From the IMG/VR virus record IMGVR_UViG_3300046167_000825, positions 1 through 64,000 of that record: a stretch of 64,000 nucleotides of DNA. One strand, 5' to 3'. The translations under genes were made by a program, and so were the position numbers. Below the pieces are notes generated by a model that did no database searches, was not told where the DNA came from, and saw only the letters and a program-made list of their open reading frames with translations. Shown here one piece after another: positions 1-64,000 of the stretch (positions are counted from its first letter, which is position 1; each line of letters begins with the position of its first letter).

Positions 1-2291
1 CTCAATGGATCTCTCGTCATCAAACGAAAGCCGACCTTGATGCTGAGGCTCTTCAGTTGAAGACAGATATTTTCCGTGTCAATCGTTGCCCCGTGACACA
101 AGACCTTGTTGTTGGGGGTGATTGTGAGGTATCCACTCGTTCATTAAATATGCCTAACATGGGTAATACCTTTGTGTATTCTCCTCTTGGTTTGGATTAT
201 GGCTTCTGGCAAGACACGAAAGACCACGATTACAAAACCATCACCTTATATAACTCAGCCACAATGAACACTTACGATGTCGAACCCTTGAAAAATCCTA
301 CAAGGTACGACCTCCAACCGATTGCTCGTGAAAAGATTGTTGCCGTCAATCCTAGTTCTGCTCAGAGTAACACCCTAATGCAGATGAGTCCTAAGATAGC
401 CATTGAATCCATTGAGTATTTTGTGGATAGCACGGCTGCTCGTGTCGAAAAACATTATGTAATCACTTGTGCTGGAACAGTGGCGAGTGGGGATTTTTTC
501 CCCCCGAAAGACATGCTCTCTGTTGGAACACCAATAATCTTCCGAGATACGGGGGTTGCTAACTTGGATGGCAGAGTTGGTTATGTCGTTGGTTTTGAGG
601 ACATTCAGTTGTTTGACAATGCTGCTGCCTCTAGTTTATACAACAAGGTTCGTGTGAAAGTCTACACACCCCTTTTCAATATCGCCATAACAAACCCAAC
701 GCCATTGGCTAATGGCTATGTGGCTGTGACAGAAGGACTTCGACCATTGTCGGTCAATGGTATAGACCTTTCAAAACCCTTCAAACTACGATCTAGTTCT
801 GATTTGATGGCTGGTTCATTGGTCACAGAACATTTAACGAACTACGCAATAGTTGGGGCAAGTGAATACCAATGGACTCCTTCTTCTCAGTGGTGGGAAG
901 TTCAAGTTCCTTACGCTCATTTGGGTTGGGATGCCGATAGAGGTATCAATAGAAAAGCACAAGACACCACTACCCCGTCAATTCTTCGCTTTGATTTGAC
1001 AGAGGCATACACGCAAGCACAACAAAGTGGTTCTGGTATTGGTTCTAACATTGAAGAAAAACGCCCTACGGGTGTTCGTTTGAACCGTATCTGGGTGAAC
1101 TTCGGTGTGTGGGGTAACCCCTCTCAAATCGGCACAATCCCAAAATCTGATTGGACAGCAACACCAGCAGTTCGTTTCAAGTCGGGGGCTACTTCAGATT
1201 CGGTTCAATCCGTGACTTTCAACTTGAAGGTGGAGATACCATCTAAGGCAAAGTCTGGTGACCCTCGTTACGGAGGTGGTTTACTTCCCTTTGGTGGTCG
1301 TGCTCCAACTGTTTCGGGTCACCAAATAGCCCCTAATAAAGATGTTATTATAGCGACACCTCAGATTTTTGACATCCCTCTATATGTCAACAGAGAGGCT
1401 GGAGAGATATCCCCTAATGTCACGGATCGCTTCCGTTCAAAGGGTCTTGATAATACCTCAAAAGATTGGTTAGTGGGAGATTCCGAAAATGGTTTGGGTA
1501 TTGGGTCGACTGCCGACCCTAGTACTTTCTATGACATCACTACCGTCCCAGCGGGAACTGGGCTCACTATCCCCAATGCTTCTACGGTTGCTATTTGGGG
1601 TGGTCTGGACTCTTTCGCTTTCGGTGATGGTACTTCGGGCGATCCTATGAATAGCCTTGTTCAATGTTCTCTCTCCCCACGAGGATCTATGTTGGGTGTC
1701 AATCCTTTCGTAGGCTCACAAGGTGTATCTCCTAGTCTTAACTGGAGTGAGTTTGATGATGATGCCGCTAAAGAACTAGAGAGGTCTTTGCATAAGAACT
1801 CTCTCACGGGAATTACTATCGCACACATTGCCTCTTACACAGCACCTCCCGCTTTGGCGAGTTCGGACACAACAAACATTTGTCCTCACTCTTTCACAAT
1901 TGCTCTCACTCCAATAGGGGATGAGTTTGAAGTGGATAAGACTCTTGACTACGGTGCGGGACAGTTTTTGGATTCTAATACTGATGTTGGTAGTTTGGGG
2001 TACAACTTGAAGCCAGATAATAACAGAAGATTCAAAGTAGGGAACTGGTTGGATGCTATTGTGGCACGGTATGGCTTAGATATGTCGGGTTCAATGCTTC
2101 CAGAAGGTGCGAAAGTTTGGTTGGAAGTCACTGTCCCACAAGTCGTCCGAACTTACGGTACGGGAATAGATACTCCGACAGAGCGAACTGCAAATGGTAC
2201 ATGGGTTGGTCAAGTGCTTTGTTCCTTTGAAGTCGAAACTGGTGACGGAACGGCTATCACGAAAGATGTCAATCTGTTGTCTGACGAATAA
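1..2291 (+). CDS. C-terminal part of a large probable virion structural protein (5'-truncated by window)
   Basis: Frame is open from base 3 (QWISRHQTKADLDAEALQLKTDIF...), so the gene starts before the window; G/S/T/D-rich, beta-like composition. Confidence 0.6.
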   Translation, partial: QWISRHQTKADLDAEALQLKTDIFRVNRCPVTQDLVVGGDCEVSTRSLNMPNMGNTFVYSPLGLDYGFWQDTKDHDYKTITLYNSATMNTYDVEPLKNPTRYDLQPIAREKIVAVNPSSAQSNTLMQMSPKIAIESIEYFVDSTAARVEKHYVITCAGTVASGDFFPPKDMLSVGTPIIFRDTGVANLDGRVGYVVGFEDIQLFDNAAASSLYNKVRVKVYTPLFNIAITNPTPLANGYVAVTEGLRPLSVNGIDLSKPFKLRSSSDLMAGSLVTEHLTNYAIVGASEYQWTPSSQWWEVQVPYAHLGWDADRGINRKAQDTTTPSILRFDLTEAYTQAQQSGSGIGSNIEEKRPTGVRLNRIWVNFGVWGNPSQIGTIPKSDWTATPAVRFKSGATSDSVQSVTFNLKVEIPSKAKSGDPRYGGGLLPFGGRAPTVSGHQIAPNKDVIIATPQIFDIPLYVNREAGEISPNVTDRFRSKGLDNTSKDWLVGDSENGLGIGSTADPSTFYDITTVPAGTGLTIPNASTVAIWGGLDSFAFGDGTSGDPMNSLVQCSLSPRGSMLGVNPFVGSQGVSPSLNWSEFDDDAAKELERSLHKNSLTGITIAHIASYTAPPALASSDTTNICPHSFTIALTPIGDEFEVDKTLDYGAGQFLDSNTDVGSLGYNLKPDNNRRFKVGNWLDAIVARYGLDMSGSMLPEGAKVWLEVTVPQVVRTYGTGIDTPTERTANGTWVGQVLCSFEVETGDGTAITKDVNLLSDE

Positions 2292-2301
2292 TCATTTTAT
2301 A
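2288..2301 (+). promoter_or_regulatory. Putative late promoter motif ATAA-N6-TATA
   Basis: ATAAtcatttTATA, 23 bp before a gene with AGGAGGAG RBS; same spacing at eight other sites. Confidence 0.6.
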
Positions 2302-2324
2302 AAGAAAGAATACAAAAAGGAGGA

Positions 2325-3143
2325 GTGATGAATAATCTTATTAAACGAGTGGCAGACCGTCACGAGAAGACGGCTAGAATACCAGAGATAGAGGGGAAAT
2401 GGAAAAGGGTTTCCCCCCTCATTGGAACTTGGTTTGAGAACTTGATAACCAAATTGGGTTCTCTTCAAGATAGCATGGCTTATGCCGAGAAGATTGCCGA
2501 CAAAGAGTTCAAGAGAATAGAGAATCTCGTGAAGCGAAAGTATGGGAAAACCGATAATTGGGAAGATGACGAGTACGAAGATCCTTTAGTTCAAGCCTAT
2601 TATTGGATAGACGATTTCTGGGGTCAAGTGAGATCGGGGAGATATGCAGAACTCAACAAGTTTCAACGAAAAATCGAAGAAGCGAAGACAGCCCTTGAAG
2701 AGACAATCTATGATGTCAATAGTTGGGGTTCGCACGCTACTCGACTAGCAAGTGAGACGAAAGAGGCAGCAATTTACCGAGATAACGCATTAAAGAATCT
2801 TGTGTCTTTTCTTGTGAAAGCATACACAAGAAACAAACCCTCTCGACCCGAATATCAACAGATAGGCAACTCGGAAGGGTACGGACTCACCATCGGAAGA
2901 GATGCAGATAAAGAGGCGAAGCGTATCGCTAATGTTTTCTTGAAAGTTCTTAAACGGATAGGCGACAAGGATTTCTTCCAAGACAAGACCTATTCGGATG
3001 ATTACGAAACCTCTATTATCTTCACAAAGAAACCCAATGAGAATGGTCAAGGCATGAAAGTTCAGATCATTCTTGACAATAGAAAAAATGACATGGGTGA
3101 GTTTCTCAAAGACCGCTTCCAAGTTTATATCTGGGAAGAGTAA
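2325..3143 (+). CDS. Hypothetical late protein with N-terminal RVADRH...KTA tag (possible internal head protein)
   Basis: Strong RBS; N-terminus MMNNLIKRVADRHEKTA matches a motif in other late ORFs. Confidence 0.75.
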   Translation: MMNNLIKRVADRHEKTARIPEIEGKWKRVSPLIGTWFENLITKLGSLQDSMAYAEKIADKEFKRIENLVKRKYGKTDNWEDDEYEDPLVQAYYWIDDFWGQVRSGRYAELNKFQRKIEEAKTALEETIYDVNSWGSHATRLASETKEAAIYRDNALKNLVSFLVKAYTRNKPSRPEYQQIGNSEGYGLTIGRDADKEAKRIANVFLKVLKRIGDKDFFQDKTYSDDYETSIIFTKKPNENGQGMKVQIILDNRKNDMGEFLKDRFQVYIWEE

Positions 3144-3149
3144 TCTCTG

Positions 3150-3190
3150 AAAAATCTTCCTTTCCAGTTCTGGGAAGGAAGATTTTTTTT
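3150..3190 (+). terminator. Intrinsic terminator
   Basis: AAAATCTTCCTTTCCAG-TT-CTGGGAAGGAAGATTTT followed by T tract. Confidence 0.8.
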
Positions 3191-3374
3191 GGCTTGGATG
3201 TGTAGTTACAACCCTTTAGTTCGTTATCCTAGTTCGCTAGGATTTTTTTGTGCTTAAAAACCCTAGAAAAATCAAGGGGTTATCCTAGTTCGGTTTTCAA
3301 AGAAACCCCTTTTGGGGTTGTATGCCTTTTGAGTTTTCGTATACTTCCCACACAATACATAGGAGGTATTACTT

Positions 3375-4118
3375 ATGACTACAAATCAATCAGAGCCAAT
3401 CGTTACGGATAAGGGTATTGCTTGGACTAGCAAGACTTGGAATCCGATGACGGGTTGTTCCAAGATATCCCCAGCATGCAAGAACTGTTATGCTAAAACC
3501 CTTGCAGATCGAATGAAACTTCATCCGAACGCTAAAGTGGCAGATAGATACCGTCACGGCTTCACTCCAACTCTCCAAGCCGATAAACTCGGTGAGCCAT
3601 ACAAGTGGCGTGGTTCTCACTGGGTGTTCGTAAACTCAATGAGTGATATCTTCCATGAGGACTTTTCTTTGGCTTATATCCAAGCCGTATTCGATGTCAT
3701 GAACCGTACTCCCCAACACAACTACCAAGTCCTCACAAAGAGGTCAGAGCGTATGCTGGAACTGTCAAAGCATCTCACTTGGTCAGACAATATTTGGATG
3801 GGTGTTTCTGTTGAAGATCAGAAGCGACAGTATCGTATCGAACATCTTCGTCAGATGCCCACAGAGAACCGTTTCTTGTCTATTGAGCCTCTCCTAGAGC
3901 CTTTACCCTTCCTAGACCTCACGGGCATTGGCTGGGTTATTGTAGGGGGCGAGAGTGGCAAAGGACATAGACCTATCAAAGAGAGTTGGGTGACACCTAT
4001 CCGTGATTACTGTTTGCGTGAGAGTATTCCGTTCTTTTTCAAGCAGTGGGGTGGAGCGAGATCAAAATCTAATGGTAAGGAACTTCAAGGGCAACAATGG
4101 TGCGAGATGCCAGCCTAG
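3375..4118 (+). CDS. Phage Gp37/Gp68 family (DUF5131) radical-SAM-like protein
   Basis: IAWTSKTWNPMTGCSKISPACKNCYA, FVNSMSDIFHE, QVLTKR, FLSIEPLL, WVIVGGESG and PFFFKQWGG are hallmark motifs of the family. Confidence 0.92.
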   Translation: MTTNQSEPIVTDKGIAWTSKTWNPMTGCSKISPACKNCYAKTLADRMKLHPNAKVADRYRHGFTPTLQADKLGEPYKWRGSHWVFVNSMSDIFHEDFSLAYIQAVFDVMNRTPQHNYQVLTKRSERMLELSKHLTWSDNIWMGVSVEDQKRQYRIEHLRQMPTENRFLSIEPLLEPLPFLDLTGIGWVIVGGESGKGHRPIKESWVTPIRDYCLRESIPFFFKQWGGARSKSNGKELQGQQWCEMPA

Positions 4119-4141
4119 TCTGTTTTTTAAGCATGATCTTG

Positions 4142-4186
4142 CCTAGAGTTTTTCGGTGTTTACTCGAAAAACTCTAGGTTTTCTTT
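4142..4186 (+). terminator. Intrinsic terminator
   Basis: CCTAGAGTTTTTCG / CGAAAAACTCTAGG 14-bp stem followed by TTTTCTTT. Confidence 0.75.
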
Positions 4187-4219
4187 CTATTCTCTTCCTT
4201 AATAATTAGGAGGTGTGGG

Positions 4220-4342
4220 ATGAATTGGGAAGAAATACTTGAGAAGAGTTCAGAAATGAGTGAGGAGCAGTTGCGTAAGTTGGCGAAGATGAATCCAAAC
4301 TGGCGTGAGGAGATCCTCGCTTTGATTGATAAAAAAACCTAA
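4220..4342 (+). CDS. 40-aa mini-ORF not in the ORF track (MNWEEILEKSSEMSEEQLRKLAKMNPNWREEILALIDKKT)
   Basis: AGGAGGTG RBS just upstream; fills the intergenic gap. Confidence 0.65.
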   Translation: MNWEEILEKSSEMSEEQLRKLAKMNPNWREEILALIDKKT

Positions 4343-4396
4343 TTGGGGTCGCTTCTTTGATATCTTTCCGTATAGGGGACACACAAGGAGCAACCA

Positions 4397-4672
4397 ATGA
4401 TTGAAGTTTATATCTATCCCGTCACGGGAAAACCTTACATGAAACAAATCTCTGACAGTCTTGAAGGGCTACAACAAGTCGTGGGGGGTTATATTGAAGT
4501 GGCGAGACATCCCGCCACCGAAGTCGTGTCTTTCGCTTTCAATGACAAGAACCCCCCGAGAGTCTTACTCATCGTCAATGAGAATGGCTTGTTGGAAAAA
4601 CTCCCCCCTAACGAGAATATCGGTGGCATTGTGGGTCAGTGTTTCTTTATTCGTGACACCGATTTCAAGTAG
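4397..4672 (+). CDS. DUF3846-like protein
   Basis: SLEGLQQVVGGYIE...LIVNENG...LPPN...IVG pattern; AAGGAG RBS. Confidence 0.75.
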   Translation: MIEVYIYPVTGKPYMKQISDSLEGLQQVVGGYIEVARHPATEVVSFAFNDKNPPRVLLIVNENGLLEKLPPNENIGGIVGQCFFIRDTDFK

Positions 4673-4685
4673 ACATCTCGCCTCA

Positions 4686-4699
4686 ATAACTCGGCTATA
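4686..4699 (+). promoter_or_regulatory. Putative late promoter motif ATAA-N6-TATA
   Basis: ATAActcggcTATA at the head of the 4735-9526 operon. Confidence 0.55.
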
Positions 4700-4734
4700 C
4701 AAAACCCTTTCATATACAATGAGAGGGTTTTTTT

Positions 4735-6132
4735 ATGAGTGGACACAACTGGACATCAGCCAATGAGTACCCACATTCTCCCGTCAATGCCACAGTAATG
4801 ACTGGTTTTGAAGTGGGGATTGTGGATCTACGGTGGGATGACCCCTCCATTCTTCAAACAGCCCCCACTGCTTATGGTGGGAAGACCAATGCTGGTTGGG
4901 ATATCGTTGGGTGTAATGTCTATCGGAGTGACGATGGTGATAGAGGCCCTTTCAAGAGATTGAATCAGCACCCCGTTTCCTCTTTGTTCTGGCGTGATTT
5001 CACGGAGAATATCTGGATCGAGCAAGAGAAGGTCGATTTGTCTGATTGGGTTTCGAGAGGTTATGGTGAACTGGGTGCGTGGCAGTTCAAACTAAAGAAT
5101 CCTCCCATTGTTAAGAAGGGTGGTCAGAAGATTCTTGCAAATGCTCCCAATGATGTGGTTCTTCGGATTAACGGTCAGATTGTTCCTATCCATAGTGTGG
5201 ATGGTGCAAGTGGTCTCGTGACATTGATAGACCAAAAAACTTATGATATCGCTAGAGAGAAACATATTGATCCCATACTCCCTAGCGAAACAGACTCCGT
5301 AGAGATTTCTTATTGGAGGAATGTCAATGTGGTTCGTCACAACTTAGATTACAAACATAAGGTGTGGTATCGAATAACAACAGTCGCCAAGAGTGAGGAC
5401 ACCCCTTCTGGTTTGGTTGAAACTCCCTTGAGTTTTTGTGAGCCAGTGTCTATGGTTCAGAAAGAGCCTTTGGACTACATTTGGAAAGAAGCCCTCAGAC
5501 GAAATAACTGGATACTAGAGCAAGGTGGGGAACGAGTGAAACTGTTCGTGAGGAAACGGTCGGGTATCACTTGTCATTGTGATTATGATGAAACCCTCAT
5601 GGAAATGTCCAAACAACCCTCCAATAGGTGTGAGCGTTGCTTCGGCACGGGCTTTGTGGGTGGTTACGAAGGCCCCTACGAGGTCATTGTGTGTCCAGAC
5701 GATGGTGAAGTGAATATTGTTCAGACAGATAGGGGTCGAAATAAAGAACACACTTACGAGTGTTGGATAGGCCCCACACCGAGTGTTTCTCAGAAGGATT
5801 TCATCTTGAAACAAGACGGAGATAGATACTCCATTGGGGCAGTTCGCAGACCTTCAAACAGAGGGAATCTATTGAATCAGTTCTTCACTATCGGATACCT
5901 TGATGAGGCAGATATTCGATACCGAGTTCCGATTACGGGTATCAGTGAGAATACTTTCCCCGAAACTAGATACCCCACCGAACTACAATATGAGGAACAC
6001 AATAAAGAAGTCCCTTATCCAGTTGGTGCAGACAATCCTCAGTCGAATCCTCAGATCACCCAAAAAGAAAACATTCCAGATGAGCGAGAGAAAAGAGGTC
6101 GCACGCCCGTTTGGGAAAACCAGAATTATTGA
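4735..6132 (+). CDS. Probable neck/head-completion structural protein with Zn-binding Cys cluster
   Basis: FN3-like N-terminus; a domain shared with the sheath repeats; CHC...CERCFGTGFVGGY; position at the start of a structural operon. Confidence 0.5.
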   Translation: MSGHNWTSANEYPHSPVNATVMTGFEVGIVDLRWDDPSILQTAPTAYGGKTNAGWDIVGCNVYRSDDGDRGPFKRLNQHPVSSLFWRDFTENIWIEQEKVDLSDWVSRGYGELGAWQFKLKNPPIVKKGGQKILANAPNDVVLRINGQIVPIHSVDGASGLVTLIDQKTYDIAREKHIDPILPSETDSVEISYWRNVNVVRHNLDYKHKVWYRITTVAKSEDTPSGLVETPLSFCEPVSMVQKEPLDYIWKEALRRNNWILEQGGERVKLFVRKRSGITCHCDYDETLMEMSKQPSNRCERCFGTGFVGGYEGPYEVIVCPDDGEVNIVQTDRGRNKEHTYECWIGPTPSVSQKDFILKQDGDRYSIGAVRRPSNRGNLLNQFFTIGYLDEADIRYRVPITGISENTFPETRYPTELQYEEHNKEVPYPVGADNPQSNPQITQKENIPDEREKRGRTPVWENQNY

Positions 6133-6134
6133 TT

Positions 6135-6569
6135 ATGCCAAGTGTTTTAATTGAAATACCCTTTAAGGAATATGCCGAACTGTTTTCATTGAAGTCTGAC
6201 GATTTCATGAAGGTTTACGCAGAGGTTAAACGAGATTTGTTGTTTGAAACTCGAAGAGAGTTCGACAATTATCGGGTTCGTGCTGGCGTGACACACAAGG
6301 GCTTCATCAAAACCATTTATATATCAGATCAGATGCACACGCTCCGAGTCATGATTCCCGATGACATCCCCTCCCCCTCAAACAAGAAGATTATAACGCT
6401 AACCAAGTTCGGTTCGCCTATGGTAGTCACAATGCCTCTCACAACAGACAAAATGTGGATATCCAATGGTATCACGAAGAACACTTTCTTAACTCGCATA
6501 GAAACAAAATACACGGCTATTTTAATCGGGGAACTCTATAGGGAGAAAGTTCGGAGGACATTCCTATGA
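6135..6569 (+). CDS. Hypothetical protein (possible neck component)
   Basis: ATG 2 bp after upstream stop; 4-bp overlap with next gene. Confidence 0.6.
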   Translation: MPSVLIEIPFKEYAELFSLKSDDFMKVYAEVKRDLLFETRREFDNYRVRAGVTHKGFIKTIYISDQMHTLRVMIPDDIPSPSNKKIITLTKFGSPMVVTMPLTTDKMWISNGITKNTFLTRIETKYTAILIGELYREKVRRTFL

Positions 6570-7201
6570 GAATCGCTAGAGTAAAATGTTTGAGAGGTCG
6601 TCTTTCAATTCCTTCGTTGGGTATCACCCTTTTGAAAGGGCAAGAGCATGAGTTCACCTCAACTCAGTTCGCTCAAAGTGTAGAGTTACAGAAGGCATCT
6701 CAAGTCAATCAAATCACCGTACAATGGAGAACATCAATGTCTAAGAAACAAGTTCGCCCCCGACATGTGTCGGCATCTAGGGGAGTCAAAGCGAATCCTC
6801 AAAAAAGAGCCACCCCACCAGCAACCTCAAACGAGGCATTGAAGCAAACAATCCAACGAGAAGTCGCCCAGATGAAGAATGAACTGGTAGGGGAAATAGC
6901 CAAGATGCTAGGGGGGATGACGGGTGGTGTTAATGCCGAACAGATGGCTACCATGATAAACCAAGCCGTTGCCTCCAACATGCCCTCAACCATTACCACT
7001 TCGGGGAAACCCCAAGAATCTTCGGAATCTTCCATGATTGATGATTCCGAACCGTTATACATCCCCTCTGGTTTAACAAACACGGGTAATATACAAGGTG
7101 GTTCTGTGTCTGTGTCTTCTGTTAGTTCGGAGGATACCTCTTTAGAGGATGCTGCTTCAGCACTCCGTGCCATGAAGAAAAACCGAAGAAAAAACAAATA
7201 A
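6566..7201 (+). CDS. Hypothetical protein upstream of actin; S/T-rich linker and basic C-terminal helix
   Basis: GGAGG RBS, coupled to neighbours; ends SLEDAASALRAMKKNRRKNK. Confidence 0.7.
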   Translation: MRIARVKCLRGRLSIPSLGITLLKGQEHEFTSTQFAQSVELQKASQVNQITVQWRTSMSKKQVRPRHVSASRGVKANPQKRATPPATSNEALKQTIQREVAQMKNELVGEIAKMLGGMTGGVNAEQMATMINQAVASNMPSTITTSGKPQESSESSMIDDSEPLYIPSGLTNTGNIQGGSVSVSSVSSEDTSLEDAASALRAMKKNRRKNK

Positions 7202-7216
7202 TAAGGAGAACTAATT

Positions 7217-8221
7217 ATGTCGAAAAAACAACTAGGTGTCGGTCTTGATATCGGAACAATGAACATTGTGTCTGCCCGTCAAGGCGATAGTAAAAAAACC
7301 CTCATCTCTCGTATCCGAGATGCCTTCCTTGACCTCGATCTCTCAGCAAAGAAGATGTTGAAACTCTCTGGTGTGGATTTCATCGAACGAGAAGATGAGA
7401 TTCTTATTATTGGAGATGCCGCTCTCGAAACAGCCAATGTCTTTGGTCAAGAAGCAAGACGACCTTTATCACAAGGTTTGATCAGTGCTGGTGAGATTGA
7501 TGCCATTGAAGTACTTGGTATTCTCATCAAGCATGTGTTGGGCGAACCAGCAGAAGAAAATGAGGTTTGCTATTTCAGTATTCCCGCTGCCCCCGTTGAT
7601 GACCTTAGCCGTGATGTTATCTACCACGAGGGAGTCTTTGAGAGAATCGTTTCTGAGTGTGGTTACGAGGCTGTGGCTAGTAATGAGGCGATGGCTATTA
7701 TCTTCTCCGAATGTGCCAAAGAAGGTTTCAGTGGATTGAGTATTTCTTTTGGTGCTGGTATGTGTAACATTGCCCTTGCTGTTAACACCATCGAAGGTCT
7801 TTGCTTTTCGGTGGCACGGGGTGGTGATTGGATTGACGCTGGGTCAGCCAGAGCAACTGGTTCGACACGCTCGAAGATTGTGACCGTGAAGGAAAGTGGG
7901 ATTGATCTTCTTAATCCCAAGACTCGTGAGGAAGAAGCCCTTGCTGTCTATTACAAATCCCTCATTGAGTACTGCTTGAAGAATGTAGCAAACGAGTTCA
8001 AGAAGATTAAAGGGCGTTTCAGTTTGCCAAAGCCCATCCCTTTGGTGATTAGTGGGGGAACTAGCAAGGCTGGTGGTTTCGTGGAGTTCTTCCAACAAGT
8101 CTTTGAGAAGCAACGCAAACGCTTCCCTATCGAAGTGTCCGAAATCCGTCACGCCAAAGACCCTCTCAATGCCGTTGCTCTAGGTCTTTGTATCCAAGCC
8201 CAAACTGAATACGATGAATAA
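7217..8221 (+). CDS. Actin-like ATPase (MreB/MamK/ParM/FtsA superfamily)
   Basis: Phosphate-1 VGLDIGTMNI, connect-1 SNEAMA, phosphate-2 SISFGAGMCN, adenosine VISGGTS, connect-2 DPLNAVALG; 334 aa. Confidence 0.9.
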   Translation: MSKKQLGVGLDIGTMNIVSARQGDSKKTLISRIRDAFLDLDLSAKKMLKLSGVDFIEREDEILIIGDAALETANVFGQEARRPLSQGLISAGEIDAIEVLGILIKHVLGEPAEENEVCYFSIPAAPVDDLSRDVIYHEGVFERIVSECGYEAVASNEAMAIIFSECAKEGFSGLSISFGAGMCNIALAVNTIEGLCFSVARGGDWIDAGSARATGSTRSKIVTVKESGIDLLNPKTREEEALAVYYKSLIEYCLKNVANEFKKIKGRFSLPKPIPLVISGGTSKAGGFVEFFQQVFEKQRKRFPIEVSEIRHAKDPLNAVALGLCIQAQTEYDE

Positions 8222-8222
8222 A

Positions 8223-8339
8223 ATGACGGATGAACAAATAAAAAAAATAGATGCCCGAGTCAAAAAAGGCGAGGCAACCGAAGAAGACATTGAGATTCTT
8301 ACGGATTACTTCAAACTATTTATGGATGAACTAGGCTGA
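8223..8339 (+). CDS. 38-aa mini-ORF not in the ORF track (MTDEQIKKIDARVKKGEATEEDIEILTDYFKLFMDELG)
   Basis: Starts 1 bp after the actin stop; TGATG overlap with the next gene. Confidence 0.65.
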   Translation: MTDEQIKKIDARVKKGEATEEDIEILTDYFKLFMDELG

Positions 8340-9526
8340 TGTATTACCAACTGACCAGTGCCATCAAGAGAAGAATGATTCTCGAACTACGGAGATATTG
8401 GGCTTCACACCCCAAGTTTTCTGACCTTGTAGATAACATACAAGGGAAGTACTCTTTTAGAGAACGACCTCAACATGGGATTATCGTTAAGACGGGTTCA
8501 GCCACGAAGGTGAATCTGTCTGCCGATAACTTTCAAGGCACGGTTTGGGCACATTGCACCCTCACTTTGATTGATAACTATGCTGGGACAGCCATTGAAT
8601 GGGTGAGGGAAGACCCTTTCGCCATTAAGAAGCACGGCAAGTTCCCCTCAAAGGCTGGTGTCTATTATATCGAACTAACAGCAGACAATGAGTTCTATGT
8701 CGATCCTCTCCTTGATATTTATCGTGAGCGACTAGATCAGTTGTCCTCAACACAGTTCTCATTACAGAACACACCCCTTGACGGAACTTTAAGAATCTAC
8801 GAGATGCCTAGCAATCTCGTGATGTATGAAACAACGAACTACACCTTTGATAAAGCAACCAACATTGTCACTCTAACCAAACCCCTCCCAGAAGGTTTGT
8901 CTCTGTCTGCTGATTATCGTTACCCCCTTGAATCGAGAGGCCCCTTCCCGATTAAGGCGAACTATTCCAATCGAACTGCCATTGAAGGGGTCATCATTGC
9001 TTTTGGGAGAAGATGCACGAAGGGTGACCGAATGGCGATAATGATTTCCCCTTACCGTGAACCCGTTGCTTTGGAATACGGTGGTCGATGGGAACTGTCA
9101 TTGGACTTCGATATTATCGCTAGAGATGTTTTCGCTCAACAAGAGATATCGGATTCGACTGTCATGTATCTGTGGGCTGTCTCAAGGTCATACCTCGTTA
9201 ATGAAGGTATCAATGTCACGGATGTTTCTCTCGGAGGGGAAAGCGAGGAGGCATACGACCAAACGGGTGACGACTACTATTATATGTCGAACTTCAGTAT
9301 GACAGTCGAAACCGATTGGGCAGTCTATGTTCCCCTCACAGCAAGAATCCGTAGGGTTCTTCCAGAAGACCTCTCTGAAAATCGGAAATCGGCTGGGATG
9401 ACAGACGAAGAATTAGCCACTGAAACCCTAGAAACTCGTTTGAAAGTCGTGGAAGAACTTGGTCTCCGAGAACTGTCTGATCCCTACTTCAAAGGGAAGG
9501 GTGTCAACTTTGAAACCATCAAATAA
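8339..9526 (+). CDS. Probable tail terminator/completion protein with inserted beta domain
   Basis: Operon context; beta-strand C-terminus (WELSLDFDIIARD...NFSMTVETDW) resembles tail-completion folds. Confidence 0.45.
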   Translation: MYYQLTSAIKRRMILELRRYWASHPKFSDLVDNIQGKYSFRERPQHGIIVKTGSATKVNLSADNFQGTVWAHCTLTLIDNYAGTAIEWVREDPFAIKKHGKFPSKAGVYYIELTADNEFYVDPLLDIYRERLDQLSSTQFSLQNTPLDGTLRIYEMPSNLVMYETTNYTFDKATNIVTLTKPLPEGLSLSADYRYPLESRGPFPIKANYSNRTAIEGVIIAFGRRCTKGDRMAIMISPYREPVALEYGGRWELSLDFDIIARDVFAQQEISDSTVMYLWAVSRSYLVNEGINVTDVSLGGESEEAYDQTGDDYYYMSNFSMTVETDWAVYVPLTARIRRVLPEDLSENRKSAGMTDEELATETLETRLKVVEELGLRELSDPYFKGKGVNFETIK

Positions 9527-9532
9527 ACGGTT

Positions 9533-9580
9533 GCGGTTGTAGTTTTAAGAGAGATCCGTATAGGTGTTGCAATCAACATT
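9533..9580 (+). promoter_or_regulatory. Repeated early-type promoter cassette, copy 1
   Basis: GCGGTTGTAGTTTTAAGAGAGATCCGTATA...CAATCAACATT; 26/30 identical to copies 2 and 3. Confidence 0.75.
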
Positions 9581-9597
9581 TATATTCGGAGGCTATT

Positions 9598-10002
9598 ATG
9601 ACTACTTTACAACAACTTGACCAAGCGACACTCCAACGCATTGACGAGGTTATGACTCGTCACTGCTTGGAGATGGCTACCAAGATGGCATCCCCTACTT
9701 GGGAGCGACATATCTATTGGGTGATGACTCTTCAACACTTCTGTGAGTGGGAAGACATCGACAATAACTTTGGTCGCAATCAGTCGATTCTCGGATACCC
9801 AGAGAACATCTATTTTCATCATCAAGGGTGGCTTCACTTTGTGGGTGAGAACAGTTCCCACAAGTTCTTTGCTCAGAAACGGGCGAAGGGGTGGGTTCTC
9901 TTCTCTTTGTGTTGCGACAATGACGAGGTGGGTTTTCATCAAATCACAAGCCCCTCAGCCTATACTGGGAAACTAGGTTGGGATATCGACATCCAAGCCT
10001 AG
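9598..10002 (+). CDS. Hypothetical protein
   Basis: GGAGG RBS behind the repeated promoter. Confidence 0.7.
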   Translation: MTTLQQLDQATLQRIDEVMTRHCLEMATKMASPTWERHIYWVMTLQHFCEWEDIDNNFGRNQSILGYPENIYFHHQGWLHFVGENSSHKFFAQKRAKGWVLFSLCCDNDEVGFHQITSPSAYTGKLGWDIDIQA

Positions 10003-10015
10003 ACTCATTCTGAGT

Positions 10016-10218
10016 GTGTGAAACCAATTATCCAATCTGCAACTTTTTGAACATTTATGCAAAAAACCAAACAATTTCTGCAAGAAAAATACATAAATCC
10101 GTATTTTTCTGCAAGAAAATGAAAAAAACTGCAAAAATCCGTCAAAAGTTGCAGAAAAATCCATATTTCTGCAAAAAAACCTAAAAAGTTGCAGATCGGA
10201 TTTGGGATTGTTTCACAC
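10016..10218. repeat. AT-rich element with terminal inverted repeats and eight phased TGCA cores
   Basis: GTGTGAAAC/GTTTCACAC and 18/19-bp IR (10030-10048 vs 10183-10201); TGCA at 10038, 10058, 10079, 10110, 10130, 10150, 10170, 10190. Confidence 0.85.
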
Positions 10219-10253
10219 CAAAAGTTCTGTATATTTTTCATAAGGAGTTTAAT

Positions 10254-10706
10254 ATGAAAATAGTTAATCACTGTGACAGATGTTCTCGTGAACTCTGTAC
10301 ATGGCAAATGAGCCGTTTCAATACGCAAGACTGTTGCTTTCGCTGTATCGATCTTGAGAAGAAGCACCCTCGTTATCAAGAGGCGTATGAGGCTGAACTT
10401 GCAGAGGTGACTCGTGGGAATCACAACTACAAGGGCATAGGTCTTCCTCGTGACCTTGAAATCCAATCAAAGGTCACTCTCAGCCCCCAGTTCTACTTGG
10501 AGTCCAATGAGCAACTCTTGTTTCTCGGGAACTATTCGGGGGTTGATGCTTATTTTAATCCCGACAAAGGGGAACTTGTCCATAGAGTTCACTCTAGGAC
10601 TCGAACAATTTCTTTGTCTGTTGTTAAAGCCTTGCCGACAGACTCCAACCAATACATCTATTGGGAAGACACCCTACACCTCTTGAAATTATGTGATCTA
10701 GACTAG
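10254..10706 (+). CDS. Hypothetical protein with N-terminal Cys cluster (CDRC...CCFRC)
   Basis: TAAGGAG RBS; MSRFNTQDCCFRC...NYKGIGLP. Confidence 0.7.
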   Translation: MKIVNHCDRCSRELCTWQMSRFNTQDCCFRCIDLEKKHPRYQEAYEAELAEVTRGNHNYKGIGLPRDLEIQSKVTLSPQFYLESNEQLLFLGNYSGVDAYFNPDKGELVHRVHSRTRTISLSVVKALPTDSNQYIYWEDTLHLLKLCDLD

Positions 10707-10759
10707 TGCGGTTGCACTTTTAAGAAAGACCCGTATAAGAAGTGTAAGCAATCAACATT
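10707..10759 (+). promoter_or_regulatory. Repeated early-type promoter cassette, copy 2
   Basis: TGCGGTTGCACTTTTAAGAAAGACCCGTATA...CAATCAACATT; TTGCAC-N16-TATAAG is sigma70-like. Confidence 0.75.
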
Positions 10760-10774
10760 GACTGGGAGGTCATT

Positions 10775-10933
10775 ATGTCTAAGACTGTAAAGCACTATTC
10801 AGAAGCCAAAACCACACGAAGGGAACGAAAGTTCCTCGTGGGCTTTAATCGCTACCACAAGAACTGTGTCAGACGCTTCAACCGTTCTGACCGTCAATCC
10901 ACCAAAGCAACTCTCAAAGCCCTTGTCGGCTGA
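10775..10933 (+). CDS. 52-aa very basic mini-ORF not in the ORF track (MSKTVKHYSEAKTTRRERKF...)
   Basis: GGGAGG RBS directly behind promoter copy 2. Confidence 0.7.
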   Translation: MSKTVKHYSEAKTTRRERKFLVGFNRYHKNCVRRFNRSDRQSTKATLKALVG

Positions 10934-10971
10934 GGGGGTTGCCTCTGGTTGGAGGGGTAAACAGATTCTTG

Positions 10972-10985
10972 ATAATCTGTTTATA
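10972..10985 (+). promoter_or_regulatory. Putative late promoter motif ATAA-N6-TATA
   Basis: ATAAtctgttTATA before the 11008 ORF. Confidence 0.6.
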
Positions 10986-11007
10986 ATAATGAGAGAAAGA
11001 AAGGAGC

Positions 11008-11556
11008 ATGACAATGAAACGACATTTACTGGCTTTGTTAAACCGAACTCGTGGGGGACACATGTTCCACGAGGTGCAGAAGCGAATCAACGGAACTCAA
11101 GACTCTGCTGAAATGAGTGCTCAAGAAATGGAACAATGGTATCGGTTCGTGACCAATGCCGTAGAAGATGCCAAGATGTCAGCACAGAATAATCCTCGTG
11201 GTTTTGGTCGATATGCCCAACGAGTTGCTACTCGATATCTTGAAGCGAGAATTGATATGGATGGCACTTTGAAAGATGCCCCTAACAGTCAAGATTGGTG
11301 GGATGGTGTGAGCAATCTTCTGGCTCAGTACGTTTCAAGAAAAAGGGGTCAGAGAGTTACTGATGTGATTCGTGTAGTTCAACCCAATGGTTTCACACAC
11401 AACTGGGGTGGGGTAGAAATCACACTGATCGAGAATAATGGTCGGGTGGATTTTCTTGTTAATGGGAAGAGCCACGGCACATCTAGGCTAAACGATTCTT
11501 ACACCACCAAGAGAATGGTTACAGTTCTTAAAAAGACCTACAAGATATTTAATTGA
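11008..11556 (+). CDS. Hypothetical two-domain late protein with internal RYAQRVATRYLEA tag
   Basis: AAGGAG RBS; motif shared with other late ORFs. Confidence 0.72.
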   Translation: MTMKRHLLALLNRTRGGHMFHEVQKRINGTQDSAEMSAQEMEQWYRFVTNAVEDAKMSAQNNPRGFGRYAQRVATRYLEARIDMDGTLKDAPNSQDWWDGVSNLLAQYVSRKRGQRVTDVIRVVQPNGFTHNWGGVEITLIENNGRVDFLVNGKSHGTSRLNDSYTTKRMVTVLKKTYKIFN

Positions 11557-11617
11557 AAGAGGGCATCGAACTAATTCGCTTTTCAAGAATCTAAATGACC
11601 CCCGAAAGGGCTGTGGG

Positions 11618-11803
11618 TTATGCCCACAGTGATTCATCCAGCCCGTAGGTCTTATAGATTTCCTCTCCGATTGCCGTTGGTTTCCCCTCAGCATCTGCCC
11701 AACACAGTTCCAAATACAGTGCTTTTTCAAAAGGTGTTAGTTCAGCAGTTGACATGGTCATATATTCGCACCAGTCAATAATGATATTTTTCATTGCAGC
11801 CAT
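11618..11803 (-). CDS. Small hypothetical protein
   Basis: TAGGAG RBS; last gene of a - strand mini-operon. Confidence 0.65.
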   Translation of the reverse strand: MAAMKNIIIDWCEYMTMSTAELTPFEKALYLELCWADAEGKPTAIGEEIYKTYGLDESLWA

Positions 11804-11812
11804 GATAATCTC

Positions 11813-11932
11813 CTATGGGCATCCGTGTATGCCGAATAAATGTGTGATAGTGTGGAAAAAGAAGTGGATGACACCACCAATGACGGGCAGAGAAGCCAGC
11901 CATAGGTAGTATCGAGTGAGTAGTTCTTTCAT
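11813..11932 (-). CDS. 39-aa hydrophobic, His-rich membrane peptide not in the ORF track
   Basis: MKELLTRYYLWLASLPVIGGVIHFFFHTITHLFGIHGCP; fills the gap between flanking - strand genes. Confidence 0.55.
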   Translation of the reverse strand: MKELLTRYYLWLASLPVIGGVIHFFFHTITHLFGIHGCP

Positions 11933-11935
11933 TGG

Positions 11936-12139
11936 TTACCCCCAGTAGTGATGGTCTGTGTCGCCACAAACATATTGATTTGCAAAGCGTTCTTCCAACT
12001 CAGCCAAGTACGCCTCATCACGAGCCTTGTCCTCAGCGAGTTGTTGTTGATATTGTTCGATGTCACGGTCGATTGCCTCTTGAGCATCGACATCGACATT
12101 GTGAATGGTTGGAATGGTTGGAATGGTTTGAACTGTCAT
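11936..12139 (-). CDS. Small acidic coiled-coil protein
   Basis: TAGGAG RBS behind promoter copy 3; TIP-TIP-TI N-terminal micro-repeat. Confidence 0.7.
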   Translation of the reverse strand: MTVQTIPTIPTIHNVDVDAQEAIDRDIEQYQQQLAEDKARDEAYLAELEERFANQYVCGDTDHHYWG

Positions 12140-12171
12140 GATATTCTCCTATGAATGTGATTGACACTATC

Positions 12172-12202
12172 TATACGGGTCTTTCTTAAAAGTGCAACCG
12201 CA
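12172..12202 (-). promoter_or_regulatory. Repeated early-type promoter cassette, copy 3
   Basis: Exact 31-bp reverse complement of copy 2 (10707-10737). Confidence 0.78.
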
Positions 12203-12234
12203 ACAGCCATCAACCTAGAATCTGTTCAGAGGAC

Positions 12235-12261
12235 AAAAAAAATGGGAGGCGAACCTCCCAC
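12235..12261 (-). terminator. Intrinsic terminator (- strand)
   Basis: TGGGAGG-CGAA-CCTCCCA preceded by an A tract, i.e. a UUCG hairpin plus U tract on the - strand. Confidence 0.75.
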
Positions 12262-12280
12262 TCAAACTCTTTCAATATAT

Positions 12281-12463
12281 CTAAGCGATACGGAACATGT
12301 GTCTTTCAGCAAACGACTTGGCATCCTTGAGCGATTTCGCTTTGTGGATGGCAGACCTATCCCCTCTCTTAAAGAACACCACCCACTTGCTAGAAACCTT
12401 TTCAATCTCATATCTACCACAAGTGACACAGAGGTGGATATCCCGTGTTTTCAGCCAAATCAT
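12281..12463 (-). CDS. Small basic hypothetical protein
   Basis: 4-bp overlap with upstream gene. Confidence 0.6.
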   Translation of the reverse strand: MIWLKTRDIHLCVTCGRYEIEKVSSKWVVFFKRGDRSAIHKAKSLKDAKSFAERHMFRIA

Positions 12464-12744
12464 ACACGACCCCCTTGAGAATCCAAGATGGTCTTCTCGG
12501 TGTTGTTGAGAACGGCTCTACCACTCTCTCGCACTTTATTACGAACTTCACGGTAGGTGGGGGCTTTGAGATTGAGGGTGTTATCTCCCTCTGGCGTGTG
12601 GATAACGCACTGTGTTGCGAGACCCTTCTGGGTGAAGGTCATAGACCAACCATCACCATTGACGGTGATGTACTCTTGGGTTGTTTCAATATTGACCGTT
12701 TCTCGGTCATTTGTCTTGTTAATTAAAATATGCTCTAGTTTCAT
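12460..12744 (-). CDS. Hypothetical protein
   Basis: TAAGGAG RBS; CGTATA element upstream. Confidence 0.7.
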   Translation of the reverse strand: MKLEHILINKTNDRETVNIETTQEYITVNGDGWSMTFTQKGLATQCVIHTPEGDNTLNLKAPTYREVRNKVRESGRAVLNNTEKTILDSQGGRV

Positions 12745-12815
12745 GGGTAATACTCCTTATGGGGGGGTGACATCTTTTATACGCAAAGCCAAACATAAAA
12801 CGATCCCTCTTTTGA

Positions 12816-12829
12816 ATAATCCCCTTATA
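12816..12829 (+). promoter_or_regulatory. Putative late promoter motif ATAA-N6-TATA
   Basis: ATAAtcccctTATA. Confidence 0.6.
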
Positions 12830-12853
12830 TATTCTTTGATGTAGGAGAACCTA

Positions 12854-13288
12854 ATGCCCCAATACGAGTTTCAATGTGATGAATGTGGTTTGTTATTCAT
12901 GAAAAAGATGAGTTACGGCAAAGCCAAGTCCATAGATTTCACAGTGGCATGTCAGTGTGGAGTGTCGGTCAGACGGAAGATGACTGCACCCAATTATCAG
13001 TTTTCCCTTACCCCCACCTCCACCGATCCACAAAACACGGGCGTGTATTCATTTGATACAAATGTCGACCGAGTTATTGGAAAGGACTCAGAGGAAAAGT
13101 GGAAAAAAATTGAAAAAAGACAAAAAGAAAAACATTCTCTTTTACGAGACAACCCTAACAAGACTGGCTTTGATATCAGAAGACGACTTGATAACCACTA
13201 CGAAATTGCACCAAGCCAAGAACGCACCGCCTATGAAAAAGGCATGAAGGTTGTGGCTGAGACAAAGAGTAAGGGGAAGAAAATATGA
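12854..13288 (+). CDS. FmdB-family zinc-ribbon protein
   Basis: MPQYEFQCDECG...CQCG...RRKM N-terminus. Confidence 0.8.
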   Translation: MPQYEFQCDECGLLFMKKMSYGKAKSIDFTVACQCGVSVRRKMTAPNYQFSLTPTSTDPQNTGVYSFDTNVDRVIGKDSEEKWKKIEKRQKEKHSLLRDNPNKTGFDIRRRLDNHYEIAPSQERTAYEKGMKVVAETKSKGKKI

Positions 13289-13307
13289 AGTCGATTTCTG
13301 CGTGTCG

Positions 13308-13321
13308 ATAATCGGTCTATA
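13308..13321 (+). promoter_or_regulatory. Putative late promoter motif ATAA-N6-TATA
   Basis: ATAAtcggtcTATA before the tail sheath gene. Confidence 0.62.
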
Positions 13322-13361
13322 AAGTAACCATTTCTGACAGAATACATTATGCGAGGTAAAT

Positions 13362-16300
13362 ATGGCATTCCCAAGTTCAATCTATGCACCCCCAAGTGTT
13401 TACACCAAAACCAATTTTGATTCACCTTTGAGTGGAGCATTGGCTGGTGTGAAGATTCCAGTTCTCATTGGAACGGGTAGCGAAATCTTATCACAACCCG
13501 ATCTTGAGTTAGTTCGAGGTTCTAGTTCTAGTGTCGACCAACAAATTGTCCAAGAAGACATGTCGGGTCGCATTGTGGCTTCTGAGTTGGCTTCGGGAGA
13601 AGTCGTTCTCGGTTCTTATGACGGAACAACAAACCAAGTTCAAGTTCGCAACTTCCCGATAGTCACTGGGGATGGTTCTGGAACAACTACCACCAAACCA
13701 AGCGATGTCAGTGTTTCTCTAAATGGAGAACCCGTTGTTGTTTTGGCTATTGATGGAGCGAAGGGATTATTGACACTTTCTGAATCACCGAAAATGGGAG
13801 ATTCTTTGAAGGTGACCTACTTCTTCAATCGAACTGACACTTTGACAACCGATGAGGTTTCTGCTCAAGTTTCTGAGGATTCTGCTTTGGTTTATCTAGC
13901 GAAGGCTGGAAACTATAAAGTATTCCCATCTTCTTCTGATACTCTCCTTCTGACTGTTGATGGGGTTTCCCTCGTAATAACTCTCGTTGGGGATGCTTCA
14001 AATGAAATCACAGCGGCTTCTCTCGTCACTCAGATTAAGTCTGGTGCTGGGGTGACTTCTCTTGATGCCACAACATACACCAACAACGAAGGGAACACTT
14101 CTGTGGCTCTCTCTGCTGATAAAGAGATTGTTGTTGGTAGTGGTTCTGCAAACTCTTCTCTTGGGTTGTCTGCTGGAACATCGACTGGTCGTAACAAGAC
14201 TTTTTATGTCTTCAATGGCCCTATCGTAGATGGTTCTAACGGCGGTGTTACAACTACTGATGTTGCTGATGTGACTGTCAAGGTAGATGGGGTTCAAGTT
14301 ATTCCGTCTAGCGTTGATGGGTTCTCTCGTGCTGTGACTTTATCTGTGCCACCCGCTAATGGAAGCACTGTCACTATCCAATACTATTTCAACACTTGGC
14401 AAGATACCTTTGATTATCTCGCACACACGGGTATCACTGAAGTGACTCTTGCTGGCTTCTCGGCTGGGAAAGGTGATTTCATTCAAGGTGTTGATTTCAT
14501 TCTTAAAGATGACAAGATTCTTTGGGGAACGGGTGTTATCGTTGAAACTTCTGTTTCATCTCAAGGATATTCTCTGTTTGGTGAGAACCAAATCACAGCG
14601 AACTTGGTTGATAACAAAGGATACCTTGAGCCTTGTTCTGCTGTTGTTGATACTTCCGTATCTCCAGCGAAAGAAAGCAAGACCGAGTTCAGACTTCCTT
14701 TCGTACCAACCACTGGAAATGGTCGTGGAACTCCAATCGGGATTTCATTGTTCCAAACAGTATCTAATGGTCGTATTGATCTCCCAACAAATCGCCCCGA
14801 CCTTGTGAAAGCATATTGGGGATTCTCTATTCAAGACGCTCTTGATCGTGGGGAAGTTTCAGTTCTGTCTGTTGATCATGCAAGTGCTTCTATCACTCTC
14901 CGTGACCCAGTTCCTACTGGTGCTATGGTTTGGGCTACACAGTATTACAATGTCATTCAAGATTCTGAGTACTCTGTTGTTTGTGAAACTGCTGGTGTTT
15001 CTGGTGTGGGGACATACTCCATCTCAGACAAGAGTGGTTCTGGACTTGTTATTCCTCAGTTCGTTGCAAAGAGTGCTGGATTATCTACTGTCACTATCGA
15101 GTTCCCAAGTGGGTCTGAATTGTTGAGTGATGTTCGTTATGAAACACCACACAACACCAAGTCCTTCAGTGGTGCAGTCGAAGAAGAAATCACGGTTACT
15201 TTTTCTGACAAAGCAGCAACTCCAGCGGCACATACTTTCAGTTCGACTGGCGAGTTCGCTTTCATTGACGGACAAAGTGATAGCATTGAGATTACAGTTG
15301 ATGGCGTACCCGCTTCTTCTGCTCTTTCTGCTGTGGCACACCAAGCACACATCACTGGTGCAGAACTCGTTTATGGCGATCCCTCTGCTCAAACAATGAA
15401 TGTTTCTGCTGGTCTCGATGATTCTCTCATTCTCACCGTTGATGGTTTGCAAGTTGATGTCACATTGACCTCTGGTGCTACAGTTGCTATCGGTGATTTG
15501 ATTGACGATATCAATATGGCAGTTGATGGTCAGATTCCTCGATTGACTGGTGCGAGCAAGTTCGTGAGTGCTTACGAGATTACGGCAGACAATAGCGATT
15601 TTACAATCAATGTCGATGCTACTCCTCATGCTATCTCCATTGATCTTGGCTCTTACCCTACGGCTTCTGCTCTTGTGACTAACATCCAATCCAAGATCGA
15701 TGCAATTCCCGCTATCGATAGTGGTGCTGGTACAGATGTCAAAGTTGTTGCGGCAGTTGATTCTTCTGGACATATCTACTTTACTTTTGAGCGAGTGGGT
15801 AATGTTGAGAAAGCGAAACTGACTAGTGCAACTCAATGGTTGAAGCAGTTCGGATTCGATGAGAGCGAACTGTTCATCGGTAATGGTCTTGGTGGTTGGT
15901 TCGCTTGTGCGACATTGGACTCAATGCCAACTGTCGGTGGTGACTCGTACTATGACCGTATCATTCTCCGAAACCGTATTCTCCCAGCAGATAAACTAGG
16001 GGAAGCCCAAGCAAGTATTCAGATTGATGTGACGACAGCCCAAGATATTCTAGGGTTATCTATGGCTCAGTATGGTGAGGCACACGCTACCACTACTGTC
16101 AAACCAGCCTCTCTTGTAGGAGAAATCGGTTTAACTGGCTCACAAGCAACTGGTGATGGTGCATACCCACAAGTGACCTTGTATCCAAGTGGTTCTACCA
16201 ATCCTCAGAACAACATCCTTCTTCTGACTATTGATGGAACAACACACGAGGTTGTCTTCACACAGAAAGACGGAACTGCTTTGACTGAATCTGGTCATGA

Positions 16301-18119
16301 TGTTCCTTTGTCTGACACGGGTCTAAACGAGGGTATCGTTGAGCAAATCAATACTCAAGTTGGTTCTTCCGTTGCTACTGTTGAAGGGTTTGGAATCCGT
16401 ATTTCTTCTCTGTCACAAGGCACAGAATCTTCTGTTATTGTTGGTCAAGGCTCATCGAACTCTATTCTCGGTCTGTTGGATAATCAATCTGCCGAGAGAG
16501 AACTGGTTTCTGTTGGTTGTCTTGCTTCGGCTCTTATTCAGACACCGATAACAGCACATTTCGCTGTTATCACAGACAGTGCTGGGACTGAGTACTTGTA
16601 TATGCAATCAAAGACTTTGGGTGTTTCCTCTAACATCTCTTATTCTGATGGAACATTGAGTCGCATCGGAACGGGTTTCACTGATTCAATCGGTGATGGT
16701 GGTGTTGGTGAAAGTGGTAAGAGTGGTTTTTATGTCACATCCAATATCTCTAATGGTTCTGGTTCGGTTGCTACTTCTTTGTTGAGTGGAACTGGAGTTG
16801 GGCAAGACGGTGTTGTTGGACAAACTTATCGTGACCTCGCAACGGGATTGACATTCACTGTCCTCCCACGGGCGACTGGCGTGAATTACCCCGCTGGTAC
16901 TTTGACTTTCAAAGCGAGCAAAATCGTTACAACTGATGCCAATCTTCCAGTTTCTACTGTGAAGGGTGTGTCTTTGATTGTAGCGAATACCGAAAGCCTT
17001 AACGCTGGGGATTCTGCTTCCGTTGAAACATTCCAACGAAGTGGTGAGCAACCAGAAGTTGGGGACACTTACTACTCGTCTTACAAGTACGCCAAGCAAG
17101 ACTTCACTCCTCGTTTATACACCAAGTTCAATGCAGTTGAGGCTGCCTTCGGTGAACTAGACCCAACAAATCCTCTGACTTTGGCTTGCTATCTAGCGAT
17201 GACCAACGGTTCTATCCTTGTAGGATTGAAACAAGTCAAGAAAGATGAGTTGGTGGTCAATGGTGAATATACACAAGCAAGTGTTGTCGCTTACCGTGAT
17301 GCCATTGATGAAATGGGTGGAACATTCGCTAGTGGAACAACACCAGACATCCTAGTTCCCCTTCGTGGAGATTCTTTGGAACTGTACCAGTACATGGCTC
17401 GTCATGCTAACATCCAATCTTCTATCCGATACAAGTCCGAGCGAACTGTAATCGCTGGGGTTGGTGCTGGAACGAAGCGTAAAGATGTCCAAGCGTGGGC
17501 AACAGCAATCAAGGAAACTCGTTTCCGTTTGTTGTACCCAGATATGGCTTACCTCACCATCACAGATGCTTTCGGGAAAGACCAACGACACCTAGTTGAT
17601 GGAACATTCGTTGCTGCTGCTTGGGCGGGGGCAGTTGTTGCACCCACAAAAGATGTAGCGACACCGTGGACTAACTCAAGAGTCTTCGGATTCGATTCTT
17701 TGGCTCGAACTAGCGATGCCGTTCAGAAGAACCAACTTGCTGTTGCTGGGATTACTGTCCTTGAAGACATCCCAAATGCTCTTAAAGTTCGTCACGGTCT
17801 CACCACTGACATGAGTAACATTGTAACCAAAACACCGACAGTCATTCAGATTGCCGATGAGGTACAACAACTCGCTCGCACTGCTCTCGATTCATTCGTG
17901 GGCGTGAAGTTCCTCCCAAGTATCACTTCTCAAATCGAAGGGAAGTTGGCTATGGTTCTGAAAGAACTTGTCCGTAAAGACATCATCGCTGGTTACACTG
18001 GTATCACTGCCAATGTCAATCCCGATGACCCAACAGTTGCAGAGGTGCAAGCGGCATACCAACCAGTATTCCCATTGTTATACCTCGTAGTGACATTCAA
18101 CCTAAGAGCAAGCCTTTGA
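13362..18119 (+). CDS. Contractile tail sheath protein, very long, with many inserted domains
   Basis: N-terminal YAPPSVY..IPVLIG; C-terminal sheath core (QKNQLAVAGITVLE, VRHGLTTD, LDSFVGVKF, DPTVAEVQAAYQPVFPLLYLVVTF). Confidence 0.9.
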   Translation: MAFPSSIYAPPSVYTKTNFDSPLSGALAGVKIPVLIGTGSEILSQPDLELVRGSSSSVDQQIVQEDMSGRIVASELASGEVVLGSYDGTTNQVQVRNFPIVTGDGSGTTTTKPSDVSVSLNGEPVVVLAIDGAKGLLTLSESPKMGDSLKVTYFFNRTDTLTTDEVSAQVSEDSALVYLAKAGNYKVFPSSSDTLLLTVDGVSLVITLVGDASNEITAASLVTQIKSGAGVTSLDATTYTNNEGNTSVALSADKEIVVGSGSANSSLGLSAGTSTGRNKTFYVFNGPIVDGSNGGVTTTDVADVTVKVDGVQVIPSSVDGFSRAVTLSVPPANGSTVTIQYYFNTWQDTFDYLAHTGITEVTLAGFSAGKGDFIQGVDFILKDDKILWGTGVIVETSVSSQGYSLFGENQITANLVDNKGYLEPCSAVVDTSVSPAKESKTEFRLPFVPTTGNGRGTPIGISLFQTVSNGRIDLPTNRPDLVKAYWGFSIQDALDRGEVSVLSVDHASASITLRDPVPTGAMVWATQYYNVIQDSEYSVVCETAGVSGVGTYSISDKSGSGLVIPQFVAKSAGLSTVTIEFPSGSELLSDVRYETPHNTKSFSGAVEEEITVTFSDKAATPAAHTFSSTGEFAFIDGQSDSIEITVDGVPASSALSAVAHQAHITGAELVYGDPSAQTMNVSAGLDDSLILTVDGLQVDVTLTSGATVAIGDLIDDINMAVDGQIPRLTGASKFVSAYEITADNSDFTINVDATPHAISIDLGSYPTASALVTNIQSKIDAIPAIDSGAGTDVKVVAAVDSSGHIYFTFERVGNVEKAKLTSATQWLKQFGFDESELFIGNGLGGWFACATLDSMPTVGGDSYYDRIILRNRILPADKLGEAQASIQIDVTTAQDILGLSMAQYGEAHATTTVKPASLVGEIGLTGSQATGDGAYPQVTLYPSGSTNPQNNILLLTIDGTTHEVVFTQKDGTALTESGHDVPLSDTGLNEGIVEQINTQVGSSVATVEGFGIRISSLSQGTESSVIVGQGSSNSILGLLDNQSAERELVSVGCLASALIQTPITAHFAVITDSAGTEYLYMQSKTLGVSSNISYSDGTLSRIGTGFTDSIGDGGVGESGKSGFYVTSNISNGSGSVATSLLSGTGVGQDGVVGQTYRDLATGLTFTVLPRATGVNYPAGTLTFKASKIVTTDANLPVSTVKGVSLIVANTESLNAGDSASVETFQRSGEQPEVGDTYYSSYKYAKQDFTPRLYTKFNAVEAAFGELDPTNPLTLACYLAMTNGSILVGLKQVKKDELVVNGEYTQASVVAYRDAIDEMGGTFASGTTPDILVPLRGDSLELYQYMARHANIQSSIRYKSERTVIAGVGAGTKRKDVQAWATAIKETRFRLLYPDMAYLTITDAFGKDQRHLVDGTFVAAAWAGAVVAPTKDVATPWTNSRVFGFDSLARTSDAVQKNQLAVAGITVLEDIPNALKVRHGLTTDMSNIVTKTPTVIQIADEVQQLARTALDSFVGVKFLPSITSQIEGKLAMVLKELVRKDIIAGYTGITANVNPDDPTVAEVQAAYQPVFPLLYLVVTFNLRASL

Positions 18120-18145
18120 CGCTCTGTCGATAAGGTAGGTTCTTC

Positions 18146-18182
18146 CTAACTTAAACCTTACTTTTCAAGGTTTAAGTTGGGG
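18146..18182. terminator. Hairpin after the sheath gene
   Basis: CCTAACTTAAACCTT / AAGGTTTAAGTTGGG 15-bp stem; no clear U tract. Confidence 0.55.
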
Positions 18183-18241
18183 GTTGGTATGCAAGTTCAA
18201 CTCAAAATGGTATAATGCTCAAAACTTCGGTGGAGGGTGTT

Positions 18242-19756
18242 ATGCCATTTTTGTGTTCGGTTTGTGATTTTGAGGTGGTGAATAAGAGGGGTTTGGCGAG
18301 TCATTTCCGTCATAACAAGGATACTCACCCTCCTTACAAGGAATACCAAGTATCTCTTAAATGGTCTGGAAAGGTTGAGGGTGTTGATTTCATTAAGTGT
18401 TTGGAGTGTGGTTATCGTGGGAAGGCACTAGCCCCCCATCTCAAAGCACATGGTTTGACGGGTGCTGAATATCGAGCCAAGCACGGCAAGCATCTCCCTC
18501 TTCGTTGTGAGAAATCCTCTCAGATACGGATTGCTGCCATTAAGAAATCGAGGAGCAGTAAATGTTACGGGGGTAAGAAGTCCGTCCTCTGTGTGGATTG
18601 TGGCGTTTCCTACGAGGTGCATAAACTAGCGAGGGCGACTCGGTGTTCTTCTTGTAAGGAGCAAGCCCAGTGGGGAGGGAAGGTAGCGAACGAGGATTAT
18701 GTTGTTTGTTTGGATTGTGGTCATAAGGCAGAGAACTTGACGAGTCATTATATGAGTGTTCATCCCGATTATCGGGAGAGGCATCCAGATGCTTTAATTG
18801 TGGCATTGGGTTCAGTGATGAGGGACAAGGCTTATTTGCGAGGTCGAACATTGAGTGAGGAAACCAAGCAGAAGATGCGTGACAATGCTGGTCGTTGGAA
18901 CAAGGGGTTGACGAAAGAGGATCATCCGAGCATTATGGCAATCAGTGAGAAGTGTTTGGGTAGGGATTCTTGGAGTAGGGGCTTGACGATGGATCAAGAT
19001 GAGAGGCTTCAGCGAACTAGCGAATCTTTGTTGGCTTGGAATCGTGAGAATGACCGTGACTGGGAATCCTCCTTGAAGAAGAACTATCTCTTGTCGGATT
19101 TTGATCTTTATATGGAAAAGGATGGCAGTCTTGATCATGTGAGAGCGATGGAGGGTCTGGGTACGAGTTTCGTGACATTGAAAAAGTACGCCACCGAACT
19201 GGGATTGGTTTTTACCAATAAGTATGTGGAGGAGAGGTACGAACAACAGATAGTTCGCCTCCCAAAAAAGGCTTTCCAACCTTTTCTAACGAACACTGGT
19301 CGAGTGGATCACTATAAGGCAAAAGAGGTTTTGGTTGTTGGGTGGGAAACACTTCGGAGAGAAATGAAACGACACGGCTTGAAGATCAATCGAGTGTTGA
19401 TTAAGCAGTACCTCTGCCTAGATGCGGTATCAGAGGCATTGGGTGGCATACCTTATATGGAAGAATGGCAACACAAAGATTTCATCAACCCCGACACCAA
19501 TTATAGATATCGCTACGATGGTTATTTCAAGGAGATAGGTTTGGTGGTTGAGTTTCATGGTCACCAGCACTATGAGTATCCCAATGCGTTCCATAAGAGT
19601 GAGGAGCAGCACAAGGCGATGGTTGAGAGGGACAATCAGAAGCAAGCCTACATTGAGAACGCCCCTCATTTGGTGTATCTCTGTGTGCGAGCAGATGAGC
19701 CGTATGATGACATTGGGTATCTGAAGGGCAGATTATTTCAGATGGGTTTGGTGTGA
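18242..19756 (+). CDS. Free-standing homing-endonuclease-like protein: Zn fingers, NUMOD3, C-terminal Vsr/DUF559-like nuclease
   Basis: Repeated CxxC..H..H fingers; LSEETKQKMR and WNKGLTKE motifs; YRYDGYF..LVVEFHGHQHY; GGAGG RBS; extended -10 TGGTATAAT at 18208-18216. Confidence 0.75.
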   Translation: MPFLCSVCDFEVVNKRGLASHFRHNKDTHPPYKEYQVSLKWSGKVEGVDFIKCLECGYRGKALAPHLKAHGLTGAEYRAKHGKHLPLRCEKSSQIRIAAIKKSRSSKCYGGKKSVLCVDCGVSYEVHKLARATRCSSCKEQAQWGGKVANEDYVVCLDCGHKAENLTSHYMSVHPDYRERHPDALIVALGSVMRDKAYLRGRTLSEETKQKMRDNAGRWNKGLTKEDHPSIMAISEKCLGRDSWSRGLTMDQDERLQRTSESLLAWNRENDRDWESSLKKNYLLSDFDLYMEKDGSLDHVRAMEGLGTSFVTLKKYATELGLVFTNKYVEERYEQQIVRLPKKAFQPFLTNTGRVDHYKAKEVLVVGWETLRREMKRHGLKINRVLIKQYLCLDAVSEALGGIPYMEEWQHKDFINPDTNYRYRYDGYFKEIGLVVEFHGHQHYEYPNAFHKSEEQHKAMVERDNQKQAYIENAPHLVYLCVRADEPYDDIGYLKGRLFQMGLV

Positions 19757-19815
19757 TTTCCTTTTTTGGGGAAGAACTCTGTATATATAAATGAACATCT
19801 AACAAAGGAGTGTCT

Positions 19816-20025
19816 ATGTTCATTTTATTATCGGTCTGTTTCTTATTTCTCTTGTGGAGATATCGTCTTGTATCTCAGAAGTTGTCGCAAACCGAAGTGG
19901 CATTAAAAAAATCCAAGTTGCGTGTCCTAGATTACAAACAATCGCTTCATGAGGAACGCTTGTGGTCATTGGGTATTGGTTTGAACCGAAAACCCGATAC
20001 CTCTCCTATATCTACAGATAGGTGA
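19816..20025 (+). CDS. Small membrane-anchored protein
   Basis: AAGGAG RBS; N-terminal hydrophobic helix then coiled coil. Confidence 0.6.
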   Translation: MFILLSVCFLFLLWRYRLVSQKLSQTEVALKKSKLRVLDYKQSLHEERLWSLGIGLNRKPDTSPISTDR

Positions 20026-20060
20026 CTACTTGTCATAATTTCTCCAGTGAATGAGTGTTT

Positions 20061-20096
20061 GCCGATCTTTTTCTTTTGAAAGGGGTCGGTTTTTTT
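20061..20096 (+). terminator. Intrinsic terminator
   Basis: GCCGATCTTTTTC...GAAAGGGGTCGGT followed by T tract. Confidence 0.6.
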
Positions 20097-20126
20097 ATGT
20101 GTTTCCGTGTAGTATTTTGAACCCCA

Positions 20127-21245
20127 ATGATGGAGAACGAAATGTACACAATAAACACAAGAAAACCCAATTTGCCAGAGGGTGAAGAAGATCAGTACCG
20201 TTACTGCTGGATTCAATTCAAACGGGCAGAAAGCATTAAGAGGGATTGGGATTTCTATTTTTATATGGGGGGTCAATTAACCCGCATGTCAAACAAACAG
20301 TATGGGAGGTCTGGTTGTAGGACGGCATTTCAAAATGAATATGTTCGTACCGCCCTTTATTATGAACATGTGTATCGTTGTCTGATGTTTCTGATGAAGG
20401 AAAAGGATTTTGATTTTGAAAAGGTTATTTTCTACACCGATGACAAAAAGATTTTTTTTGCTCTCAATGAGTATAACTTTAACTTTGATGTTTATGAGCA
20501 GTGTTCCTACGACAAAGGGAAACCTCTATGGGAACTCCAAAAGAAGAAATGTCATGTTATCTACAACCCCGAACCCAGTAAAGAATGGGAGAAGATCAAC
20601 TCTGTTGAGGATGTTCTTTCTTTGAACACTTTGAAAGCACCTCAGCCCAATTTCGCCACCCAAGCGTTTTCTATACCAAAATCTCCACCCAAAAGAGACC
20701 CTCAGATATCTCCTCTGTTGGTAGCAAAAGCCAAGTTGAACTTTTTCAAAAATAGGGGTCAGATCCGTATGAAGGAAGAAACAGCAGAACCCGAATACTG
20801 TTGGATATTATCGAGGACGGTGTCCCGATCGACTAGGACTTATTATCACCACAAAGGTGAAACCCACGAATGGGAGGAAAATAATGTTCATGACTCAAAA
20901 GCCAAAATAGAGCGAGATTTATTAGCACATTTAAGCCAGAGATTGGAATCCACAACCTTTGTGACCACCTACCCCCACACAGCACATACCGTGAATGGTG
21001 TGGTGAGGGTGAAGACGGGGGAGCAAGAACTTGTTTTCATTCGAGAAAACCTTTCTGAGAGGGGGAATAGCCTCGTGGCGTTATCGAATCTCAGTTCCTC
21101 TTTTGACAAGAAGGGTTATGCTCAAATGATTCGGGATATTGACCAAATGTCTGAAGTATCCCAACCCAATCTGAGTGTCTTCGCACACGAAGAAATTGAT
21201 TTAGATGAAGTCCGAGCCGAAATAAGAAGAGAAGAACGGCATTAA
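20127..21245 (+). CDS. Hypothetical protein with an internal duplicated segment
   Basis: 372-aa ORF; QYRYCWIQFKR..YFYMGG resembles EPEYCWILSR..YHHKGE. Confidence 0.6.
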   Translation: MMENEMYTINTRKPNLPEGEEDQYRYCWIQFKRAESIKRDWDFYFYMGGQLTRMSNKQYGRSGCRTAFQNEYVRTALYYEHVYRCLMFLMKEKDFDFEKVIFYTDDKKIFFALNEYNFNFDVYEQCSYDKGKPLWELQKKKCHVIYNPEPSKEWEKINSVEDVLSLNTLKAPQPNFATQAFSIPKSPPKRDPQISPLLVAKAKLNFFKNRGQIRMKEETAEPEYCWILSRTVSRSTRTYYHHKGETHEWEENNVHDSKAKIERDLLAHLSQRLESTTFVTTYPHTAHTVNGVVRVKTGEQELVFIRENLSERGNSLVALSNLSSSFDKKGYAQMIRDIDQMSEVSQPNLSVFAHEEIDLDEVRAEIRREERH

Positions 21246-21249
21246 TTTC

Positions 21250-21279
21250 TTGCCAAGATCCTACAAATGTGGGTATGAT
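21250..21279 (+). promoter_or_regulatory. Sigma70-like promoter
   Basis: TTGCCA-N18-TATGAT upstream of the Hc1-like genes. Confidence 0.5.
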
Positions 21280-21337
21280 GCTCTGAGAGGCATTTCAACC
21301 TCACTTACACACACTAAAAACCAATGGAGAAACAACC

Positions 21338-21529
21338 ATGTCTGACAAGTCCGTAAAAGATAATGTTCAAGAACTACTGACAACCCTCACCTCTGCTCTC
21401 GAAGAAGCCGAAAAGTTTTCTGAGAAGGGAAATAAAGCGGCTGGAACTCGTGTCCGTAAAGCCCTCCTTGATGTGAGCAAGGGATGTAAAGATATCCGTC
21501 AGCAAGTCACCAATGAGAAGAACGCTTAA
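21338..21529 (+). CDS. Histone H1-like Hc1-family small protein
   Basis: EAEKFSEKGNKAAGTRVRKALLDVSKGCKDIR matches the Hc1 N-terminal signature. Confidence 0.85.
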   Translation: MSDKSVKDNVQELLTTLTSALEEAEKFSEKGNKAAGTRVRKALLDVSKGCKDIRQQVTNEKNA

Positions 21530-21563
21530 AATCCTTTTTGTATGATTGTTTTGAGGGTATGTT

Positions 21564-21815
21564 GTGATGACATACCCTTTTTTAATGGAGAAGATTCTTA
21601 TGATGTGTGAAGCGACAATACTAGCCATGATTGACACTATGAAAGACATGGCAGAAGATGCTCGTAAGTTTGAGGACAAGCGATTGATGAATGAATCTGC
21701 TGGGACTCGTGTTCGTGTCAAGATAGAGCCTCTGAGGCAACAACTGAAGGAACTACGAAAGATGATGTTGGCTATCCGAAAGAATAGAGTTGAGAGTGGT
21801 GTCCGAACTAGGTGA
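21564..21815 (+). CDS. Second, divergent Hc1-like protein
   Basis: EDARKFEDKRLMNESAGTRVRVKIEPLRQQLKELRK aligns with the upstream paralogue; start codon uncertain. Confidence 0.7.
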   Translation: MMTYPFLMEKILMMCEATILAMIDTMKDMAEDARKFEDKRLMNESAGTRVRVKIEPLRQQLKELRKMMLAIRKNRVESGVRTR

Positions 21816-21821
21816 TTTTCA

Positions 21822-21835
21822 ATAAATACTTTATA
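21822..21835 (+). promoter_or_regulatory. Putative late promoter motif ATAA-N6-TATA
   Basis: ATAAatacttTATA before the tail tube gene. Confidence 0.6.
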
Positions 21836-21899
21836 TCTCTGTATCATTAAGGTGGGGAGTTTATTCTCCCCTCTATAAAACAATCAAAGAGGTGTAATA

Positions 21900-22688
21900 A
21901 TGGCTAATCAAGATATGAACCCACAAAATGGCGTTCAAGGTTCTTCGTATTTGTACCAGTATGGCACAACCCCCAACACTCGTATCGTTATGAGTCAGAA
22001 GGTACGCCTTTTGACACCAGCATACGGTGGTGGCGATCAGTTGTACCAAATTGGTCTCGTATCAGATTTTTCTGGTGTTTCTCAAAGTAAATCACATGAG
22101 GTTGCTCGTGGTATTGGTTTCGGTGACCATATCGCAGAAATCGTCCCTGGTGTAACTTCCGAAGTGGGGATTTCGATAACTCGTGCGTTGATGTACTTGT
22201 CTAATATTTGGCAAGCGACTGGTTATGCTGGTGGAGTCGATGGTGCAGTTCGCTCATTGAAGCATCACAGATGGCCCTTCGATTTGGAATACCAATTGGT
22301 TTTCTCTACTTTGGCAGATGCAGACCTTTCGGGGTCATTCGCAACAGCAAATGACACTAGTACAAAAGCAAAGTCAAGCGAGCCTTTTCATGGTGGGCAT
22401 AAGAACTTGACCTACCCACAAGTTTCTGGTGGAGTTCAAGACACCACGCACAGTGTTTTAATCACAATGTACGAAGCGTGTTGGTGGACTTCTTGGGATC
22501 AAGCCAATATGACAGCAGACGGTGGGATGGTGACAGAGAGTGGTGATGCTCAAGTGACAGATGTTCACGATTATTCATCCACTTACGGTGAGTTCCTTGC
22601 TAGTGGTAATGACCCATCAATCGGTCAGAGAGCATCTATTCGTTATGGAACAACACCAAAAGGCGTTTCAGCACCAACACTTGGGTAA
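21900..22688 (+). CDS. Tail tube protein
   Basis: RGIGFGDHIAEIVPGV, RWPFDLE, ITMYEACWWTSW; position before chaperones and tape measure. Confidence 0.78.
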   Translation: MANQDMNPQNGVQGSSYLYQYGTTPNTRIVMSQKVRLLTPAYGGGDQLYQIGLVSDFSGVSQSKSHEVARGIGFGDHIAEIVPGVTSEVGISITRALMYLSNIWQATGYAGGVDGAVRSLKHHRWPFDLEYQLVFSTLADADLSGSFATANDTSTKAKSSEPFHGGHKNLTYPQVSGGVQDTTHSVLITMYEACWWTSWDQANMTADGGMVTESGDAQVTDVHDYSSTYGEFLASGNDPSIGQRASIRYGTTPKGVSAPTLG

Positions 22689-22707
22689 GATTAAGGGTAT
22701 ATTTTCA

Positions 22708-22853
22708 CGGGTCATCGACCTTGTACAATACTAGATATAGATATCAAGACATACAGATAAGCCAACACTTTCTTTGCCTCCCTTCGGGGATGGAAAACAC
22801 ACATTTTATACATACATATAAATATCTATTTTTTGTTCAAGGTTGATCCTCGT
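22708..22853 (+). ncRNA. Candidate structured intergenic RNA leader
   Basis: Outer stems 22714-22728/22833-22847 and 22732-22738/22822-22828; inner TCCC-TTCG-GGGA hairpin. Confidence 0.5.
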
Positions 22854-22877
22854 TTTATCACTAACGGAGATTAACAA

Positions 22878-23924
22878 ATGCTACTAGAACAACTCAAACA
22901 AGCCCTCCAACCCCTAGTCGAATTATCCCGTGCCGAGTCCATCGTTGATGTGATGGGCACGGAGATACATCTTCGTCTTCTTTCACCCGATGAGGAACTT
23001 GCTTGTCAGCAAGAAGCCCAGCAGTTTATCTCGGAGTTTTCTGAGGAAGACGAAGTGGAAGATTTATCCCGCACGAAAGCCATAAGATTCTTGGATGGAT
23101 TCCGTCTGGCGATTTTGTCTAGGGCTATCGTTCAGATAAACGAACTGGACTTACGGGATTTATTTTATCTCGAAACGGGAGAGGAACTCAAAAACGGTGT
23201 CAAAGTAAAGATTCTCAAGACACAAGCGGTTCGTGAAATCGTCACTCAGTTCCCTCGCAGCATTCAAGTTCACATTATGCAGAAGTTCCACATTCTGACA
23301 GAGAGTGTCAATGTTGTCGTGGAAAATAATATCGACACTGACTTTTCTGACGAGGATGCAGAAGTCCAAGCGATGGAAGAAGAACTCCAACGGAAGAAAA
23401 ATGCTGTAACGAATAAGAAGCAGCAAACTGAAGAAAACGATGTCCGTAAACTAATGCGAACTACAGCAAACCAAACGGAATCTTTTGTGTCCGAGAGAAC
23501 AAACACGGCACAAGACATCGAGAACAAATCTAAGGAAGCGTTTCAAAAACAAGAGGAAATGGTTGAAGAACCCGAACCTCAGCAAGTTGCTCCCCCAGAA
23601 GAACCAATTGAGAACATACCTCAAGTGCGAACTCCGATAACACCAGTTTCGGCAACGCCCCCTTCAGTGGGTCAGCCTCCTCCCCCTCCGAGAGAAGCAA
23701 ACCCCGAAGATTCTTTGGTGGTTGCCCCCATGAAACCAGCAACGAACTCAAATATCTTCCAAGAGCAAGAGTTGCCCCCTAGAAAAGTAGAGCCTTCTGG
23801 GATGCAGAATGGACTAGAAGTTTATAGACTCCCCACTCAAGAAATAGGGGAACACACCACTAACCAAACAACAGACACTACCATCAACTCACGCAATCCT
23901 AGATTCCGACACCCCAACAAATAA
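22878..23924 (+). CDS. Tail assembly chaperone with Pro-rich C-terminal extension
   Basis: Between tube and tape measure; IHLRLLSPDEE motif; acidic. Confidence 0.6.
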   Translation: MLLEQLKQALQPLVELSRAESIVDVMGTEIHLRLLSPDEELACQQEAQQFISEFSEEDEVEDLSRTKAIRFLDGFRLAILSRAIVQINELDLRDLFYLETGEELKNGVKVKILKTQAVREIVTQFPRSIQVHIMQKFHILTESVNVVVENNIDTDFSDEDAEVQAMEEELQRKKNAVTNKKQQTEENDVRKLMRTTANQTESFVSERTNTAQDIENKSKEAFQKQEEMVEEPEPQQVAPPEEPIENIPQVRTPITPVSATPPSVGQPPPPPREANPEDSLVVAPMKPATNSNIFQEQELPPRKVEPSGMQNGLEVYRLPTQEIGEHTTNQTTDTTINSRNPRFRHPNK

Positions 23925-23930
23925 TGGGGG

Positions 23931-24962
23931 TTGGCTATGAACCAGCATTCTCTCGACAGAAGACACCATTACAAAGATGTCGAACTTCTTATTGATCAAG
24001 GCTTCATTCTTCATCACACTTCTGTCTTGGGAGTGTCTTTAACTCTCCGTTCTTTGTTCCCTAGAGAGATACGGGAAGTGACAGCCCAAACACACGATAA
24101 GGGTGTTTTCTTTTATCGTTTGTGGGTGGTGGTTCGTTCTCTCTACTCCGTCAATGGGTGGTTGATCGATGACCCCCTTGAACTGTATTCCTTTGTCAGA
24201 CAATTCCCCAAAAAACTCATCCACCGTCTGTTCTATCAAACACTCGGTCTGATGAATAGATATCAACGATCAATGGAAATTGCACAAGCGTATGCTTACG
24301 AACCCTACGGTCGCCACACATGGTTCACCTACGGGCGTGACATCCCTCAGAACGGCTTTGGGCTTGTTAATGGGATACAAACCCTTTGGCAGTTCGTAAA
24401 CATCATAGAGGACAGATTTGAGGACTCCGAGATGCACTGGAATCATGCCAAGTTCATTGCTTCAGCGATGTCACCGAAAGGCGTGAAGAAGCAGAATAGC
24501 AAGGATGAGCAAGCGAAGAAGAAACGAGAGTCTGATAGGGAGCAATACATTCTGAAGGCATTGAAGTTTCAAGTGATGGAAGGTGATAGTGAAACCCCCA
24601 TTTTGGTCAATGCCAAAACAGATGAAGAATTGATGGCAGAGTACAAGCGTTGGGTTGCTGGCGAGCAAGATAATCATGACTTGATCGTTCAGAACTACAA
24701 GGAAAGTATCCGTGCTGGAATGGAACAGAGGGATGAAGAAGCGAGAGCGAGAGTGGCAGAACTGGTGGGTGATGGTGAGCGTGGGGTCTTTTCAGCCACG
24801 ACACTTATGGGTGAGGAAACCATTAAGGAAGCCTTTAAGAGCAGTGTTCGTAGCATAGAACATGAAGGATCGCAAAAGCGTCTATATAAACGCTTCTTAG
24901 GAAGGGAAGAAGTTGGGGGCGATTTCTTCGTTGACGAAAATGGGAGTGTTAAAAGACGATGA
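23931..24962 (+). CDS. Second tail assembly chaperone-like protein
   Basis: Immediately before the tape measure, 4-bp overlap; LTLRSLFPREI resembles the upstream gene. Confidence 0.55.
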   Translation: MAMNQHSLDRRHHYKDVELLIDQGFILHHTSVLGVSLTLRSLFPREIREVTAQTHDKGVFFYRLWVVVRSLYSVNGWLIDDPLELYSFVRQFPKKLIHRLFYQTLGLMNRYQRSMEIAQAYAYEPYGRHTWFTYGRDIPQNGFGLVNGIQTLWQFVNIIEDRFEDSEMHWNHAKFIASAMSPKGVKKQNSKDEQAKKKRESDREQYILKALKFQVMEGDSETPILVNAKTDEELMAEYKRWVAGEQDNHDLIVQNYKESIRAGMEQRDEEARARVAELVGDGERGVFSATTLMGEETIKEAFKSSVRSIEHEGSQKRLYKRFLGREEVGGDFFVDENGSVKRR

Positions 24963-27900
24963 ACAATAAAGAAATGACGAAAGCCATACGGGATGCCACG
25001 AAGGATTTTGAGCGATTAGCCGAAACACAAATCCGAAATGCCGATGAGTTCAATGCTCACTTCAGTGGATCAGTGGGGTTGATGAAATCCTTTGGGGATC
25101 AGTTGGGGGAGGCTTCCAAATTAATCCAACAGAACACGACCTCCCAAGCGAAGTCCGTGAAGCACCAACAGAAGTTAGCGAAGGAAACAAAGAAGCACTA
25201 CGATGAGATTAAAGAACAAGAAGCCGCGATTCTCGCACTCAGAACCGAAATGGAAGGCAGAGTCACAGCAGCAAGAAAAAAAGAAATAGAAGAAGAGATA
25301 GAAGCAGCGAACTATCTAATGGCAGCAGAGATGAAACACGCCAAAAAACTCTCTGATTTCCGTACATCAAAACTGGCAGAAGAAGATCAAGAGAGAGAAA
25401 CTCGCTACAAAGAATACATGGCTCTCACCAATAACCATAAGAAAAATATGCAGAAGATGGGTGCGTTTGGGAAGAATATGGGTGGCATGGCACAAGGGGG
25501 TGATATCGGTGGTATGGCGACTGGTGGTCTTGAGGGTGTCGGCTCAATCTTGAAACAACTCAGTGGTGTCGGTGGGAAACTAGGGATGGTTGCTGGTGCT
25601 CTAGGTGCTACTGTTGGTGTTCTAGGGGTGTTTGTGGGGCTTATGTTCCAAGCAGATAAGAAAGCCAAAGACATGAACAAGAACTTTATGGCTGGTGCAA
25701 GTGGTCTTGACCTTATGGGTAAGGCATTCGAGAAAGGCAAGATGACCGATAGGCTTTTTGATATGCGTGAGATGGCTTTCGATGTCGGGATGCAGTTCCG
25801 TATGTCGTCTGATGAGGTTGCAACATTGGCGAGTTCATTCAACCAGTTCGGCTTACGCTATGACGAAATGGCTAATATGGTTGGGAGTACGGGTGACCCC
25901 GTTAAAGCCCTTGAGGCAAATCTTCAAGTCGCTATCACCAAATCGAAAATGCTCGGTGTGGAAGCCAACACGGTCGCAGAGCAAATCGCTTCAATGAATG
26001 AGAACTTTGCGATGGATCTATCTCAGATCGATGATGCTTTCAGTGCCATATACATGTCGGCACAGACAACGGGTGTCGCCACACAGAAGTTCTTCTCTAT
26101 GATCACTCAAGTGACGGGTGGTATGTCCCTCTTGAATGTCGATTTCGCACAGACGGCAGCCATCGCTGGGGAACTTGTAGAGTCTTTGGGGGAAGCCGCT
26201 GGGTCTAAGTTCCTTCAAGACCTCTCCAATCGAGGACGAAGCAAATCGTACCAAGAGCGTTTCAAATCGGCTCTCTTGTCGGGTGGGAAAACCTCAAGGA
26301 TCGGGAAGAAGGGTGTCAAGAGTCGAGCAGCCGCATTGGAGCAAAGTTCTGGCTTCAGAACCCTTACGAATAGTGATGATTTTAAGAACACCCTCCAATC
26401 TTTAGGTGTGGATAATTTTGATTCTAGTGACATCATCGGGTCATTTAAGAATATGACCATGAAGCAACAACGGAACTTGATTGCTTCTTCGGGGAACACC
26501 TCTATTGGTGGTTCAGCCGAGATAGAACGACAACTGCGTGCTTTACAACAACTCAACATCTCTAGCCAACAAGGCGGTATTACGGGATCAGCCGTTCAGC
26601 AAGGGCAGTTCAATACTGGTGAGAATATGGCTCAGTTCTTGGCAGAGTCTGGGGCTTTCGCAGACCTCTCGAAAGGACAGTCACTCGGTGGGATGTCAAG
26701 GGCAGTCCTTGAACAGATATCGGGGAGATCGGGTATGGAGGTCGATCAGATGGTGACGATGGTCGATAAAATGAACTCCAATATGGGTGTCGTTCAAACC
26801 TACTCCGAGAGAATGGACAAAATGATGAAGGAGGAGGGGATGACGGGTCAAGCAGCCCTTGCTAAACTCGCCCAAGAGAAGAATATGGAGACTGGGGAGT
26901 TCCAAAAGATGCTTGAAGAGCAGTACAAACTCACTTTAGGTGCAGATGGGAAAGTTATGTCGTCTGTCACTGGGACAGAGGTCAAGGATCTTGAAGGCTA
27001 TATGATCAATATGGGTGATTCCATGAAAAGCAGTGTAGAGCAAGCCATGTCTATGGAGGACGCTATGACATCCGAGATTGTTAAGAACACTGCTTCAGCA
27101 TCGGCAGTGTTAGAGAATGTGATTGGGAAATATCTCAATAAAATATCGGGTTTTGTAGAGGGGATTTACGAATGGCTATTTGATAGTAAAGATAAGGAAG
27201 CAGATCAGCAGAAAGCCAAAGACATGGTGACGATACTTTCTGACGAGATGGATAAACTTTACAAAAAAAGAGAGGATTTGGAGGCAGTTCAGTCTGATCT
27301 TGGTGCAAAGGTGAAATCGGGCAAAGCAACTGCGAAGGAGAAAAGCATTTATGAGACAAATGAGCAAGCCCGTGAATTGCTTGATATCGAACTAGATGTA
27401 AAGTCAAGACAAAGAACTGCTTATCAAAGGTCTGGTTCTTACAGTGGTGCGAGAGGTGAGGTTGGTGAGATTCAACGAAGGGTCACCGATAAAAAAATGG
27501 AGATTATGGGTTCAAACTCCTTCCAACAGATTGAAGAGGGCTTGATTCGAGCACGCAATACTATGATCGATGACTATGAAACCTATGCTCGTAATGCGAT
27601 GGGACGAGAAGAGGGGGATATAGTCACACACGATAGAGGGTTGTTAATGTCAGAAGCCGACTTAAAGGAGGACACGATGGGGTACATCCAACCTCTCCTT
27701 GATCAAGGCTTCTCTATTGATGAGATCAAGCAAGTGATGGGGTTGCAACCTACCCCATCATTGAAGGATCACAGTGGGAATTACAGTGAGGATGGTCTTG
27801 TCTCTCTCGCTTTATTTGATCTACAAAACGCAGCGACAAATGGGAGGGGGGCTAATGCTTCTTCAATTACCCCCACCCTTTTGAGTTCGGAGGCATCTGG

Positions 27901-28603
27901 TGATGTAATAGGTCAAAAAATCGCAGAAGGGGAGGTCTTGGCTGAACTGACCGAGAAACAAATAACCATTCAAGGTGAGATGGAGAAACAAGGAAAGCAT
28001 GCACAAGATTCACTAGATTCTATGGTTACTTCTTTTGAATCATTGGGAGCAGACACCGATGAGATGAAGAAGTTCCAAGAGAAGGGGCTACCACCAGCCA
28101 TCGGTAAAGAAGTCATGAAGGCTATGGTTGCCGAGAAACTCTTTGATGTCGCTTCGGCTGCGGGCATGAGTTTGGACAAAGTTATGGAAGCGTATTCCTC
28201 TCAACAAGATCCTAGTAAGAAGAACAGTTATGTGAAAGATGACCTCGACAGACAATTGAAGGCGGGGAAGATAAAAGAAGAGGAGTACAATAAACAAATA
28301 GGTGTGATCAAAACTCTCGGATTGCAAGATGGGTATTTTGATGGTCAGACAATGACACCTATGGGTGCTGGTGCTTTAATCTTCACACCAGATGGTCAAG
28401 CGTATCATACACGAGGTGACGATGAGATGCTCGTTGGTACAAATCTCAGTGGTGGTGGTGGTTCGGGTGGTTCTGGCGATGGTGGTATCCATATCGGTAC
28501 AGTAGTGGTGAAATCAGATGACCCCGAAACATTCAGGAGAAAACTCAAAGCCGTTGCCAAGACCAAATCTGGTCGAAACGCTATGAACGGGAGGAGTAGA
28601 TAA
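24959..28603 (+). CDS. Tape measure protein
   Basis: 1214 aa, helical, A/M/Q/K-rich, with a Gly-rich hydrophobic segment; canonical position. Confidence 0.85.
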   Translation: MNNKEMTKAIRDATKDFERLAETQIRNADEFNAHFSGSVGLMKSFGDQLGEASKLIQQNTTSQAKSVKHQQKLAKETKKHYDEIKEQEAAILALRTEMEGRVTAARKKEIEEEIEAANYLMAAEMKHAKKLSDFRTSKLAEEDQERETRYKEYMALTNNHKKNMQKMGAFGKNMGGMAQGGDIGGMATGGLEGVGSILKQLSGVGGKLGMVAGALGATVGVLGVFVGLMFQADKKAKDMNKNFMAGASGLDLMGKAFEKGKMTDRLFDMREMAFDVGMQFRMSSDEVATLASSFNQFGLRYDEMANMVGSTGDPVKALEANLQVAITKSKMLGVEANTVAEQIASMNENFAMDLSQIDDAFSAIYMSAQTTGVATQKFFSMITQVTGGMSLLNVDFAQTAAIAGELVESLGEAAGSKFLQDLSNRGRSKSYQERFKSALLSGGKTSRIGKKGVKSRAAALEQSSGFRTLTNSDDFKNTLQSLGVDNFDSSDIIGSFKNMTMKQQRNLIASSGNTSIGGSAEIERQLRALQQLNISSQQGGITGSAVQQGQFNTGENMAQFLAESGAFADLSKGQSLGGMSRAVLEQISGRSGMEVDQMVTMVDKMNSNMGVVQTYSERMDKMMKEEGMTGQAALAKLAQEKNMETGEFQKMLEEQYKLTLGADGKVMSSVTGTEVKDLEGYMINMGDSMKSSVEQAMSMEDAMTSEIVKNTASASAVLENVIGKYLNKISGFVEGIYEWLFDSKDKEADQQKAKDMVTILSDEMDKLYKKREDLEAVQSDLGAKVKSGKATAKEKSIYETNEQARELLDIELDVKSRQRTAYQRSGSYSGARGEVGEIQRRVTDKKMEIMGSNSFQQIEEGLIRARNTMIDDYETYARNAMGREEGDIVTHDRGLLMSEADLKEDTMGYIQPLLDQGFSIDEIKQVMGLQPTPSLKDHSGNYSEDGLVSLALFDLQNAATNGRGANASSITPTLLSSEASGDVIGQKIAEGEVLAELTEKQITIQGEMEKQGKHAQDSLDSMVTSFESLGADTDEMKKFQEKGLPPAIGKEVMKAMVAEKLFDVASAAGMSLDKVMEAYSSQQDPSKKNSYVKDDLDRQLKAGKIKEEEYNKQIGVIKTLGLQDGYFDGQTMTPMGAGALIFTPDGQAYHTRGDDEMLVGTNLSGGGGSGGSGDGGIHIGTVVVKSDDPETFRRKLKAVAKTKSGRNAMNGRSR

Positions 28604-29202
28604 TGACTAGAGCAAGAATACCGAGTGCTTTTTATAAGCCCGATGACGAATACAACGGAATGGGACGAAAACCCGTAGTTCTTGATGTGCTTGGTTCAGA
28701 TTGGGAAACGAGTGTCCTCCCCGACAACGCCAAGTTCGTCTTCCATGTCAACCCTAGTTCGCTCGATATCAACTACGGAAAGACAGTCTCCCGAATACAA
28801 ACAATGGGTGGCTATATCGAACAAGTGTGGGGACACGACACCACCGAGATATCTATGTCGATCAAGACGGGGGCATTTATCCGAATCAACTCTGGATTGA
28901 GTGCCGTCACCAATCCAGATATGGGAGGTACTAGAAGGGATTCTATCGCCTACGACAAGTACCAAGACCTCCTAGCCCTATTCCATAGCAACGGGGCTTT
29001 ATATGGCGAAAATGGGCAGATTGTGAGGCACGGGATTATCTCGTTGTACTTCGACCAAGTGACCTATCTCGGATGGTTCACGACATTCACGGTGGCAGAG
29101 AGTGCCGAAAAACCCTATTCCTTTGATCTGACAGCCAACTTCACTGTCCATAAGGAGAAGCATATTGGCTTGCTCCCCTCCGAAAAACTAGGGAGAGGTT
29201 GA
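28603..29202 (+). CDS. Tail tube initiator / baseplate protein
   Basis: FHVNPSSLDINY..SRIQTMGG..WG, YLGWFTTFTVAESAEKPYSF; follows the tape measure. Confidence 0.65.
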   Translation: MTRARIPSAFYKPDDEYNGMGRKPVVLDVLGSDWETSVLPDNAKFVFHVNPSSLDINYGKTVSRIQTMGGYIEQVWGHDTTEISMSIKTGAFIRINSGLSAVTNPDMGGTRRDSIAYDKYQDLLALFHSNGALYGENGQIVRHGIISLYFDQVTYLGWFTTFTVAESAEKPYSFDLTANFTVHKEKHIGLLPSEKLGRG

Positions 29203-29203
29203 T

Positions 29204-30310
29204 ATGGCGAAGAGAACCAACAGTAACTTAAACGGGGTGACCGAAACAGACACCACTGCTTATGAGGCTTCTGAAATTGACGACATACCCACCCTTGTGG
29301 TGGGAGCAAGCAAAAGCATCACTTCTGTGGGATCAAGCCCGTTGCCTTACATCCCAACGGGTCGAAGATTCGATTTGAAATATGAACCATCAAGTGGGGT
29401 GGCTCTTGATGGTGGTGACCCTTTAGTTCGGATGTATTCCCCTTTTGTTCTTCAGTATTTACCCCCCGCTGATGCCCAAGTGTATATCGGTGACATGAAG
29501 AAATCCCGAACTACCGATTTATCCAAGAATCTTAATACCTTTGCAGATGCTCTTGTCAATAACTTCGATGTCACTTCGTCATACGATGGTGCAGTAACAA
29601 CATCCTCGTACAATTCATTGGAAGCCCTCGCTCAACAGCAAGCCTACCGAAATCTCTCCTCTTCTGAAAATGGCACAGCCGAGAGTTCCTTCGTGGGGTC
29701 AGCCCAGACTTTATCATATATTTCACAACTCTTTGCCTTGATGAATCTCCCTCCTTTGCAGTTTTTAATTAACCCCAACTCAATGAGTATCACTTACACG
29801 AAGATACAAGACTTCTCAGCCCGAACTAGGAAGAACCGAGTCTTCAAAGCGTGGGGTGAAGATCAACCCAAGATCACTTTTTCAGCCCAAACGGGGGGCT
29901 TCGTTGCTCAATCGGGTGCTGGGAACGAGAGCCTAAATAACTTTTTCACTTTGATGAACACAGCGAACTCAAAGGGGCCGAGTGGAATGCAGTATGCCTC
30001 AAAGCGACAGTCGTTGGCTTTCCAACATTTCATGGAAATCCTTCAGATGTATCAGAACGCTTGCCTTATCTACGACAAGATTTTTGATACAGAGGCACAT
30101 TTAGGGGTAGGGTCATTCTTGATACATTACGACCAAATGACATACGAGGGGCTAATTGAATCTTTTGATTATTCCTACCAAGAGGATACCCCGAATGGTC
30201 TATCCTTCAACTTTGATTTCACGGTGTCAAAGATGTACGATTGGAACTCTCAACAAGGAAGCCCTCAAAGAATCCAACCCCCTTCTTTTGATGCTGACAG
30301 TAGGAAATAA
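29204..30310 (+). CDS. Second tube-initiator paralogue
   Basis: FLINPNSMSITY..AWGED..., YEGLIESFDYSYQEDTP aligns with the upstream gene. Confidence 0.65.
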   Translation: MAKRTNSNLNGVTETDTTAYEASEIDDIPTLVVGASKSITSVGSSPLPYIPTGRRFDLKYEPSSGVALDGGDPLVRMYSPFVLQYLPPADAQVYIGDMKKSRTTDLSKNLNTFADALVNNFDVTSSYDGAVTTSSYNSLEALAQQQAYRNLSSSENGTAESSFVGSAQTLSYISQLFALMNLPPLQFLINPNSMSITYTKIQDFSARTRKNRVFKAWGEDQPKITFSAQTGGFVAQSGAGNESLNNFFTLMNTANSKGPSGMQYASKRQSLAFQHFMEILQMYQNACLIYDKIFDTEAHLGVGSFLIHYDQMTYEGLIESFDYSYQEDTPNGLSFNFDFTVSKMYDWNSQQGSPQRIQPPSFDADSRK

Positions 30311-30313
30311 ATA

Positions 30314-33300
30314 ATGGCAAACGCAGAAAACAGACCCTTCAGTGGGACTTGGACATACAACAACAAGAAAAGCAGACGGCATGTACCCGATTGTATCGTG
30401 ACCTTCAATGGGGAAACGGCTATGCCCTCTTGTACTGGTTGTATGGGTCAGATAGACCTCCAAGACTTGATAACTTCTGTGTCGGTGTCGAACTCCACCG
30501 ACACCTCTCCCTCCTCTGTTTCTATCGGCATGGATTTGCCCACCAACAGAAGGTCATGTTTCTTTAGGGATAATAAGTTCATCCTACACCCTGGCATAGA
30601 AATCCATGTGTATATGCGTGGGTATTTCACGCACACCGAACTAGGGGGTCAGACAGAGGATGACAATTACAATTTGAACAACGCCACAATGAAGCCCTAT
30701 TACCAAGTGTTCAACGGTGTCATCACTGAGGTTTCTCACGGGTTCAGTGGTGGTTTCTATTCAGTGTCGATGAGTGCCTCAGATTTCCTTCATTTTTGGC
30801 AGTATCAGTCTATCAATACCAACCCCTCTGCTTTTGCGTCAAAGGCAGATGGTAACAAAACCAACATCAACTTCACGGGTCACTCCTACACAAGGAAAAA
30901 CCCCTTCTCGGTGGTACACGAATTGTTTTCCTCTGGGCATGGTGATGCTGGTGGTCACGAATGGGTGCTTTCTGACTTCGCAAATATTGGAATTAAGTCG
31001 GATTTGTTCCAAGCGAGTTTCTGGGAGGTCACGGGATATTATTGGCAACAAAGATTCCAACAACCGATGGGCAAACTGAAAATGTATGGGACAGACGGAA
31101 GACTCTTTAATTCCTTCGAGCAGTTCCTCCTTAGTTCAGACCTCATTGGCACGGGGGAGGCAAATATATCCTCCGATAATTGGGCAGCACTAGAAAACAA
31201 AAATACAGACAAAAAGCGTTTAGGGGGAATCGACAACTACATGGATTCTCTTTTGATGGTTTTGAGACACAGTTCCTCCAAAGACGGTGAGGTGAACAAG
31301 CAGCAGTATGCTTTCCCTTCTAGTTCGCTTTTCTATGTGGAGAACACAACATGGGGTGTCGACACGGCTAAAGGCAAGGGAACACGGGGTTATAATGTCG
31401 CTGGTGTGACGGCTTTCGCTCTTGATATCAACTCGCTGGGTCAAGTGAATCTATTTGAGAGCCAGATGCAGACCAAAATGGACATCGCCTCTCAAGTATC
31501 TCTCGAAATTGGCTTTGAGTTTTTCATTGATTTCAATGGGGATTATGTTTTTAAGCCCCCCTTCTATAATCTGGACACATCTGACTCAAGGGTGTATGTC
31601 GTGAAGGACATCGACCTCATCTCTTTCAACTCATCAGAGAAGGAAGCCGAATGTACTGTCATGAAAGGAACGGGGGGATACTTCAGCAATATGGCTTCTC
31701 TGTTTGGGAAGGAGTTCGAGAATAGAGGTATGTTCGTTGACTGGAAAGGGGTTGCTAAATATGGTTGGAGGGAAGCCTCGTTTGAAACAACCTTTCTGAA
31801 TGACCCCAAATCCATTTACTATGCCGCTATGAACCGTATGGCACTCGCCAATAAAGATGTTCAAAGTGGGGATTGTTCTATCCCTCTCAGACCAGAGATG
31901 AAATTGGGTTTCCCAGTGTATATCGAACCCTTTGATGTGTTCTATTATGTGACGGGTATCTCCCACACCTTTGGGTACGGGAGTGATTGCACAACCTCTC
32001 TGACACTGACAGCCAAACGAGCGAAGTTCTTCCCCCCCATGAATAAGATGGGGCGTTTCCCCAAGATTGAAGAAGTGGATTTCAAGAACATCTACCGACC
32101 CAATCACGCTCTGTTCACAAGAAATGGTGTCGGACAACCGAAATATATGGGTTTCCCTTGTGTGGTGTTGGCTTCAGACCCCCACGAGATTAACCCCCTT
32201 TGGTTTGGATTGGGTGAGATAACGAACTTTTTAGTGAATCTCACGAACAACACAACGGGTGAATCTGTTGGTGGTAATCACTACGAGGGAATCCTCACGT
32301 TAGTTCGTGCTATGAATGAAGTTGATAAACGAGTTCGGTACGAGTTGCTAGGAGGTGCTGCCAAAAACAACAAAATCTGCGTGAAGAATGCCGAGGGAAC
32401 TGACTTAAAGTTCACCTTCTATACTTTGGCGGAGGCGGCGGGGCAACTGAGAACCGATATTGATAATCGAACAGATGCGAAGGAATGGACACAGTATGAG
32501 AAGAATGATGCGTTCGTTTCGGATTCTTTTAAGGAAAAAATTACGAGTTATCACAAGAATGATGGCACAGCCCTCCTCATATTTTTTAAGATTCTTGATG
32601 AGGTACGGGCAGAACAAGGGAAGTTCATAAAGGCTGGGACAAACATGGAGAACTATCTCGCTAGTTTGAAGTTCATGAAATCGAACTTCCGACCCGATGA
32701 CCAACAGCCAGGGATGTATCGGTACTACTCGTCAGCCTTCCCCAACGACTTGTCGAACTCAGCCACTTTTCAAGGTATGGGCGATAGGCAACAAGTGAAT
32801 GTTGCTTCCTACAACCAAGATTCTATGGTTGTCCAAGAGGTGCTTCTCCCTCATGAGATACCCTCCCCCAAAAGCACTGTCAAAGTGATTGATTTACATG
32901 ATGGGACATACGATATTGTCAACCCCAATGCTGATGACCAAGCAGAAAAAGTGGCGAGGGCTGGAGGTGACTCGGTGTTCATCACGAAATATGGCTTACC
33001 CATACGCTCATTCGTTTACAGTGCTGGTGAGACCGTTAATGAGTTCACTTACAATGTCATGGCGACAGAAGACATCAAGAAAATCTGTTTCGCTGTCCAG
33101 TTCATTGGTCGCAGACAACAAATATCCTTCAAGATCAATGCCTCCATCAAGTTCGATAAGAAGAAAAAGAACTTTTCTCTCGCTCTCCCCCGATACCAAA
33201 ACGACCCCTTCCCAGATGGTATCTCTGTGGGGGAAGTTTACGACCCTTTCATAGACAATCACATTGAAGCCATCAAAGTTCTTGTGAAGAATGTGAAATC

Positions 33301-33634
33301 AACCCTTGCAAGCAACAATCAGAAAGTTCGGTCGGAGTCTTTTCAAAAGTTCCTTGATGGGCTAGTTCCCAAATATGATAAGATAAAAACTCGTTATAAT
33401 CATAGGACTTATTCTAGGCGTAGAAAGGGTTATTTTCAAGGGGCCTATAAGAAAATCCGTTCGGCAATGGAATCCGATTTACATGAAGCCGTCAAGTTTG
33501 TGAACATAGCAGAAACATTGGCGATATCCGATCAGTTATCCCCTTATTTCAACAGTGAGAGTACTTCGTTTGAGGTGTCAGCCAAAATACCTAGTGGGAA
33601 CAAATTATTACAAGGGTACGAGTGTTCCGAGTGA
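30314..33634 (+). CDS. Baseplate hub (gp27/GpD-like), N-terminal part; probable +1 frameshift to the next ORF
   Basis: FNGVITEV, FEFFIDFNGDYVFKPPFY, IPLRPEMKLGFPVYI..YYVTGISHTF are hub-type motifs. Confidence 0.75.
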   Translation: MANAENRPFSGTWTYNNKKSRRHVPDCIVTFNGETAMPSCTGCMGQIDLQDLITSVSVSNSTDTSPSSVSIGMDLPTNRRSCFFRDNKFILHPGIEIHVYMRGYFTHTELGGQTEDDNYNLNNATMKPYYQVFNGVITEVSHGFSGGFYSVSMSASDFLHFWQYQSINTNPSAFASKADGNKTNINFTGHSYTRKNPFSVVHELFSSGHGDAGGHEWVLSDFANIGIKSDLFQASFWEVTGYYWQQRFQQPMGKLKMYGTDGRLFNSFEQFLLSSDLIGTGEANISSDNWAALENKNTDKKRLGGIDNYMDSLLMVLRHSSSKDGEVNKQQYAFPSSSLFYVENTTWGVDTAKGKGTRGYNVAGVTAFALDINSLGQVNLFESQMQTKMDIASQVSLEIGFEFFIDFNGDYVFKPPFYNLDTSDSRVYVVKDIDLISFNSSEKEAECTVMKGTGGYFSNMASLFGKEFENRGMFVDWKGVAKYGWREASFETTFLNDPKSIYYAAMNRMALANKDVQSGDCSIPLRPEMKLGFPVYIEPFDVFYYVTGISHTFGYGSDCTTSLTLTAKRAKFFPPMNKMGRFPKIEEVDFKNIYRPNHALFTRNGVGQPKYMGFPCVVLASDPHEINPLWFGLGEITNFLVNLTNNTTGESVGGNHYEGILTLVRAMNEVDKRVRYELLGGAAKNNKICVKNAEGTDLKFTFYTLAEAAGQLRTDIDNRTDAKEWTQYEKNDAFVSDSFKEKITSYHKNDGTALLIFFKILDEVRAEQGKFIKAGTNMENYLASLKFMKSNFRPDDQQPGMYRYYSSAFPNDLSNSATFQGMGDRQQVNVASYNQDSMVVQEVLLPHEIPSPKSTVKVIDLHDGTYDIVNPNADDQAEKVARAGGDSVFITKYGLPIRSFVYSAGETVNEFTYNVMATEDIKKICFAVQFIGRRQQISFKINASIKFDKKKKNFSLALPRYQNDPFPDGISVGEVYDPFIDNHIEAIKVLVKNVKSTLASNNQKVRSESFQKFLDGLVPKYDKIKTRYNHRTYSRRRKGYFQGAYKKIRSAMESDLHEAVKFVNIAETLAISDQLSPYFNSESTSFEVSAKIPSGNKLLQGYECSE

Positions 33635-34889
33635 AACCGTCATTGGGGAAGATTTGAAACTGCTAGACGGTGTTTCCGACAAGGTGATTCAAATGGTTTC
33701 TATTCTAAGAAAAACCACTGACACACGAAAGCCTCAAGACTCGTACGAATATGGTTTTTTAAGTTCGTGGGATGGACACCCTCTTTATAATGGAGCAACA
33801 GACACTAGGAAGGCAGAACTACAAGAGTGTCTCCAAGAAAACTCTGCAAGTTATTTCCAAGAATCAATGGTGAAAACACCCCAAAATGGCAACTACACTT
33901 TCCGTGCTCCTAAAGAAGAACCTTATTACTCACCCGTTTTTCCCGTGAGTGACGAGAAGGGCTTTGAGCATTTTGGAACATACGCTTACGGGAGGGGGAT
34001 GACACTCAAATCCCTCGCACAGATCATCGACACAGCCCCAGAATTATGGGGGGACTTATCCCCTCTCGACCTCAATCGTCTTTACGGGGCAATTGCTGTG
34101 GGCAAAAATAGAAAACTCTTGTCAGTCAAGGAAGCAGAAAGTGGTTCATCCCTCCAAAGTAATTACCGAGCGTTCGATAACAACTATCGAACTACTCTCA
34201 ATGAGAGTATCGCAAACTACATCACTACGAGGGGTCAAGAAGAAGTTTTATCTCAAGATATCATCACTGCTATGACCACTGCTGGAGTGGATTTTTCTTC
34301 TACAGATTCAGTGTTCCAACATCTCAAAACATGGACAACAACGGGTCAAGAAGAAGTTGTTGGTGGTGATGCTGGGATAAACATCGCTTCAAAAATCTTT
34401 GAACAAGCCTTCGTTGGGAATATCATCACGACCAACCAACAATATGGTCAGAAGATTGCTGCTGGTAATGTTCCCATCGAACTAGCCCGACTGGATCAGT
34501 TCTATTCCCCCACCACTTGTAACGGAGGAGCAGCCAACGCCCTCTCGACCTCAGATGCTTTCAGTCTTGAATCCGATCAGTATTCCTTCGCTTACAACTC
34601 CAACACGGGGGACTTCAATGAAACAGCGTGGCAACAGATGTTAGCCGAGAATCGCCTCATTGATTGGTTCTCTCACCAAGAGGCATTGAGGGGGGAGATA
34701 CAAGAGCCGACCATCACGATCCAAGATTTCCAAGATGATGCCAATGCTATTGGGGAGGCTTTTTCAACTTTGTCCTCTGACATCCAACAGACACCAGATG
34801 TCTTCGGTCAGATAGTTCTAGGGAAATCCCCCGAAAACACCCAATCGACTTCGTTACCACCCCCAACAATAAATGAAGAAGATGAGTAA
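33555..34889 (+). CDS. Probable C-terminal continuation of the baseplate hub
   Basis: 80-bp overlap, no RBS, implausible N-terminus. Confidence 0.6.
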   Translation: MRVLRLRCQPKYLVGTNYYKGTSVPSETVIGEDLKLLDGVSDKVIQMVSILRKTTDTRKPQDSYEYGFLSSWDGHPLYNGATDTRKAELQECLQENSASYFQESMVKTPQNGNYTFRAPKEEPYYSPVFPVSDEKGFEHFGTYAYGRGMTLKSLAQIIDTAPELWGDLSPLDLNRLYGAIAVGKNRKLLSVKEAESGSSLQSNYRAFDNNYRTTLNESIANYITTRGQEEVLSQDIITAMTTAGVDFSSTDSVFQHLKTWTTTGQEEVVGGDAGINIASKIFEQAFVGNIITTNQQYGQKIAAGNVPIELARLDQFYSPTTCNGGAANALSTSDAFSLESDQYSFAYNSNTGDFNETAWQQMLAENRLIDWFSHQEALRGEIQEPTITIQDFQDDANAIGEAFSTLSSDIQQTPDVFGQIVLGKSPENTQSTSLPPPTINEEDE

Positions 34890-34899
34890 TGGTTTTATA
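34886..34899 (+). promoter_or_regulatory. Putative late promoter motif variant GTAA-N6-TATA
   Basis: GTAAtggtttTATA before the gp25-like gene. Confidence 0.5.
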
Positions 34900-34915
34900 T
34901 TCGTAGGGAGGTATT

Positions 34916-36013
34916 ATGAGTTTTGATTTTCAGATAGGGTTTCCTTGCCCACATTATATTGTTGAAGAACATGTCGAACTGTCTGCTGATAGGAGAGGCA
35001 TCGTCACCCGTTATCCCATTGCTGCTAAGGGGACAGTGTCCATTCTTATCAATGACGAGTTCTTTGTTCCCCAAAGGGGATTGGCTTCGAGAGCCGTTTT
35101 GAGGGGAGGGCAGAGTGGCCCCTATCGTGTAGGGAAGCACGAGGATGAACTGACGGTTTCCAATCAAGACAGTTCATTCACGGTCAAAATCCCACATGGA
35201 CTCCGTATCCCCACTGATGACCTCGTGGTTTTATTCAATAAGGCTTTCAAGTCGAAGGGTGAACAGTTCATTTTTGCGACCAATGTGTCGGGTTTCCTCA
35301 TTTTTTATGATGTGGCTAGTTCGGGTGGGAAGTCAAGGATTCTCGTGACGGGTTCGGCTGTTAATACATTGGGTTTCAAACAGAGGGGTATGAAGGGTCG
35401 TCTTTTATATCCAGCGTGGGTGTTGGAGAAGCAGTTGTCTTCTGATGGTGAGTTCTACGGAAGATTCTTGAGATTCACGAAGCCTCTCAAGAACAACCCC
35501 CTCATTAAAGTGTCCTATACCACCCCAGCAGAACAATGTGTTCGTTGTCGTTCCACTTATGTCGAGAATGATTACAGATATGACAGCAAGGGTGATATGA
35601 AACTCATAACGAATGAGGATCTCCTTTACCAAGCCTCCTTGAAAGCCCTCTTGACCATCAAGGGGAGTAACCCTTATTACAGATGGTACGGCACGAACTT
35701 GTTGAACGCCATTGGGAAGAAGGCTGTTCTAGGGCTACAAAACGCCATCAAACAAGAGATATCATCAGCCCTCCAGACATTTCAGCAAGGGCAGTTGGCA
35801 CAAGCCAAGTATCAAACGGTATCATCTAAGGAGAGATTATTCTCTTTGAGCAGTGTGGAGGTTTATCCACACGAGACAGACCCAACGGCATTTCTTGCTG
35901 AGGTGGTCATTGTCAATGCTTCCCAAGAACCCATTTCGCTTTCTGTTATATATACTGCCCCAAGTGCAATCGCTTTGGCGGGGTCGAATGGAAAGTCGCT
36001 AGGAATACGATGA
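34916..36013 (+). CDS. Baseplate wedge / sheath initiator (gp25/GpW-like C-terminal domain)
   Basis: LLYQASLKALLTIKGSNPYYRWYGTNL; precedes baseplate J. Confidence 0.75.
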   Translation: MSFDFQIGFPCPHYIVEEHVELSADRRGIVTRYPIAAKGTVSILINDEFFVPQRGLASRAVLRGGQSGPYRVGKHEDELTVSNQDSSFTVKIPHGLRIPTDDLVVLFNKAFKSKGEQFIFATNVSGFLIFYDVASSGGKSRILVTGSAVNTLGFKQRGMKGRLLYPAWVLEKQLSSDGEFYGRFLRFTKPLKNNPLIKVSYTTPAEQCVRCRSTYVENDYRYDSKGDMKLITNEDLLYQASLKALLTIKGSNPYYRWYGTNLLNAIGKKAVLGLQNAIKQEISSALQTFQQGQLAQAKYQTVSSKERLFSLSSVEVYPHETDPTAFLAEVVIVNASQEPISLSVIYTAPSAIALAGSNGKSLGIR

Positions 36014-36020
36014 GGATATT

Positions 36021-39000
36021 ATGAGAAAACCACAAGTATATAAGCCCGATGGCGAACTAACTGACCAGTTCACATACAAGACGACAATCCCAGAGAAGTT
36101 CTTCTCTGGTTTGCTGCCTCCCAACACAGTCGATGTTCAAATCTCTATTCGTGGTGGGGCTTTTGTGTCCAATCCCGATCTCATTGTTTTTGAAGATAGA
36201 GCGTGGTCAGCCCCCAATCCCGAAGTCTACCCCAATGGGTTGGAGTTAATCGCGGGGGAGAACCACATCCAAATCAGAACAATCGGAACGAGAGGTGATA
36301 CCTCTGAGATTCTTGATATCAAAGTCACGCTCATCCAAGATGATTCTATTTATGCCCTCTCAAAACCACCCACCAATCTATCACTATCTCGTGAGAGAGA
36401 TACCGTCACAGTCACTTGTGAAGGTGTGGTTGACCCCAATGTCATAGGATACAACTTCTATGCTGCCACAGAGCAAGGTGGGGGTGGTGTGGGCTATTCT
36501 CGTATCAATCTCAATACCATCCGTTCGGGGGAAACCATTGAGGATTTCGTGGAACTCCAAGACATCTCTTTCTTAGAAGATGTGGCTACCCAAGATTCGG
36601 GTGACCCCTATTCCGACCCTCAGTATATTTCTGTCATCACGGAACAAAAAGATATTCTCGGGAATGTCTTCCAGAAGAAAGAAAGAGGGATAAAAGAAAT
36701 ACCAGAAGGCACGGAACAACTGAGAATTGCTTACAAGGTTAGTTCAGTTCGCACGACTTCCATGTATTCTTTCAAGCACAATAGATTATTCTCGGAGAAC
36801 TCAAACCCTCCTACAATCTTCAGTTCTGAGTTCACGTCAATCAGCCGTGAAGACTCCTTGTTCTATGTGGCAACGGCTTTGTTTTTCGATGACATCAACA
36901 GCATTGAGTACGAGAGTGTTTTTTCAGTGGAAGTTATTGGGAGTCCCTTATTGGTATCCCTTGTGGGGAGCAATCTCCCTCAAGTATCCCGAAATCAAAT
37001 CAGAGAGGATTTCATTTCGTCCGTGTATCGTTCCAATCCCCAACTCCGAGTCGATCCCACATCTGTTCTTTCAGACACCGTCATTGAACCCTTCTCATCA
37101 GAGATGGAGAGGATGCGATTCCTATTGGATTTCTTCAATAAAAGTTCATCCCTCGCTGGGTTATTGCAGATAGACGATCCCAATAACACGGGGCAGTCGG
37201 CTGACATCACAGCCTCTAATTATAAGCGTGCCATTCAGATTGCTTTCCGTATCGACAACTATGCAGACACCCAAGCCTTCATAGATTCGATCATTGAAGC
37301 GAGGGCAATGAACTTCGGTGTGACACGGAGAACCTCCACTCGTTCAAGTGGGGAGATAACTTTTTACGTCACGAAACAACCGACCTCTTCGGTGCAGATA
37401 CCATTGGGGACAGAAGTTTCTGGTGGGGGAGGCACATTCACTACGCTCCAACGGGGCGTTATAAATGTATCGAATATTGCCTCCTATTACAATCCAGCCT
37501 TGAAACGGTGGGAAGTGTCTATTCCAGTCCAAGCCAGCATTGGTGGTTCAAATGGTAATGTCGCACAAGGGCTAGTTCGGTCATCGAACTTGACGGGAGT
37601 TCAACTCACCAACAATGCTGCTTTCTTTGGGGGAGCAGACAGAGAAACCAACAGAGAGTTCATCACGAGAGCCATGAACGCTTTGGCGAGTCATGATGTC
37701 GGAACAGAAAGGGGCTTTCTTCAGTTAGCCGCTGACATCGTGGGAGTACAGAATCTTAAAGTGGTGGCATCGGGACACAATCTCATGCAACGAGATAAGG
37801 ATACTTCTGGTAACCATCGTGGTGGTAAAGTAGATATCTGGGTGCGTTCAGACAACCCCGCCATCGTGACGGATTCCTTTGCTTTCTCTTATTCTTTAGG
37901 GAAAGATGTGACTTTTGAGGTGGTTGGATCACCCACTGACTTAATCTTCAAGGCGATTGATTCTTCCTTGACGGAGGATGCCCCCATTCTGAGATTGCTC
38001 TCAGAAACCGATAGATTTGGTTTCCGTAATGGCTCGACTGGACAATCCTTTGATATCACGGGTGCAAAGGTCATTCAATACAACATGATACAACTCTCCA
38101 CTGAGATCAATCAACCCGATGTTTCTTACGGGGATGTCATTTTTGGGGACTATTATCGACAAGATGGCAATGACCATCTATTCACGAGGCAACCCGTTGA
38201 GTCCATCGTGACCGTAGAGGGAACAATTAGTGGTGTTCTCCCCACAACGGCATACGAGTTGGTCAATCCGAGTGTTCCTCTCGAAACGGGATTCTCTCTT
38301 AACGAAGGTTCTTATCTTCGCATTAAGGGTTTCACAGACGATGGTTCTCGTGTCCCTTCTGGTGATTCTTTGAGTGCCACTGACGAAACACATGTCATCT
38401 TATCGAACTACCCCGAATATCTCAATAATCTAGGGGCTGACCCTCTCACGGTCACGGTCACCAATCTTGAGAAGACTATCACTTATCGTTCTCCGAGTGA
38501 CCCAAGTGGTATATCGGATTTCACTGTCCAAGAGAGAGAGGGCTTTCCTTTGGCTGTTTTCTTGACGGACAACTCTGAGATACGCTCTGGACAAGAGATT
38601 TTGATTTCGTATTCTTACGGGGAGAACTTCACTGTAACCTACGGGATTTCATCTTCTATTTCCACGACACAGAACATCATCGACCTCAATAAACCTCTCA
38701 CGGCAGATGTCCTAGTGAAGAAAGCGTTGGCTGTTCCAGTGGATGTTGAGGCTACGATTGTTTTGAGCGTGGGGGCTAGTTCGGGAGTGGTTGACAACAA
38801 TATCCGAACGACTCTAGCAAACTTCTTTGCGACACTGACACTAGGCGACCCCGTTCGTCAAAGTGACCTCGTTGAAATAATGGACTCTACTCGTGGTGTT
38901 TCTTATGTCATTCTCCCTATAACAAGAATGACACGCCAAGAGGCAGCAATGGTTCTCCGTGAATCTTTAGTTGTGGGTTCTTTGTCTGATTACACCCCTC

Positions 39001-39512
39001 TCCCAAATGTGAGTGGTGTGGCAGATGTTTATCTCCTTCAAAATCAATTGGATTTCGTAGCCCAAGAGGGTGGTGGTTCAGAAGAAGATTTCAGAGGGGT
39101 TTTCCAAGATCAAGTCCTCCTCGAAACCTTATCACAACCCAACAACTATTATATCGGTTCTGGTGTGGGGAGAGCGTACATCATCGGTGACGGGGGCTTG
39201 TCTATTCAAGGGTTCAGTGATGACTTAACTCTTTCCAATGAAGGCTTCACACCCAATGAGTACGCCACAGTTCGGAAAGAGCGAACTGGGAATAGGGTTA
39301 TGATTTCCACACCCAAGAACAAATTACCAACAGAGTGTTCTTATTCTGTGACCTATTATGTGGGTTATGACAAGGCAGTCAAAAACATCGACCCCATTGA
39401 TGCTGAGTATCTAACTCTCGGAAATATCTCTCTCACATACGAAGAAGATTCGGCACAAGTCCGAACACTCCAGACGGGTTCTTCTTTGCGTAGTGGTGGG
39501 GGGTCGTACTGA
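36021..39512 (+). CDS. Baseplate J / gp6-like wedge protein with extra Ig/FN3 domains
   Basis: NFGVTRR..SSGEITF, GGSNGNVAQG, FFGGADRETNREF, GGKVDIWV, LGDPVRQSDL..GVSYV. Confidence 0.88.
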   Translation: MRKPQVYKPDGELTDQFTYKTTIPEKFFSGLLPPNTVDVQISIRGGAFVSNPDLIVFEDRAWSAPNPEVYPNGLELIAGENHIQIRTIGTRGDTSEILDIKVTLIQDDSIYALSKPPTNLSLSRERDTVTVTCEGVVDPNVIGYNFYAATEQGGGGVGYSRINLNTIRSGETIEDFVELQDISFLEDVATQDSGDPYSDPQYISVITEQKDILGNVFQKKERGIKEIPEGTEQLRIAYKVSSVRTTSMYSFKHNRLFSENSNPPTIFSSEFTSISREDSLFYVATALFFDDINSIEYESVFSVEVIGSPLLVSLVGSNLPQVSRNQIREDFISSVYRSNPQLRVDPTSVLSDTVIEPFSSEMERMRFLLDFFNKSSSLAGLLQIDDPNNTGQSADITASNYKRAIQIAFRIDNYADTQAFIDSIIEARAMNFGVTRRTSTRSSGEITFYVTKQPTSSVQIPLGTEVSGGGGTFTTLQRGVINVSNIASYYNPALKRWEVSIPVQASIGGSNGNVAQGLVRSSNLTGVQLTNNAAFFGGADRETNREFITRAMNALASHDVGTERGFLQLAADIVGVQNLKVVASGHNLMQRDKDTSGNHRGGKVDIWVRSDNPAIVTDSFAFSYSLGKDVTFEVVGSPTDLIFKAIDSSLTEDAPILRLLSETDRFGFRNGSTGQSFDITGAKVIQYNMIQLSTEINQPDVSYGDVIFGDYYRQDGNDHLFTRQPVESIVTVEGTISGVLPTTAYELVNPSVPLETGFSLNEGSYLRIKGFTDDGSRVPSGDSLSATDETHVILSNYPEYLNNLGADPLTVTVTNLEKTITYRSPSDPSGISDFTVQEREGFPLAVFLTDNSEIRSGQEILISYSYGENFTVTYGISSSISTTQNIIDLNKPLTADVLVKKALAVPVDVEATIVLSVGASSGVVDNNIRTTLANFFATLTLGDPVRQSDLVEIMDSTRGVSYVILPITRMTRQEAAMVLRESLVVGSLSDYTPLPNVSGVADVYLLQNQLDFVAQEGGGSEEDFRGVFQDQVLLETLSQPNNYYIGSGVGRAYIIGDGGLSIQGFSDDLTLSNEGFTPNEYATVRKERTGNRVMISTPKNKLPTECSYSVTYYVGYDKAVKNIDPIDAEYLTLGNISLTYEEDSAQVRTLQTGSSLRSGGGSY

Positions 39513-40777
39513 TGTCAAAGAAACTGTTCCCTCAAAGTGTGACCCAAAACCCTTCTTCTCTCAAAGAACAAGGGCAAGAGTATCAAGTTCAAGTTCGTGA
39601 GCAAGTCGAACTCATCTTGAAGCAGTTCCTAGCAGTCCTCCCTTCTAACTATGTGTCTCAAACGACAGCACCTTTTTATACTGTCCAGTTCCAAGCAATG
39701 GCAGAGGCAGTAGCCCGACTCCAATTAGGACTCCAAGAATCCTTGAAAGATTCACTCTATGAGTTCACGAGGTCGGAGTTCCTTTGGCAGATGTTGGGGG
39801 TGATGGTCTTCCCGAAAGTCTACCACAACAAGATGCAGATACCCCTCATAGACAAGGACACTGATTACCGTGACTTCTTACGGGCAATGGTAGTTCTCCT
39901 CCTCAAAGGAACAAAGCATGCCCCTATCCAAGAGGGTACGAACCTTCTGACGGATGCTACGGTCACTCTCATAGAGAAAGCCCTCACAGCAAATCAAGAG
40001 GGTTCAGCGTGGGGTTATGACGATTTACACACCTTTGAGGTAAATGTCGAAAAGGATGGGGGGACTTCTTTTCCAGACCGACCTTTTGATTTGGAATACA
40101 ACATTTCGGTTATCCTTGATGCGTTGAAGCCAGCCTATACAATATATGAATACCGTCATGTTTTTCGTGAAACATTTGGGCATATCTTTCAAGATGAAAT
40201 GTTTGCGAACTTAGATATGTACGAGTATGATGACCTCCGTAAATACTGTGGGGGAGCGAAAAGAATACATGGGGAAGGGGAAGTTCTATCGGGCAGATTT
40301 CTGTTGTCGGATTCAGACCGTTTTTTTGATAATATCGGAACACCAGCGTATCTGATTGTTGAGGACAAACGCTATGAAGTTTCAGAAATACTTTCTTTTC
40401 CTATGGGTGATGACCCTACTCCCCGTCATTACACAACCAGTTCGGGGTTGGAGGGATATGCAACCATCGAGGGGGATACCCTCACCGACAAATGTCAAAA
40501 CTGGGTATTGGCAAAGGAAGGTGAGAAAATCACTTTCCACGAAGGGGCGAACACGGGAGTCTATCGTCTGAAAGATGTTCTAGGCTCGGATGGTGGGAGT
40601 GTTGGTTTCGTCACGGGATCAAGCACTCAAGTTCGGGTGGGGAAATCTATCGTTCGGACAACCACTCGTTTACCCGTTGGGGTATCTTTCCCCTACGAAC
40701 TGTCTGTTGATAGACTAGGTGTTCAAATAGAAAGAACCCGCACACAAGAAAATCTCACACTCCAATGTGTCCTTTGA
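39512..40777 (+). CDS. Baseplate wedge protein (gp7/GpI-like)
   Basis: LPSNY, DTDYRDFLR, ILDALKPAYT; directly follows J. Confidence 0.7.
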   Translation: MSKKLFPQSVTQNPSSLKEQGQEYQVQVREQVELILKQFLAVLPSNYVSQTTAPFYTVQFQAMAEAVARLQLGLQESLKDSLYEFTRSEFLWQMLGVMVFPKVYHNKMQIPLIDKDTDYRDFLRAMVVLLLKGTKHAPIQEGTNLLTDATVTLIEKALTANQEGSAWGYDDLHTFEVNVEKDGGTSFPDRPFDLEYNISVILDALKPAYTIYEYRHVFRETFGHIFQDEMFANLDMYEYDDLRKYCGGAKRIHGEGEVLSGRFLLSDSDRFFDNIGTPAYLIVEDKRYEVSEILSFPMGDDPTPRHYTTSSGLEGYATIEGDTLTDKCQNWVLAKEGEKITFHEGANTGVYRLKDVLGSDGGSVGFVTGSSTQVRVGKSIVRTTTRLPVGVSFPYELSVDRLGVQIERTRTQENLTLQCVL

Positions 40778-40790
40778 TAATTTATTTATA
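40777..40790 (+). promoter_or_regulatory. Putative late promoter motif ATAA-N6-TATA
   Basis: ATAAtttattTATA. Confidence 0.6.
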
Positions 40791-40818
40791 AAGTGTTTTG
40801 TAGAAACTGGAGAAGACA

Positions 40819-41763
40819 ATGAAACTGGAAGAACGTGTAGCCCAAAGACACTTGATAAAAACATCATGTGAAGAAGTGGCTAGGGGGATATCTAAAAGCC
40901 GAGTGGCTAGTTCGCAAAGAACTGTTCGAGATGAACTGGGGAATCCAGTGATCCTAGCCTCGTTTTTTGACCCCAATGTTCGGGTGTCTTCGAGAGGCAT
41001 CCTAACGAAAGCGAAAGAGTTGTGGAAGGCTTTCAAAACAGCCCCCGATAAATGGGAGGAGTTCAAAGAGAAACTCGGATTGGCTGGCGTGAGTACTCTC
41101 GCTCTCATGAAAGAGTTCCCTAAAAAGATGAAAGAGTTCTGGGGCAAAGCCAACGAACTAATCAAAAAAACCTTCGCAAAGGCTGGTGCTGCTCTTATCA
41201 AGAAGTTCCCCCAGTTGGAAATCTACTTTAAGGTCACTCAGAAACTCCCTTCTGTGACATCGTTTTTCAAGAATCTTCTAAATAAGTTCCCCAAACTGAA
41301 ACGGATGCTCGATGCTGTGGCAAGTAAAGCATCAACGCTCGCCAATACTGTCGATGGCTTTTTTCAAAAGAACTCTTTGTTGAAGCCCGCGAATTGGTTC
41401 GCTCGTGGTGCGTTCTTCACTTATATTTGGATGAATGTCGCTGAAATATCGTGGAATGTTCCCGAAATAATGAGAGGGATGCTCGGAGGTATGTCTTGGG
41501 CTGAGATTTTATCTTCTCTCCCAGAGAGTGGTTTGGGATTGGTGGTTTCTTTGTTGTTCGGTGCTTTCATACCATTCCCTTTCGGAGGAGCATTTGCCTC
41601 TAAAATCGGACTAAATGCTTTATTGCCTATGGCACTTGCCTTTCAGATATGGTTTCTCGTGTCGAAAGGGTATGCTTACATCAAAAGGGGTGTGTTGTAC
41701 TTCACAGATAAAGTGAAGACCTTTGGGATTGATATCATCACTGATATTGCCCTCCCCCTTTGA
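40819..41763 (+). CDS. Late membrane-active protein with RVAQRH...KTS tag
   Basis: Lys-rich amphipathic helices followed by 2-3 hydrophobic segments. Confidence 0.7.
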   Translation: MKLEERVAQRHLIKTSCEEVARGISKSRVASSQRTVRDELGNPVILASFFDPNVRVSSRGILTKAKELWKAFKTAPDKWEEFKEKLGLAGVSTLALMKEFPKKMKEFWGKANELIKKTFAKAGAALIKKFPQLEIYFKVTQKLPSVTSFFKNLLNKFPKLKRMLDAVASKASTLANTVDGFFQKNSLLKPANWFARGAFFTYIWMNVAEISWNVPEIMRGMLGGMSWAEILSSLPESGLGLVVSLLFGAFIPFPFGGAFASKIGLNALLPMALAFQIWFLVSKGYAYIKRGVLYFTDKVKTFGIDIITDIALPL

Positions 41764-41767
41764 ACCA

Positions 41768-41781
41768 ATAACTAGACTATA
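41768..41781 (+). promoter_or_regulatory. Putative late promoter motif ATAA-N6-TATA
   Basis: ATAActagacTATA. Confidence 0.6.
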
Positions 41782-41812
41782 TTTCTATTGAAAATGAATG
41801 TGAGGTGATTCT

Positions 41813-43093
41813 ATGGCTGAAATGATTTATAACTTGTACTCAGACAAGACAAAAGAGATGTTTGACAAGACCACTCTGAAAGACAGTGTCTTCTCTAAAA
41901 TCACGGCACTCAATGGGTACTGCGATGCTTTTATTGAAGGGTTTGACGAGAGTTCTTCAAGCACTTGGATGGGTTTGATGAAGCCACCTACTGAGATAGA
42001 AAAGACTTACCTCATTGAGAATCCCCAAGCATCGAAATGGATGAAGGCATATGCGAAAGACCAAGCAAGGATTAAAGCCGAATACGAGAGTCTTGTCGGT
42101 GGTCTCAAAGATGAGAACGCAAAACTGAAAGAAGCCTACGAGAAGAACCAAGCGGCATCTAAGCCCAAGCGTGGTGTCAAAGCCCCTTTATCGCCTCTCG
42201 CTCTTCGACAGAAGATACAACAAGAGATCAATAAGAACAAGAAACTCCGAAACTGGGTTTCCAACCCCATCGAAGAAAGAGAAATCCCAGCGAACTATTC
42301 TCGTTATATGGAAGGTCAAAGTATTCGATTGAGTGAAACACAAGCCGCTCAAGACTTGACCAATCTAGGAACATCTCTTGACGATTTACATTCTGGAATT
42401 ATCTCTTTGAAGGGTTCATTCGATCCACAAGCGAACTTCGATTTTCTGTTTGCTGGCTTATTGGGTTCGGATACTTTAGCCCTCATTGACACAATCAAAG
42501 CAGCCATCACGGTGTGTGATTCGGGCTGGGCTGATGTTTTAAGCACTCTCGTGTCGGGCAATGGTCTTTCTCAGAAAGAAGCAAGAAGATTGGTGTCTGG
42601 TTGGATAAGAACCCTCAGAGTTCTTAGAAATAAGTGTCAGACATTGCTTCAAAAAATCAATGGGGCTGTGGGATTCCTTGTGAAAAGTAAGGGTGCTATT
42701 CGAGGACACCTTTTATCGAATAGCCGTCAAGGAACTAGGGATTTAACACACCGAGAGTTCTTTGTGTGGGCTGGTCTTCATTTCAAGGACTCTGGATTAC
42801 ATCTTCTCGCAAATGCTTATGCTGCCAACGGTTACGAACAAACTGTATGGGCTGATGATTACAATTACAAAACCACTGAGAACGCCCCTTTCATCACGAG
42901 AGCAGACAAATTAGATTTGGATAGATGGTTTGCTCACATTGGTTGGAACTATTCCCATGTGTCGGATATCGACCTTGAGGACTTACATTTGTCTAGTGTG
43001 GATACTCCCGCTAAGAACAAACTCTTTGGCATTGCTTTGGATTATATCCAAAGACCTCAAAGTAAAGCACACACGCTAGAAGGCGAAGAATAG
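41813..43093 (+). CDS. Hypothetical helical protein
   Basis: GAGGTG RBS; 426-aa ORF. Confidence 0.7.
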   Translation: MAEMIYNLYSDKTKEMFDKTTLKDSVFSKITALNGYCDAFIEGFDESSSSTWMGLMKPPTEIEKTYLIENPQASKWMKAYAKDQARIKAEYESLVGGLKDENAKLKEAYEKNQAASKPKRGVKAPLSPLALRQKIQQEINKNKKLRNWVSNPIEEREIPANYSRYMEGQSIRLSETQAAQDLTNLGTSLDDLHSGIISLKGSFDPQANFDFLFAGLLGSDTLALIDTIKAAITVCDSGWADVLSTLVSGNGLSQKEARRLVSGWIRTLRVLRNKCQTLLQKINGAVGFLVKSKGAIRGHLLSNSRQGTRDLTHREFFVWAGLHFKDSGLHLLANAYAANGYEQTVWADDYNYKTTENAPFITRADKLDLDRWFAHIGWNYSHVSDIDLEDLHLSSVDTPAKNKLFGIALDYIQRPQSKAHTLEGEE

Positions 43094-43122
43094 TGGTAAC
43101 CGAAATAATTAAGGAGAAGATA

Positions 43123-43584
43123 ATGGAGCCCCTAACAATCGGAATAATTTGCTTTCTAGGTGGTGGTTTGATCACTGGTGGCACTATTTTTGGTGTTCAG
43201 AAAGCCAATGAGAATAAAATCCAAGAAACCACAGAACTAGTGGCTGCCATTGGTTCTTTGAAAGACCAACTAGGAGAAGGTCAGAAGCAAGTGATGATTA
43301 ACTTGACTGACCAAGACCTTCTCAAAGAGGCTTGTTCCGTGGCTTATCTGAAAGAACAAGGAGACTCTCTTTGTAGAGAAATGTTCTGCCGTATGCAGAG
43401 CAGAGGTCTTGATAAAGGTGCAACCACAACCGAATGTGAGAATATTTCCCACATCACAAACTCGAAAGCACGCCTAGAGACTTGTATGCCCTACTGGGGC
43501 GAAGACACCATCCTCGATGATGGTGGTTTCAATAAGAACTCAAAGTATGCAATATGTATGACTATTTTTAAGGAGAGAGAATAA
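43123..43584 (+). CDS. Membrane-anchored protein with Cys-rich C-terminal domain
   Basis: AAGGAG RBS; TM LTIGIICFLGGGLITGGTIFGV, coiled coil, six further Cys. Confidence 0.65.
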   Translation: MEPLTIGIICFLGGGLITGGTIFGVQKANENKIQETTELVAAIGSLKDQLGEGQKQVMINLTDQDLLKEACSVAYLKEQGDSLCREMFCRMQSRGLDKGATTTECENISHITNSKARLETCMPYWGEDTILDDGGFNKNSKYAICMTIFKERE

Positions 43585-44249
43585 TGTCTTCCCCAAGATC
43601 ACAAGAAGAACGAGATATGGTAGAGCGTATCATTCTTTATGCAATGAATGACCGAGCCGTTTTGAAAGATGTAGGGCGGGCTGTCAACAATGCCTATCAA
43701 GAGTATATGAAAGAACTTATCAGTGAAGCGAAAAATGATTTCAAAGCCTTTGAAAAATACATTGTGGCTGAAATCAATAAGCGTAGAGCACCAGTCCCAG
43801 AGCGAAGTGTCCGTGACTACATGCCTCACGATGGTTTCCCTTTGGGTGACCCACGCTACCGAGAAGATGGTCGTTATGCTTCTTCTGTTAGTTCGATAGC
43901 CGATAGACACACAAATACAGTGACTGTAAAAAAACCCCGTGTCGCTTCAAAAAACGCTTTGGTTATTACCAACCAAAGATACAATAATAGAGTTTTTGAA
44001 CTAACACAACTAGGGAAGTCTTTGCCCGATTTTTTGAAAGCACCTTTGATGAAAGAAATAGAGAACACGGCTTGGTGGTACATCAATACTTACAGAGGTC
44101 AGATTAAGGGTAACTTTAAGTATGACAAGGGAGTCATTTTTTATCCAGACGATTTCAATGATCAATTGGAAGCCAAGAATCTTTGGAAACTAAACGACAA
44201 AGCCTTCGATATTTTAACTTCTGAGTCTTGGTTGCACTTTGACGACTAA
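43584..44249 (+). CDS. Hypothetical two-domain late protein with internal RYA..SIADRH..RVAS tag
   Basis: TAATG coupling; motif shared with other late ORFs. Confidence 0.7.
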   Translation: MSSPRSQEERDMVERIILYAMNDRAVLKDVGRAVNNAYQEYMKELISEAKNDFKAFEKYIVAEINKRRAPVPERSVRDYMPHDGFPLGDPRYREDGRYASSVSSIADRHTNTVTVKKPRVASKNALVITNQRYNNRVFELTQLGKSLPDFLKAPLMKEIENTAWWYINTYRGQIKGNFKYDKGVIFYPDDFNDQLEAKNLWKLNDKAFDILTSESWLHFDD

Positions 44250-44262
44250 AAGGTAGAATCCT

Positions 44263-45960
44263 ATGAAAAATCTTGATAAAAAAACATTGATTCGTATGGC
44301 GTATGAAAAACCCGAAATGCGTTCAAAAATCTTGCCTCTCATCAAGAAGATGGCTCAGTTTCGCTTCATTCAAGATGGCGAACTAGACGGTTTGTCTAAC
44401 GCAGACATCGTTGAAATGGCAGAAGCGAAGTTCGGGAAAGCCTTCGACAAAGTTGATGTTGCTAGTATTCGGAAAGTGAATGGGAAAGTTCGTATAACGG
44501 CTTCCGTTCAAGTTGATATCGGTGCTGGTTCAAATGAAGTAGCAGAAATCGCTCGTGAATACGGGATAGGGATACTTGCTCCAACGGGTGCTACTCCAGA
44601 GATCCAACCGACAGAACAGTCTGTCGACATGGAAACCGTCCGTGACACCCCGTTCCCAACTCGTGAAACAGTCCGTAATGTCGTTGTGGTTTCTCCGAAT
44701 AGTTCAAACGACAGTGCTTCCAGCCGAGAAGACGAAGTTTCAAGAGCCAGAGGTCAAGTTTCTCGTGCCAATATCAGCATTTCTCCGAGAACCCGTACCC
44801 AGTTCCGAAATAAAGCGAGGAGTTTAGGGAACATCGTAGATTCTGTGCATCGTGGCACAAGTCATCCGTCACCAACTCACAGTGGTATGATTGATGGTGT
44901 TAAGATTTCCATTACAGTCGTAGGGAATACCCCCGAAGAAAGAGCCGCAGATGCTTACAAGAAGTTCCTTGAACTGAAAGGAAACTTCCCTAACGCTTCG
45001 TTGGTAACAGACTTCTACATTCAAGGGGATACCTTGTTCATCATTATTGCAGATGCACAAGTTCCAGAGGACACCTCTGCTATCGCTGAAGCCCGTAGTT
45101 CTTTCAATGCCTTCCAAAACATGAGTGGTGGCAGTTCTTCCTATGAAGAAGAATACTCTGAGGAAGAATACTCCGAAGAAGATGAAGTCAGTGGGCAACG
45201 TGAACGAGAGAGCATTCGAGAAGAAGAGATACGCCTAGAAAACGAGCGAAACGAACGGCTTGACAGAGAACGCCAAGAGCGACAACGTGAAATGGCGAGA
45301 GAACGAGCAGAGAGAGACCAACGAGCAGTTGAAGTCGCTCAAATGATGGCAGAACGCCAAGAAGCCCAGCAAGCACAATCTCCAGCACCAGCGAAGGGTG
45401 ATTATGTGATGAAAGACGGGTCAGCCATTCCGAACTCTGTTTTCGTGGCTGGTTATCTGAAAGGTATTGAGTATGCAAGACGAAATCGGGCAGTTCAAGA
45501 AAGATACGGTTTTGATCGTAATGGCAACCCCATCCCAGCAAATCAAATATATAAGTGGAATCATGACACTGCTAGTGGTTGGTTAAGACGATTGGCACGA
45601 GAACCCGAACTAGAACTCTCAAAAGCACAAGCCAGCACAATGAACTCGACACTGGGTTATAAAAAACCTAAGTCTCAGCGTAGTGGTATTGCTTCTCCTC
45701 ATATCCTCAAGGGTGTTTATGAGGCTGTCCGTGAATACTCAGATGTTGACTCTCGTTCTATCCCAAGCAAGACTTGGTTCATAAAGAACTTTGGTTTCGC
45801 TGATGGGTATCAAGGTCAGAACTCCACAGAAGCATACGCTCATTCTAATATGCGACAAAGCAGACAAGCCAATGACGAAACTCGTGCGAAGTTGATTCGA
45901 TTGGCATACGAGAAACCAGAACTCCGTTCCAAGATTCTTCCTTTGTTGAAAGAAGACTGA
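44263..45960 (+). CDS. Late protein bracketed by two copies of LIRxAYEKPExRSKILPLxK; acidic and ER-rich middle
   Basis: Terminal 20-aa repeats visible in the translation. Confidence 0.75.
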   Translation: MKNLDKKTLIRMAYEKPEMRSKILPLIKKMAQFRFIQDGELDGLSNADIVEMAEAKFGKAFDKVDVASIRKVNGKVRITASVQVDIGAGSNEVAEIAREYGIGILAPTGATPEIQPTEQSVDMETVRDTPFPTRETVRNVVVVSPNSSNDSASSREDEVSRARGQVSRANISISPRTRTQFRNKARSLGNIVDSVHRGTSHPSPTHSGMIDGVKISITVVGNTPEERAADAYKKFLELKGNFPNASLVTDFYIQGDTLFIIIADAQVPEDTSAIAEARSSFNAFQNMSGGSSSYEEEYSEEEYSEEDEVSGQRERESIREEEIRLENERNERLDRERQERQREMARERAERDQRAVEVAQMMAERQEAQQAQSPAPAKGDYVMKDGSAIPNSVFVAGYLKGIEYARRNRAVQERYGFDRNGNPIPANQIYKWNHDTASGWLRRLAREPELELSKAQASTMNSTLGYKKPKSQRSGIASPHILKGVYEAVREYSDVDSRSIPSKTWFIKNFGFADGYQGQNSTEAYAHSNMRQSRQANDETRAKLIRLAYEKPELRSKILPLLKED

Positions 45961-45961
45961 A

Positions 45962-46375
45962 ATGAAGAACTGGAAGCCCATATTCATTGAGAACTCACGG
46001 ATACCCGTTTGGTTGAGTAAATTGTCCCCTATCAATATAGGGGCAATCACTCTAGGTATCCTCGTGATATCCCGTGATGAGATGAGTGAGCAGACGAAGA
46101 ACCACGAAACGATACACTACCAACAGTATCTCGACTTGTTCTTCATTGGTTTCATTCCTCTCTATCTGTGGGATTGGGCTTTGGGTCTTTGGCATCACCG
46201 AAAGGGCAACATTGCTTACTACTCAATACGAGCAGAGCAAGAAGCCTATGTCAATGACACGAACATGAACTATCTCCAAGAACGGAAGAGATGGTCTTGG
46301 ATAAAGAACTACAAAGTGAAAACACCCCCCTATCTTGACACTTTGAAAGAAAACTTGGAGAAGAATAATGTCTAA
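45962..46375 (+). CDS. HExxH zinc-metallopeptidase-like membrane protein
   Basis: NHETIHYQQ, TM segment, AYYSIRAEQEAY. Confidence 0.7.
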   Translation: MKNWKPIFIENSRIPVWLSKLSPINIGAITLGILVISRDEMSEQTKNHETIHYQQYLDLFFIGFIPLYLWDWALGLWHHRKGNIAYYSIRAEQEAYVNDTNMNYLQERKRWSWIKNYKVKTPPYLDTLKENLEKNNV

Positions 46376-47024
46376 ATCTATACGAAATATTGCCGACCGA
46401 TATATGATGGCAGCCACGAAAGGCTACTTTATCCATCGATCACCGAATCCAAGAAAACAACCCTCGATTATCTACATATCAGACGGACGTAATGTCATCT
46501 ATTTGGAAACTGGTGGGAGATACAAAGGCAAGTTCGTACCCATTGAGAGTGCCAAGATGCCACCTTTGTCTGAAATGGATTCTTTGCCTATAGGAAAGAC
46601 ACACATGGGTATCATTATTGACGGCAATATCGTGTCTGAGATAGCCTCTGTGCTTGGTGACCCTTCTTATGAGGTGGTAGCCCCCTCATTGGGTTTGGTG
46701 CGAGATATAACCTACTCAGCCCCATTCAACCCAAAGCAAGAGTGGGATATGCTCATAGGTCAGCCCATAGCCTACGGTGAGCCTACTGGTATCCCAGAGA
46801 TAGATAAGAAGCATGGTTTGACCAACTATTCTGAGCATTACAGAGGTGATACTGTTGATGTGATAAGCGATATCCAAGCTGCTTGTGACAGAGCGAACTT
46901 GAAGTGTAAAGCATACGACAAGAAAATGTTTGGTTCATACATCCCTCACATTGAAATTATGGGCGATCCCTCTGCCATTTCAAAGGTGATGAGAAAGTTC
47001 AAGAGTGTGTCTGAGAAAGTATAA
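46368..47024 (+). CDS. Hypothetical late protein with N-terminal RNIADRYMMAA tag
   Basis: GGAG RBS; overlaps the upstream gene. Confidence 0.7.
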   Translation: MSKSIRNIADRYMMAATKGYFIHRSPNPRKQPSIIYISDGRNVIYLETGGRYKGKFVPIESAKMPPLSEMDSLPIGKTHMGIIIDGNIVSEIASVLGDPSYEVVAPSLGLVRDITYSAPFNPKQEWDMLIGQPIAYGEPTGIPEIDKKHGLTNYSEHYRGDTVDVISDIQAACDRANLKCKAYDKKMFGSYIPHIEIMGDPSAISKVMRKFKSVSEKV

Positions 47025-47030
47025 TCTCTA

Positions 47031-47114
47031 AACAAAAAGAAACCCCAAGTCCTCCAAAGTTCTGAACCTTGACTGATTTGCAAGGTACGGAGAGGACTAG
47101 GGGCATTTTCTTTT
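47031..47114. terminator. Bidirectional terminator-like hairpin within a larger structured region
   Basis: CCCCAAGTCCTC/GAGGACTAGGGG flanked by A-rich and T-rich tracts between convergent blocks. Confidence 0.6.
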
Positions 47115-47186
47115 GGGTGGGGTACGATCTCGCAAACGGGGAGTCGTCAAAGGTTCAGAACTTTCCCTACCTCAAAGACTCCTTTG

Positions 47187-47369
47187 TTATCCTTTATTGG
47201 ATACGAAAGCGTTGAGTTTCTTGGCTTCACGGATAATGTCTTCGGTTGTATAACCTTTCCAGACTTTATCACCAGAAGCGGCAAACTCCATGTGAGCGTT
47301 GGTTTTAAGAATCTCCTCAGCCAAGTGGAGGAGAGATTGTCGGATTTCATAGGCTTTATTATCTGCCAT
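47187..47369 (-). CDS. Small phage protein (YEIRQSLLHLA...TTEDIIREAKKLNAFVS)
   Basis: GAGG RBS after a CA-rich leader; pattern resembles a small protein family I recall from large phages. Confidence 0.72.
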   Translation of the reverse strand: MADNKAYEIRQSLLHLAEEILKTNAHMEFAASGDKVWKGYTTEDIIREAKKLNAFVSNKG

Positions 47370-47443
47370 GATATACCTCGTGTGTGTTGTGTGTGTGTAT
47401 GAACTCATCTGAAAGACAAGTTCATTACACTATACCCCCCCAA

Positions 47444-48322
47444 CTACAAATCCGTGATTGGATACTCTTCCCCGTAAGTATCTTCCCAGAAGTTCATGTG
47501 GTGTGTGCGTGTTTGGATATCTTTACTGCTTGAGAGGTCTTCCCTCGTTTGATAAATGTCATCTTTCTTCAACAAGCGTGGTTCATCGGGGTCACCATTG
47601 ACACCATCTGTCTGCTTCCAGTAGATGACATCAACGAGATGGACGGGGTACTCAAGGGTTTGCTGGATGCTAAACTCTGTCCTTGCTTCAAGGGAGAAGG
47701 ATCTAGTCTTTTGTTCCAACAGTTCCCTTTCGTTCTCTAATTGTTCATACAAATCACACAACTTAATGATTTTCTCTTCAATCTTATTTCTCTTAGTTCG
47801 GATTTCCTTCTCAGTCCATGCTCTGGACTTCTTTATGGTCTTTATCGCCCACAACTGTTTTGACATAGGAATCTCGGCATTACCGATGTGCCACTTGGGG
47901 TCTTTATTCCAGTTGAGCCACCCACCCGTGTAGGTCTCTTCAGAGGGACTACCCGACAGAGGGGCAACGACACCACCCATTGTGGTGTTCTCATAATAGG
48001 TATTCCCATCGTTTTCGATTACTTCAATATCTTTTGGGGTGATGAACATAGAGATATTCAAGGGGTTTCCCCCCACTGAGATATAGACCTTCAAGAGTTT
48101 TTCTAGCGTGCTATTTCGTGTGACATAGAACCTCTTTCTTTTTTGGTTGGGTTTTTTGGTGTCTGTCGTTTTCTCATACTCCACGAACAATGTCCCAATG
48201 TGGTCTAGTTCGGCATCTATCGTTAAGATTCTTGAATCTAAATCACGCTTTTCTTCGAGAATGAACTTACGGAAAGACATCCACGAGCCTCTCCGAGTCA
48301 TTGCCAACCATCTAAAAGACAT
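47444..48322 (-). CDS. Hypothetical coiled-coil protein (probable virion component)
   Basis: Last gene of the - strand structural operon. Confidence 0.65.
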   Translation of the reverse strand: MSFRWLAMTRRGSWMSFRKFILEEKRDLDSRILTIDAELDHIGTLFVEYEKTTDTKKPNQKRKRFYVTRNSTLEKLLKVYISVGGNPLNISMFITPKDIEVIENDGNTYYENTTMGGVVAPLSGSPSEETYTGGWLNWNKDPKWHIGNAEIPMSKQLWAIKTIKKSRAWTEKEIRTKRNKIEEKIIKLCDLYEQLENERELLEQKTRSFSLEARTEFSIQQTLEYPVHLVDVIYWKQTDGVNGDPDEPRLLKKDDIYQTREDLSSSKDIQTRTHHMNFWEDTYGEEYPITDL

Positions 48323-48323
48323 C

Positions 48324-50801
48324 TTATTCCTCCTCTGAAATGAGCATCTTCACTAGGAACTCCAATAATATAGAAGGCAAACCACCAGCGACAAGTAACA
48401 TCCCAGCAGCGTGCGTTTCATTGGTGTCCTCTGATATCGGTTTCAATCCCGAACTAAGCAGTTGTGTTACCAGTTCATCTGTGCCATTGGCAGTGTGTGC
48501 CAACGCATAAAGAGGAACACTCAACTCCAGTGTGAAACCCTTCAAGAGTTCAAGGAACATATTGATGAGATTTATGATTTGCTGTATTCTCTTAATCTTA
48601 TCCTCGATGGCATCAATCGCTTTCAGAATCTTCTTCCCGAAGGACTCTAGCGTTTCTTGGAGTGTTTCCATGAAGTTGATGGTCGAACCCATAATATCCT
48701 CTACAAACGGGATACCTTGTGGGAATAGTCGCAAGACCTCCCAATTAGAACTCCCATCTAGTTTTTTCGACCCAAAGAGTAGATTAAGGATGGCGAGGAT
48801 GAAGGCTTCTTCTTCTGGGTCAAACTCTCCCTTGTCATTGTCAGTACCCAAGACATTGTCGGTGTTCGGAGCACTATAAAACTTTGCCTTTTCCACGAGG
48901 TTTCTAGCCTCTTTAACTTCTGCCCTCTCGGAGAGACTGTCCTTTATTGTTTCCAACAGTAACGGGGCATCACTGCTTGCTGAGGTTTTCATGGCATTAA
49001 ACCGTGAGCGTATGTTATCCTCTTGTAGCAAGCGTTGTTTCCTATTAGCGAAGTGTTTCTTAAACGCTTGTGCTACTGTGCCATAAAGACTATCTATTTT
49101 CTCATCACTTGTGTAAAAGGTTTCTTTAATCTCTGCGATACCTTCTTTGACGGGGGTGATACTTTCCGCTGAATCTAGGAGGGTTTGTTGTAAGGTTTCA
49201 GTACAGCGAACTGTTTCAAAGGCTTTGTCTAACGCTCGGTTGACATTACGCTTCACTCTCCGACCAAACTCCTTACCGTTTTTATATCTGTCGGAGGTCT
49301 GCATCCCCATAACTTCCATATTGATGGTGGGCATGAGGGAAGCAATAGCGGGATTGACAAAAACCTCTTTATTCTCAACGGTTTTTTTCAAAATGTCATA
49401 GCCTCGTAGAATGGCTGTCATTACGGCATAGAAACACATATCACGGAAGTCCTCAGATATACCCGTGACATTGATTGTTATGGGCTGGGATGGTGGGGAA
49501 ACATCCTCCAAGTCTTTACCCCCAGTCTGTAAAGAGGCTCTCACCCCCCCAATGGGTACGGAGGTGAAGGCTGTTTTCTCTCCCTCTTCCGATAGGGAAT
49601 CCTCTGTGAATAGGGCATACTTCAAATCGAGTCCTTCGTGATATGCCTTCGGTGTCCGAAAAAGAGCCACACTCTGTTCTTCTATGGCAGAGTTGTCCAT
49701 GATCTTCTTACGGGCATCTACCCCGACTGTCCGAACTCTGATGGCTATTTTACCACGAGGGGCATCAGAACTTGTCTTTAAGTCATAGCCTTCTGGTAAA
49801 TCCTCGTATGGAATCTCCACCTTGAAGTTCTGGCTGTTATCCATCGACAAAGGATACATCGGAACAAAATAGGTTCGTTGGAGTTTCCCTTCAGCCAATT
49901 GAAACTTGGTAAGTGCGATGCCTTCCGAGTTGGGGTTGGGGATTACATTATATAAGACTTGGTCTGTTTCTGTAATACCTTGAAGACCCCCGAAGATTCT
50001 TAGATTGGTGTTGTCGTTGGTGTCCGTCACCAGTCCTCGAACTCGCTTCGCTTTCCCGTCTATGACGGTAGCCCCAGTTAGTTCGGCATCGTATGCCAAA
50101 TAATAACCCGATAGTTCGGTGGAGATTTCAATAATAAAACCCCCAACGGCATTTGCACCCGAATTGCTTGCCACTTGCCATTGGATTTCTACGGCATCCC
50201 CCGTTGGGTCACTGAAAAGACCCTCTCGGACTTTCACACCCCTCGCTGAGACATTGGTCACTTCAGCGACCTTCCTTGCCTTCTTCCTCACGAAGAAGTT
50301 GATGAACTTTTCGATATTCGCAATGATTTTAGAGATATTGACATTCCCAATAGATGTGTCACCATATATGTATAAGCCAAAGCAAGCACTTTGAGGTGAG
50401 AAGTTTGGTCGGTTGAGATCCTCCTCATTTGTGAGTCGTGCCAACATTCTTCTCTCAAAGGCTGGGAAACCCCCCAACAGTTGATCGACATCGTCAAACA
50501 ACGCCCTATCCGATGTGAAATAAAAGCCTATCTGTCGTAAATCCGACAAGAGGGCTTTCAGCAAGGCAATGATTCTCTTAACGATAGATAACAAAGGGTT
50601 GAGGAAGCCCCGAACAAAGGCTTTAATGAAGTCCAACACAAACAGAGAGAAGTCTAAGACAGCATTGATAGCCTCCAACAAGGACTGTAACGCCTCAATG
50701 GGGCGTTCAATGTTGATGGGGATCTCTAACCCCTTCACACTCATCCATTGGTTTTTATCCCAAGCCTCTTGGACAGTGGGCGTTAAATCTTTATCAGCCA
50801 T
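48324..50801 (-). CDS. Probable virion protein with amphipathic helical N- and C-termini
   Basis: 825 aa; long Ile/Leu amphipathic runs at both ends; FN3-like middle. Confidence 0.65.
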   Translation of the reverse strand: MADKDLTPTVQEAWDKNQWMSVKGLEIPINIERPIEALQSLLEAINAVLDFSLFVLDFIKAFVRGFLNPLLSIVKRIIALLKALLSDLRQIGFYFTSDRALFDDVDQLLGGFPAFERRMLARLTNEEDLNRPNFSPQSACFGLYIYGDTSIGNVNISKIIANIEKFINFFVRKKARKVAEVTNVSARGVKVREGLFSDPTGDAVEIQWQVASNSGANAVGGFIIEISTELSGYYLAYDAELTGATVIDGKAKRVRGLVTDTNDNTNLRIFGGLQGITETDQVLYNVIPNPNSEGIALTKFQLAEGKLQRTYFVPMYPLSMDNSQNFKVEIPYEDLPEGYDLKTSSDAPRGKIAIRVRTVGVDARKKIMDNSAIEEQSVALFRTPKAYHEGLDLKYALFTEDSLSEEGEKTAFTSVPIGGVRASLQTGGKDLEDVSPPSQPITINVTGISEDFRDMCFYAVMTAILRGYDILKKTVENKEVFVNPAIASLMPTINMEVMGMQTSDRYKNGKEFGRRVKRNVNRALDKAFETVRCTETLQQTLLDSAESITPVKEGIAEIKETFYTSDEKIDSLYGTVAQAFKKHFANRKQRLLQEDNIRSRFNAMKTSASSDAPLLLETIKDSLSERAEVKEARNLVEKAKFYSAPNTDNVLGTDNDKGEFDPEEEAFILAILNLLFGSKKLDGSSNWEVLRLFPQGIPFVEDIMGSTINFMETLQETLESFGKKILKAIDAIEDKIKRIQQIINLINMFLELLKGFTLELSVPLYALAHTANGTDELVTQLLSSGLKPISEDTNETHAAGMLLVAGGLPSILLEFLVKMLISEEE

Positions 50802-51024
50802 TACAGCCCCCTTTCTCGGCTTTCATCATTTTCTCACGGAGAGCCACGATCTTGGCTTCTTCTTCAATGATTTCTTTTTCAAAGAGAGTCTTCATGTCAG
50901 TGAACAAGGTGATCAACTGTTTGGCTTGAGGGATTTCTAGTTCCCCCTTCTCTTTCATCTGGTGTGGAACACCTTCAGTGACACCAAGTCGTTCTAGTAT
51001 CTCTTTCATTTCATCTTTTGTCAT
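50794..51024 (-). CDS. Small coiled-coil protein
   Basis: Overlaps both neighbours. Confidence 0.65.
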   Translation of the reverse strand: MTKDEMKEILERLGVTEGVPHQMKEKGELEIPQAKQLITLFTDMKTLFEKEIIEEEAKIVALREKMMKAEKGGCNG

Positions 51025-54000
51025 AGGTTCTCCACACTCTTTTTAATGTTGATTAATTCTTGTTCATCCTTCAAGTCCTTTTCGAGAATACCTCTCGCTC
51101 GATTTGCTGAAGGCAATGTCCCATTTGATTTGTTCGTTCGGAATGAAATCCATGTGTATCTCAAGTTTCTCAAGCGATCTGACGAATCAAGGATATCATC
51201 AAGTCTATCCACGAGATGTGGTCGACCAGAACCAGTCACCAACACTGTACCGTCACGCTCAAAAGAAGCGAAGGGGGTCGTGAGGGCTGGATCAAGAGGT
51301 GTTTCGTAGTCTAAGTTGTATTCCCCACACCAATATCTTCTGTCTTGGACAGAAAGACAATCAGAGGTGTTTAAGAAGGGGGACACATTACGAATACCAC
51401 CCAATGACTCCATGAGAGCATTAGACACCAAGCCGTATCCCCTACTTGTATCTGTGGGGTCATCTATCTCTAGGATGTGATCTTCCAATTGAAAAATGTG
51501 ATAACTCCCCGCTTTGTTTTTACGGGAGGGTTCAAGAATCTCTTCCATCCACGAGAGGGTTCTTTCTCTCTGAGTCAGAACTAGATCAATCATTTCCTCT
51601 GAGAATAAACCAGTCGGTCTGATAATCTTATAAGAAAACGGCTCAAGGGAAGAATATCCTTCCCACTCGTTAACGAGATCATAGGGGGCAGTAGGTCGGA
51701 GATCATTCTGTCCTTCATCCTCACCATCGGGTGACGGAGTGCTGGTCGGGAATGTGCCATTCATTGTTGGGTAAATGGCATACTCTTGCCCCACACTCCC
51801 AAAAGTAACGGGGTTGTCTGAACTCCCAGCGAACTCATTGAGAGGATTCACTTTCAATGATGTGCTGTTGTTTTCTTCGACACGATAGAAGCCACGATTG
51901 TCGTCTAGTTCGGAGGGTAAACCCTCGACAAAACCCGTTCTCCCAAAGACACCTCTATCGCCCATCGGTCGATAGCCTTCTGCATGTGGGTCTATTATGA
52001 TTAAATCCCCTTCTTGAACACCAACGAAGTCAGCACCCACGAGATTGTTCCGAACTACACATTGACCATCGTTCCCAGTCTTAATGACCTTTTTTGTCAT
52101 GATATCCAATAACTCATCCCATGATTGTTCATGGGGAATCATGCCTTGTCGGAGATAGATTTCAAAAGTGTAGTTCGTGGGATTGATTGCTAGGTCTTCC
52201 GTTAGGAACTCATCTCTAATTGAAACTTTATTGGGGAAACTTGAAGCCCCAGAGAGAATGTGTTCCTCTATCAACAACCCATCTTTCAAGATTCTTAAAG
52301 TATCCCCTCGATTCACACCAGAGAGACCCAGTACCCCAAAGAGATAGACATCACTCAGTTCTAAGGATCTATCAGACACATAAGAAACCACGCTACCTTT
52401 CCGTTTGAAATAGATAGGGGGGAGTAAATGCAAAGGCTCATTCAATTTATCTTGTATCTCGTGCCATCTTCTCACTCGTCTGACAGAGAACTTGACCTTT
52501 TCATAGAAGGCAAGAGTGTCAGACCCATTGGGATATGCAGTACTAACAGTGAAGTCACCTATGCTTCTCATCCCAACATTGGTGTCATCCATAGAAAGAC
52601 TGTTTGTCACCACTCGTGGCTCGGCTTCACCCAAGTCTTGAACTGGGATTGGTGTCGTGGGTTCAATGAAGATACCAGCGAGGTCTTTCTGCGTTATATC
52701 AAAGGTGTTTCCGTCTTTGATATAACCCTCACCATTGATAGGTAGCACCTCTGAGATATCTATATGAGAAGGCACACCCTCTGTGAACACTCGGTTCTCG
52801 CTGAAAGTACCATGTGTCGTGTTGATAGGGGCTTCAAAGACACCTATCTTGTTGGCAGCCGTTGCGTTCGCATTGAACTCCCCACCAGCAAATGTATAGG
52901 TTTGGCTACCAGTGTCATTAGTGATGATCAGTTCTTCAAGCCCCATTAAGGTTGTGGGATCGACCTCTTCGTACCCCCGAAGCATTTCCATAAAGTCGAA
53001 TCGTGTTGCACCAAAGGATTTAAGATTGGTTATCCCAGAAACATCTCCCATTGTGGTGGGGTTGCCATCTAGGGTTACAGTAGAAATTGTGAAGATACAC
53101 GAACCAAAACCGTTTATCACTTCAATTTCTGCGATGCTTGTATAAACGAACTCATAGACCTCAGTTTCTTTCTCCACGAAGATTGACCCCGTTGAGGGGA
53201 AGCAAGTTCGATTGCCATCTCCCGTGTCAAAGAAATCTCTCACACGGATATTTTTCAGTGTTATCGAGGTGAGGTCATGTGTCTCCACTTTGGCGAAGCC
53301 AGAATCTAAGGTGTTTTGTGTTCCGAAACGAATACCAGTCTTTGTTCTTTGTTCCCCATACGGATTGAGTGGGTCAGAGGGAGCAACCACATTCTTAATT
53401 ACATAAGACCCAGAGGTCACAGCCGTTTTGGTCAGAGATTGGATAACAAGAACATCGCCTTCCACTATGTTTTCTATAACCCCGTTGATGAGAGTCAGTG
53501 GGATGGCTGTGTAGGGGTTAACCATTGTTGTGTCTTGGTTTCCAATGTCTGAGGTGATAGCAAGGAAGCCGTCAGAAACATACCCCTCACCGTCACAGAT
53601 TATTGAAGTGGTGTTCTCATCTGAACTAGCCATAGCCGAGAAGCGAACTCCATTGATGTTCAAGGGAGTATTCTGAACACCCTCCCAAGACGGGACAGTA
53701 AAATCCTCTGTGAGGAAAGTGAACGGTGTCGCACCATTGATTGAGTTCGTTCCGTTTATGTAGGTCATGGGATAACCATCGCCAATATCAGAACCGTACT
53801 CATGTTCCACACGACCAACATACAAAGAGGTTTCAAGGACTAGACTATTGTCATTCGGATGGACGGTATCTCTGACAGTAGAGGCACAACCCCCCAAGCC
53901 CAAGTCATACTTCAAACGATCTGCACCGACAGTAGTCAGAAAAGAACCCGTGTAGGCTTCTTCATTCAGTGGTGTTCCGATACCACCCCAACTATCATCA

Positions 54001-57000
54001 AAGGCGTTCAGCCCCAATGTGAAGTCGAAGAAAACGGTATCATCTCCACCAATAGGTGTTCCAATGAGGGCAAAGTCAAACCAACCAATTCCTTGAACAC
54101 CGAGAACAACATTTGGAGTAGGATATGTCACGGGATCAACTGTATTCATATCCACGATGTCAATAATGATAGATGGACTTGAGTTCTGGGCTATTTTTTT
54201 ATCTACTGATACACCAACATTGAGTGTGTGGTGTAGTTCTAGTTCGGAGAGGATTGCACCAGTGGGGTGATCGATAAGAAGAAGACGGGCAGCATTTCTG
54301 TTTCCTTCTGGCACAGCAGTATCGACTGTCTGATTGAACCAAGAGATAAAACCCTCCCACGAGAATGTCGTTTGGGAAGATAAATCGAAAGTGGTGTAGT
54401 TATTGATGGCATCTTCAAGAATGACCATTCCGTTTTCTGCGTTTCCTAGTCCATCCACGACAGTGGACACATGAGCCATAGCGTTATCAACGATGTATTT
54501 ATCAAGAAGACCACTTTGTTCGGATACAAGACGAGGCACGCCTATGGTATTGCTCCCGACACTCCCAACAGAGAGAATCCCTTGCCAAGATTGTTCATTG
54601 GAATTAATTGGTTCAACCAATAATAGGTCGTATGATCTTACATCTGCAAGTCCAGTTCGGAGAGAGTAAGAGCCATTGACGGGTAGGAAGTTAACCGAGT
54701 CTGTTAAGAGGGCTTCACTTGTTAAGACTCCGTTTCTGCCGACAACTTCATTGGGATAGACGGCATTGTTATTTGAGAGGGCATCTTGGTCGAACAAGAA
54801 ATCAAAGGCTTTCGCCATCTGCCCTAGAACGGCTAGTTCGGTCTCACCCGATTTGAGATAAGGGAGTGTGTAATCCCCGCTGTCGTTTTTCTCTTGTCCA
54901 AGCAAACAAGGGAGTTTGGCTGGTTGCGTGTCCCCATTGTAGAAGAAGGTCACCCCTTCAAGACACTCATAAGGTTCTGGTGGGTTTTGGCTGAGTATCT
55001 TCTGCCAATCGAAACGGTCATCATCTTTTGAGGGGAAGGATTTATCAATCATTTGCCCCGATTTTCTATCGAGAGCGAAATCCCACCAAGTCGAATAGGC
55101 ATCGGACTTACCTTTCAGTTCGGCTTGTTCATCTAGGTCGGGGTCAGAAGGGGCGTTGGGCATGTAGTCATCTGTTCCGATGAATAAAGAATCTCCGAAT
55201 GAGATATCAATCTCCTCGAAAGTAGTTCGTATGAAGTCAGCCACATCCATGATGGCGTTCCCATCCTCATCTTGGAAAGTCAGAACACACCCAGCGATTA
55301 CTTCCTCGATATAAACATAAGTCGGATATATAACCCCATTTGGGTATCCCACAAAGACTTTATCCCCTTTATTGAAAGGAGGCGTGTGGAGGTCATAATC
55401 CCCCGAAGAAGCATCGTATATTTCCCCACCACCGATGACCATACGAGATGTGTCGGGGATTCCCTTTGAATCAGTGGGGAATTGATTGAGGGCGACAACC
55501 GAGATAACAACGGCGGGTCTTTCCCCAATAGTGATACTGAGGGCAGATTCGATTTCGGGGAAACCCGTGGGAGAATAATCATAAACTCTCCCTCTCGCTA
55601 AACGCTTCTGGATATCTAGATCAGAGATATTCTCTATTGTCCCTTGAACGGGATTACTGATCGCTCCGATTTGAGAACCTTTCGTGGAGTACCATTCCTC
55701 ATCAATCTCTCGTCCGTTGGTGAAGACACCGTAAGGATTATCCCCATCAATCAATGTCCCAGCATATGTCCTCGTGAACATATTAGTTCGCTCTGGGAAC
55801 AAACGACTGACAGTGTGATTATCCCCCATTGGTTTGTAAACACCCTTCGTCCAAAAACCTCTAGCCCAATCAAAGGACAGACCCTTTCGCCCAACCAGCA
55901 CGATGTCATCTATGTCATTCCTCGTGTAGGATTTCTGCTCGTTGAGAAAACTCCGTATCTCAGACATGTTGAGATCATCACCCTTCAAAACATAGTCGTC
56001 ACGACTAGCCCCACCATCGGGTTGTACAATAGCATCCTCAATCGTTAAAGGAATCCGAGTCAAACTCAGTTCCTCAAGAGTGTCATTAAAGAACTCCTCC
56101 CACACATTACGAGGGTTTAGGATACCCGTGAAAGGGTTCTCGTGTCCTTTAGGTGTGAGGTCATTGTCACGACCAACAAAGAACTTGAACTTGCCATCAC
56201 GGTCACCTATGAAACCACCCGTCACTGTTTCTCGTACTTGTTCAAACCCAACGATAATACGGTTGTAGACTTCTATAAACATCCGAGCCGCTTGATCTTG
56301 GTTGAGTGTGTCTTTATAAATGCCTCTACTTCCGAGTGACCCCTTCAAGAAGTTCTTGGGTGTGGTTGAGAAGCCCGTTCCAGAACCATTAGTTCCGTTG
56401 GGGTTCATATTCTGAGAGAAATCCTTTGCGACTTCTGCTAGATAGGCATCATTTTTGACAACACGAGTGAAGAAAGCATCGGGTTGACTGTAAAAGTAAT
56501 TACCCTCAATGAACCCTTTTGGGGTTCGGAGAGTGGAGTGGAGATAGGAGGCTCTGACATAGGGGACAACCACTTGTCCGTTTTGAAAGAAGGGGCTTAA
56601 AGCAGAAAGTGCTGTGCGAGACACCCACAAGACATCTCCTTTTTTTAATCCTCTCTGGAACTTATCCAAGAATCTTATATCCCCTTCTTCTGGGCTGCCT
56701 TCGTAATGGACATCCTCAATGAGTGTTTTACCAATGCCCCCCTCTTCAAATAGAACCAACTCAAAATAAGTGTCGGGAACAGAATCTCCCAGTTCAAACT
56801 CAAGGTCATTCTCAGCAAAGATGGGTCGGACAGACACTTTCGGTGGGTGCGTGTCGGGCTTGTACCCATTGGCTAACGGGCTTTGAAGTTTCACGAGAGT
56901 GAAATCCCCTTCGTCTGAGAGTTCCGTGTCCCCCACCAAGAAGACATCATCTCCGAGTTGGATGATACTATTCGTTTCAATGACTTCCGTCAGATTGCCC

Positions 57001-60000
57001 TCAAAGGTCAGTTCGGTCATTCCTCTGTCTGCTGGGAGATAAGAAACGAGGATATCCAACCAAAAGTCTAAGTCTTCAAACAGAGATTCACCACTCACCA
57101 ACATCTCGGAATCATTGGCTGGAGAAAGAGAACCTATTTCTTTTTGTGGTGCTGGAGAAATAACTATTTCAGTGCTTGTTGAGTTGTAGTTCGCTGCTTC
57201 GATTTTCAAGAGGAAGCCATCAATCCAAATCACACCACCCACCACAAAGTCCTCAGTTCGGTCGCCCTCAAGAAGAAAAGTGTCTTGTTCTTCTCGGAGT
57301 CGGAAAGGAGGTCGATAAATGGGATTATTTGAAGTGGTGTAGGATTGCTCCCCACCATCTGCTTCATACACTTGATAACTCGCTTTGAAAACATCACTGT
57401 ATAAAGGATTCCCAACAATGAAAGCCGTTCTGCCATCAAACATCAACTTATTGGTGACGGGGTCAATCTCAAAGGTGTACTCGTCAGTTTGTATTCTAGC
57501 CCCCACCCACAATGTAACCTCGCCATCTGCAATGAGAGTGTCATCTTCTAGATCAATCTCTGCCTTGAAGAAACCCGTCAGAGGGTCTATCTCAGTCACG
57601 GTTAGGTTTTTCTGTCTACGGAACACGGGGAGTTGATCGAAAACTTGAGGTAAGACAACCCCTTCCTCTGTCAGTTTCTCCCCGTCATCGTCTGCTCTAT
57701 AATATCTCGCTTCTACCACTGTTCCTTTCTTCAAGGGCTTCGTGAAGTTCAATGCCCCACCGATGGGATTCGCTTGAACATCTTGACCGAGAATCGCCCT
57801 CTGCACGAGATAGACTTTCCCAACTTGAGTTGCTGGAACAAATACCTCCCTAGAAGAATAATAGAACTCAGCGTGACCCAAGAGAGTGACATCACTGATG
57901 TCTGGCACAGCGTATGCCCTCCCACCGAGATTGTTCAGTGCCTCGTCAGAGAAGCGAACTTCCCCTTGAATGGGAGAACCCCAAGCACCGATTTCGATGT
58001 AATCCCCCGTGTTAGAAGAGAACACATTCACAAAGTGACAGTTTCCGTTACCTTTGGAGTATGAAACCTCACCCCCACCGAAGGAGATTTGAATGAACTC
58101 CCTCTCTAATAAAGGACTATCAATGACATACACACCATTTCTAGGATTTCCTAATAATTGTGACCCTATCTTGGTGGGAGTATAATCATTACTGTCGTCT
58201 GTTAAATCCCCCACACGGAAAAAGATATCACGACCATATTTCTCAGCATCACCAACATCTATAAAGAAAGCCCCACCACTCACAGAAGTTTCAACCAGTT
58301 CGACCAGTCGGATTATAAAACTCTCAGAGGGGAGATGGGATGTTGGATAAAGAATCTTATCAGCGTGAATAGATTTTGAATGACTACCAGAGAATATCTG
58401 ATAGTTCAAGTTCGATAAGTCCTCAGCGAACTGGGGATACACTTTGATTTTAGAGTTCAAGACCTCTTGAACAATGTAACTTCCTTCGAGGCTACCCCCA
58501 AGAATCTTCACTCTGTCTTTTGGGGACACCAGAGAAATCTGATTTGGATCTAGGGTTAGTTCATCCCCAACACTCACGCCATTGAAACCCTCAGCGATTT
58601 GCTCTCCTAGTGGTTCTATAATAGCCACTGTCCCCGTTTGCCCCTCGTCTAGTATGAGATAGTCCTCATCTTTCACTAGGGCGTTGAAAGTCGAACCATT
58701 TGAAACCCAGATGCCCTTATTGAAATAAGAATTGAAAGAACTCTCCACGACCATGTTAGGGGAAAGACTAATGAAGGGTGTTTCCGTTAGGACTTCGTTG
58801 ACTTGTGTGGACTCATCCACCCACATAAAGCGATTGTCATCGAACTGATAGATGATATCGTCATAATGGTGGAGGTCAGTTTGATTCAGACCCTCTCTAT
58901 AATTAAAGAAAACACCTTCACTGAAGCCTTTCATATCTTTCAGTGGTGTTTGGTCTAAATGGTGGAAGAAGTCTTGTCGGACATCCCCAATAAAACCCTC
59001 AGTCTTTTGTGTGGAATAAAAGTCCAGTTCATCTCCATCGGATTCTAAATCTTTATTGTAGGGGCTACGGAACAAACCGAAAGCCATCCCACTATCATTC
59101 AAGAAGCAAATATCCTCAGTGGTATCAACCACCCACCCAGCATTAAAACCAAGAACAGCACAACCCGATAGGTCACGGCTCTTATAAGGAAGGAGAACAC
59201 TGCCGTATTCTTTACTCCCAAAACCAATCTTGATACTCCCCGTTTTATCGGCTGTTTCCAAATATAACCGACCGTTGTAAGCCTTGAACAAACCCAAGCC
59301 CGTATCTAAAAGAGTCTCGCCTAGACTAGAAAATGAATAGGTATTCATTTTTAGGGCTGCCTCTTTTGCTGTAAGTGTTTCAGTGTAGTTCAGTTCGCAT
59401 ACGAACTTTGTGGTGTTAATCTCGAAAGAAAACACCATAGCACTGATTTCATACGGTTCTGATTTCCTAGACGGAATGGAAGCCTCATTGATTGTTCTTG
59501 CTGGAGTCACAAAGCCTTGTCGGAAGAAAACCCCATCGCCACTTTCTAACAGATTCTTTCTGTCCTTCGTATTGAAGCGAACCTCCCCATTCTCCAAACA
59601 GACCATCACAGTCCCCTTCTTAATTCTCCAAGCCCATCTCAAGTCCTTTTCTGAGGCGACAACTTCAAGTTGTTTGGTGGCGAAGGAACTAGAGAAAAAG
59701 ACCTCATCACCCACTGTCTTAATCCTACGAACTAACCCACTGCTAGATGGGAAGGGTTCGGCTGTGAGAGCATTGGGCAACAGACCCGTTCCATCTGGCA
59801 CTCTCAGAAAGCCCGATTGAAAAAGACCATTTGGTGTGGTGCTGGCATCCCCAAGAAAATAATCCTCTCCTTGAAGTGTGAGTTCGGTTGCCTTTGGGAA
59901 AAGAATGGGTTGAGTGTTGTGTGAAACACCATCATAGATGATGGCATCCTCGTAATACAAAACATCGAATAGATTGCTATCGGGATTTGCTTTTTGTAGT

Positions 60001-61151
60001 AAATCATCGTGGAACTTCACTCGACCAGTGCTTTCAGCCCAAGCGAAGGTTTTCTCATTGGGAAGAACTAGAGCATTGAGTTCGGTTTCATTCCGACACG
60101 CTATCGCTGTGAGATGTGTTCTGCTGCCCATCCGTAGCATCGGTCGATCAGTGTATTCTGGGATGGGGGCAAGGAACACGGGTGTGTCGAGAGTCTTCAG
60201 AAGCGAAGCCATCGCACCATCTGTTTCTTCTTGGAAATCATCGTAGGAATACCAAATGAACTTCCCAATATTAACTACCACAAAGTTTGGGTCAAAGACC
60301 AACTTGTTCCCATTCACACCAACAACGGCATCGGGAGTGTCTAGGTCAGATAAGAAATCATACTCTTCAATACCATCGTCATCAACCACCTTCACTTTCA
60401 ATACAGTTGCTGCCTCCGTTGGGAGAACACCCAACCTCAAGGTCGCTTTCACAGTGGGGTCGGAAGGGTCACCTTTAAGAAAAGACCCAATGTCTAAACC
60501 AATCTTCGGTGTGAGTTCGTAGGTTTCATCGGCAATCAATCGACCCAAGTTAATGATATTTGAGCCTTTATAAGGAAGCCAAGTCTGTTTTTCCCCATTC
60601 CATCCAAAACGAGTTTTGGTGTCATTCTTGACCCAATAGAACCCCATCTCTTTGAGGTAAGACTGATGTGAGAGAAACTGATAGTCATTCGTGAGTAATG
60701 TTTGTCCAGTGGTATTGATGTGGGCGTATGTGCCATCCCAAGTGAAATGAATGTCCTTTTGTAGTTCGGTGATAACTCCCCCCACCAAAAACTGAATGAC
60801 TTCCACCGATTCTATTTCTCTGCCTCTGCGGTTTATTACAAGAATCTTATTAAGAACAGCCCCCTCTTTGAATAACTGCGATTCAACACCTTGAACTAAA
60901 GCATTGGATTGAGATATCCGACCATTGTTCCCAGCCCACAGAAGATATTCCTCTGAGTTTTGACCCCCCTCAATGAAAGCACAACGATACTGACTCCCAA
61001 AGAGTTCTGTTAAGACAGTTTGATCGGAGTTCGACCATTCGTCAAAATGACGGACGACTCCACTGGTCGCAGTGGCTGTTGTTTCTGAGTTGCCAACACC
61101 ACTTCTTGAGGGTCGTAGGACAAAGCCCGATAAAATGTTCTGTATATTCAT
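51021..61151 (-). CDS. Giant (3376 aa) acidic virion structural protein, probably baseplate-associated
   Basis: 10.1-kb ORF with GAGG RBS, downstream of the spike gene; D/E/G-rich, beta-like. Confidence 0.75.
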   Translation of the reverse strand: MNIQNILSGFVLRPSRSGVGNSETTATATSGVVRHFDEWSNSDQTVLTELFGSQYRCAFIEGGQNSEEYLLWAGNNGRISQSNALVQGVESQLFKEGAVLNKILVINRRGREIESVEVIQFLVGGVITELQKDIHFTWDGTYAHINTTGQTLLTNDYQFLSHQSYLKEMGFYWVKNDTKTRFGWNGEKQTWLPYKGSNIINLGRLIADETYELTPKIGLDIGSFLKGDPSDPTVKATLRLGVLPTEAATVLKVKVVDDDGIEEYDFLSDLDTPDAVVGVNGNKLVFDPNFVVVNIGKFIWYSYDDFQEETDGAMASLLKTLDTPVFLAPIPEYTDRPMLRMGSRTHLTAIACRNETELNALVLPNEKTFAWAESTGRVKFHDDLLQKANPDSNLFDVLYYEDAIIYDGVSHNTQPILFPKATELTLQGEDYFLGDASTTPNGLFQSGFLRVPDGTGLLPNALTAEPFPSSSGLVRRIKTVGDEVFFSSSFATKQLEVVASEKDLRWAWRIKKGTVMVCLENGEVRFNTKDRKNLLESGDGVFFRQGFVTPARTINEASIPSRKSEPYEISAMVFSFEINTTKFVCELNYTETLTAKEAALKMNTYSFSSLGETLLDTGLGLFKAYNGRLYLETADKTGSIKIGFGSKEYGSVLLPYKSRDLSGCAVLGFNAGWVVDTTEDICFLNDSGMAFGLFRSPYNKDLESDGDELDFYSTQKTEGFIGDVRQDFFHHLDQTPLKDMKGFSEGVFFNYREGLNQTDLHHYDDIIYQFDDNRFMWVDESTQVNEVLTETPFISLSPNMVVESSFNSYFNKGIWVSNGSTFNALVKDEDYLILDEGQTGTVAIIEPLGEQIAEGFNGVSVGDELTLDPNQISLVSPKDRVKILGGSLEGSYIVQEVLNSKIKVYPQFAEDLSNLNYQIFSGSHSKSIHADKILYPTSHLPSESFIIRLVELVETSVSGGAFFIDVGDAEKYGRDIFFRVGDLTDDSNDYTPTKIGSQLLGNPRNGVYVIDSPLLEREFIQISFGGGEVSYSKGNGNCHFVNVFSSNTGDYIEIGAWGSPIQGEVRFSDEALNNLGGRAYAVPDISDVTLLGHAEFYYSSREVFVPATQVGKVYLVQRAILGQDVQANPIGGALNFTKPLKKGTVVEARYYRADDDGEKLTEEGVVLPQVFDQLPVFRRQKNLTVTEIDPLTGFFKAEIDLEDDTLIADGEVTLWVGARIQTDEYTFEIDPVTNKLMFDGRTAFIVGNPLYSDVFKASYQVYEADGGEQSYTTSNNPIYRPPFRLREEQDTFLLEGDRTEDFVVGGVIWIDGFLLKIEAANYNSTSTEIVISPAPQKEIGSLSPANDSEMLVSGESLFEDLDFWLDILVSYLPADRGMTELTFEGNLTEVIETNSIIQLGDDVFLVGDTELSDEGDFTLVKLQSPLANGYKPDTHPPKVSVRPIFAENDLEFELGDSVPDTYFELVLFEEGGIGKTLIEDVHYEGSPEEGDIRFLDKFQRGLKKGDVLWVSRTALSALSPFFQNGQVVVPYVRASYLHSTLRTPKGFIEGNYFYSQPDAFFTRVVKNDAYLAEVAKDFSQNMNPNGTNGSGTGFSTTPKNFLKGSLGSRGIYKDTLNQDQAARMFIEVYNRIIVGFEQVRETVTGGFIGDRDGKFKFFVGRDNDLTPKGHENPFTGILNPRNVWEEFFNDTLEELSLTRIPLTIEDAIVQPDGGASRDDYVLKGDDLNMSEIRSFLNEQKSYTRNDIDDIVLVGRKGLSFDWARGFWTKGVYKPMGDNHTVSRLFPERTNMFTRTYAGTLIDGDNPYGVFTNGREIDEEWYSTKGSQIGAISNPVQGTIENISDLDIQKRLARGRVYDYSPTGFPEIESALSITIGERPAVVISVVALNQFPTDSKGIPDTSRMVIGGGEIYDASSGDYDLHTPPFNKGDKVFVGYPNGVIYPTYVYIEEVIAGCVLTFQDEDGNAIMDVADFIRTTFEEIDISFGDSLFIGTDDYMPNAPSDPDLDEQAELKGKSDAYSTWWDFALDRKSGQMIDKSFPSKDDDRFDWQKILSQNPPEPYECLEGVTFFYNGDTQPAKLPCLLGQEKNDSGDYTLPYLKSGETELAVLGQMAKAFDFLFDQDALSNNNAVYPNEVVGRNGVLTSEALLTDSVNFLPVNGSYSLRTGLADVRSYDLLLVEPINSNEQSWQGILSVGSVGSNTIGVPRLVSEQSGLLDKYIVDNAMAHVSTVVDGLGNAENGMVILEDAINNYTTFDLSSQTTFSWEGFISWFNQTVDTAVPEGNRNAARLLLIDHPTGAILSELELHHTLNVGVSVDKKIAQNSSPSIIIDIVDMNTVDPVTYPTPNVVLGVQGIGWFDFALIGTPIGGDDTVFFDFTLGLNAFDDSWGGIGTPLNEEAYTGSFLTTVGADRLKYDLGLGGCASTVRDTVHPNDNSLVLETSLYVGRVEHEYGSDIGDGYPMTYINGTNSINGATPFTFLTEDFTVPSWEGVQNTPLNINGVRFSAMASSDENTTSIICDGEGYVSDGFLAITSDIGNQDTTMVNPYTAIPLTLINGVIENIVEGDVLVIQSLTKTAVTSGSYVIKNVVAPSDPLNPYGEQRTKTGIRFGTQNTLDSGFAKVETHDLTSITLKNIRVRDFFDTGDGNRTCFPSTGSIFVEKETEVYEFVYTSIAEIEVINGFGSCIFTISTVTLDGNPTTMGDVSGITNLKSFGATRFDFMEMLRGYEEVDPTTLMGLEELIITNDTGSQTYTFAGGEFNANATAANKIGVFEAPINTTHGTFSENRVFTEGVPSHIDISEVLPINGEGYIKDGNTFDITQKDLAGIFIEPTTPIPVQDLGEAEPRVVTNSLSMDDTNVGMRSIGDFTVSTAYPNGSDTLAFYEKVKFSVRRVRRWHEIQDKLNEPLHLLPPIYFKRKGSVVSYVSDRSLELSDVYLFGVLGLSGVNRGDTLRILKDGLLIEEHILSGASSFPNKVSIRDEFLTEDLAINPTNYTFEIYLRQGMIPHEQSWDELLDIMTKKVIKTGNDGQCVVRNNLVGADFVGVQEGDLIIIDPHAEGYRPMGDRGVFGRTGFVEGLPSELDDNRGFYRVEENNSTSLKVNPLNEFAGSSDNPVTFGSVGQEYAIYPTMNGTFPTSTPSPDGEDEGQNDLRPTAPYDLVNEWEGYSSLEPFSYKIIRPTGLFSEEMIDLVLTQRERTLSWMEEILEPSRKNKAGSYHIFQLEDHILEIDDPTDTSRGYGLVSNALMESLGGIRNVSPFLNTSDCLSVQDRRYWCGEYNLDYETPLDPALTTPFASFERDGTVLVTGSGRPHLVDRLDDILDSSDRLRNLRYTWISFRTNKSNGTLPSANRARGILEKDLKDEQELINIKKSVENL

Positions 61152-61211
61152 AAGTCCTCATATATTAGTATTTGGTAGTAGTTTTGAGGTTAAATGTTCA
61201 AGTGTGAGCAG

Positions 61212-61793
61212 TTATCTCATAAAGAGAGTTGTGACTCCCCCACTAGGGATTGGACTCACTGTACCAGTGACACCACTTGTCCCTACACCCGTGAAAAGAA
61301 TAGAAGAAACACCGACACTGATGGCTCTCGATAACTTTATGGTGTCACTCCCCACTATACCTAACGAGGTGAAAGACCCCATGAGAATACCTTGAAGGGT
61401 TTTTTGATTGGCTCTTATCACCTTACAGACATCAACCCCCGTACCGACACCAGCCGAAGAACCATAGTATTCCCCCGTTGTGTTTATGGCACTTGACACC
61501 CCAGTAGCGATAGCCTTTGCTAAACGGAGAGCATCTACCCCTTTCAAGCCATTGGAGGCAAATGCCCCCACCATAGCACTGATTAAGGGAGCGACCACCA
61601 CCTTACCCGTTGGGATAACTCCCACACCGAGAACACCCGTTGCCACCCCTTGTAACTGAACATTGGCTGGTATCACCAACCATGTCTGTACGCCTTTGCC
61701 GATGGCAGACGAGAGTTTAAGCCAGTCCTTGCCTTTGAGATTGGGATCAGCCAATCTTATCTGTTGTGTGATTTGTGTTGCTGTCACAGCCAT
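61212..61793 (-). CDS. Gly/Ala/Val-rich protein following the spike
   Basis: Three L[SA]xAIxxGV repeats; coupled to the spike stop codon. Confidence 0.65.
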   Translation of the reverse strand: MAVTATQITQQIRLADPNLKGKDWLKLSSAIGKGVQTWLVIPANVQLQGVATGVLGVGVIPTGKVVVAPLISAMVGAFASNGLKGVDALRLAKAIATGVSSAINTTGEYYGSSAGVGTGVDVCKVIRANQKTLQGILMGSFTSLGIVGSDTIKLSRAISVGVSSILFTGVGTSGVTGTVSPIPSGGVTTLFMR

Positions 61794-63064
61794 TATTTGA
61801 GCCTATGTGTTGGAGAACCTAGAAGACCAGATGCTGAGAAGGGTAACCCCGTCAGAGGATTGATTGACCCACTGCATAAGATGCCCCCCGTTGTACCACC
61901 AGTGGCTTTCAGTTGTACCACTGAGCCTTGTATCTTGGCGATCCCTCCCGATTTTATCGTCACCTTACCCGTTGCCGTCATCTTGATACTTGCCCCAGCC
62001 AACACTTTTAGGGTTTTGGGGACAGTGGTATTGAGATTGCTGTTATTTAGAGTCATATTGGAAGCACCCACTGTGTTTTTGATGCTCCCCGTTGTGACTG
62101 AGTTCGTGATTTTACCATTCCCTAAGATTCTTTGACGGAAAGACCCACCCGTCTTGATTGTTTTGGTTTGTCTCCCAGCGAGAATATTATATTCGTCTAT
62201 GTTGGCAGTGGGGGATGGGATAGTTGTCGTGAGAGATGTTTCACGGAGAGGATAGTTGCTCGGCAAACCGTCCTTTGGCCCACTGAAAGAGGTCTGCTCT
62301 TGTCCCGTCACAATCTTATTGACGGTCTTCGAGTTGACAGACACTTGGTCAGTGTTCACCTCGAAGGTGTCTTTAGGGGAAACAGCGAACTTGGAGAGTT
62401 CAGTGAAGACCACACCATTGGTCGCTGAGAAAACAATGGATTCATTACTAGAAATCCCTACATTTCTAGTGCCTTGTATTAGAACGGACAGTGGCAGATT
62501 GTCTGGATCATCGAACTGGGAGGGTTCATTGATAAGCCCCTCGCCTTTAATTTCGATTCCAGAATCTTGTGCAATGAGAGAAACCCCGACATTCTTTTCA
62601 CCATTGCCTCCCGCTTGCACTTGGAAAGCACCCTCACTCTTTGAGAGGAAAGACACTTTCTGAGAGTTGCTCCCTAGTTCGATTTGAATACCACTCCCAA
62701 AGCGAACTTCAGCAGCGAAGTCTTTATCGCCATTTCTTCGACCAGTGACATTGAGAAAGGCTCTCCCGTTTTTCCCTACTGCAAACATATACGGTGTGGG
62801 ATCGATATTGGGTTTTTCGATAGGGGGTGTAATCCTCGTCAAATAAGCGAGATGCTCTGATATATCCTTTTTGGAGGCATCTATAAGTGTGGGTTTCGGA
62901 AAGATTTTGGCTGTGAGAGGTTTCCCATAGAGGTCTGGGTCGCTCCTATCATTTGAGATGACCGTCCCCATAACTTGTTCAATGAAGGGCATTTCGGTTT
63001 CGGGATCAACGCCCACATCTGTCTGTTCTGACATTGGGAGTGTGCCATCACTCGTGTGAGTCAA
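61793..63064 (-). CDS. Central spike (gp5/GpV-like), C-terminal beta-helix part
   Basis: Short beta repeats (SIKMTATGKVTIKSGGIAKIQGSVVQL); Cys/His tip; probable continuation of the next ORF by frameshift. Confidence 0.7.
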   Translation of the reverse strand: MTHTSDGTLPMSEQTDVGVDPETEMPFIEQVMGTVISNDRSDPDLYGKPLTAKIFPKPTLIDASKKDISEHLAYLTRITPPIEKPNIDPTPYMFAVGKNGRAFLNVTGRRNGDKDFAAEVRFGSGIQIELGSNSQKVSFLSKSEGAFQVQAGGNGEKNVGVSLIAQDSGIEIKGEGLINEPSQFDDPDNLPLSVLIQGTRNVGISSNESIVFSATNGVVFTELSKFAVSPKDTFEVNTDQVSVNSKTVNKIVTGQEQTSFSGPKDGLPSNYPLRETSLTTTIPSPTANIDEYNILAGRQTKTIKTGGSFRQRILGNGKITNSVTTGSIKNTVGASNMTLNNSNLNTTVPKTLKVLAGASIKMTATGKVTIKSGGIAKIQGSVVQLKATGGTTGGILCSGSINPLTGLPFSASGLLGSPTHRLK

Positions 63065-64000
63065 TTCAATGCGATGTTCGGTGAGGTTTTCTTCCAGTTC
63101 GTTGTTGATTCGGTAAAAGATTTACCCCCATACACGGAAGGGTCATTATCGAAGGGATATACTTGGATGTAATCCTCATCAATCATCCCTAGACTTTGAA
63201 GGAACTTGAAGGGATTGAGATCCTCAGAGAACAAATCCGTGTTGAGATTCCCATCCCCATCAACTTCAAAGATGTCATTGGGAGTTAGAATCCCTAGTTC
63301 TGCCTCAGATTCTTGGAGAGCGAGAACTCTGAAGTCTGAGTCAAACAAACTGTACCCCGACCAATCATTACCATCAGAGAACATTTGAGTGGGGAGAGAG
63401 AAGGAATCCCTTTGGACAACACCACTGTAAGACCGAACCCCCGCTTGCACATTGAACAGATTGACACTTTGCGTGACAATACTTTGGTCGGCATCTCTTA
63501 TATGTATTTCATTGCCCCTTCTGTTTGTGAGAAGGACACTTTCGTCTAGGATTAAATCAGAACCAGAAGACGAACTAGCAAGGATATCCCCAGAGTTCAT
63601 AGAGCGTAGTTTATGGCGAACTCTGTTGTATGCCCCCTCAAAGAACTTAGCCCTCTCGTCATTCATGTCATATTGGTCTTGTTCAAAGGGTTGGGACATC
63701 ATCCAATCTTTCCCCATCGACAACCCAGCCCCAATCCAGTTCAGAACTACGGGTCTTTTTGAACCACCCTCCATTGTCCAACCAACGACAGCGAAGTCCC
63801 CAATCTGAGGCATACCCCCCAAAAACATCCTATTACCGATACAAGGGAAGGAGATGGGGATGGGTGTTCGATTAGACTCCGACCCGTTTTTAATACGGAG
63901 GAAGACATTCATATCCTCGTGGTTCACTTCAATCACTTCAGCAATTCGGATAGCCAAATAACCAATCGAATGGGGGTTTTCCGAATCATCTGCCGTTGGA
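63061..64000 (-). CDS. Central spike N-terminal OB-fold part (5'-truncated by window; probable frameshift near 63115)
   Basis: AEVIEVNHEDM..FLGGMPQIGDFAVVGW..PVVLNW is GpV/gp5 OB-like; frame open to the window end. Confidence 0.72.
   Translation of the reverse strand, partial: PTADDSENPHSIGYLAIRIAEVIEVNHEDMNVFLRIKNGSESNRTPIPISFPCIGNRMFLGGMPQIGDFAVVGWTMEGGSKRPVVLNWIGAGLSMGKDWMMSQPFEQDQYDMNDERAKFFEGAYNRVRHKLRSMNSGDILASSSSGSDLILDESVLLTNRRGNEIHIRDADQSIVTQSVNLFNVQAGVRSYSGVVQRDSFSLPTQMFSDGNDWSGYSLFDSDFRVLALQESEAELGILTPNDIFEVDGDGNLNTDLFSEDLNPFKFLQSLGMIDEDYIQVYPFDNDPSVYGGKSFTESTTNWKKTSPNIALN

What the first reader, a model, noticed from the sequence alone, without database searches (positions are those of the whole stretch)
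2288..41781. Fixed-spacing upstream motif ATAA-N6-TATA at nine structural/late genes
Seen at 2288, 4686, 10972, 12816, 13308, 21822, 34886 (GTAA), 40777 and 41768. All are on the coding strand, all have a 6-bp variable spacer, and all lie about 16-65 bp before a start codon, including those of sheath, tube and gp25-like genes. I did not see it before the accessory genes, which use a CGTATA-type element. It does not match sigma70 or the T4 late TATAAATA. Inference: recognition site of a phage-encoded late sigma factor or RNA polymerase.
Basis: partly seen in the sequence, partly recalled or inferred. Interest (0 to 1): 0.62.

Follow-up and report, generated by a model that had tools for sequence, protein, structure and literature searches.

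The report
Late-gene promoter motif of marine jumbo phage
The repeated ATAA-N6-TATA word is real and is most likely the late (virion-gene) promoter of an uncultured 289-kb marine phage that carries two sigma-factor genes of its own; it is a well-behaved example of a known strategy, with an unusual promoter layout that lacks a -35 box.

Summary
RTAA-N6-TATA occurs 10 times in the window, all on the + strand, against 1.7 expected. Nine of the ten lie 16-64 nt before a start codon. Across the whole 289-kb phage record, 22 copies lie sense-upstream of ORFs against 1.3 expected, and only the 6-bp spacing is enriched. The full consensus is R-ATAAT-C-t-n-T-C-TATA-t, with no -35 element.

The motif precedes the giant sheath, the gp25-like baseplate gene, other tail-module genes and a tRNA. 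It is kept at orthologous positions in relatives whose proteins are only 38-66% identical.

A second motif, GsGrTyG-N17-CCGTATA, precedes DNA polymerase, helicase and clamp-loader genes.

The genome encodes two sigma-70-family proteins. No RNA polymerase subunit gene and no T7-like polymerase gene was found.

Best reading: a late-class promoter read by host core polymerase carrying a phage sigma. Which sigma it is, and where transcription starts, are inferred and not shown.

Site 4686 is doubtful, 55317 is chance, and the "tube" call could not be verified. This is a new variant of a known kind, of moderate interest.

The parts
2288..2301 (+). Type II (late-class) promoter motif before the 272-aa ORF 2325-3143
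   Evidence: Exact match. Matrix score 17.5-18.9. The orthologous gene in high-GC relatives keeps a yCTATA motif.
4686..4699 (+). Doubtful copy of the motif before ORF 4735-6132
   Evidence: Exact match to RTAAN6TATA but below the matrix threshold. A hairpin plus T-run lies between it and the ATG. Only a weak counterpart in one relative (L033) and none in the high-GC relatives L031 and L032.
10972..10985 (+). Type II promoter motif before the 182-aa ORF 11008-11556
   Evidence: score about 20.
12816..12829 (+). Type II promoter motif before the 144-aa ORF 12854-13288 (orthologues in L031-L033 carry Zn_ribbon_8). It lies back to back with a type I promoter on the - strand.
   Evidence: Relatives keep TCTATA(a/c) here. 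Population variants in seawater runs fall beside the 15-mer and not inside it.
13308..13321 (+). Type II promoter motif before the giant tail sheath gene
   Evidence: Relatives keep TCTATAAA with a variable upstream half. The only metatranscriptome contigs on 10500-16400 lie at 13358-15010.
13362..18119 (+). Tail sheath gene, 1585 aa
   Evidence: phrog_2839 tail sheath, 1.7e-27. More than 1100 homologues of 1580-1870 aa in metagenomes.
21822..21835 (+). Type II promoter motif before the 262-aa ORF 21900-22688 (possible tube, unverified)
   Evidence: AATAA-N5-TTTATAT is kept in two relatives. A strong terminator lies upstream at 21553-21579.
34886..34899 (+). Variant type II motif (G at the first base) before the gp25-like baseplate gene
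   Evidence: GTAATGGTTTTATATT is identical in five genomes while the following 14 nt vary.
34916..36013 (+). gp25-like sheath-initiator / baseplate wedge gene
   Evidence: phrog_43 and phrog_975, about 1e-5; PF10934, 1.3e-4.
36021..39512 (+). Baseplate J (gp6-like) gene in the same late unit
   Evidence: PF04865, 8.6e-21; phrog_6, 2.8e-27.
40777..40790 (+). Type II promoter motif before the 314-aa ORF 40819-41763
   Evidence: ATAAT-N4-TTC-r-ATA-y is kept in four relatives.
41768..41781 (+). Type II promoter motif before the 426-aa ORF 41813-43093
   Evidence: ATAACTAGAyTATATT is kept in relatives with 38-43% protein identity.
55317..55330 (+). Chance match, antisense inside the 3376-aa ORF
   Evidence: No downstream + strand gene for 8.7 kb. 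Below the matrix threshold.
3314..3343 (+). Type I (early/middle-class) promoter GsGrTyG-N17-yCGTATA before ORF 3375-4118
4345..4374 (+). Type I promoter before the small ORF 4397-4672
9533..9562 (+). Type I promoter (GCGGTTG subclass) before ORF 9598-10002
10708..10737 (+). Type I promoter (GCGGTTG subclass)
12172..12201 (-). Type I promoter (GCGGTTG subclass) for a small - strand ORF
12778..12807 (-). Type I promoter (GGGATCG subclass) for the - strand ORF 12744-12460

Best explanation
The motif is the late-class promoter of a marine jumbo myovirus that has no RNA polymerase of its own. The phage redirects the host core enzyme with phage-encoded sigma-70-family factors.

The element is a compact 16-bp unit, R-ATAAT-C-t-n-T-C-TATA-t. 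Its downstream half, yCTATAw, is read as a -10-like element with TATA at about -12 to -9. It resembles the CTATAT -10 box of alphaproteobacterial sigma-70 promoters. Its upstream half, RATAAT, lies one helical turn away at about -23 to -18 and takes the place of a -35 box, which is absent. Transcription would start about 7-9 nt after TATA, giving 5' leaders of roughly 10-55 nt that carry the GGAG ribosome-binding site.

A second phage-specific class (type I: GsGrTyG, a rigid 17-nt spacer, then CCGTATA) drives replication genes and many small genes. A single sigma-70-like promoter (TTGAnA-N16-TAAATA) precedes the sigma-1 operon.

The most economical cascade is: host sigma-70, then sigma-1, then type I genes (including sigma-2), then type II late genes through sigma-2. 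The reverse assignment of the two sigmas is almost as likely.

Shown: the motif, its statistics, its gene partition, its conservation, and the presence of the sigma genes. Inferred: promoter function, late timing, the start site, and which sigma reads it.
For: - Enrichment, strand bias and spacing specificity.
- Matrix consensus with 27 strong and about 35 total sites, and no conservation upstream of -23.
- Sequence after TATA is T-rich and G-poor for about 8 nt, then becomes purine-rich, as expected for a discriminator followed by a start site.
- Gene partition. Type II sites sit before the sheath, the gp25-like gene (with Baseplate_J next in the same unit) and other tail-module ORFs, and another sits just beyond the window's end, at the head of the 16-kb - strand unit holding the 3376-aa ORF. 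Type I sits before DNA polymerase A, SNF2 and RecD2 helicases, the clamp loader and an SMC-like ATPase.
- Type II copies sit at the heads of divergent transcription units and 20 nt before the only tRNA gene, so they cannot be mere mRNA-internal signals.
- The motif is kept at orthologous positions in genomes with 38-66% protein identity while the flanks diverge.
- In 55-60% GC relatives the yCTATA half persists with a different upstream half, GTTAG or GGT.
- Two sigma genes and no third paralogue.
- No beta-like or T7-like polymerase gene.
- Canonical sigma-70 pattern matches are not enriched.
- The sigma-1 operon has a unique sigma-70-like promoter conserved in two relatives.
- Sigma-2 lies behind a type I site.
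- CTATAT is the published -10 consensus in S. meliloti (PMC2873474).
- RNA contigs from a marine metatranscriptome cover only the sheath gene within 10500-16400.
Against: - There is no transcript 5' end, timing or binding data. The RNA evidence is four low-depth contigs and cannot show a start site.
- A sigma-70-family factor reading an element at -23 to -18 instead of -35 has no close, tested precedent that I could cite.
- Both sigmas have a region-4-like C-terminus, which normally implies a -35 contact.
- Sigma-2 also has a conserved TGGTATAAT right before its ATG. Both sigmas could therefore be early, so the cascade order is not fixed.
- The record may be incomplete (CheckV 66%), so a further sigma or a polymerase gene could lie outside it.
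- Most type II-driven genes outside the window have no recognisable function, so 'late/structural' rests mainly on the tail module.
Confidence: 0.7

Rival explanations
1. Activator-dependent late promoter. Only the yCTATAw half is read by a sigma factor (phage or host). The upstream RATAAT half is the box of a separate phage DNA-binding co-activator, in the manner of sigma appropriation at T4 middle promoters.
For: The two halves evolve semi-independently. yCTATA is kept across the whole clade, while the upstream half changes from ATAAT to GTATTC or TTATTG and to GTTAG in high-GC relatives. Type I and type II share the same TATA core. A position at -23 to -18 is awkward for sigma region 4.
Against: No candidate activator was identified. 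The rigid 6-bp spacing and the conserved 'spacer' bases T, C and T-C look like one continuous recognition surface. Two sigmas for two phage-specific classes is the simpler count.
Confidence: 0.15
2. Promoter of an unrecognised phage RNA polymerase (single-subunit or otherwise). The TATA would then lie immediately before the start site, as in T7- and SP6-type promoters.
For: The element is a contiguous block of about 16 bp without a -35 box. It has an AT-rich upstream part and CTATA downstream. In the 60% GC relative the sites read ...CCTATAGG and ...GCCTATAGC, which look like T7-family promoters.
Against: No PF00940 or PF00562 match in 289 kb (the PF00940 control rang in none of the 14 control genomes, which are bacteria and archaea, so that absence is soft). 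Two sigma genes are present. The 3376-aa ORF shows no polymerase motif, no family hit and no PDB hit. The bases after TATA are T-rich and not the purine-rich start seen in T7-type promoters.
Confidence: 0.08
3. An RNA-level signal in 5' leaders, such as a processing or translational-control site, and not a DNA promoter.
For: The motif is strand-specific and always lies within 16-64 nt of a start codon.
Against: The distance to the start codon and to the ribosome-binding site is variable. Copies sit at the heads of divergent units where no upstream transcript can arrive, and before a tRNA. There is no dyad symmetry or conserved fold. Strong copies exist with no ORF behind them (248863, 271083).
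Confidence: 0.04
4. Chance recurrence of an AT-rich word in AT-rich intergenic DNA.
For: Intergenic DNA is 40% GC against 44.7% overall. Two of the ten window matches (4686 and 55317) are probably of this kind.
Against: 22 observed against 1.3 expected in shuffles of the same upstream DNA, 4 antisense, only the N6 spacing enriched, and orthologous conservation.
Confidence: 0.01

Closest known systems
Bacillus phage SPO1 sigma cascade (gp28 for middle, gp33/34 for late promoters); own knowledge, see also PMC13401047 listed
   Same: A large phage without its own polymerase. Successive phage sigma factors retarget the host core enzyme to class-specific consensus promoters that differ from the host's. 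The sigma genes are placed under the preceding class.
   Different: SPO1 middle and late promoters are classical bipartite -35/-10 elements with 17-18 bp spacers. Only type I here has that layout. The motif in question has no -35 box and its second element lies one helical turn upstream of the -10-like box. The SPO1 sigmas are not close homologues: sigma-1's best matches are RpoD and RpoS models.
T4 late promoter TATAAATA read by gp55 with gp33 and the sliding clamp (own knowledge)
   Same: A -35-less, AT-rich, single compact late element before virion genes of a myovirus.
   Different: The sequence differs, and TATAAATA is not the enriched word. The element here is twice as long and bipartite. 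The phage sigmas here carry region-4-like ends, whereas gp55 is a region-2-only protein. No gp55 model was run.
Single-element promoters of phage-encoded sigma factors such as phiEco32 gp36
   Same: A phage sigma with host core reads an extended -10-type element without a -35 box. A GTATA/TATA core is shared.
   Different: Here there is a second conserved block 10 bp upstream. No homology to gp36 was tested.
T7/SP6-type single-subunit polymerase promoters (own knowledge)
   Same: Contiguous conservation of about 16-17 bp, an AT-rich upstream part, and CTATA near the 3' end. High-GC relatives read CCTATAGG.
   Different: No such polymerase gene was found. The element is shorter than the 23-bp T7 promoter. 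The sequence after TATA is T-rich.
Alphaproteobacterial sigma-70 promoter CTTGAC-N17-CTATAT (PMC2873474)
   Same: The downstream half, CTATAT, is identical to that -10 consensus.
   Different: No CTTGAC or any other conserved base lies at -35. The host is unknown.
'Moraphages', marine jumbo phages up to 307 kb with a sigma factor, Hc1 histone-like genes and no polymerase (PMC12619734)
   Same: Habitat, size range, a sigma gene, and no RNA polymerase. Relatives of this window also carry PF07432 Hc1 genes.
   Different: Membership was not verified. The T4-like terminase, portal and capsid models gave nothing here, whereas moraphages are reported with such genes. That paper reports no promoter motifs.

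Membership tests
Sigma-70-family-dependent promoter | -10-like element with T-12 A-11 | tested here: met
   TATA is invariant in A-T-A and 25/27 in the first T. C or T lies at -13 and T at -8 in 18/27. It is identical to the CTATAT -10 consensus.
Sigma-70-family-dependent promoter | -35 element 16-18 bp upstream of the -10 | tested here: not met
   Information content is about 0 from -52 to -24 in 27 sites. Type I promoters of the same genome do have one, with a rigid spacer.
Sigma-70-family-dependent promoter | A cognate sigma factor is available | tested here: met
   Two sigma-70-family genes: PF04542 at 3e-18 and 1e-12, phrog_351 at 2e-55 and 1e-18.
Sigma-70-family-dependent promoter | Transcription starts 6-9 nt after the -10 and depends on the sigma | not testable with these tools
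   Only assembled metatranscriptome contigs were available. The first begins 37 nt after TATA.
T4-type late promoter | TATAAATA at -10 | tested here: not met
   The consensus is TCTATAt preceded by ATAATC. TATAAATA is not among the enriched upstream words.
T7-like single-subunit polymerase promoter | A T7-like RNA polymerase gene in the genome | tested here: not met
   PF00940 gave no match in 289 kb. The control rang in none of the 14 control genomes (bacteria and archaea) and the record may be incomplete, so this absence is soft.
T7-like single-subunit polymerase promoter | Conserved block running to the start site, with a purine-rich initial transcript | tested here: inconclusive
   The block ends in TATA-t and the next 8 nt are T-rich and G-poor. 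No start-site data.
phiKZ/AR9-type jumbo-phage polymerase promoters | Split beta/beta'-like polymerase genes | tested here: not met
   PF00562 gave no match, while the control rang in 14 of 14 genomes.
Phage late-gene class | Precedes virion genes and not replication genes | tested here: met
   Type II sites precede the sheath, gp25-like and other tail-module genes (Baseplate_J follows gp25-like in the same unit), and the tape-measure-like and hub-like genes lie in the same + strand tail module. The replication genes carry type I.
Phage late-gene class | Expressed late in infection | not testable with these tools
   The phage is uncultured and no time course exists.

The most novel reading that the evidence does not exclude
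A sigma-70-family factor of a phage reads a promoter with no -35 box. Its two conserved blocks, RATAAT and yCTATAw, sit exactly one helical turn apart at about -22 and -12. This would be a promoter geometry not described for this protein family. The downstream block is shared by a clade of more than 1000 giant-sheath marine phages, with contigs up to 530 kb, and the upstream block co-varies with lineage. The whole forms a three-tier cascade of host sigma, phage sigma and phage sigma.
Probability: 0.3. Interest if true: 0.6.

Novelty: new variant of a known kind. Interest (0 to 1): 0.45.

Why it matters
Uncultured jumbo phages are abundant in the sea: this one was found in 24 runs from 21 studies. 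Their infection programmes are unknown.

Two sharply defined promoter classes, plus two sigma genes, give a directly testable transcription map. The classes sort ORFan genes into early/middle and late sets. They predict non-coding transcripts and tRNA expression. They also offer short, portable, orthogonal promoter-sigma pairs.

If the -35-less, one-turn bipartite layout is really read by a sigma factor alone, it would widen the known range of promoter recognition by this family.

Tried and rejected
- Megablast of 10 kb against cultured-phage records: no match.
- PHROGs and Pfam on ten type II-driven proteins outside the window: nothing usable.
- Atlas look-alikes for the 408-aa protein: no usable hit.
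- AF2 model of the 262-aa tube candidate from a 3-row alignment: pLDDT 27.9. It was discarded and no fold search was run.
- T4-type terminase, portal and capsid models on the whole record: no match.
- PDB, Pfam and PHROG searches and a motif scan of the 3376-aa ORF for polymerase signatures: nothing.
- Attempt to search the relatives' full records through handles: the records are not held.
- Looking for sigma orthologues in IMG/VR and JGI metagenomes: only distant (30-33%) or near-identical (89-100%) copies. Covariation between sigma and promoter could therefore not be tested.
- Population variants in seawater runs are too few (about 2% divergence) to show selective constraint on the motif.
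- One search was a mistaken call with a 1-residue input.
- Read laying was given 5,901 letters. No alternative genetic code was used.

Full report
**What the window is**

The window is the first 64 kb of a 289,014-bp linear IMG/VR virus record with 44.7% GC. CheckV estimates it at 66% complete. It has no near relative among cultured phages. Near-identical DNA occurs in 24 seawater or marine runs from 21 studies.

The window holds a contractile-tail module:
- a 1585-aa sheath at 13362-18119 (phrog_2839);
- a gp25-like sheath initiator at 34916-36013;
- a Baseplate_J protein at 36021-39512;
- a weak tape-measure-like protein at 24959-28603;
- a weak hub-like protein at 44263-45960.

Yes. RTAA-N6-TATA occurs 10 times in the window, all on the + strand, against 1.68 +/- 1.41 in shuffles.

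In the whole record, 22 copies lie on the sense strand within 100 nt upstream of ORFs. Dinucleotide shuffles of those same upstream windows give 1.26 +/- 1.14, with a maximum of 6. Only 4 copies are antisense.

Only the 6-bp spacing is enriched: 22 against 0-5 for spacers of 2-5 and 7-11. Nine of the ten window copies fall in the 3% of positions that lie 10-70 nt before a long + strand ORF (P about 2e-13).

An iterated weight matrix converges on 27 strong sites with the consensus R-ATAAT-C-t-n-T-C-TATA-t. A core matrix finds about 35 sites. There is no conserved base between -52 and -24.

Two of the ten window matches are weak. Site 4686 is below threshold and has a hairpin plus T-run between it and the ATG. 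Site 55317 is antisense inside a giant ORF.

**A second promoter class**

The most enriched upstream word in the genome is CGTATA. Aligning its copies shows one architecture: GsGrTyG, a rigid 17-nt spacer, then CCGTATA. It has two sub-classes, GCGGTTG and GGGATCG, and about 55 sites in total.

The genes behind it include DNA polymerase A, SNF2 and RecD2 helicases, a clamp-loader subunit and an SMC-like ATPase.

Seven type I sites sit in the window, before small non-structural ORFs. Matches to the canonical sigma-70 pattern are not enriched in the window.

**Conservation**

Homologues of the 426-aa protein (38-53% identity) and of the sheath (47-66%) led to syntenic marine contigs.

- Before the gp25-like gene, GTAATGGTTTTATATT is identical in five genomes, while the next 14 nt differ.
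- Before the 426-aa gene, ATAACTAGAyTATATT is kept.
- Before the 314-aa gene, ATAAT-N4-TTC-r-ATA-y is kept.
- Before the sheath, TCTATAAA is kept while the upstream half drifts to GTATTC or TTATTG.
- In two relatives of 55% and 60% GC, the orthologous genes carry GTTAG-n-G-n-T-y-CTATA-g or similar.

So the yCTATA half is the clade-wide anchor and the upstream half is lineage-specific. Two further relatives, reached through the sigma-1 gene, carry both classes unchanged.

**Promoter or something else?**

Type II copies stand at the heads of divergent transcription units. Examples are 113862 (+), 177872 (+), 250095 (+), 275303 (-), and the - strand site just beyond the window's end, which heads the 16-kb unit containing the 3376-aa ORF. 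One lies 20 nt before the only tRNA gene, tRNA-Ala at 268830-268904.

The distance to the start codon varies from 16 to 64 nt, and the element is not a dyad. This argues against an mRNA signal or a symmetric repressor site.

After TATA the sequence is T-rich and G-poor for about 8 nt and then turns purine-rich. That fits TATA at -12 to -9 with a start 7-9 nt further on.

CTATAT is also the published -10 consensus of S. meliloti sigma-70 promoters (PMC2873474).

Metatranscriptome contigs on 10500-16400 lie only in the sheath gene, from 13358 on. This is consistent with a start between the motif and the ATG, but it proves nothing.

**Who reads it?**

The record encodes two sigma-70-family proteins and no further paralogue.
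- Sigma-1 is at 191237-191989 and has 250 aa. It has regions 1.2, 2 and 4. Its best models are RpoD and RpoS, and its region 2.3-2.4 is canonical.
- Sigma-2 is at 155283-155906 and has 207 aa. Pfam detects only region 2. It is of ECF size and has an HTH-like C-terminus.

No beta-like gene and no T7-like polymerase gene was found. The 3376-aa late ORF shows no polymerase signature.

The sigma-1 operon is preceded by TTGAnA-N16-TAAATA. This sigma-70-like promoter is unique in the genome and is conserved in two relatives. Sigma-2 lies in the densest type I region, behind a type I site.

The simplest cascade is therefore: host sigma-70, then sigma-1, then type I genes (including sigma-2), then type II.

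However, sigma-2 also has a conserved TGGTATAAT five bases before its ATG. Type I's rigid spacer and CGT-containing -10 look ECF-like, whereas type II's CTATAT looks housekeeping-like. The reverse assignment therefore remains nearly as likely. I put sigma-2 at about 0.5, sigma-1 at about 0.35 and another factor at about 0.15, given that the element is a promoter.

**Comparison with known systems**

The strategy is that of SPO1 or T4: a large phage without a polymerase that retargets the host core enzyme. The layout is not. There is no -35 box, and the second block lies one helical turn upstream of the -10-like box.

The element is not the T4 late box. It cannot be filed with T7-type or phiKZ-type promoters, because the defining polymerase genes were sought and not found.

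A 2025 paper describes marine 'moraphages' with a sigma factor, Hc1 genes and no polymerase (PMC12619734). Relatives of this window also carry Hc1 genes, but membership is unverified and that paper reports no promoters. Literature searches for the motif words found no prior description.

**Verdict**

This is a new variant of a known kind, of moderate interest. Its value lies in giving a testable transcription map for an abundant uncultured phage clade and a possibly unusual promoter geometry.

Noticed in passing
window 3314-3343, 4345-4374, 9533-9562, 10204-10233, 10708-10737 (+); 12172-12201, 12778-12807 (-); about 55 sites genome-wide: A second, very sharp promoter-like class: GsGrTyG, a rigid 17-nt spacer, then CCGTATA. 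The GCGGTTG subclass also shares its spacer (tttTtTaAgAGAt) and a leader with repeated CAATCAA. It is clustered at 149-165 kb on both strands before small ORFs.
   Followed up: yes
window 7217-8221 (+): A 334-aa protein matches Pfam Volactin (an archaeal actin homologue) at 2.6e-71 over its full length. It is conserved in all relatives examined, and in one of them (L030) it has its own type II promoter.
   Followed up: partly
window 13362-18119 (+): The sheath protein is 1585 aa, several times the usual size. More than 1100 homologues of 1580-1870 aa exist in metagenomes, on contigs up to 437 kb (NCBI GCA_900089805.1) and 531 kb.
   Followed up: partly
window 51021-61151 (-): A 3376-aa ORF rich in G, D, T and S has no Pfam, PHROG or PDB match. 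It is conserved (3390 aa) in relatives. It lies in a 16-kb - strand unit headed by a type II site just beyond the window's end (about G000 64045-64058).
   Followed up: partly
window 18215-19756 (+): Directly after the sheath gene sits a ROS/MucR DNA-binding plus HNH/homing-endonuclease-like protein. Relatives have other cargo in this slot: a DNA methylase or Hc1 histone-like genes.
   Followed up: partly
window 30314-33634 and 33555-34889 (+): Two overlapping ORFs (1106 and 444 aa) correspond to one ORF of 1537-1557 aa in relatives. The 444-aa part aligns at 59% identity to the C-terminus. This points to a frameshift near 33590-33634, either real or an assembly error.
   Followed up: partly
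G000 189637-189674, before the sigma-1 operon (189693-191989): The only good sigma-70-like promoter found in the genome is TTGAGA-N16-TAAATA. It is conserved as TTGAnA-N16-TAAATA in two relatives with 61-62% identical sigma-1.
   Followed up: yes
G000 155265-155285, before sigma-2: TGGTATAAT (an extended -10 look-alike) ends 5 nt before the sigma-2 ATG. It is kept in a strain whose upstream DNA differs. This would imply a leaderless or near-leaderless mRNA.
   Followed up: partly
G000 268796-268904: The only tRNA gene, tRNA-Ala (tgc), starts 20 nt after a type II motif.
   Followed up: yes
G000 248863-248877 and 271083-271097 (+): Two of the best-scoring type II sites have no ORF within 280-1240 nt downstream, and one faces antisense into - strand genes. 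They may drive non-coding or antisense RNAs. Rfam finds no known family there.
   Followed up: partly
window 4700-4734; G000 276006-276016 and 276651-276662: A hairpin followed by a T-run ends directly at the start codon of the next gene, so a terminator-like structure lies inside what would be the 5' leader.
   Followed up: no
L031 23886-24989 (-), a relative at 48% sheath identity: A 1018-aa ORF with C2c1 (Cas12b) RuvC-like and helical-domain Pfam hits lies next to a helicase in a related phage contig.
   Followed up: no

Follow-up and report, generated by a model that had tools for sequence, protein, structure and literature searches.

In an uncultivated huge phage of the phage G type and in many environmental relatives, 20 to 40 late proteins that are unrelated in other respects share a short peptide, designated tag 1, which behaves as a portable element under selection at the protein level. 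The phage is represented by IMG/VR record IMGVR_UViG_3300046167_000825, a genome of 289 kb, of which positions 1 to 64,000 (64,000 nt) constitute the stretch analysed here and are referred to as the window. Since the carriers include enzymes of the injected kind, tag 1 is most likely an address label for virion cargo. We tentatively propose that late-expressed accessory proteins are marked by it for uptake into the virion, the interior of the head being the most likely destination, and that these proteins would travel with the DNA.

Five ORFs of the window, all on the + strand, carry the core of the tag, each at the place given by an earlier sequence-only reading of this DNA, which had also correctly assigned three copies to N-termini (with V/I as residue 7-9) and two to internal positions. 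The N-terminal copies are found in the ORFs of 272 aa (2325..3143; RVADRHE, 2346-2366), which has no recognisable domain, of 314 aa (40819..41763; RVAQRHL, 40834-40854), the C-terminal half of which is hydrophobic, and of 218 aa (46368..47024; NIADRYM, 46386-46406), for which the relatives found are all near-identical. The internal copies are located at residue 73 of the 182 aa product of 11008..11556 (pI 10.0; RVATRYL, 11221-11241), which is the closest to the consensus among the window copies, and at residue 105 of the 221 aa product of 43584..44249 (SIADRHT, 43893-43913). In the latter the tag is followed by an R-V-A-S element (43938-43949), and the same element occurs 21 residues past the tag of the 40819 ORF (40900-40911). 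Pfam and PHROGs revealed no domain in any of the five window ORFs, and a megablast search of the region against GenBank phages gave no match. Atlas searches yielded weak leads at most, such as the YomN/HK97-gp10-like (neck/tail-like) lead obtained by the feature search for the C-terminal part of the 43584 product. Three of the window carriers sit in a tail/baseplate gene block.

The initial box pattern, [RSN][VI]AxR[YH], was scored in 369 called proteins against 200 shuffles and was matched 12 times, far above the shuffle expectation of 0.30 (maximum 3 among the 200 shuffles), with 6 matches falling in the first 25 residues versus 0.14 in the shuffles. Seven of the 12 matches lie outside the window in which the pattern had been defined, where ∼0.23 were expected, and thus provide an independent validation. 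The back-translated DNA pattern also gave 12 matches in a scan of the genome and its reversed control gave 0, while in an unbiased count of reduced-alphabet 7-mers over the whole proteome the box ranked top in sharing among short peptides. The codons of the box copies vary at every position, hence the selection acts on the peptide and not on DNA, and a DNA-level repeat or regulatory element is excluded on the same grounds. Hidden paralogy is excluded as well, as all-against-all BLAST joins the carriers via shuffled domains and shows no common fold. A few loose matches, such as KVADRY within a conserved DUF5131 domain (3375-4118) and SIASRHM within the portal fold, are probably due to chance.

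The box occurs throughout the clade and is likewise enriched in three relatives, namely G1 (39 vs 6.7), G2 (12 vs 3.1) and LR745208 (9 vs 0.58), and the DNA-pattern controls are in line with the protein-level enrichment. No enrichment of tag 1 was observed in phage G and Tunturi_5, which share the capsid fold, and the multi-omics study of phage G (PMC12484599) contains nothing on such peptides. The capsid protein of the source phage (encoded at 257761-258672) is an HK97-fold homologue of phage G gp27 and its portal is closest to the phage-G-like lineage, which excludes a phiKZ-like context. The clade comprises more than 2000 capsid-protein clusters, some of them out of Tara marine data. No other protein of these phages comes near the capsid protein in conservation: its mean identity is 87.5%, whereas the portal averages 68% and the protease 45%.

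In its full form tag 1 is a peptide of ∼13 residues with the consensus (P)S-x-S-[RK]-[VI]-A-x-R-[YFHW]-[LMA]-x-A. Its logo contains at least 10 conserved positions with a helix-like spacing (0, 1, 4, 5, 8), and the peptide is probably helical; the residue that follows the Ala is highly variable (S, A, R, D, F, Q, H). Tag position +5 is occupied by Leu in AT-rich genomes and by Ala in the genome with 59.5% GC. The tag lies right at N-termini (with V as residue 7-9), right at C-termini or at domain junctions. The number of residues preceding V peaks at 6-8 (minimum 5) and that between the aromatic residue and the stop at 3-6 (minimum 3), and in the source genome 15 of 23 tags lie no more than 25 residues from a protein end, where 5.9 would be expected. 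In giant G1 proteins the internal tags could be aligned with those at the N-termini of stand-alone homologues, so that the tag shifts jointly with its domain as a single tag-and-domain module. One domain has tag 1 on both sides and occurs as a stand-alone protein in LR745208, the position of the tag behind the topoisomerase IB (TopIB) domain is conserved in three genomes, and a tandem pair of tags is present at a C-terminus in one relative. The giant proteins contain up to five tags each, by which their domains are exactly bracketed. The idea of a portable tag, put forward in the sequence-only reading, is therefore borne out by the unrelated carriers, the varied codons and a statistical tie to a late-type promoter.

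This promoter had been recognised by an ATAA-N6-TATA motif, which indeed lies 36-45 nt upstream of 2325, 11008, 40819 and 41813; the full consensus, AATAATCTnTCTATAT, is longer. The respective late-type promoter-like sites, all on the + strand, are located at 2286..2303 (AATAATCATTTTATA; 37 nt 5' of the 2325 ORF), 10970..10987 (36 nt 5' of the 11008 ORF), 40775..40792 (42 nt 5' of the 40819 ORF) and 41766..41783, the last one preceding 41813 and heading a co-directional run that includes 43584, 44263 and 46368. Motifs of the AATAATCTnTCTATAT type are also present upstream of the sheath gene and head genes. In the source genome, 14 of the 21 tagged genes versus 76 of the 323 untagged ones belong to promoter-headed units (OR 6.5, p = 7e-5), so that the suspected co-occurrence of the box with the late motif proves to be a strong association; seven tagged genes lie outside recognisable late promoter units.

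The carriers encoded by the source genome are basic (median pI 9.1 vs 6.4, p = 0.0015). Domains recognised among the carriers include TopIB, ART-PolyVal (twice), a PolyA_pol-type nucleotidyltransferase head, a C39-like peptidase (encoded at 170157) and NUDIX, along with further domains of nucleic-acid type, i.e. a methyltransferase-like fragment and SWIM. Several domains are combined in G1 14816 (HAD_SAK_1 and Topoisom_I) and in G1 231505 (ART-PolyVal and other shared domains). The TopIB protein adjoins the portal in the source genome, LR745208 and G1, and portal-adjacent and scaffold-adjacent head genes are tagged in all relatives. No consensus tag was found on the recognisable core replication/recombination proteins of the source genome (RecA, SNF2 helicase, clamp loader, Mre11-like), and no full tag on the acidic scaffold-like proteins (encoded at 253128 and 255897).

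In agreement with the suggestion that the tag serves diverse cargo, the basic character of the carriers and their polyvalent-type effector enzymes resemble those of packaged and injected proteins. The polyvalent domain repertoire was predicted to be packaged into the capsid and injected, with T4 Alt, which is an ADP-ribosyltransferase (ART) packed into the head and then injected, as a precedent (Iyer et al. 2017, PMC5512222). The likeness extends to the repertoire itself (ART-PolyVal, peptidase, nucleotidyltransferase, NUDIX, 2H-like, GNAT-like and DNA enzymes), the portal/head gene neighbourhood, the extensive domain shuffling and the predicted delivery with DNA. Polypeptides with at least two effector domains, typical for polyvalent proteins, are encountered here in relatives (G1), whereas the window ORFs have no recognisable domains. 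Many of the modules, however, are stand-alone genes, united as a class by the tag alone, and the above-mentioned study mentions no peptide shared between domains or at termini and nowhere uses the word “linker”.

Cleavage after K/R-x-A, which the sequence-only reading regarded as a rule, is not supported as such: downstream of the box, the generic [KR]-x-[AS] hardly exceeds the background (0.57 vs 0.40 per 20 residues, 81 tags), and many tags end so near to a C-terminus (3-6 residues) that a cut there would be pointless. What remains of the proposed junction is the R-V-A-S element of 40819 and 43584: R[VI]AS is enriched in the source genome (12 vs 2.6), G1 (16 vs 4.7) and G2 (10 vs 1.7). An R-x-A-S located between the tag and the protein body was found for only ∼13 of 187 tags versus ∼4 expected, hence the coupling of tag and cleavage is not general, and with an enrichment of only ∼3-fold a universal tag-then-RxAS architecture is ruled out. 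A narrower version survives in the 40819 family (78 representative clusters), in which an R-x-A-S ∼20 residues past the tag equals the tag in conservation, the tag Arg and the R-x-A-S Ala being the two best-conserved N-terminal columns. Three consecutive R-V-A-like elements occur within the first 70 residues of this family. In addition, a W-x-x-[VI]-R-x-A-[SG] close to the N-terminus of the head maturation protease (254451-255863) is conserved, at a place where one would expect autoprocessing. In some carriers (candidates are the 40819 family, 43584, 76819, 74648 and 182347) this protease may cut R-[VLT]-A-S between the tag and the body and thereby set the mature protein free, comparable to the herpesvirus scaffold tail and to the capsid targeting sequence (CTS) of T4.

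If tag 1 is indeed an address label, it would dock on a conserved assembly component, for which the major capsid protein, the most conserved one, seems the best candidate; complex prediction with the capsid protein, the protease and residues 1-45 of the 40819 product gave no answer (score 0.00). The carriers in the tail/baseplate block and the neck/tail-like lead of 43584 suggest that the address might be “virion” rather than “head”, or some other one.

It is also conceivable, though unlikely, that tag 1 is chiefly a site recognised and cut by a processing protease, either the head maturation protease or the tagged C39-like peptidase, in which case the modular carriers would be polyprotein-like and cut into domains, and the terminal copies would be leftovers of gene fission. 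The exact bracketing of domains in giant proteins with up to five tags, the R-[VI]-A core that recurs in the shorter enriched R[VI]AS elements of three genomes, the site within the protease itself and the repeated R-V-A-like elements of the 40819 family would all fit such a function, and embedded peptidases are thought to process polyvalent proteins (PMC5512222). However, at least 10 conserved positions with helix-like spacing are unusual in a protease site, and the residue after the Ala is very variable. Moreover, many tags start at residue 2-3 or are 3-6 residues away from the stop; cutting at such copies would yield no product, yet they are kept between orthologues. Tandem C-terminal tags and the lack of the full tag in the acidic scaffold-like proteins, which would be the expected substrates, speak against this explanation as well.

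A linear motif for a partner that has no part in packaging, such as a chaperone, a terminal-degron degradation machine, a DNA/RNA contact or a replication hub, appears rather improbable too. Terminal placement is also typical for degrons and for clamp- or chaperone-binding motifs, the carriers are basic and several of them are nucleic-acid enzymes (TopIB, the methyltransferase-like fragment, SWIM), seven tagged genes lie outside late promoter units, and complex prediction named no receptor. Against these points stand the core replication/recombination proteins devoid of the consensus tag, the strong tie to a promoter common to head and tail genes, and the tagging of portal-adjacent and scaffold-adjacent head genes in all relatives. 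To our knowledge, tag 1 is unlike Tat, beta-clamp/PIP/APIM, PP1 RVxF and ssrA-type degron motifs, which are ruled out on spacing and position. In the case of the Tat signal, the single Arg directly preceding the aromatic residue, the absence of a subsequent hydrophobic stretch and the many C-terminal copies exclude it. That the box has no function at all and results from chance, composition, hidden paralogy or a read-through DNA element is highly improbable: the few loose matches are probably random, but chance as such is excluded by the shuffles, the reversed-pattern controls and the validation outside the window, the copies differ in codons, and the carriers share no other similarity and have the tag at different ends.

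Among the known systems, the address label proposed here is reminiscent of the T4 CTS (IPI-III, Alt), which is likewise a short portable peptide on unrelated basic late proteins, and a candidate cleavage element is present past the tag in some carriers. The carriers of the T4 CTS are packaged in the head and injected, whereas for tag 1 packaging is a prediction. The T4 CTS differs in sequence, spans ∼10 residues and is confined to the N-terminus, whereas tag 1 can also be C-terminal or internal, with up to five copies per protein. The T4 CTS is removed by gp21 at (L/I)-x-E, while the tag 1 logo has no conserved Glu afterwards and R-x-A-S is found in a minority. The head propeptides of phiKZ and SPN3US are cut at S/A/G-x-E by a protease of the gp175/gp245 type, and the analogy to phiKZ drawn in the sequence-only reading fails, as the capsid protein is a homologue of phage G gp27 and tag 1 lacks the Glu of the T4/phiKZ cleavage sites. 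A terminal docking helix near an Ala-Ser site is known from the C-terminal capsid-binding tail of the herpesvirus scaffold (site V/L-x-A|S) and the C-terminal targeting tail of the HK97 protease; the R-V-A-S element, which is enriched here and conserved both in the 40819 family and at the N-terminus of the protease, is comparable. Those tails, however, are confined to scaffold or protease, whereas tag 1 is present on dozens of proteins and its cleavage would be a predicted one. Compared with the assemblin-type site (P1 Ala, P1' Ser), the post-Ala residue within the tag is variable, and it is the separate R-[VLT]-A-S that is enriched and conserved in some families. The Dar system of phage P1 also loads anti-defence enzymes (DarB and partners, with an N-terminal packaging signal) into the head via terminal signals and injects them, but there the loading is hierarchical via DarA/Hdf and the cargo is not known to share a consensus peptide.

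Few genes of huge phages have an assigned function, and the clade in question is very abundant and without a cultivated member. A label for carried-in proteins would provide ranked candidates for host-takeover and anti-defence effectors from an otherwise unreadable accessory genome, would account for effector recruitment by module shuffling and, if it works as proposed, would offer a natural and very short handle to load foreign proteins into large capsids. If true, it would also explain in concrete terms why the capsid protein of the clade is so oddly hyper-conserved.

A more specific, and doubtful, version of this proposal is an encapsulin-like “postcode”, whereby at least two portable peptides, tag 1 and a second one termed tag 2, would bind the inner side of one hyper-conserved HK97-fold capsid protein, so that any gene with a tag and a late promoter would become injected cargo. 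Encapsulin cargo-loading peptides are similarly short, occur at either terminus of diverse cargo enzymes, just as tag 1 is flush at both termini, and attach to the inside of an HK97-fold shell; the unusually conserved HK97-fold capsid protein found here is a circumstantial parallel. Encapsulins, however, are not viruses and their cargo-peptide consensus is different: the cargo peptides of family 1 are rich in Gly/Ser/Leu, which the S-x-x-R-V-A-x-R-aromatic-L of tag 1 does not fit. Were the postcode true, the reading of dozens of cargo tags would explain a capsid frozen at ∼87% identity in genomes the rest of which has diverged beyond recognition, and the whole set of effectors that thousands of uncultivated huge phages inject could be read straight from sequence. 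Tag 2 (LIRLAYEKPELRSKILPLLKED) is a 27-residue portable peptide distinct from tag 1 and is located at the extreme C-terminus (45883-45957) of the 565 aa product of the ORF at 44263..45960 on the + strand.

The short box [RSN][VI]AxR[YH], hereafter tag 1, which the sequence-only reading had placed in five ORFs of the window (2325, 11008, 40819, 43584 and 46368; ORFs are named by their start coordinates), was found at exactly the positions claimed. Among the 369 proteins of a greedy ORF set called on the whole contig, this pattern has 12 matches, compared with 0.30 in shuffles (maximum 3), while the looser core [VI]A.R[HY] has 14 versus 1.7. Six matches fall within the first 25 residues of a protein (0.14 in shuffles), and outside the window from which the pattern was defined there are 7 strict matches versus about 0.23 expected. 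An unbiased reduced-alphabet 7-mer count returned the box as the most widely shared short peptide of the proteome. At the DNA level, a pattern back-translated from the box matches the genome 12 times and its reversed control 0 times; since the codons for Arg, Val/Ile and Ala vary from copy to copy, the constraint is on the peptide. KVADRY, located at residue 55 within the conserved domain of a DUF5131 (Gp37/Gp68-like) protein (3375-4118, Pfam 5e-91), and SIASRHM of the portal probably match by chance or as part of the fold.

The source contig is a single phage of 289,014 bp (GC 44.7%), the window being its first 64 kb; because the CheckV completeness estimate is 66%, counts for this genome are lower bounds. 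The tail module, with sheath (13362-18119) and baseplate genes (34916-39512), is located inside the window. The head module, at 247-259 kb, comprises the portal (247181), an adjoining 981-aa protein (250119-253064), two very acidic scaffold-like proteins (253128, 255897), a small zinc-ribbon protein (253813), a maturation protease of 470 aa (254451-255863) and the major capsid protein (257761-258672). The latter is homologous to gp27 of phage G (6wkk, E 1e-64), and the closest records of the portal are the uncultured 485-kb phage LR745208.1 (67%), Tunturiibacter phage Tunturi_5 (37%) and phage G (28%). This makes the phage phage-G-like and rules out a phiKZ-like context, to which the tag had previously been compared. 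The 513-aa product of ORF 18215-19756, directly after the sheath gene, ends in a domain resembling HNH/homing endonucleases (PHROG 9084, 5e-7), and the minus-strand ORF 51021-61151 encodes a protein of 3376 aa without tag 1.

Public metagenomes contain more than 2000 clusters of close, near-identical relatives of the capsid protein and IMG/VR has 545 such contigs, almost all of them 85-90% identical to it. Three relatives were analysed as whole genomes. Tag 1 was enriched in each: 39 copies versus 6.7 in shuffles in G1 (297 kb, GC 59.5%), with as many as five in one 1519-aa protein, 12 versus 3.1 in G2 (227 kb), and 9 versus 0.58 in LR745208 (core plus Leu/Met/Ile). Reversed-pattern controls were consistent with this enrichment, and none was detected in phage G (1 versus 0) or Tunturi_5 (3 versus 1). 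Tag 1 is thus a real, clade-wide feature. For most tagged proteins of the present genome the relatives lack an orthologue, yet each relative possesses its own tagged set, and wherever carriers do have homologues, the tags mark module borders. The tag that follows the topoisomerase IB domain of 250119 occupies the identical place in G1 and forms the C-terminus of a shorter protein in LR745208; that of 265152 is C-terminal here and internal in a longer LR745208 homologue. The internal tags of G1 proteins 231505 (at 918) and 190585 (at 686) correspond in alignments to tags found at the N-termini of stand-alone proteins, and a G1 domain (222-354) with tags on either side, at 214 and 355, has as its LR745208 counterpart a stand-alone gene beside the portal.

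The consensus of 100 distinct copies reads (P/A)-S-(A/P/S)-(S/K)-[R/K]-[V/I]-A-x-R-[Y/F/H/W]-[L/A/M]-x-A. Allowing Phe/Trp at the aromatic position revealed additional C-terminal copies in 76819, 142220, 182347, 265152, 265535 and 170157 (a C39-like peptidase) and internal ones in 253813 and 274336. In 31 of 52 N-terminal copies 6-8 residues precede the Val (minimum 5), and in 14 of 24 C-terminal copies 3-6 residues follow the aromatic (minimum 3), hence the unit is about 13 residues long with a preference for a free end. Of the 23 tags in the present genome, 15 are no more than 25 residues away from a terminus, compared with 5.9 expected. The conserved hydrophobic spacing (0, 1, 4, 5, 8) and the Ser/Pro that precedes it would fit a short amphipathic helix.

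Carriers of the tag are basic (median pI 9.1 versus 6.4, Mann-Whitney p = 0.0015). Two of them, encoded by 265535-266551 (C-terminal tag) and 273892-274332 (N-terminal tag), are extremely Arg/Lys-rich (pI about 10) and look like DNA-condensing internal proteins. The 250119-253064 product contains a topoisomerase IB domain of the poxvirus/bacterial type (residues about 167-401, with the conserved Tyr in G-x-Y-L-V-P), followed by a copy of tag 1 and an acidic coiled-coil half; domain sets differ among its orthologues, and in G1 the topoisomerase (Pfam 2.9e-24) occurs together with a HAD_SAK_1 domain. Other carriers include ART-PolyVal ADP-ribosyltransferases, directly after or between tags in two G1 proteins, a PolyA_pol-type nucleotidyltransferase head with an N-terminal tag, C39-like peptidases in both the present genome and G1, a NUDIX domain (weak match), a SWIM finger and a methyltransferase-like fragment. 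The 195-aa product of 79137-79724 (N-terminal tag) displays, on inspection of its sequence, two H-x-T motifs like those of 2H phosphoesterases and has a weak Pfam match (tRNA_lig_CPD, E 0.024), and may degrade cyclic or 2'-5' nucleotides. The neighbouring 74648-76771 and 76819-79140 encode a paralogous pair of 700-aa proteins whose Q-G-x-G-x-G motif recalls GNAT acetyltransferases; a Pfam search of the pair gave no match.

This domain repertoire is the same as that of the "polyvalent proteins", for which packaging into phage heads and injection have been predicted, T4 Alt being the experimental precedent (PMC5512222); that study, however, describes no common linker or terminal peptide such as the tag 1 carriers possess. 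No description of tag 1 was found in the literature searched. By analogy, it would belong with capsid-targeting or cargo-loading peptides, and its proposed function as an address is well motivated, albeit unproven. Since three window carriers lie within the tail/baseplate block and the 43584 product shows a high-scoring feature-level resemblance, taken as a weak lead only, to YomN/HK97-gp10-like proteins, "virion" is perhaps a safer address than "head".

The ATAA-N6-TATA motif noted ahead of tagged genes is indeed present, but it is only part of a longer consensus, AATAATCTnTCTATAT, with 38 well-scoring sites in the genome, mostly 25-60 nt ahead of a start codon; those in the window include 2286-2303, 4684-4701, 10970-10987, 12814-12831, 13306-13323, 21820-21837, 40775-40792 and 41766-41783. 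Because such sites precede the sheath gene, 21900 and the head genes 250119 and 253128, we infer that the motif is a late promoter. Tagged genes lie inside promoter-headed units in 14 of 21 cases, versus 76 of 323 for untagged genes (odds ratio 6.5, p = 7e-5), and eight are the first gene of such a unit (odds ratio 8.4).

Cleavage after a K/R-x-A junction close to the tag had also been proposed. In detail this rule is wrong: the generic K/R-x-A/S junction does not rise above background (0.57 versus 0.40). The narrower R-[VI]-A-S is enriched outside full tags in the present genome (12 versus 2.6), G1 (16 versus 4.7) and G2 (10 versus 1.7). In the 40819 family, where an exhaustive search yielded 78 representative clusters, 30 carry the strict tag, which in almost every case falls at residues 6-17; the two most conserved columns of the N-terminal alignment are the tag Arg and the Ala of an R-x-A-S about 20 residues downstream, after which comes a third, G-R-V-A-F-like element. 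Many of these homologues also have a conserved, tag 1-like L-[AG]-x-[RK]-Y-L-E-W at about residue 250-290, in a hydrophobic C-terminal domain. The maturation protease has a conserved W-x-x-V-R-x-A-S close to its own N-terminus; it also contains a Cys-rich zinc-ribbon-like insertion (C188, C191, C202) and a C-terminal helix, [IV]-R-[LV]-[AG]-x-L-L-S, resembling a degenerate tag, and a sequence search against the PDB gave no match.

In 76819, 74648 (both ending in R-V-A-S and the tag) and 182347, R-[VL]-A-S stands directly upstream of the C-terminal tag, that is, between tag and body, as does the corresponding element of T4 and herpesvirus scaffolds. Over all tags, the enrichment of this arrangement is no more than about three-fold (13 versus about 4). 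Furthermore, some tags are flush with the C-terminus and others are doubled in tandem, which makes no sense for mere cut sites. Docking is therefore ranked above cleavage: tag 1 would primarily be a docking peptide, to which some carriers would add a cleavage step.

As for the receptor of such a peptide, no protein of the four genomes is nearly as well conserved as the capsid protein: its mean identity is 87.5%, whereas the portal reaches 68%, the terminase-like protein 64% and the protease 45%. Such conservation is circumstantially in keeping with a hub read by many ligands. The scaffold-like proteins are too divergent to be the obvious reader of an invariant tag. A complex prediction for the capsid protein, the protease and residues 1-45 of 40819 returned "no answer" and counts neither way.

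Another portable peptide, tag 2, spans 27 residues, LR.K[LV]IRLAH.NPELRKDL[LI]PLLKE, and is located at 45883-45957, the C-terminus of window ORF 44263-45960, and in three further copies at 167872, 172840 and 276017. The three relatives encode lineage-specific versions on 6-12 proteins each and, like tag 1, tag 2 occurs in N-terminal, C-terminal and internal positions. The late-type promoter lies directly upstream of three of the four copies in the present genome.

Follow-up and report, generated by a model that had tools for sequence, protein, structure and literature searches.

The known phage-encoded cytoskeletons are tubulins (PhuZ and TubZ), plus a few actins that act on DNA (AlpC, plasmid-prophage Alps). 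Why, then, does a marine huge phage encode an actin homologue within a neck/tail gene block, and do the neighboring genes act with it? Here, we report the analysis of this locus in the window (64,000 nucleotides, the first 64 kb of the 289-kb IMG/VR record IMGVR_UViG_3300046167_000825). The original prediction described a phage actin homologue lacking the usual phosphate-2 Asp, embedded between probable neck and tail-completion genes without a promoter gap, and interpreted it as a late-expressed system for capsid/tail trafficking or assembly, with the upstream open reading frame (ORF) as adaptor and a downstream 38-amino-acid (aa) peptide as regulator. The observation was confirmed. The interpretation was supported only in part: the actin homologue, its virion gene context, and a very probable binding partner upstream hold, the regulator role is not supported, and late expression, polymerization, and capsid or tail trafficking were not examined and are inferences.

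The three ORFs (all on the plus strand) span 6566 to 7201 (211 aa), 7217 to 8221 (334 aa), and 8223 to 8339 (38 aa). Gene junctions are tight. ORF 6566-7201 overlaps the stop of ORF 6111-6569 (ATGA); 15 nt separate 7201 from 7217 and carry a Shine-Dalgarno sequence (AAGGAGA, 7203 to 7209, 7 nt before the actin start codon); the ATG at 8223 follows the actin stop by 1 nt; and the stop at 8339 overlaps the start of the next gene (TGATG). No convincing terminator or promoter was found between about 4400 and 9526, while a strong terminator-like hairpin (4141 to 4179, plus strand, 16-bp stem plus T run) probably marks the upstream boundary of the transcription unit that holds the actin.

The 334-aa protein is a member of the Volactin family of actins. 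It matched Pfam PF25216 (E value, 2.6e-71; 241.2 bits against a cut-off of 35; 3 to 320 of 321 profile positions), far beyond chance and with no other family at an E value of ≤0.01; a search of the whole record returned the same single locus. A structural model (AlphaFold; pLDDT, 95.1; pTM, 0.92) had as its best Swiss-Prot match volactin of Haloferax volcanii (D4GU28; E value, 4.9e-39; TM, 0.93; rmsd, 1.7 Å over 332 residues; 38% identity, with 38 to 41% across comparisons), followed by MreB, Mbl, salactin, and MamK (TM, 0.6 to 0.73). The best PDB structural matches were the filament formers MamK, MreB, BeeR, FtsA, and actin, whereas a PDB sequence search with the actin found no relatives. The nucleotide-binding motifs were as predicted: phosphate-1 is D11-I-G-T14, phosphate-2 is S177-F-G-A-G181, with Ser where MreB, ParM, and actin have Asp, and the adenosine motif is G280-G-T282. 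The missing Asp is neither degeneration nor a phage peculiarity, because S177 is invariant in all 141 viral, archaeal, and bacterial members examined, including haloarchaeal volactins, together with D11, G13, T14, E157 (the catalytic-site Glu), G179, G181, N184, G203, D204, D207, G280, and G281 (family signatures DxGT, S-F-G-x-G-M-x-N, GGDWxD, and GGT). Comparison with other actin families had been proposed as a check, and the nearest relative is volactin, not MreB, ParM, or AlpC; the viral actins form their own deep clade. MreB, Mbl, and MamK share the fold (TM, 0.6 to 0.74) but only 13 to 18% identity (13 to 17% for MreB/Mbl in structural alignments), with no MreB_Mbl or ParM/StbA Pfam match at an E value of ≤0.01. 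Dynamic filaments in vivo have been shown only for H. volcanii volactin (PMC10869688), and filament formation by the phage protein was not assayed. The family is widespread, with 2,350 matching clusters at 90% identity on contigs up to 337 kb, and 98 viral loci were found. DNA of the window recurs in seawater metagenomes from many studies.

Synteny in related phages, which had been named in advance as a test of the prediction, is conserved across a large, globally distributed, and deeply diverged clade of uncultured huge phages. Gene order is F1, F6, F4, (Dps-like F9), actin, F2, F3, and sheath, where F numbers denote the families of neighboring proteins. F1 (4735 to 6132, plus strand, 465 aa) is always upstream of the actin block (about 60 actin loci) and has an FN3-like N terminus, a DUF2460-like beta domain, and an invariant Cys4 site; its role is unknown. 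The 152-aa ORF at 6111 to 6569 (plus strand) occupies the position of F6 (~176 aa) in relatives, but a profile of F6 did not match it. The predicted neck identity of these two upstream genes could not be verified: PHROG and Pfam scans gave nothing for 4735, 6111, 6566, and 8339 beyond a small DUF2460-like domain, PDB sequence searches with profiles of F1 and F2 found no relatives, and structures of F1 and F6 were not predicted. Downstream, F2 (8339 to 9526, plus strand; 62 loci) is a neck or tail-terminator-like protein with a tube fold and an inserted DUF2460-like beta domain (model pLDDT, 83), and the predicted tail-completion role is thus supported by fold. Foldseek matched it to phage 812 neck chain G (probability, 1.00; E value, 1.1e-7) and to neck chains of Bas63, E217, Sf14, Pam3, and Pa193, although global TM is low (0.2 to 0.4) because of the inserted domain and a long hairpin; an Atlas feature search likewise led to SP10_terminator, Gp37, and T4-gp15. 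F3 (12854 to 13288, plus strand) is a conserved 144-aa zinc-ribbon protein that precedes the sheath gene in relatives. The 1,585-aa tail sheath protein (13362 to 18119, plus strand; phrog_2839, E value 1.7e-27 on residues 1183 to 1581) carries N-terminal repeats of a decoration domain, an ~80-aa beta domain shared with F1 and F2, and baseplate genes lie at 34.9 to 39.5 kb.

The upstream ORF (6566 to 7201; family F4) is the candidate volactin adaptor. Alignment of the family showed an N-terminal ~55-aa domain (6566 to 6730, residues 1 to 55), a variable Pro-rich or coiled linker, a PxFIP motif (7052 to 7066; P163-L-Y-I-P167, with P167 invariant and P163 nearly invariant), and a C-terminal amphipathic helix of the AAxALRxLRKK type plus a basic tail (7139 to 7198, residues ~192 to 211, L200 invariant). 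Of 58 actin loci with enough upstream DNA, 57 carry F4 with both motifs, and in 24 of them F4 ends within 42 nt of the actin start; one actin locus (L064) has an F4 with the FIP motif but no recognizable helix. Among loci retrieved with F2 instead, 43 of 43 actin-positive loci have full F4, whereas none of 10 actin-negative loci has the C-terminal motif. Five of these 10 (and two further loci with less upstream DNA) keep a 124- to 167-aa F4 with the N domain only, directly upstream of the neck gene. On the F2 tree, actin presence changes at least 4 to 6 times, and the motif changes the same way in 4 of 4 (well-supported branches) or 6 of 6 independent pairs, although a sign test cannot reach 0.05 with 4 pairs. 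The N-terminal domain matched nothing known, an Atlas search with it gave no lead, and its fold was not predicted, so the cargo is unknown; it is the presumed cargo- or module-binding part.

Modeling of the actin with the F4 C-terminal helix had also been set out beforehand as a check. The complex with F4 residues 150 to 211 passed its controls (score of 0.62 in three runs, against 0.00 for the best of 3 controls), a mark reached by 58 of 80 solved complexes and 2 of 110 mismatched pairs. Partner contacts are residues 166 to 171, 174 to 201, and 203 to 204, and the peptide is predicted to bind across the subdomain IA/IB face and the IA-IIA ("barbed-end") cleft. The score is a model's confidence obtained with our own alignments, and because peptide-in-cleft complexes of actins are solved (ParM-ParR, actin-WH2), the pass may partly reflect memory; nor are the predicted interface residues on the actin more conserved than the rest of the protein (0.56 versus 0.61 mean identity). 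Further evidence came from haloarchaea, where a profile of the F4 C terminus hit 25 ORFs (best E value, 3.4e-7 in a 16,954-ORF database), of which 22 end 43 to 241 nt upstream of volactin on the same strand. These ORFs are of the HVO_2016 type, a CdpA-like protein with four transmembrane (TM) segments already noted as adjacent to volactin (PMC12126565), and end in an amphipathic DDAxxxLRxLR-type helix. The motif match is short (23 to 25 columns; hhalign E value of 2e-4 and probability of 47%), and the complex of H. volcanii volactin with HVO_2016 was not modeled. The link to bacteria is weaker, resting on hhalign (E value, 5.5e-4; probability, 30%) and on inspection by eye, and a reverse profile from six bacterial partner C termini did not retrieve phage F4.

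The 38-aa acidic peptide (8223 to 8339), although translationally coupled to both neighbors, is not supported as an actin regulator. It was found only in the three closest lineages, in one of which it is separated from the actin by another ORF while remaining next to the downstream neck gene, and thus it tracks that gene rather than the actin. Its weak PHROG head closure and Pfam EAD10 hits (E value, ~0.004) are below any threshold. An alternative start at 8214 would give 41 aa, but homologues start at the Met of 8223.

Our preferred explanation, held with moderate confidence, is that the phage replaced the membrane anchor of the archaeal partner with a virion-module domain. In this view, the actin, in which all nucleotide-binding signatures of the family are intact, most likely forms ATP-dependent dynamic filaments, as H. 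volcanii volactin does, and filament ends are coupled through the F4 C-terminal peptide to a neck or tail assembly intermediate, or to whatever the N domain binds. The filaments would then position, move, or organize virion parts during late infection, in the way ParR couples cargo to ParM filament ends. Family membership, conserved context, covariation of the motif with the actin, and motif sharing were demonstrated here; binding rests on modeling alone, and polymerization, timing, and cargo are inferred, with no experiment existing on any viral member. If the mechanism holds, very large phages would use actin-based logistics for virion assembly. It would also yield a testable hypothesis for an open question in archaeal cell biology, namely, what anchors volactin filament tips, which contact the membrane (PMC10869688); the candidate is the C-terminal helices of HVO_2016. 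The peptide-actin pair is small, soluble, and easy to test in vitro.

Among known systems, the closest is volactin (VolA, HVO_2015) with HVO_2016, which shares the Pfam family, the signature residues, the two-gene layout with the partner directly upstream on the same strand, and the partner's terminal helix motif. The phage gene differs in lying in a neck/tail virion block rather than a cellular shape locus, and F4 has a small soluble N domain without hydrophobic segments in place of four TM helices (the haloarchaeal hydrophobic domain was read by eye from an alignment) and one helix copy in place of two or three. ParM/ParR (type II plasmid partition) and Alp7A/Alp7R are similar in working principle, pairing an actin-fold filament with a small adjacent adaptor whose C-terminal helix is thought to engage the filament-end cleft and whose other domain defines cargo, but their actin family differs, their adaptor is downstream, and the context here is virion genes. 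AlpC/AlpA of the Corynebacterium glutamicum prophage CGP3 is a phage-borne actin homologue with an adjacent adaptor (PMC4446434); AlpC acts on viral DNA replication and is not in a structural operon, and no sequence relation was detected, Volactin being the only Pfam match, although no direct comparison was run. The PhuZ tubulin spindle of nucleus-forming jumbo phages (Chimalliviridae) is a phage-encoded cytomotive filament that carries capsids, the function proposed here for the actin, but has a tubulin fold and no known dedicated adaptor with a virion-module domain. No tubulin domain (PF00091) was found in the 289-kb record, which is about 66% complete. Literature searches on volactin and PF25216, on actin in huge or jumbo phages, and on phage-encoded actin found no description of the present system.

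Of the alternatives, all unlikely, remodeling of the host cell survives best. Phage volactin may build a scaffold that changes the shape, size, or internal organization of the infected cell, for example to make room for very large virions, with F4 as nucleator, capper, or anchor and the tail-block position serving only late coexpression. Cellular volactin is a cell-shape determinant (PMC10869688), huge phages with large virions are the only viral carriers seen (contigs up to 452 kb), and, without a tubulin gene in the record, any internal organizer would have to be something else. However, the F4 N domain is a fixed member of the neck/tail block even without the actin, which points to a virion-linked partner rather than a host envelope target, and F4 has no membrane-binding element.

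Slightly less likely is a ParMRC- or AlpAC-like system that moves or segregates phage genomes or replication complexes, with F4 as the DNA-binding adaptor, whose basic tail or N domain would bind phage DNA. The architecture is that of ParM/ParR, the modeled peptide lies in the cleft region that ParR uses, F4 and its actin-less short forms end in a Lys/Arg-rich tail, and the only characterized prophage actin, AlpC, acts on viral DNA replication (PMC4446434). Against this, no DNA-binding domain (RHH or HTH) was recovered in 40 F4 members, only scattered coiled-coil noise. No iterons or centromere-like repeats flank the genes (no repeat arrays between 4000 and 9600); the nearest repeat cluster (10030 to 10201) lies 1.8 kb away in an insertion absent from relatives. 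The pair is also fixed inside the neck/tail block, where the F4 N domain stays when the actin is absent.

Doubtful too is a virion component, built into the neck or collar or packaged and delivered into the next host. The genes are translationally coupled to virion genes, and the decoration domain shared by F1, F2, and the sheath indicates that the block encodes particle proteins. However, no actin-fold protein is known as a phage structural protein, every nucleotide-site residue of a dynamic cytoskeletal actin is kept, and closely related phages assemble the same block without it. A nonpolymerizing ASKHA ATPase acting as an assembly chaperone for neck or tail proteins, with the F4 peptide as client or cochaperone handle, is the least likely, because although the fold is shared with Hsp70-type chaperones and the phosphate-2 Ser could alter the catalysis cycle, the protein is 38 to 41% identical to a dynamic filament former (PMC10869688) that has the same Ser, and its nearest structures are all filament formers rather than Hsp70 or sugar kinases.

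A bolder extension of the preferred explanation is not excluded but is unlikely on present evidence. A short filament-end-binding peptide (FIxP followed by an AxxALRxLRK helix) would be a portable volactin handle used across archaea, bacteria, and phages on interchangeable cargo domains, fused in huge phages to a neck/tail-module protein. A symmetric ring of handles on a tail or neck intermediate would then ride on polymerizing actin filaments. That would be the first actin-driven transport or assembly machine for virion parts in a prokaryotic virus, and a direct clue to how archaeal volactin is anchored to the membrane.

Two minor observations concern the genes around the actin. An RNA library holding part of the window gave only two 151-nt contigs in the 8339 gene, which is uninformative for expression of the actin. 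Stop-codon recoding in relatives, suspected from apparently fragmented sheath genes, was rejected, as the fragmentation was an artifact of ORF calling (ORFs running off a locus end were dropped) and one frame is open for more than 1,300 codons.

The 289-kb IMG/VR virus record whose first 64 kb form the window was estimated to be 66% complete, and its DNA recurs at near identity in seawater metagenomes from many studies, so it is a real marine huge phage. The open reading frames (ORFs) lie where the original prediction placed them, at 6566-7201 (211 aa) and 7217-8221 (334 aa), followed by a small ORF ending at 8339, whose conserved start is the ATG at 8223 (38 aa). Junctions were tight: the ORF at 6566 overlaps the previous stop, the actin ATG at 7217 is preceded by AAGGAGA, the ORF at 8223 follows the actin stop by one base, and the stop at 8339 overlaps the next start. 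A strong hairpin terminator was found at 4141-4179, with nothing comparable between 4400 and 9526. This terminator separates the block from DUF5131 (E 5e-91) and DUF3846 proteins just upstream (3375-4118 and 4397-4672). The observation of an actin homologue tightly linked to two flanking ORFs held.

The 334-aa protein matched a single Pfam family, Volactin PF25216 (E 2.6e-71), and a search of the PDB returned no sequence relative. An AlphaFold model built on 62 homologues was confident (pLDDT 95.1, pTM 0.92). Against Swiss-Prot models, the best match by far was Haloferax volcanii volactin (TM 0.93, rmsd 1.7 Å, 38% identity), with MreBH, salactin, Mbl, FtsA, and MamK following at TM 0.6 to 0.73; against the PDB, the best matches were MamK, MreB, BeeR, FtsA, and actin, all filament formers. 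We aligned 141 distinct members from viral contigs, haloarchaea, other archaea, and bacterial metagenome-assembled genomes (MAGs), among which the nucleotide-site residues were invariant, including the Ser at the first position of phosphate-2. The earlier claim that SFGAG lacks the usual Asp is correct, but this is a family trait, shared with the archaeal protein that polymerizes and depolymerizes in living cells (PMC10869688).

The family is large in metagenomes, with 2,350 matching clusters at 90% identity (all unnamed) on contigs up to 337 kb, whereas only two deposited phage records hold it, both uncultured huge phages (485 and 595 kb). Phylogeny had been named beforehand as a check on the prediction, and in a maximum-likelihood tree the huge-phage sequences formed one deep clade, which also took in a few contigs binned into MAGs that carry phage gene order; a second, distant viral clade, a bacterial MAG group, and the haloarchaeal clade lay on the other side. 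Four contigs falling with the phage clade (loci L081, L082, L083, and L087) are labeled as Thermoplasmata, Legionellales, “uncultured bacterium,” and Thermoplasmatales MAGs. They carry an F4-like motif or ORF (F4 being the family of the 6566 gene) directly upstream of the actin, and L082 and L083 show the full huge-phage gene order. All four are probably phage contigs binned into MAGs. The volactin homologues nearest to the huge-phage clade, from Planctomycetota MAGs, are followed by a 204- to 234-aa ORF (L084:7086-7700 and L085:6998-7702) ending in a Gly run and a conserved helix (...QLEMQKTQLTAILSILQRR), which may be yet another partner type. In the second viral clade (L070 to L080; actin 34 to 38% identical), the context differs: a 91- to 108-aa ORF directly upstream ends in a conserved P(K/R)IETSFGxxRIGxV peptide, and a ~350-aa ORF follows the actin. 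This may be a different handle for a different volactin clade.

Synteny in related phages, also proposed in advance as a test, was examined by all-against-all clustering of ORFs in 79 viral loci, which gave the conserved order F5, F1 (the window’s 4735-6132 gene), F6, F4, sometimes F17 and F9, the actin, variable small ORFs, F2 (8339-9526), F3 (12854; zinc ribbon), and sheath (13362). Family F9, absent from the window, occurs in one subclade (L027:5303-5947, L029:5227-5958, and about 20 other related loci) as a ~232-aa protein between F4 and the actin; its consensus (HHWxTRGxxFYGDHLLFxRLY ... IDxxAER) looks Dps/ferritin-like by eye and is an unexpected companion inside the neck/tail block. Several findings support reading the block as a tail module. 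The sheath assignment rests on phrog_2839 (1.7e-27), and baseplate wedge homologues lie at 34.9 to 39.5 kb. F2 was folded (pLDDT 83), and its best PDB matches were neck chains of phage 812 (E 1e-7) and of Bas63, E217, Sf14, Pam3, and Pa193, followed by tail tube proteins, in agreement with a feature-based lead to tail terminators. F1, F2, and the sheath N terminus share an ~80-aa DUF2460-like beta domain (...VDGxxGxVTL...), as expected for particle proteins; it is inserted in F1 and F2, is repeated several times in the sheath N terminus (13362 to ~14400), and resembles a domain of the gene transfer agent (GTA) distal tail protein (PDB 6tba). F1 and the ORF at 6111 were not identified, so the predicted neck gene upstream was not confirmed, whereas the predicted tail-completion gene downstream is supported.

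The 211-aa partner family (F4) evolves fast. Direct BLAST found it in 9 loci and a deep protein search found 18 clusters, while transitive clustering and hidden Markov models (HMMs) recovered it widely. Its alignment showed a ~55-aa N-terminal domain, a variable Pro-rich or coiled linker, a PxFIP motif (P167 invariant), a C-terminal amphipathic helix of the type AAxALRxLRKK (L200 invariant), and a basic tail. Four lines of evidence tie the C-terminal peptide to the actin, the first being adjacency. Out of 58 actin loci with at least 1.5 kb upstream, 57 carried F4 with both N and C motifs in one ORF, and in 24 of them it abuts the actin. A further 78 loci were retrieved with F2 instead of the actin, of which 53 have at least 5 kb upstream of F2. 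All 43 with the actin had full-length F4, and none of the 10 without it had the C-terminal motif; 5 of these 10, plus 2 further loci with less upstream DNA, kept a 124- to 167-aa F4 consisting of the N domain, a Pro-rich linker, and a basic tail, directly upstream of F2; the set forms a natural deletion series. On the F2 tree, the actin state changed at least four times on well-supported branches and six times on the best tree. Although the sign test cannot reach 0.05 with four pairs, the motif changed the same way in every independent pair (4 of 4, or 6 of 6).

The interaction with the C-terminal helix, whose prediction had likewise been named as a test, was modeled as a complex of the actin with F4 residues 150 to 211, which scored 0.62 in three runs, against 0.00 for the best of three controls. 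That mark was reached by 58 of 80 solved complexes and 2 of 110 mismatched pairs; these counts hold only roughly here, because our own alignments were used. The partner residues in contact were exactly the conserved FIP motif, the stretch after it, and the helix. On the actin, contacts included residues 163 to 171, 190 to 191, and the last helix (322 to 330), although these interface residues were not more conserved than the rest of the protein. If E157 corresponds to actin Q137, they map to the hydrophobic cleft between subdomains IA and IIA, which ParR and WH2 helices use; that mapping is inferred.

The motif also recurs next to cellular volactins. An HMM of the F4 C terminus hit 25 haloarchaeal ORFs in a 16,954-ORF set (best E 3.4e-7), of which 22 end 43 to 241 nt upstream of volactin on the same strand. 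These ~300-aa proteins have a hydrophobic N-terminal domain, an acidic linker, and two tandem copies of the helix, and profile-profile comparison aligned only the helix (E 2e-4, probability 47%). They are of the HVO_2016 type; HVO_2016 has been called “CdpA-like,” with four predicted TM segments, and noted to lie adjacent to volactin (PMC12126565), but we found no report of the same C-terminal helix motif on a huge-phage protein in the literature searched. In six bacterial MAG or single-amplified genome (SAG) loci from five phyla, a small ORF adjacent to the volactin gene ends in FIDP, about 25 residues, and then an AVxALRKL-like helix. Statistical support for homology with the phage peptide is weak, and these “cellular” loci may themselves be mobile elements; two near-identical partner proteins occur in bins of different phyla. 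In one Salinarchaeum MAG (L121:3114-4466, minus strand), the same C-terminal helix motif as in the 4-TM partner ends a 450-aa beta-propeller-like protein, 1.5 kb from volactin and on the other strand. The handle thus appears on different N-terminal domains.

The 38-aa peptide (8223-8339) is a real, conserved small ORF with 14 of 39 positions invariant across three lineages, but it exists only in the window and its closest relatives (those with actin at least 87% identical). In one of those lineages, a 146-aa ORF separates it from the actin, while it stays directly upstream of F2; in most relatives, F2 follows the actin directly or after unrelated small ORFs. It has no Shine-Dalgarno sequence of its own and bridges two overlapping junctions. 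Nothing links it specifically to the actin, contrary to the regulatory role first suggested for it.

The original interpretation, a late-expressed actin system for capsid/tail trafficking or assembly with the 6566 product as adaptor and the 8223 peptide as regulator, is thus supported only in part. The analysis itself establishes a volactin-family actin with an intact nucleotide site, fixed in the neck/tail block of a large huge-phage clade, and an upstream protein whose C-terminal peptide covaries with it; binding of the peptide to the actin rests on the model alone, and everything about activity, timing, and cargo is inference. In the mechanism we propose, the actin polymerizes like volactin, and the peptide engages filament subunits at the cleft exposed at one end, as ParR does on ParM, which matches volactin filaments that touch the membrane only by their tips (PMC10869688). 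The phage would have replaced the membrane anchor with a virion-module domain, and filament ends would then be coupled to a neck or tail intermediate. If that intermediate is a six- or twelve-fold ring, it would present a ring of handles, much like ParR on parC. The biological output (moving tails or heads, organizing an assembly zone, or something else) was not determined, and the host was not identified. Alternatives include host cell remodeling and DNA positioning as in ParMRC or AlpAC, the latter weakened by the lack of any DNA-binding domain or iterons in our searches and by the persistence of the F4 N domain in the structural block without the actin. A virion component is a further alternative, and a non-polymerizing chaperone is weakened by the close relation to a filament former.

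Full-text searches on volactin, PF25216, actins of huge or jumbo phages and megaphages, and phage-encoded actin found only the archaeal work and the paper on AlpC of CGP3. A multi-omics paper on phage G reports a tubulin-like gene, and a term search of it found no mention of actin or MreB. The Volactin family is already known, and what is new is its viral clade and, relative to other actin-adaptor systems, an actin paired with a peptide handle grafted on a virion-module protein. No tubulin domain occurs in the 289-kb record.

Downstream of F2, about 3.3 kb of small ORFs (134, 150, 182, and 105 aa and others; 9598-12850) separates F2 from F3 in the window, whereas F3 follows F2 directly in most relatives; this looks like an accessory insertion in the tail block. 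An intergenic cluster at 10030-10201 holds four direct copies of ATTTCTGCAA(G/A)AAA and several inverted arms. The motif occurs nowhere else in the window at this stringency and could be an operator or promoter region of the inserted small-ORF block. A 3,376-aa ORF on the minus strand (51021-61151) was not analyzed. Directly after the sheath gene, a 513-aa ORF (18215-19756) combines a Ros/MucR-type zinc-finger domain with an HNH or homing-endonuclease-like C terminus and is probably a mobile endonuclease.
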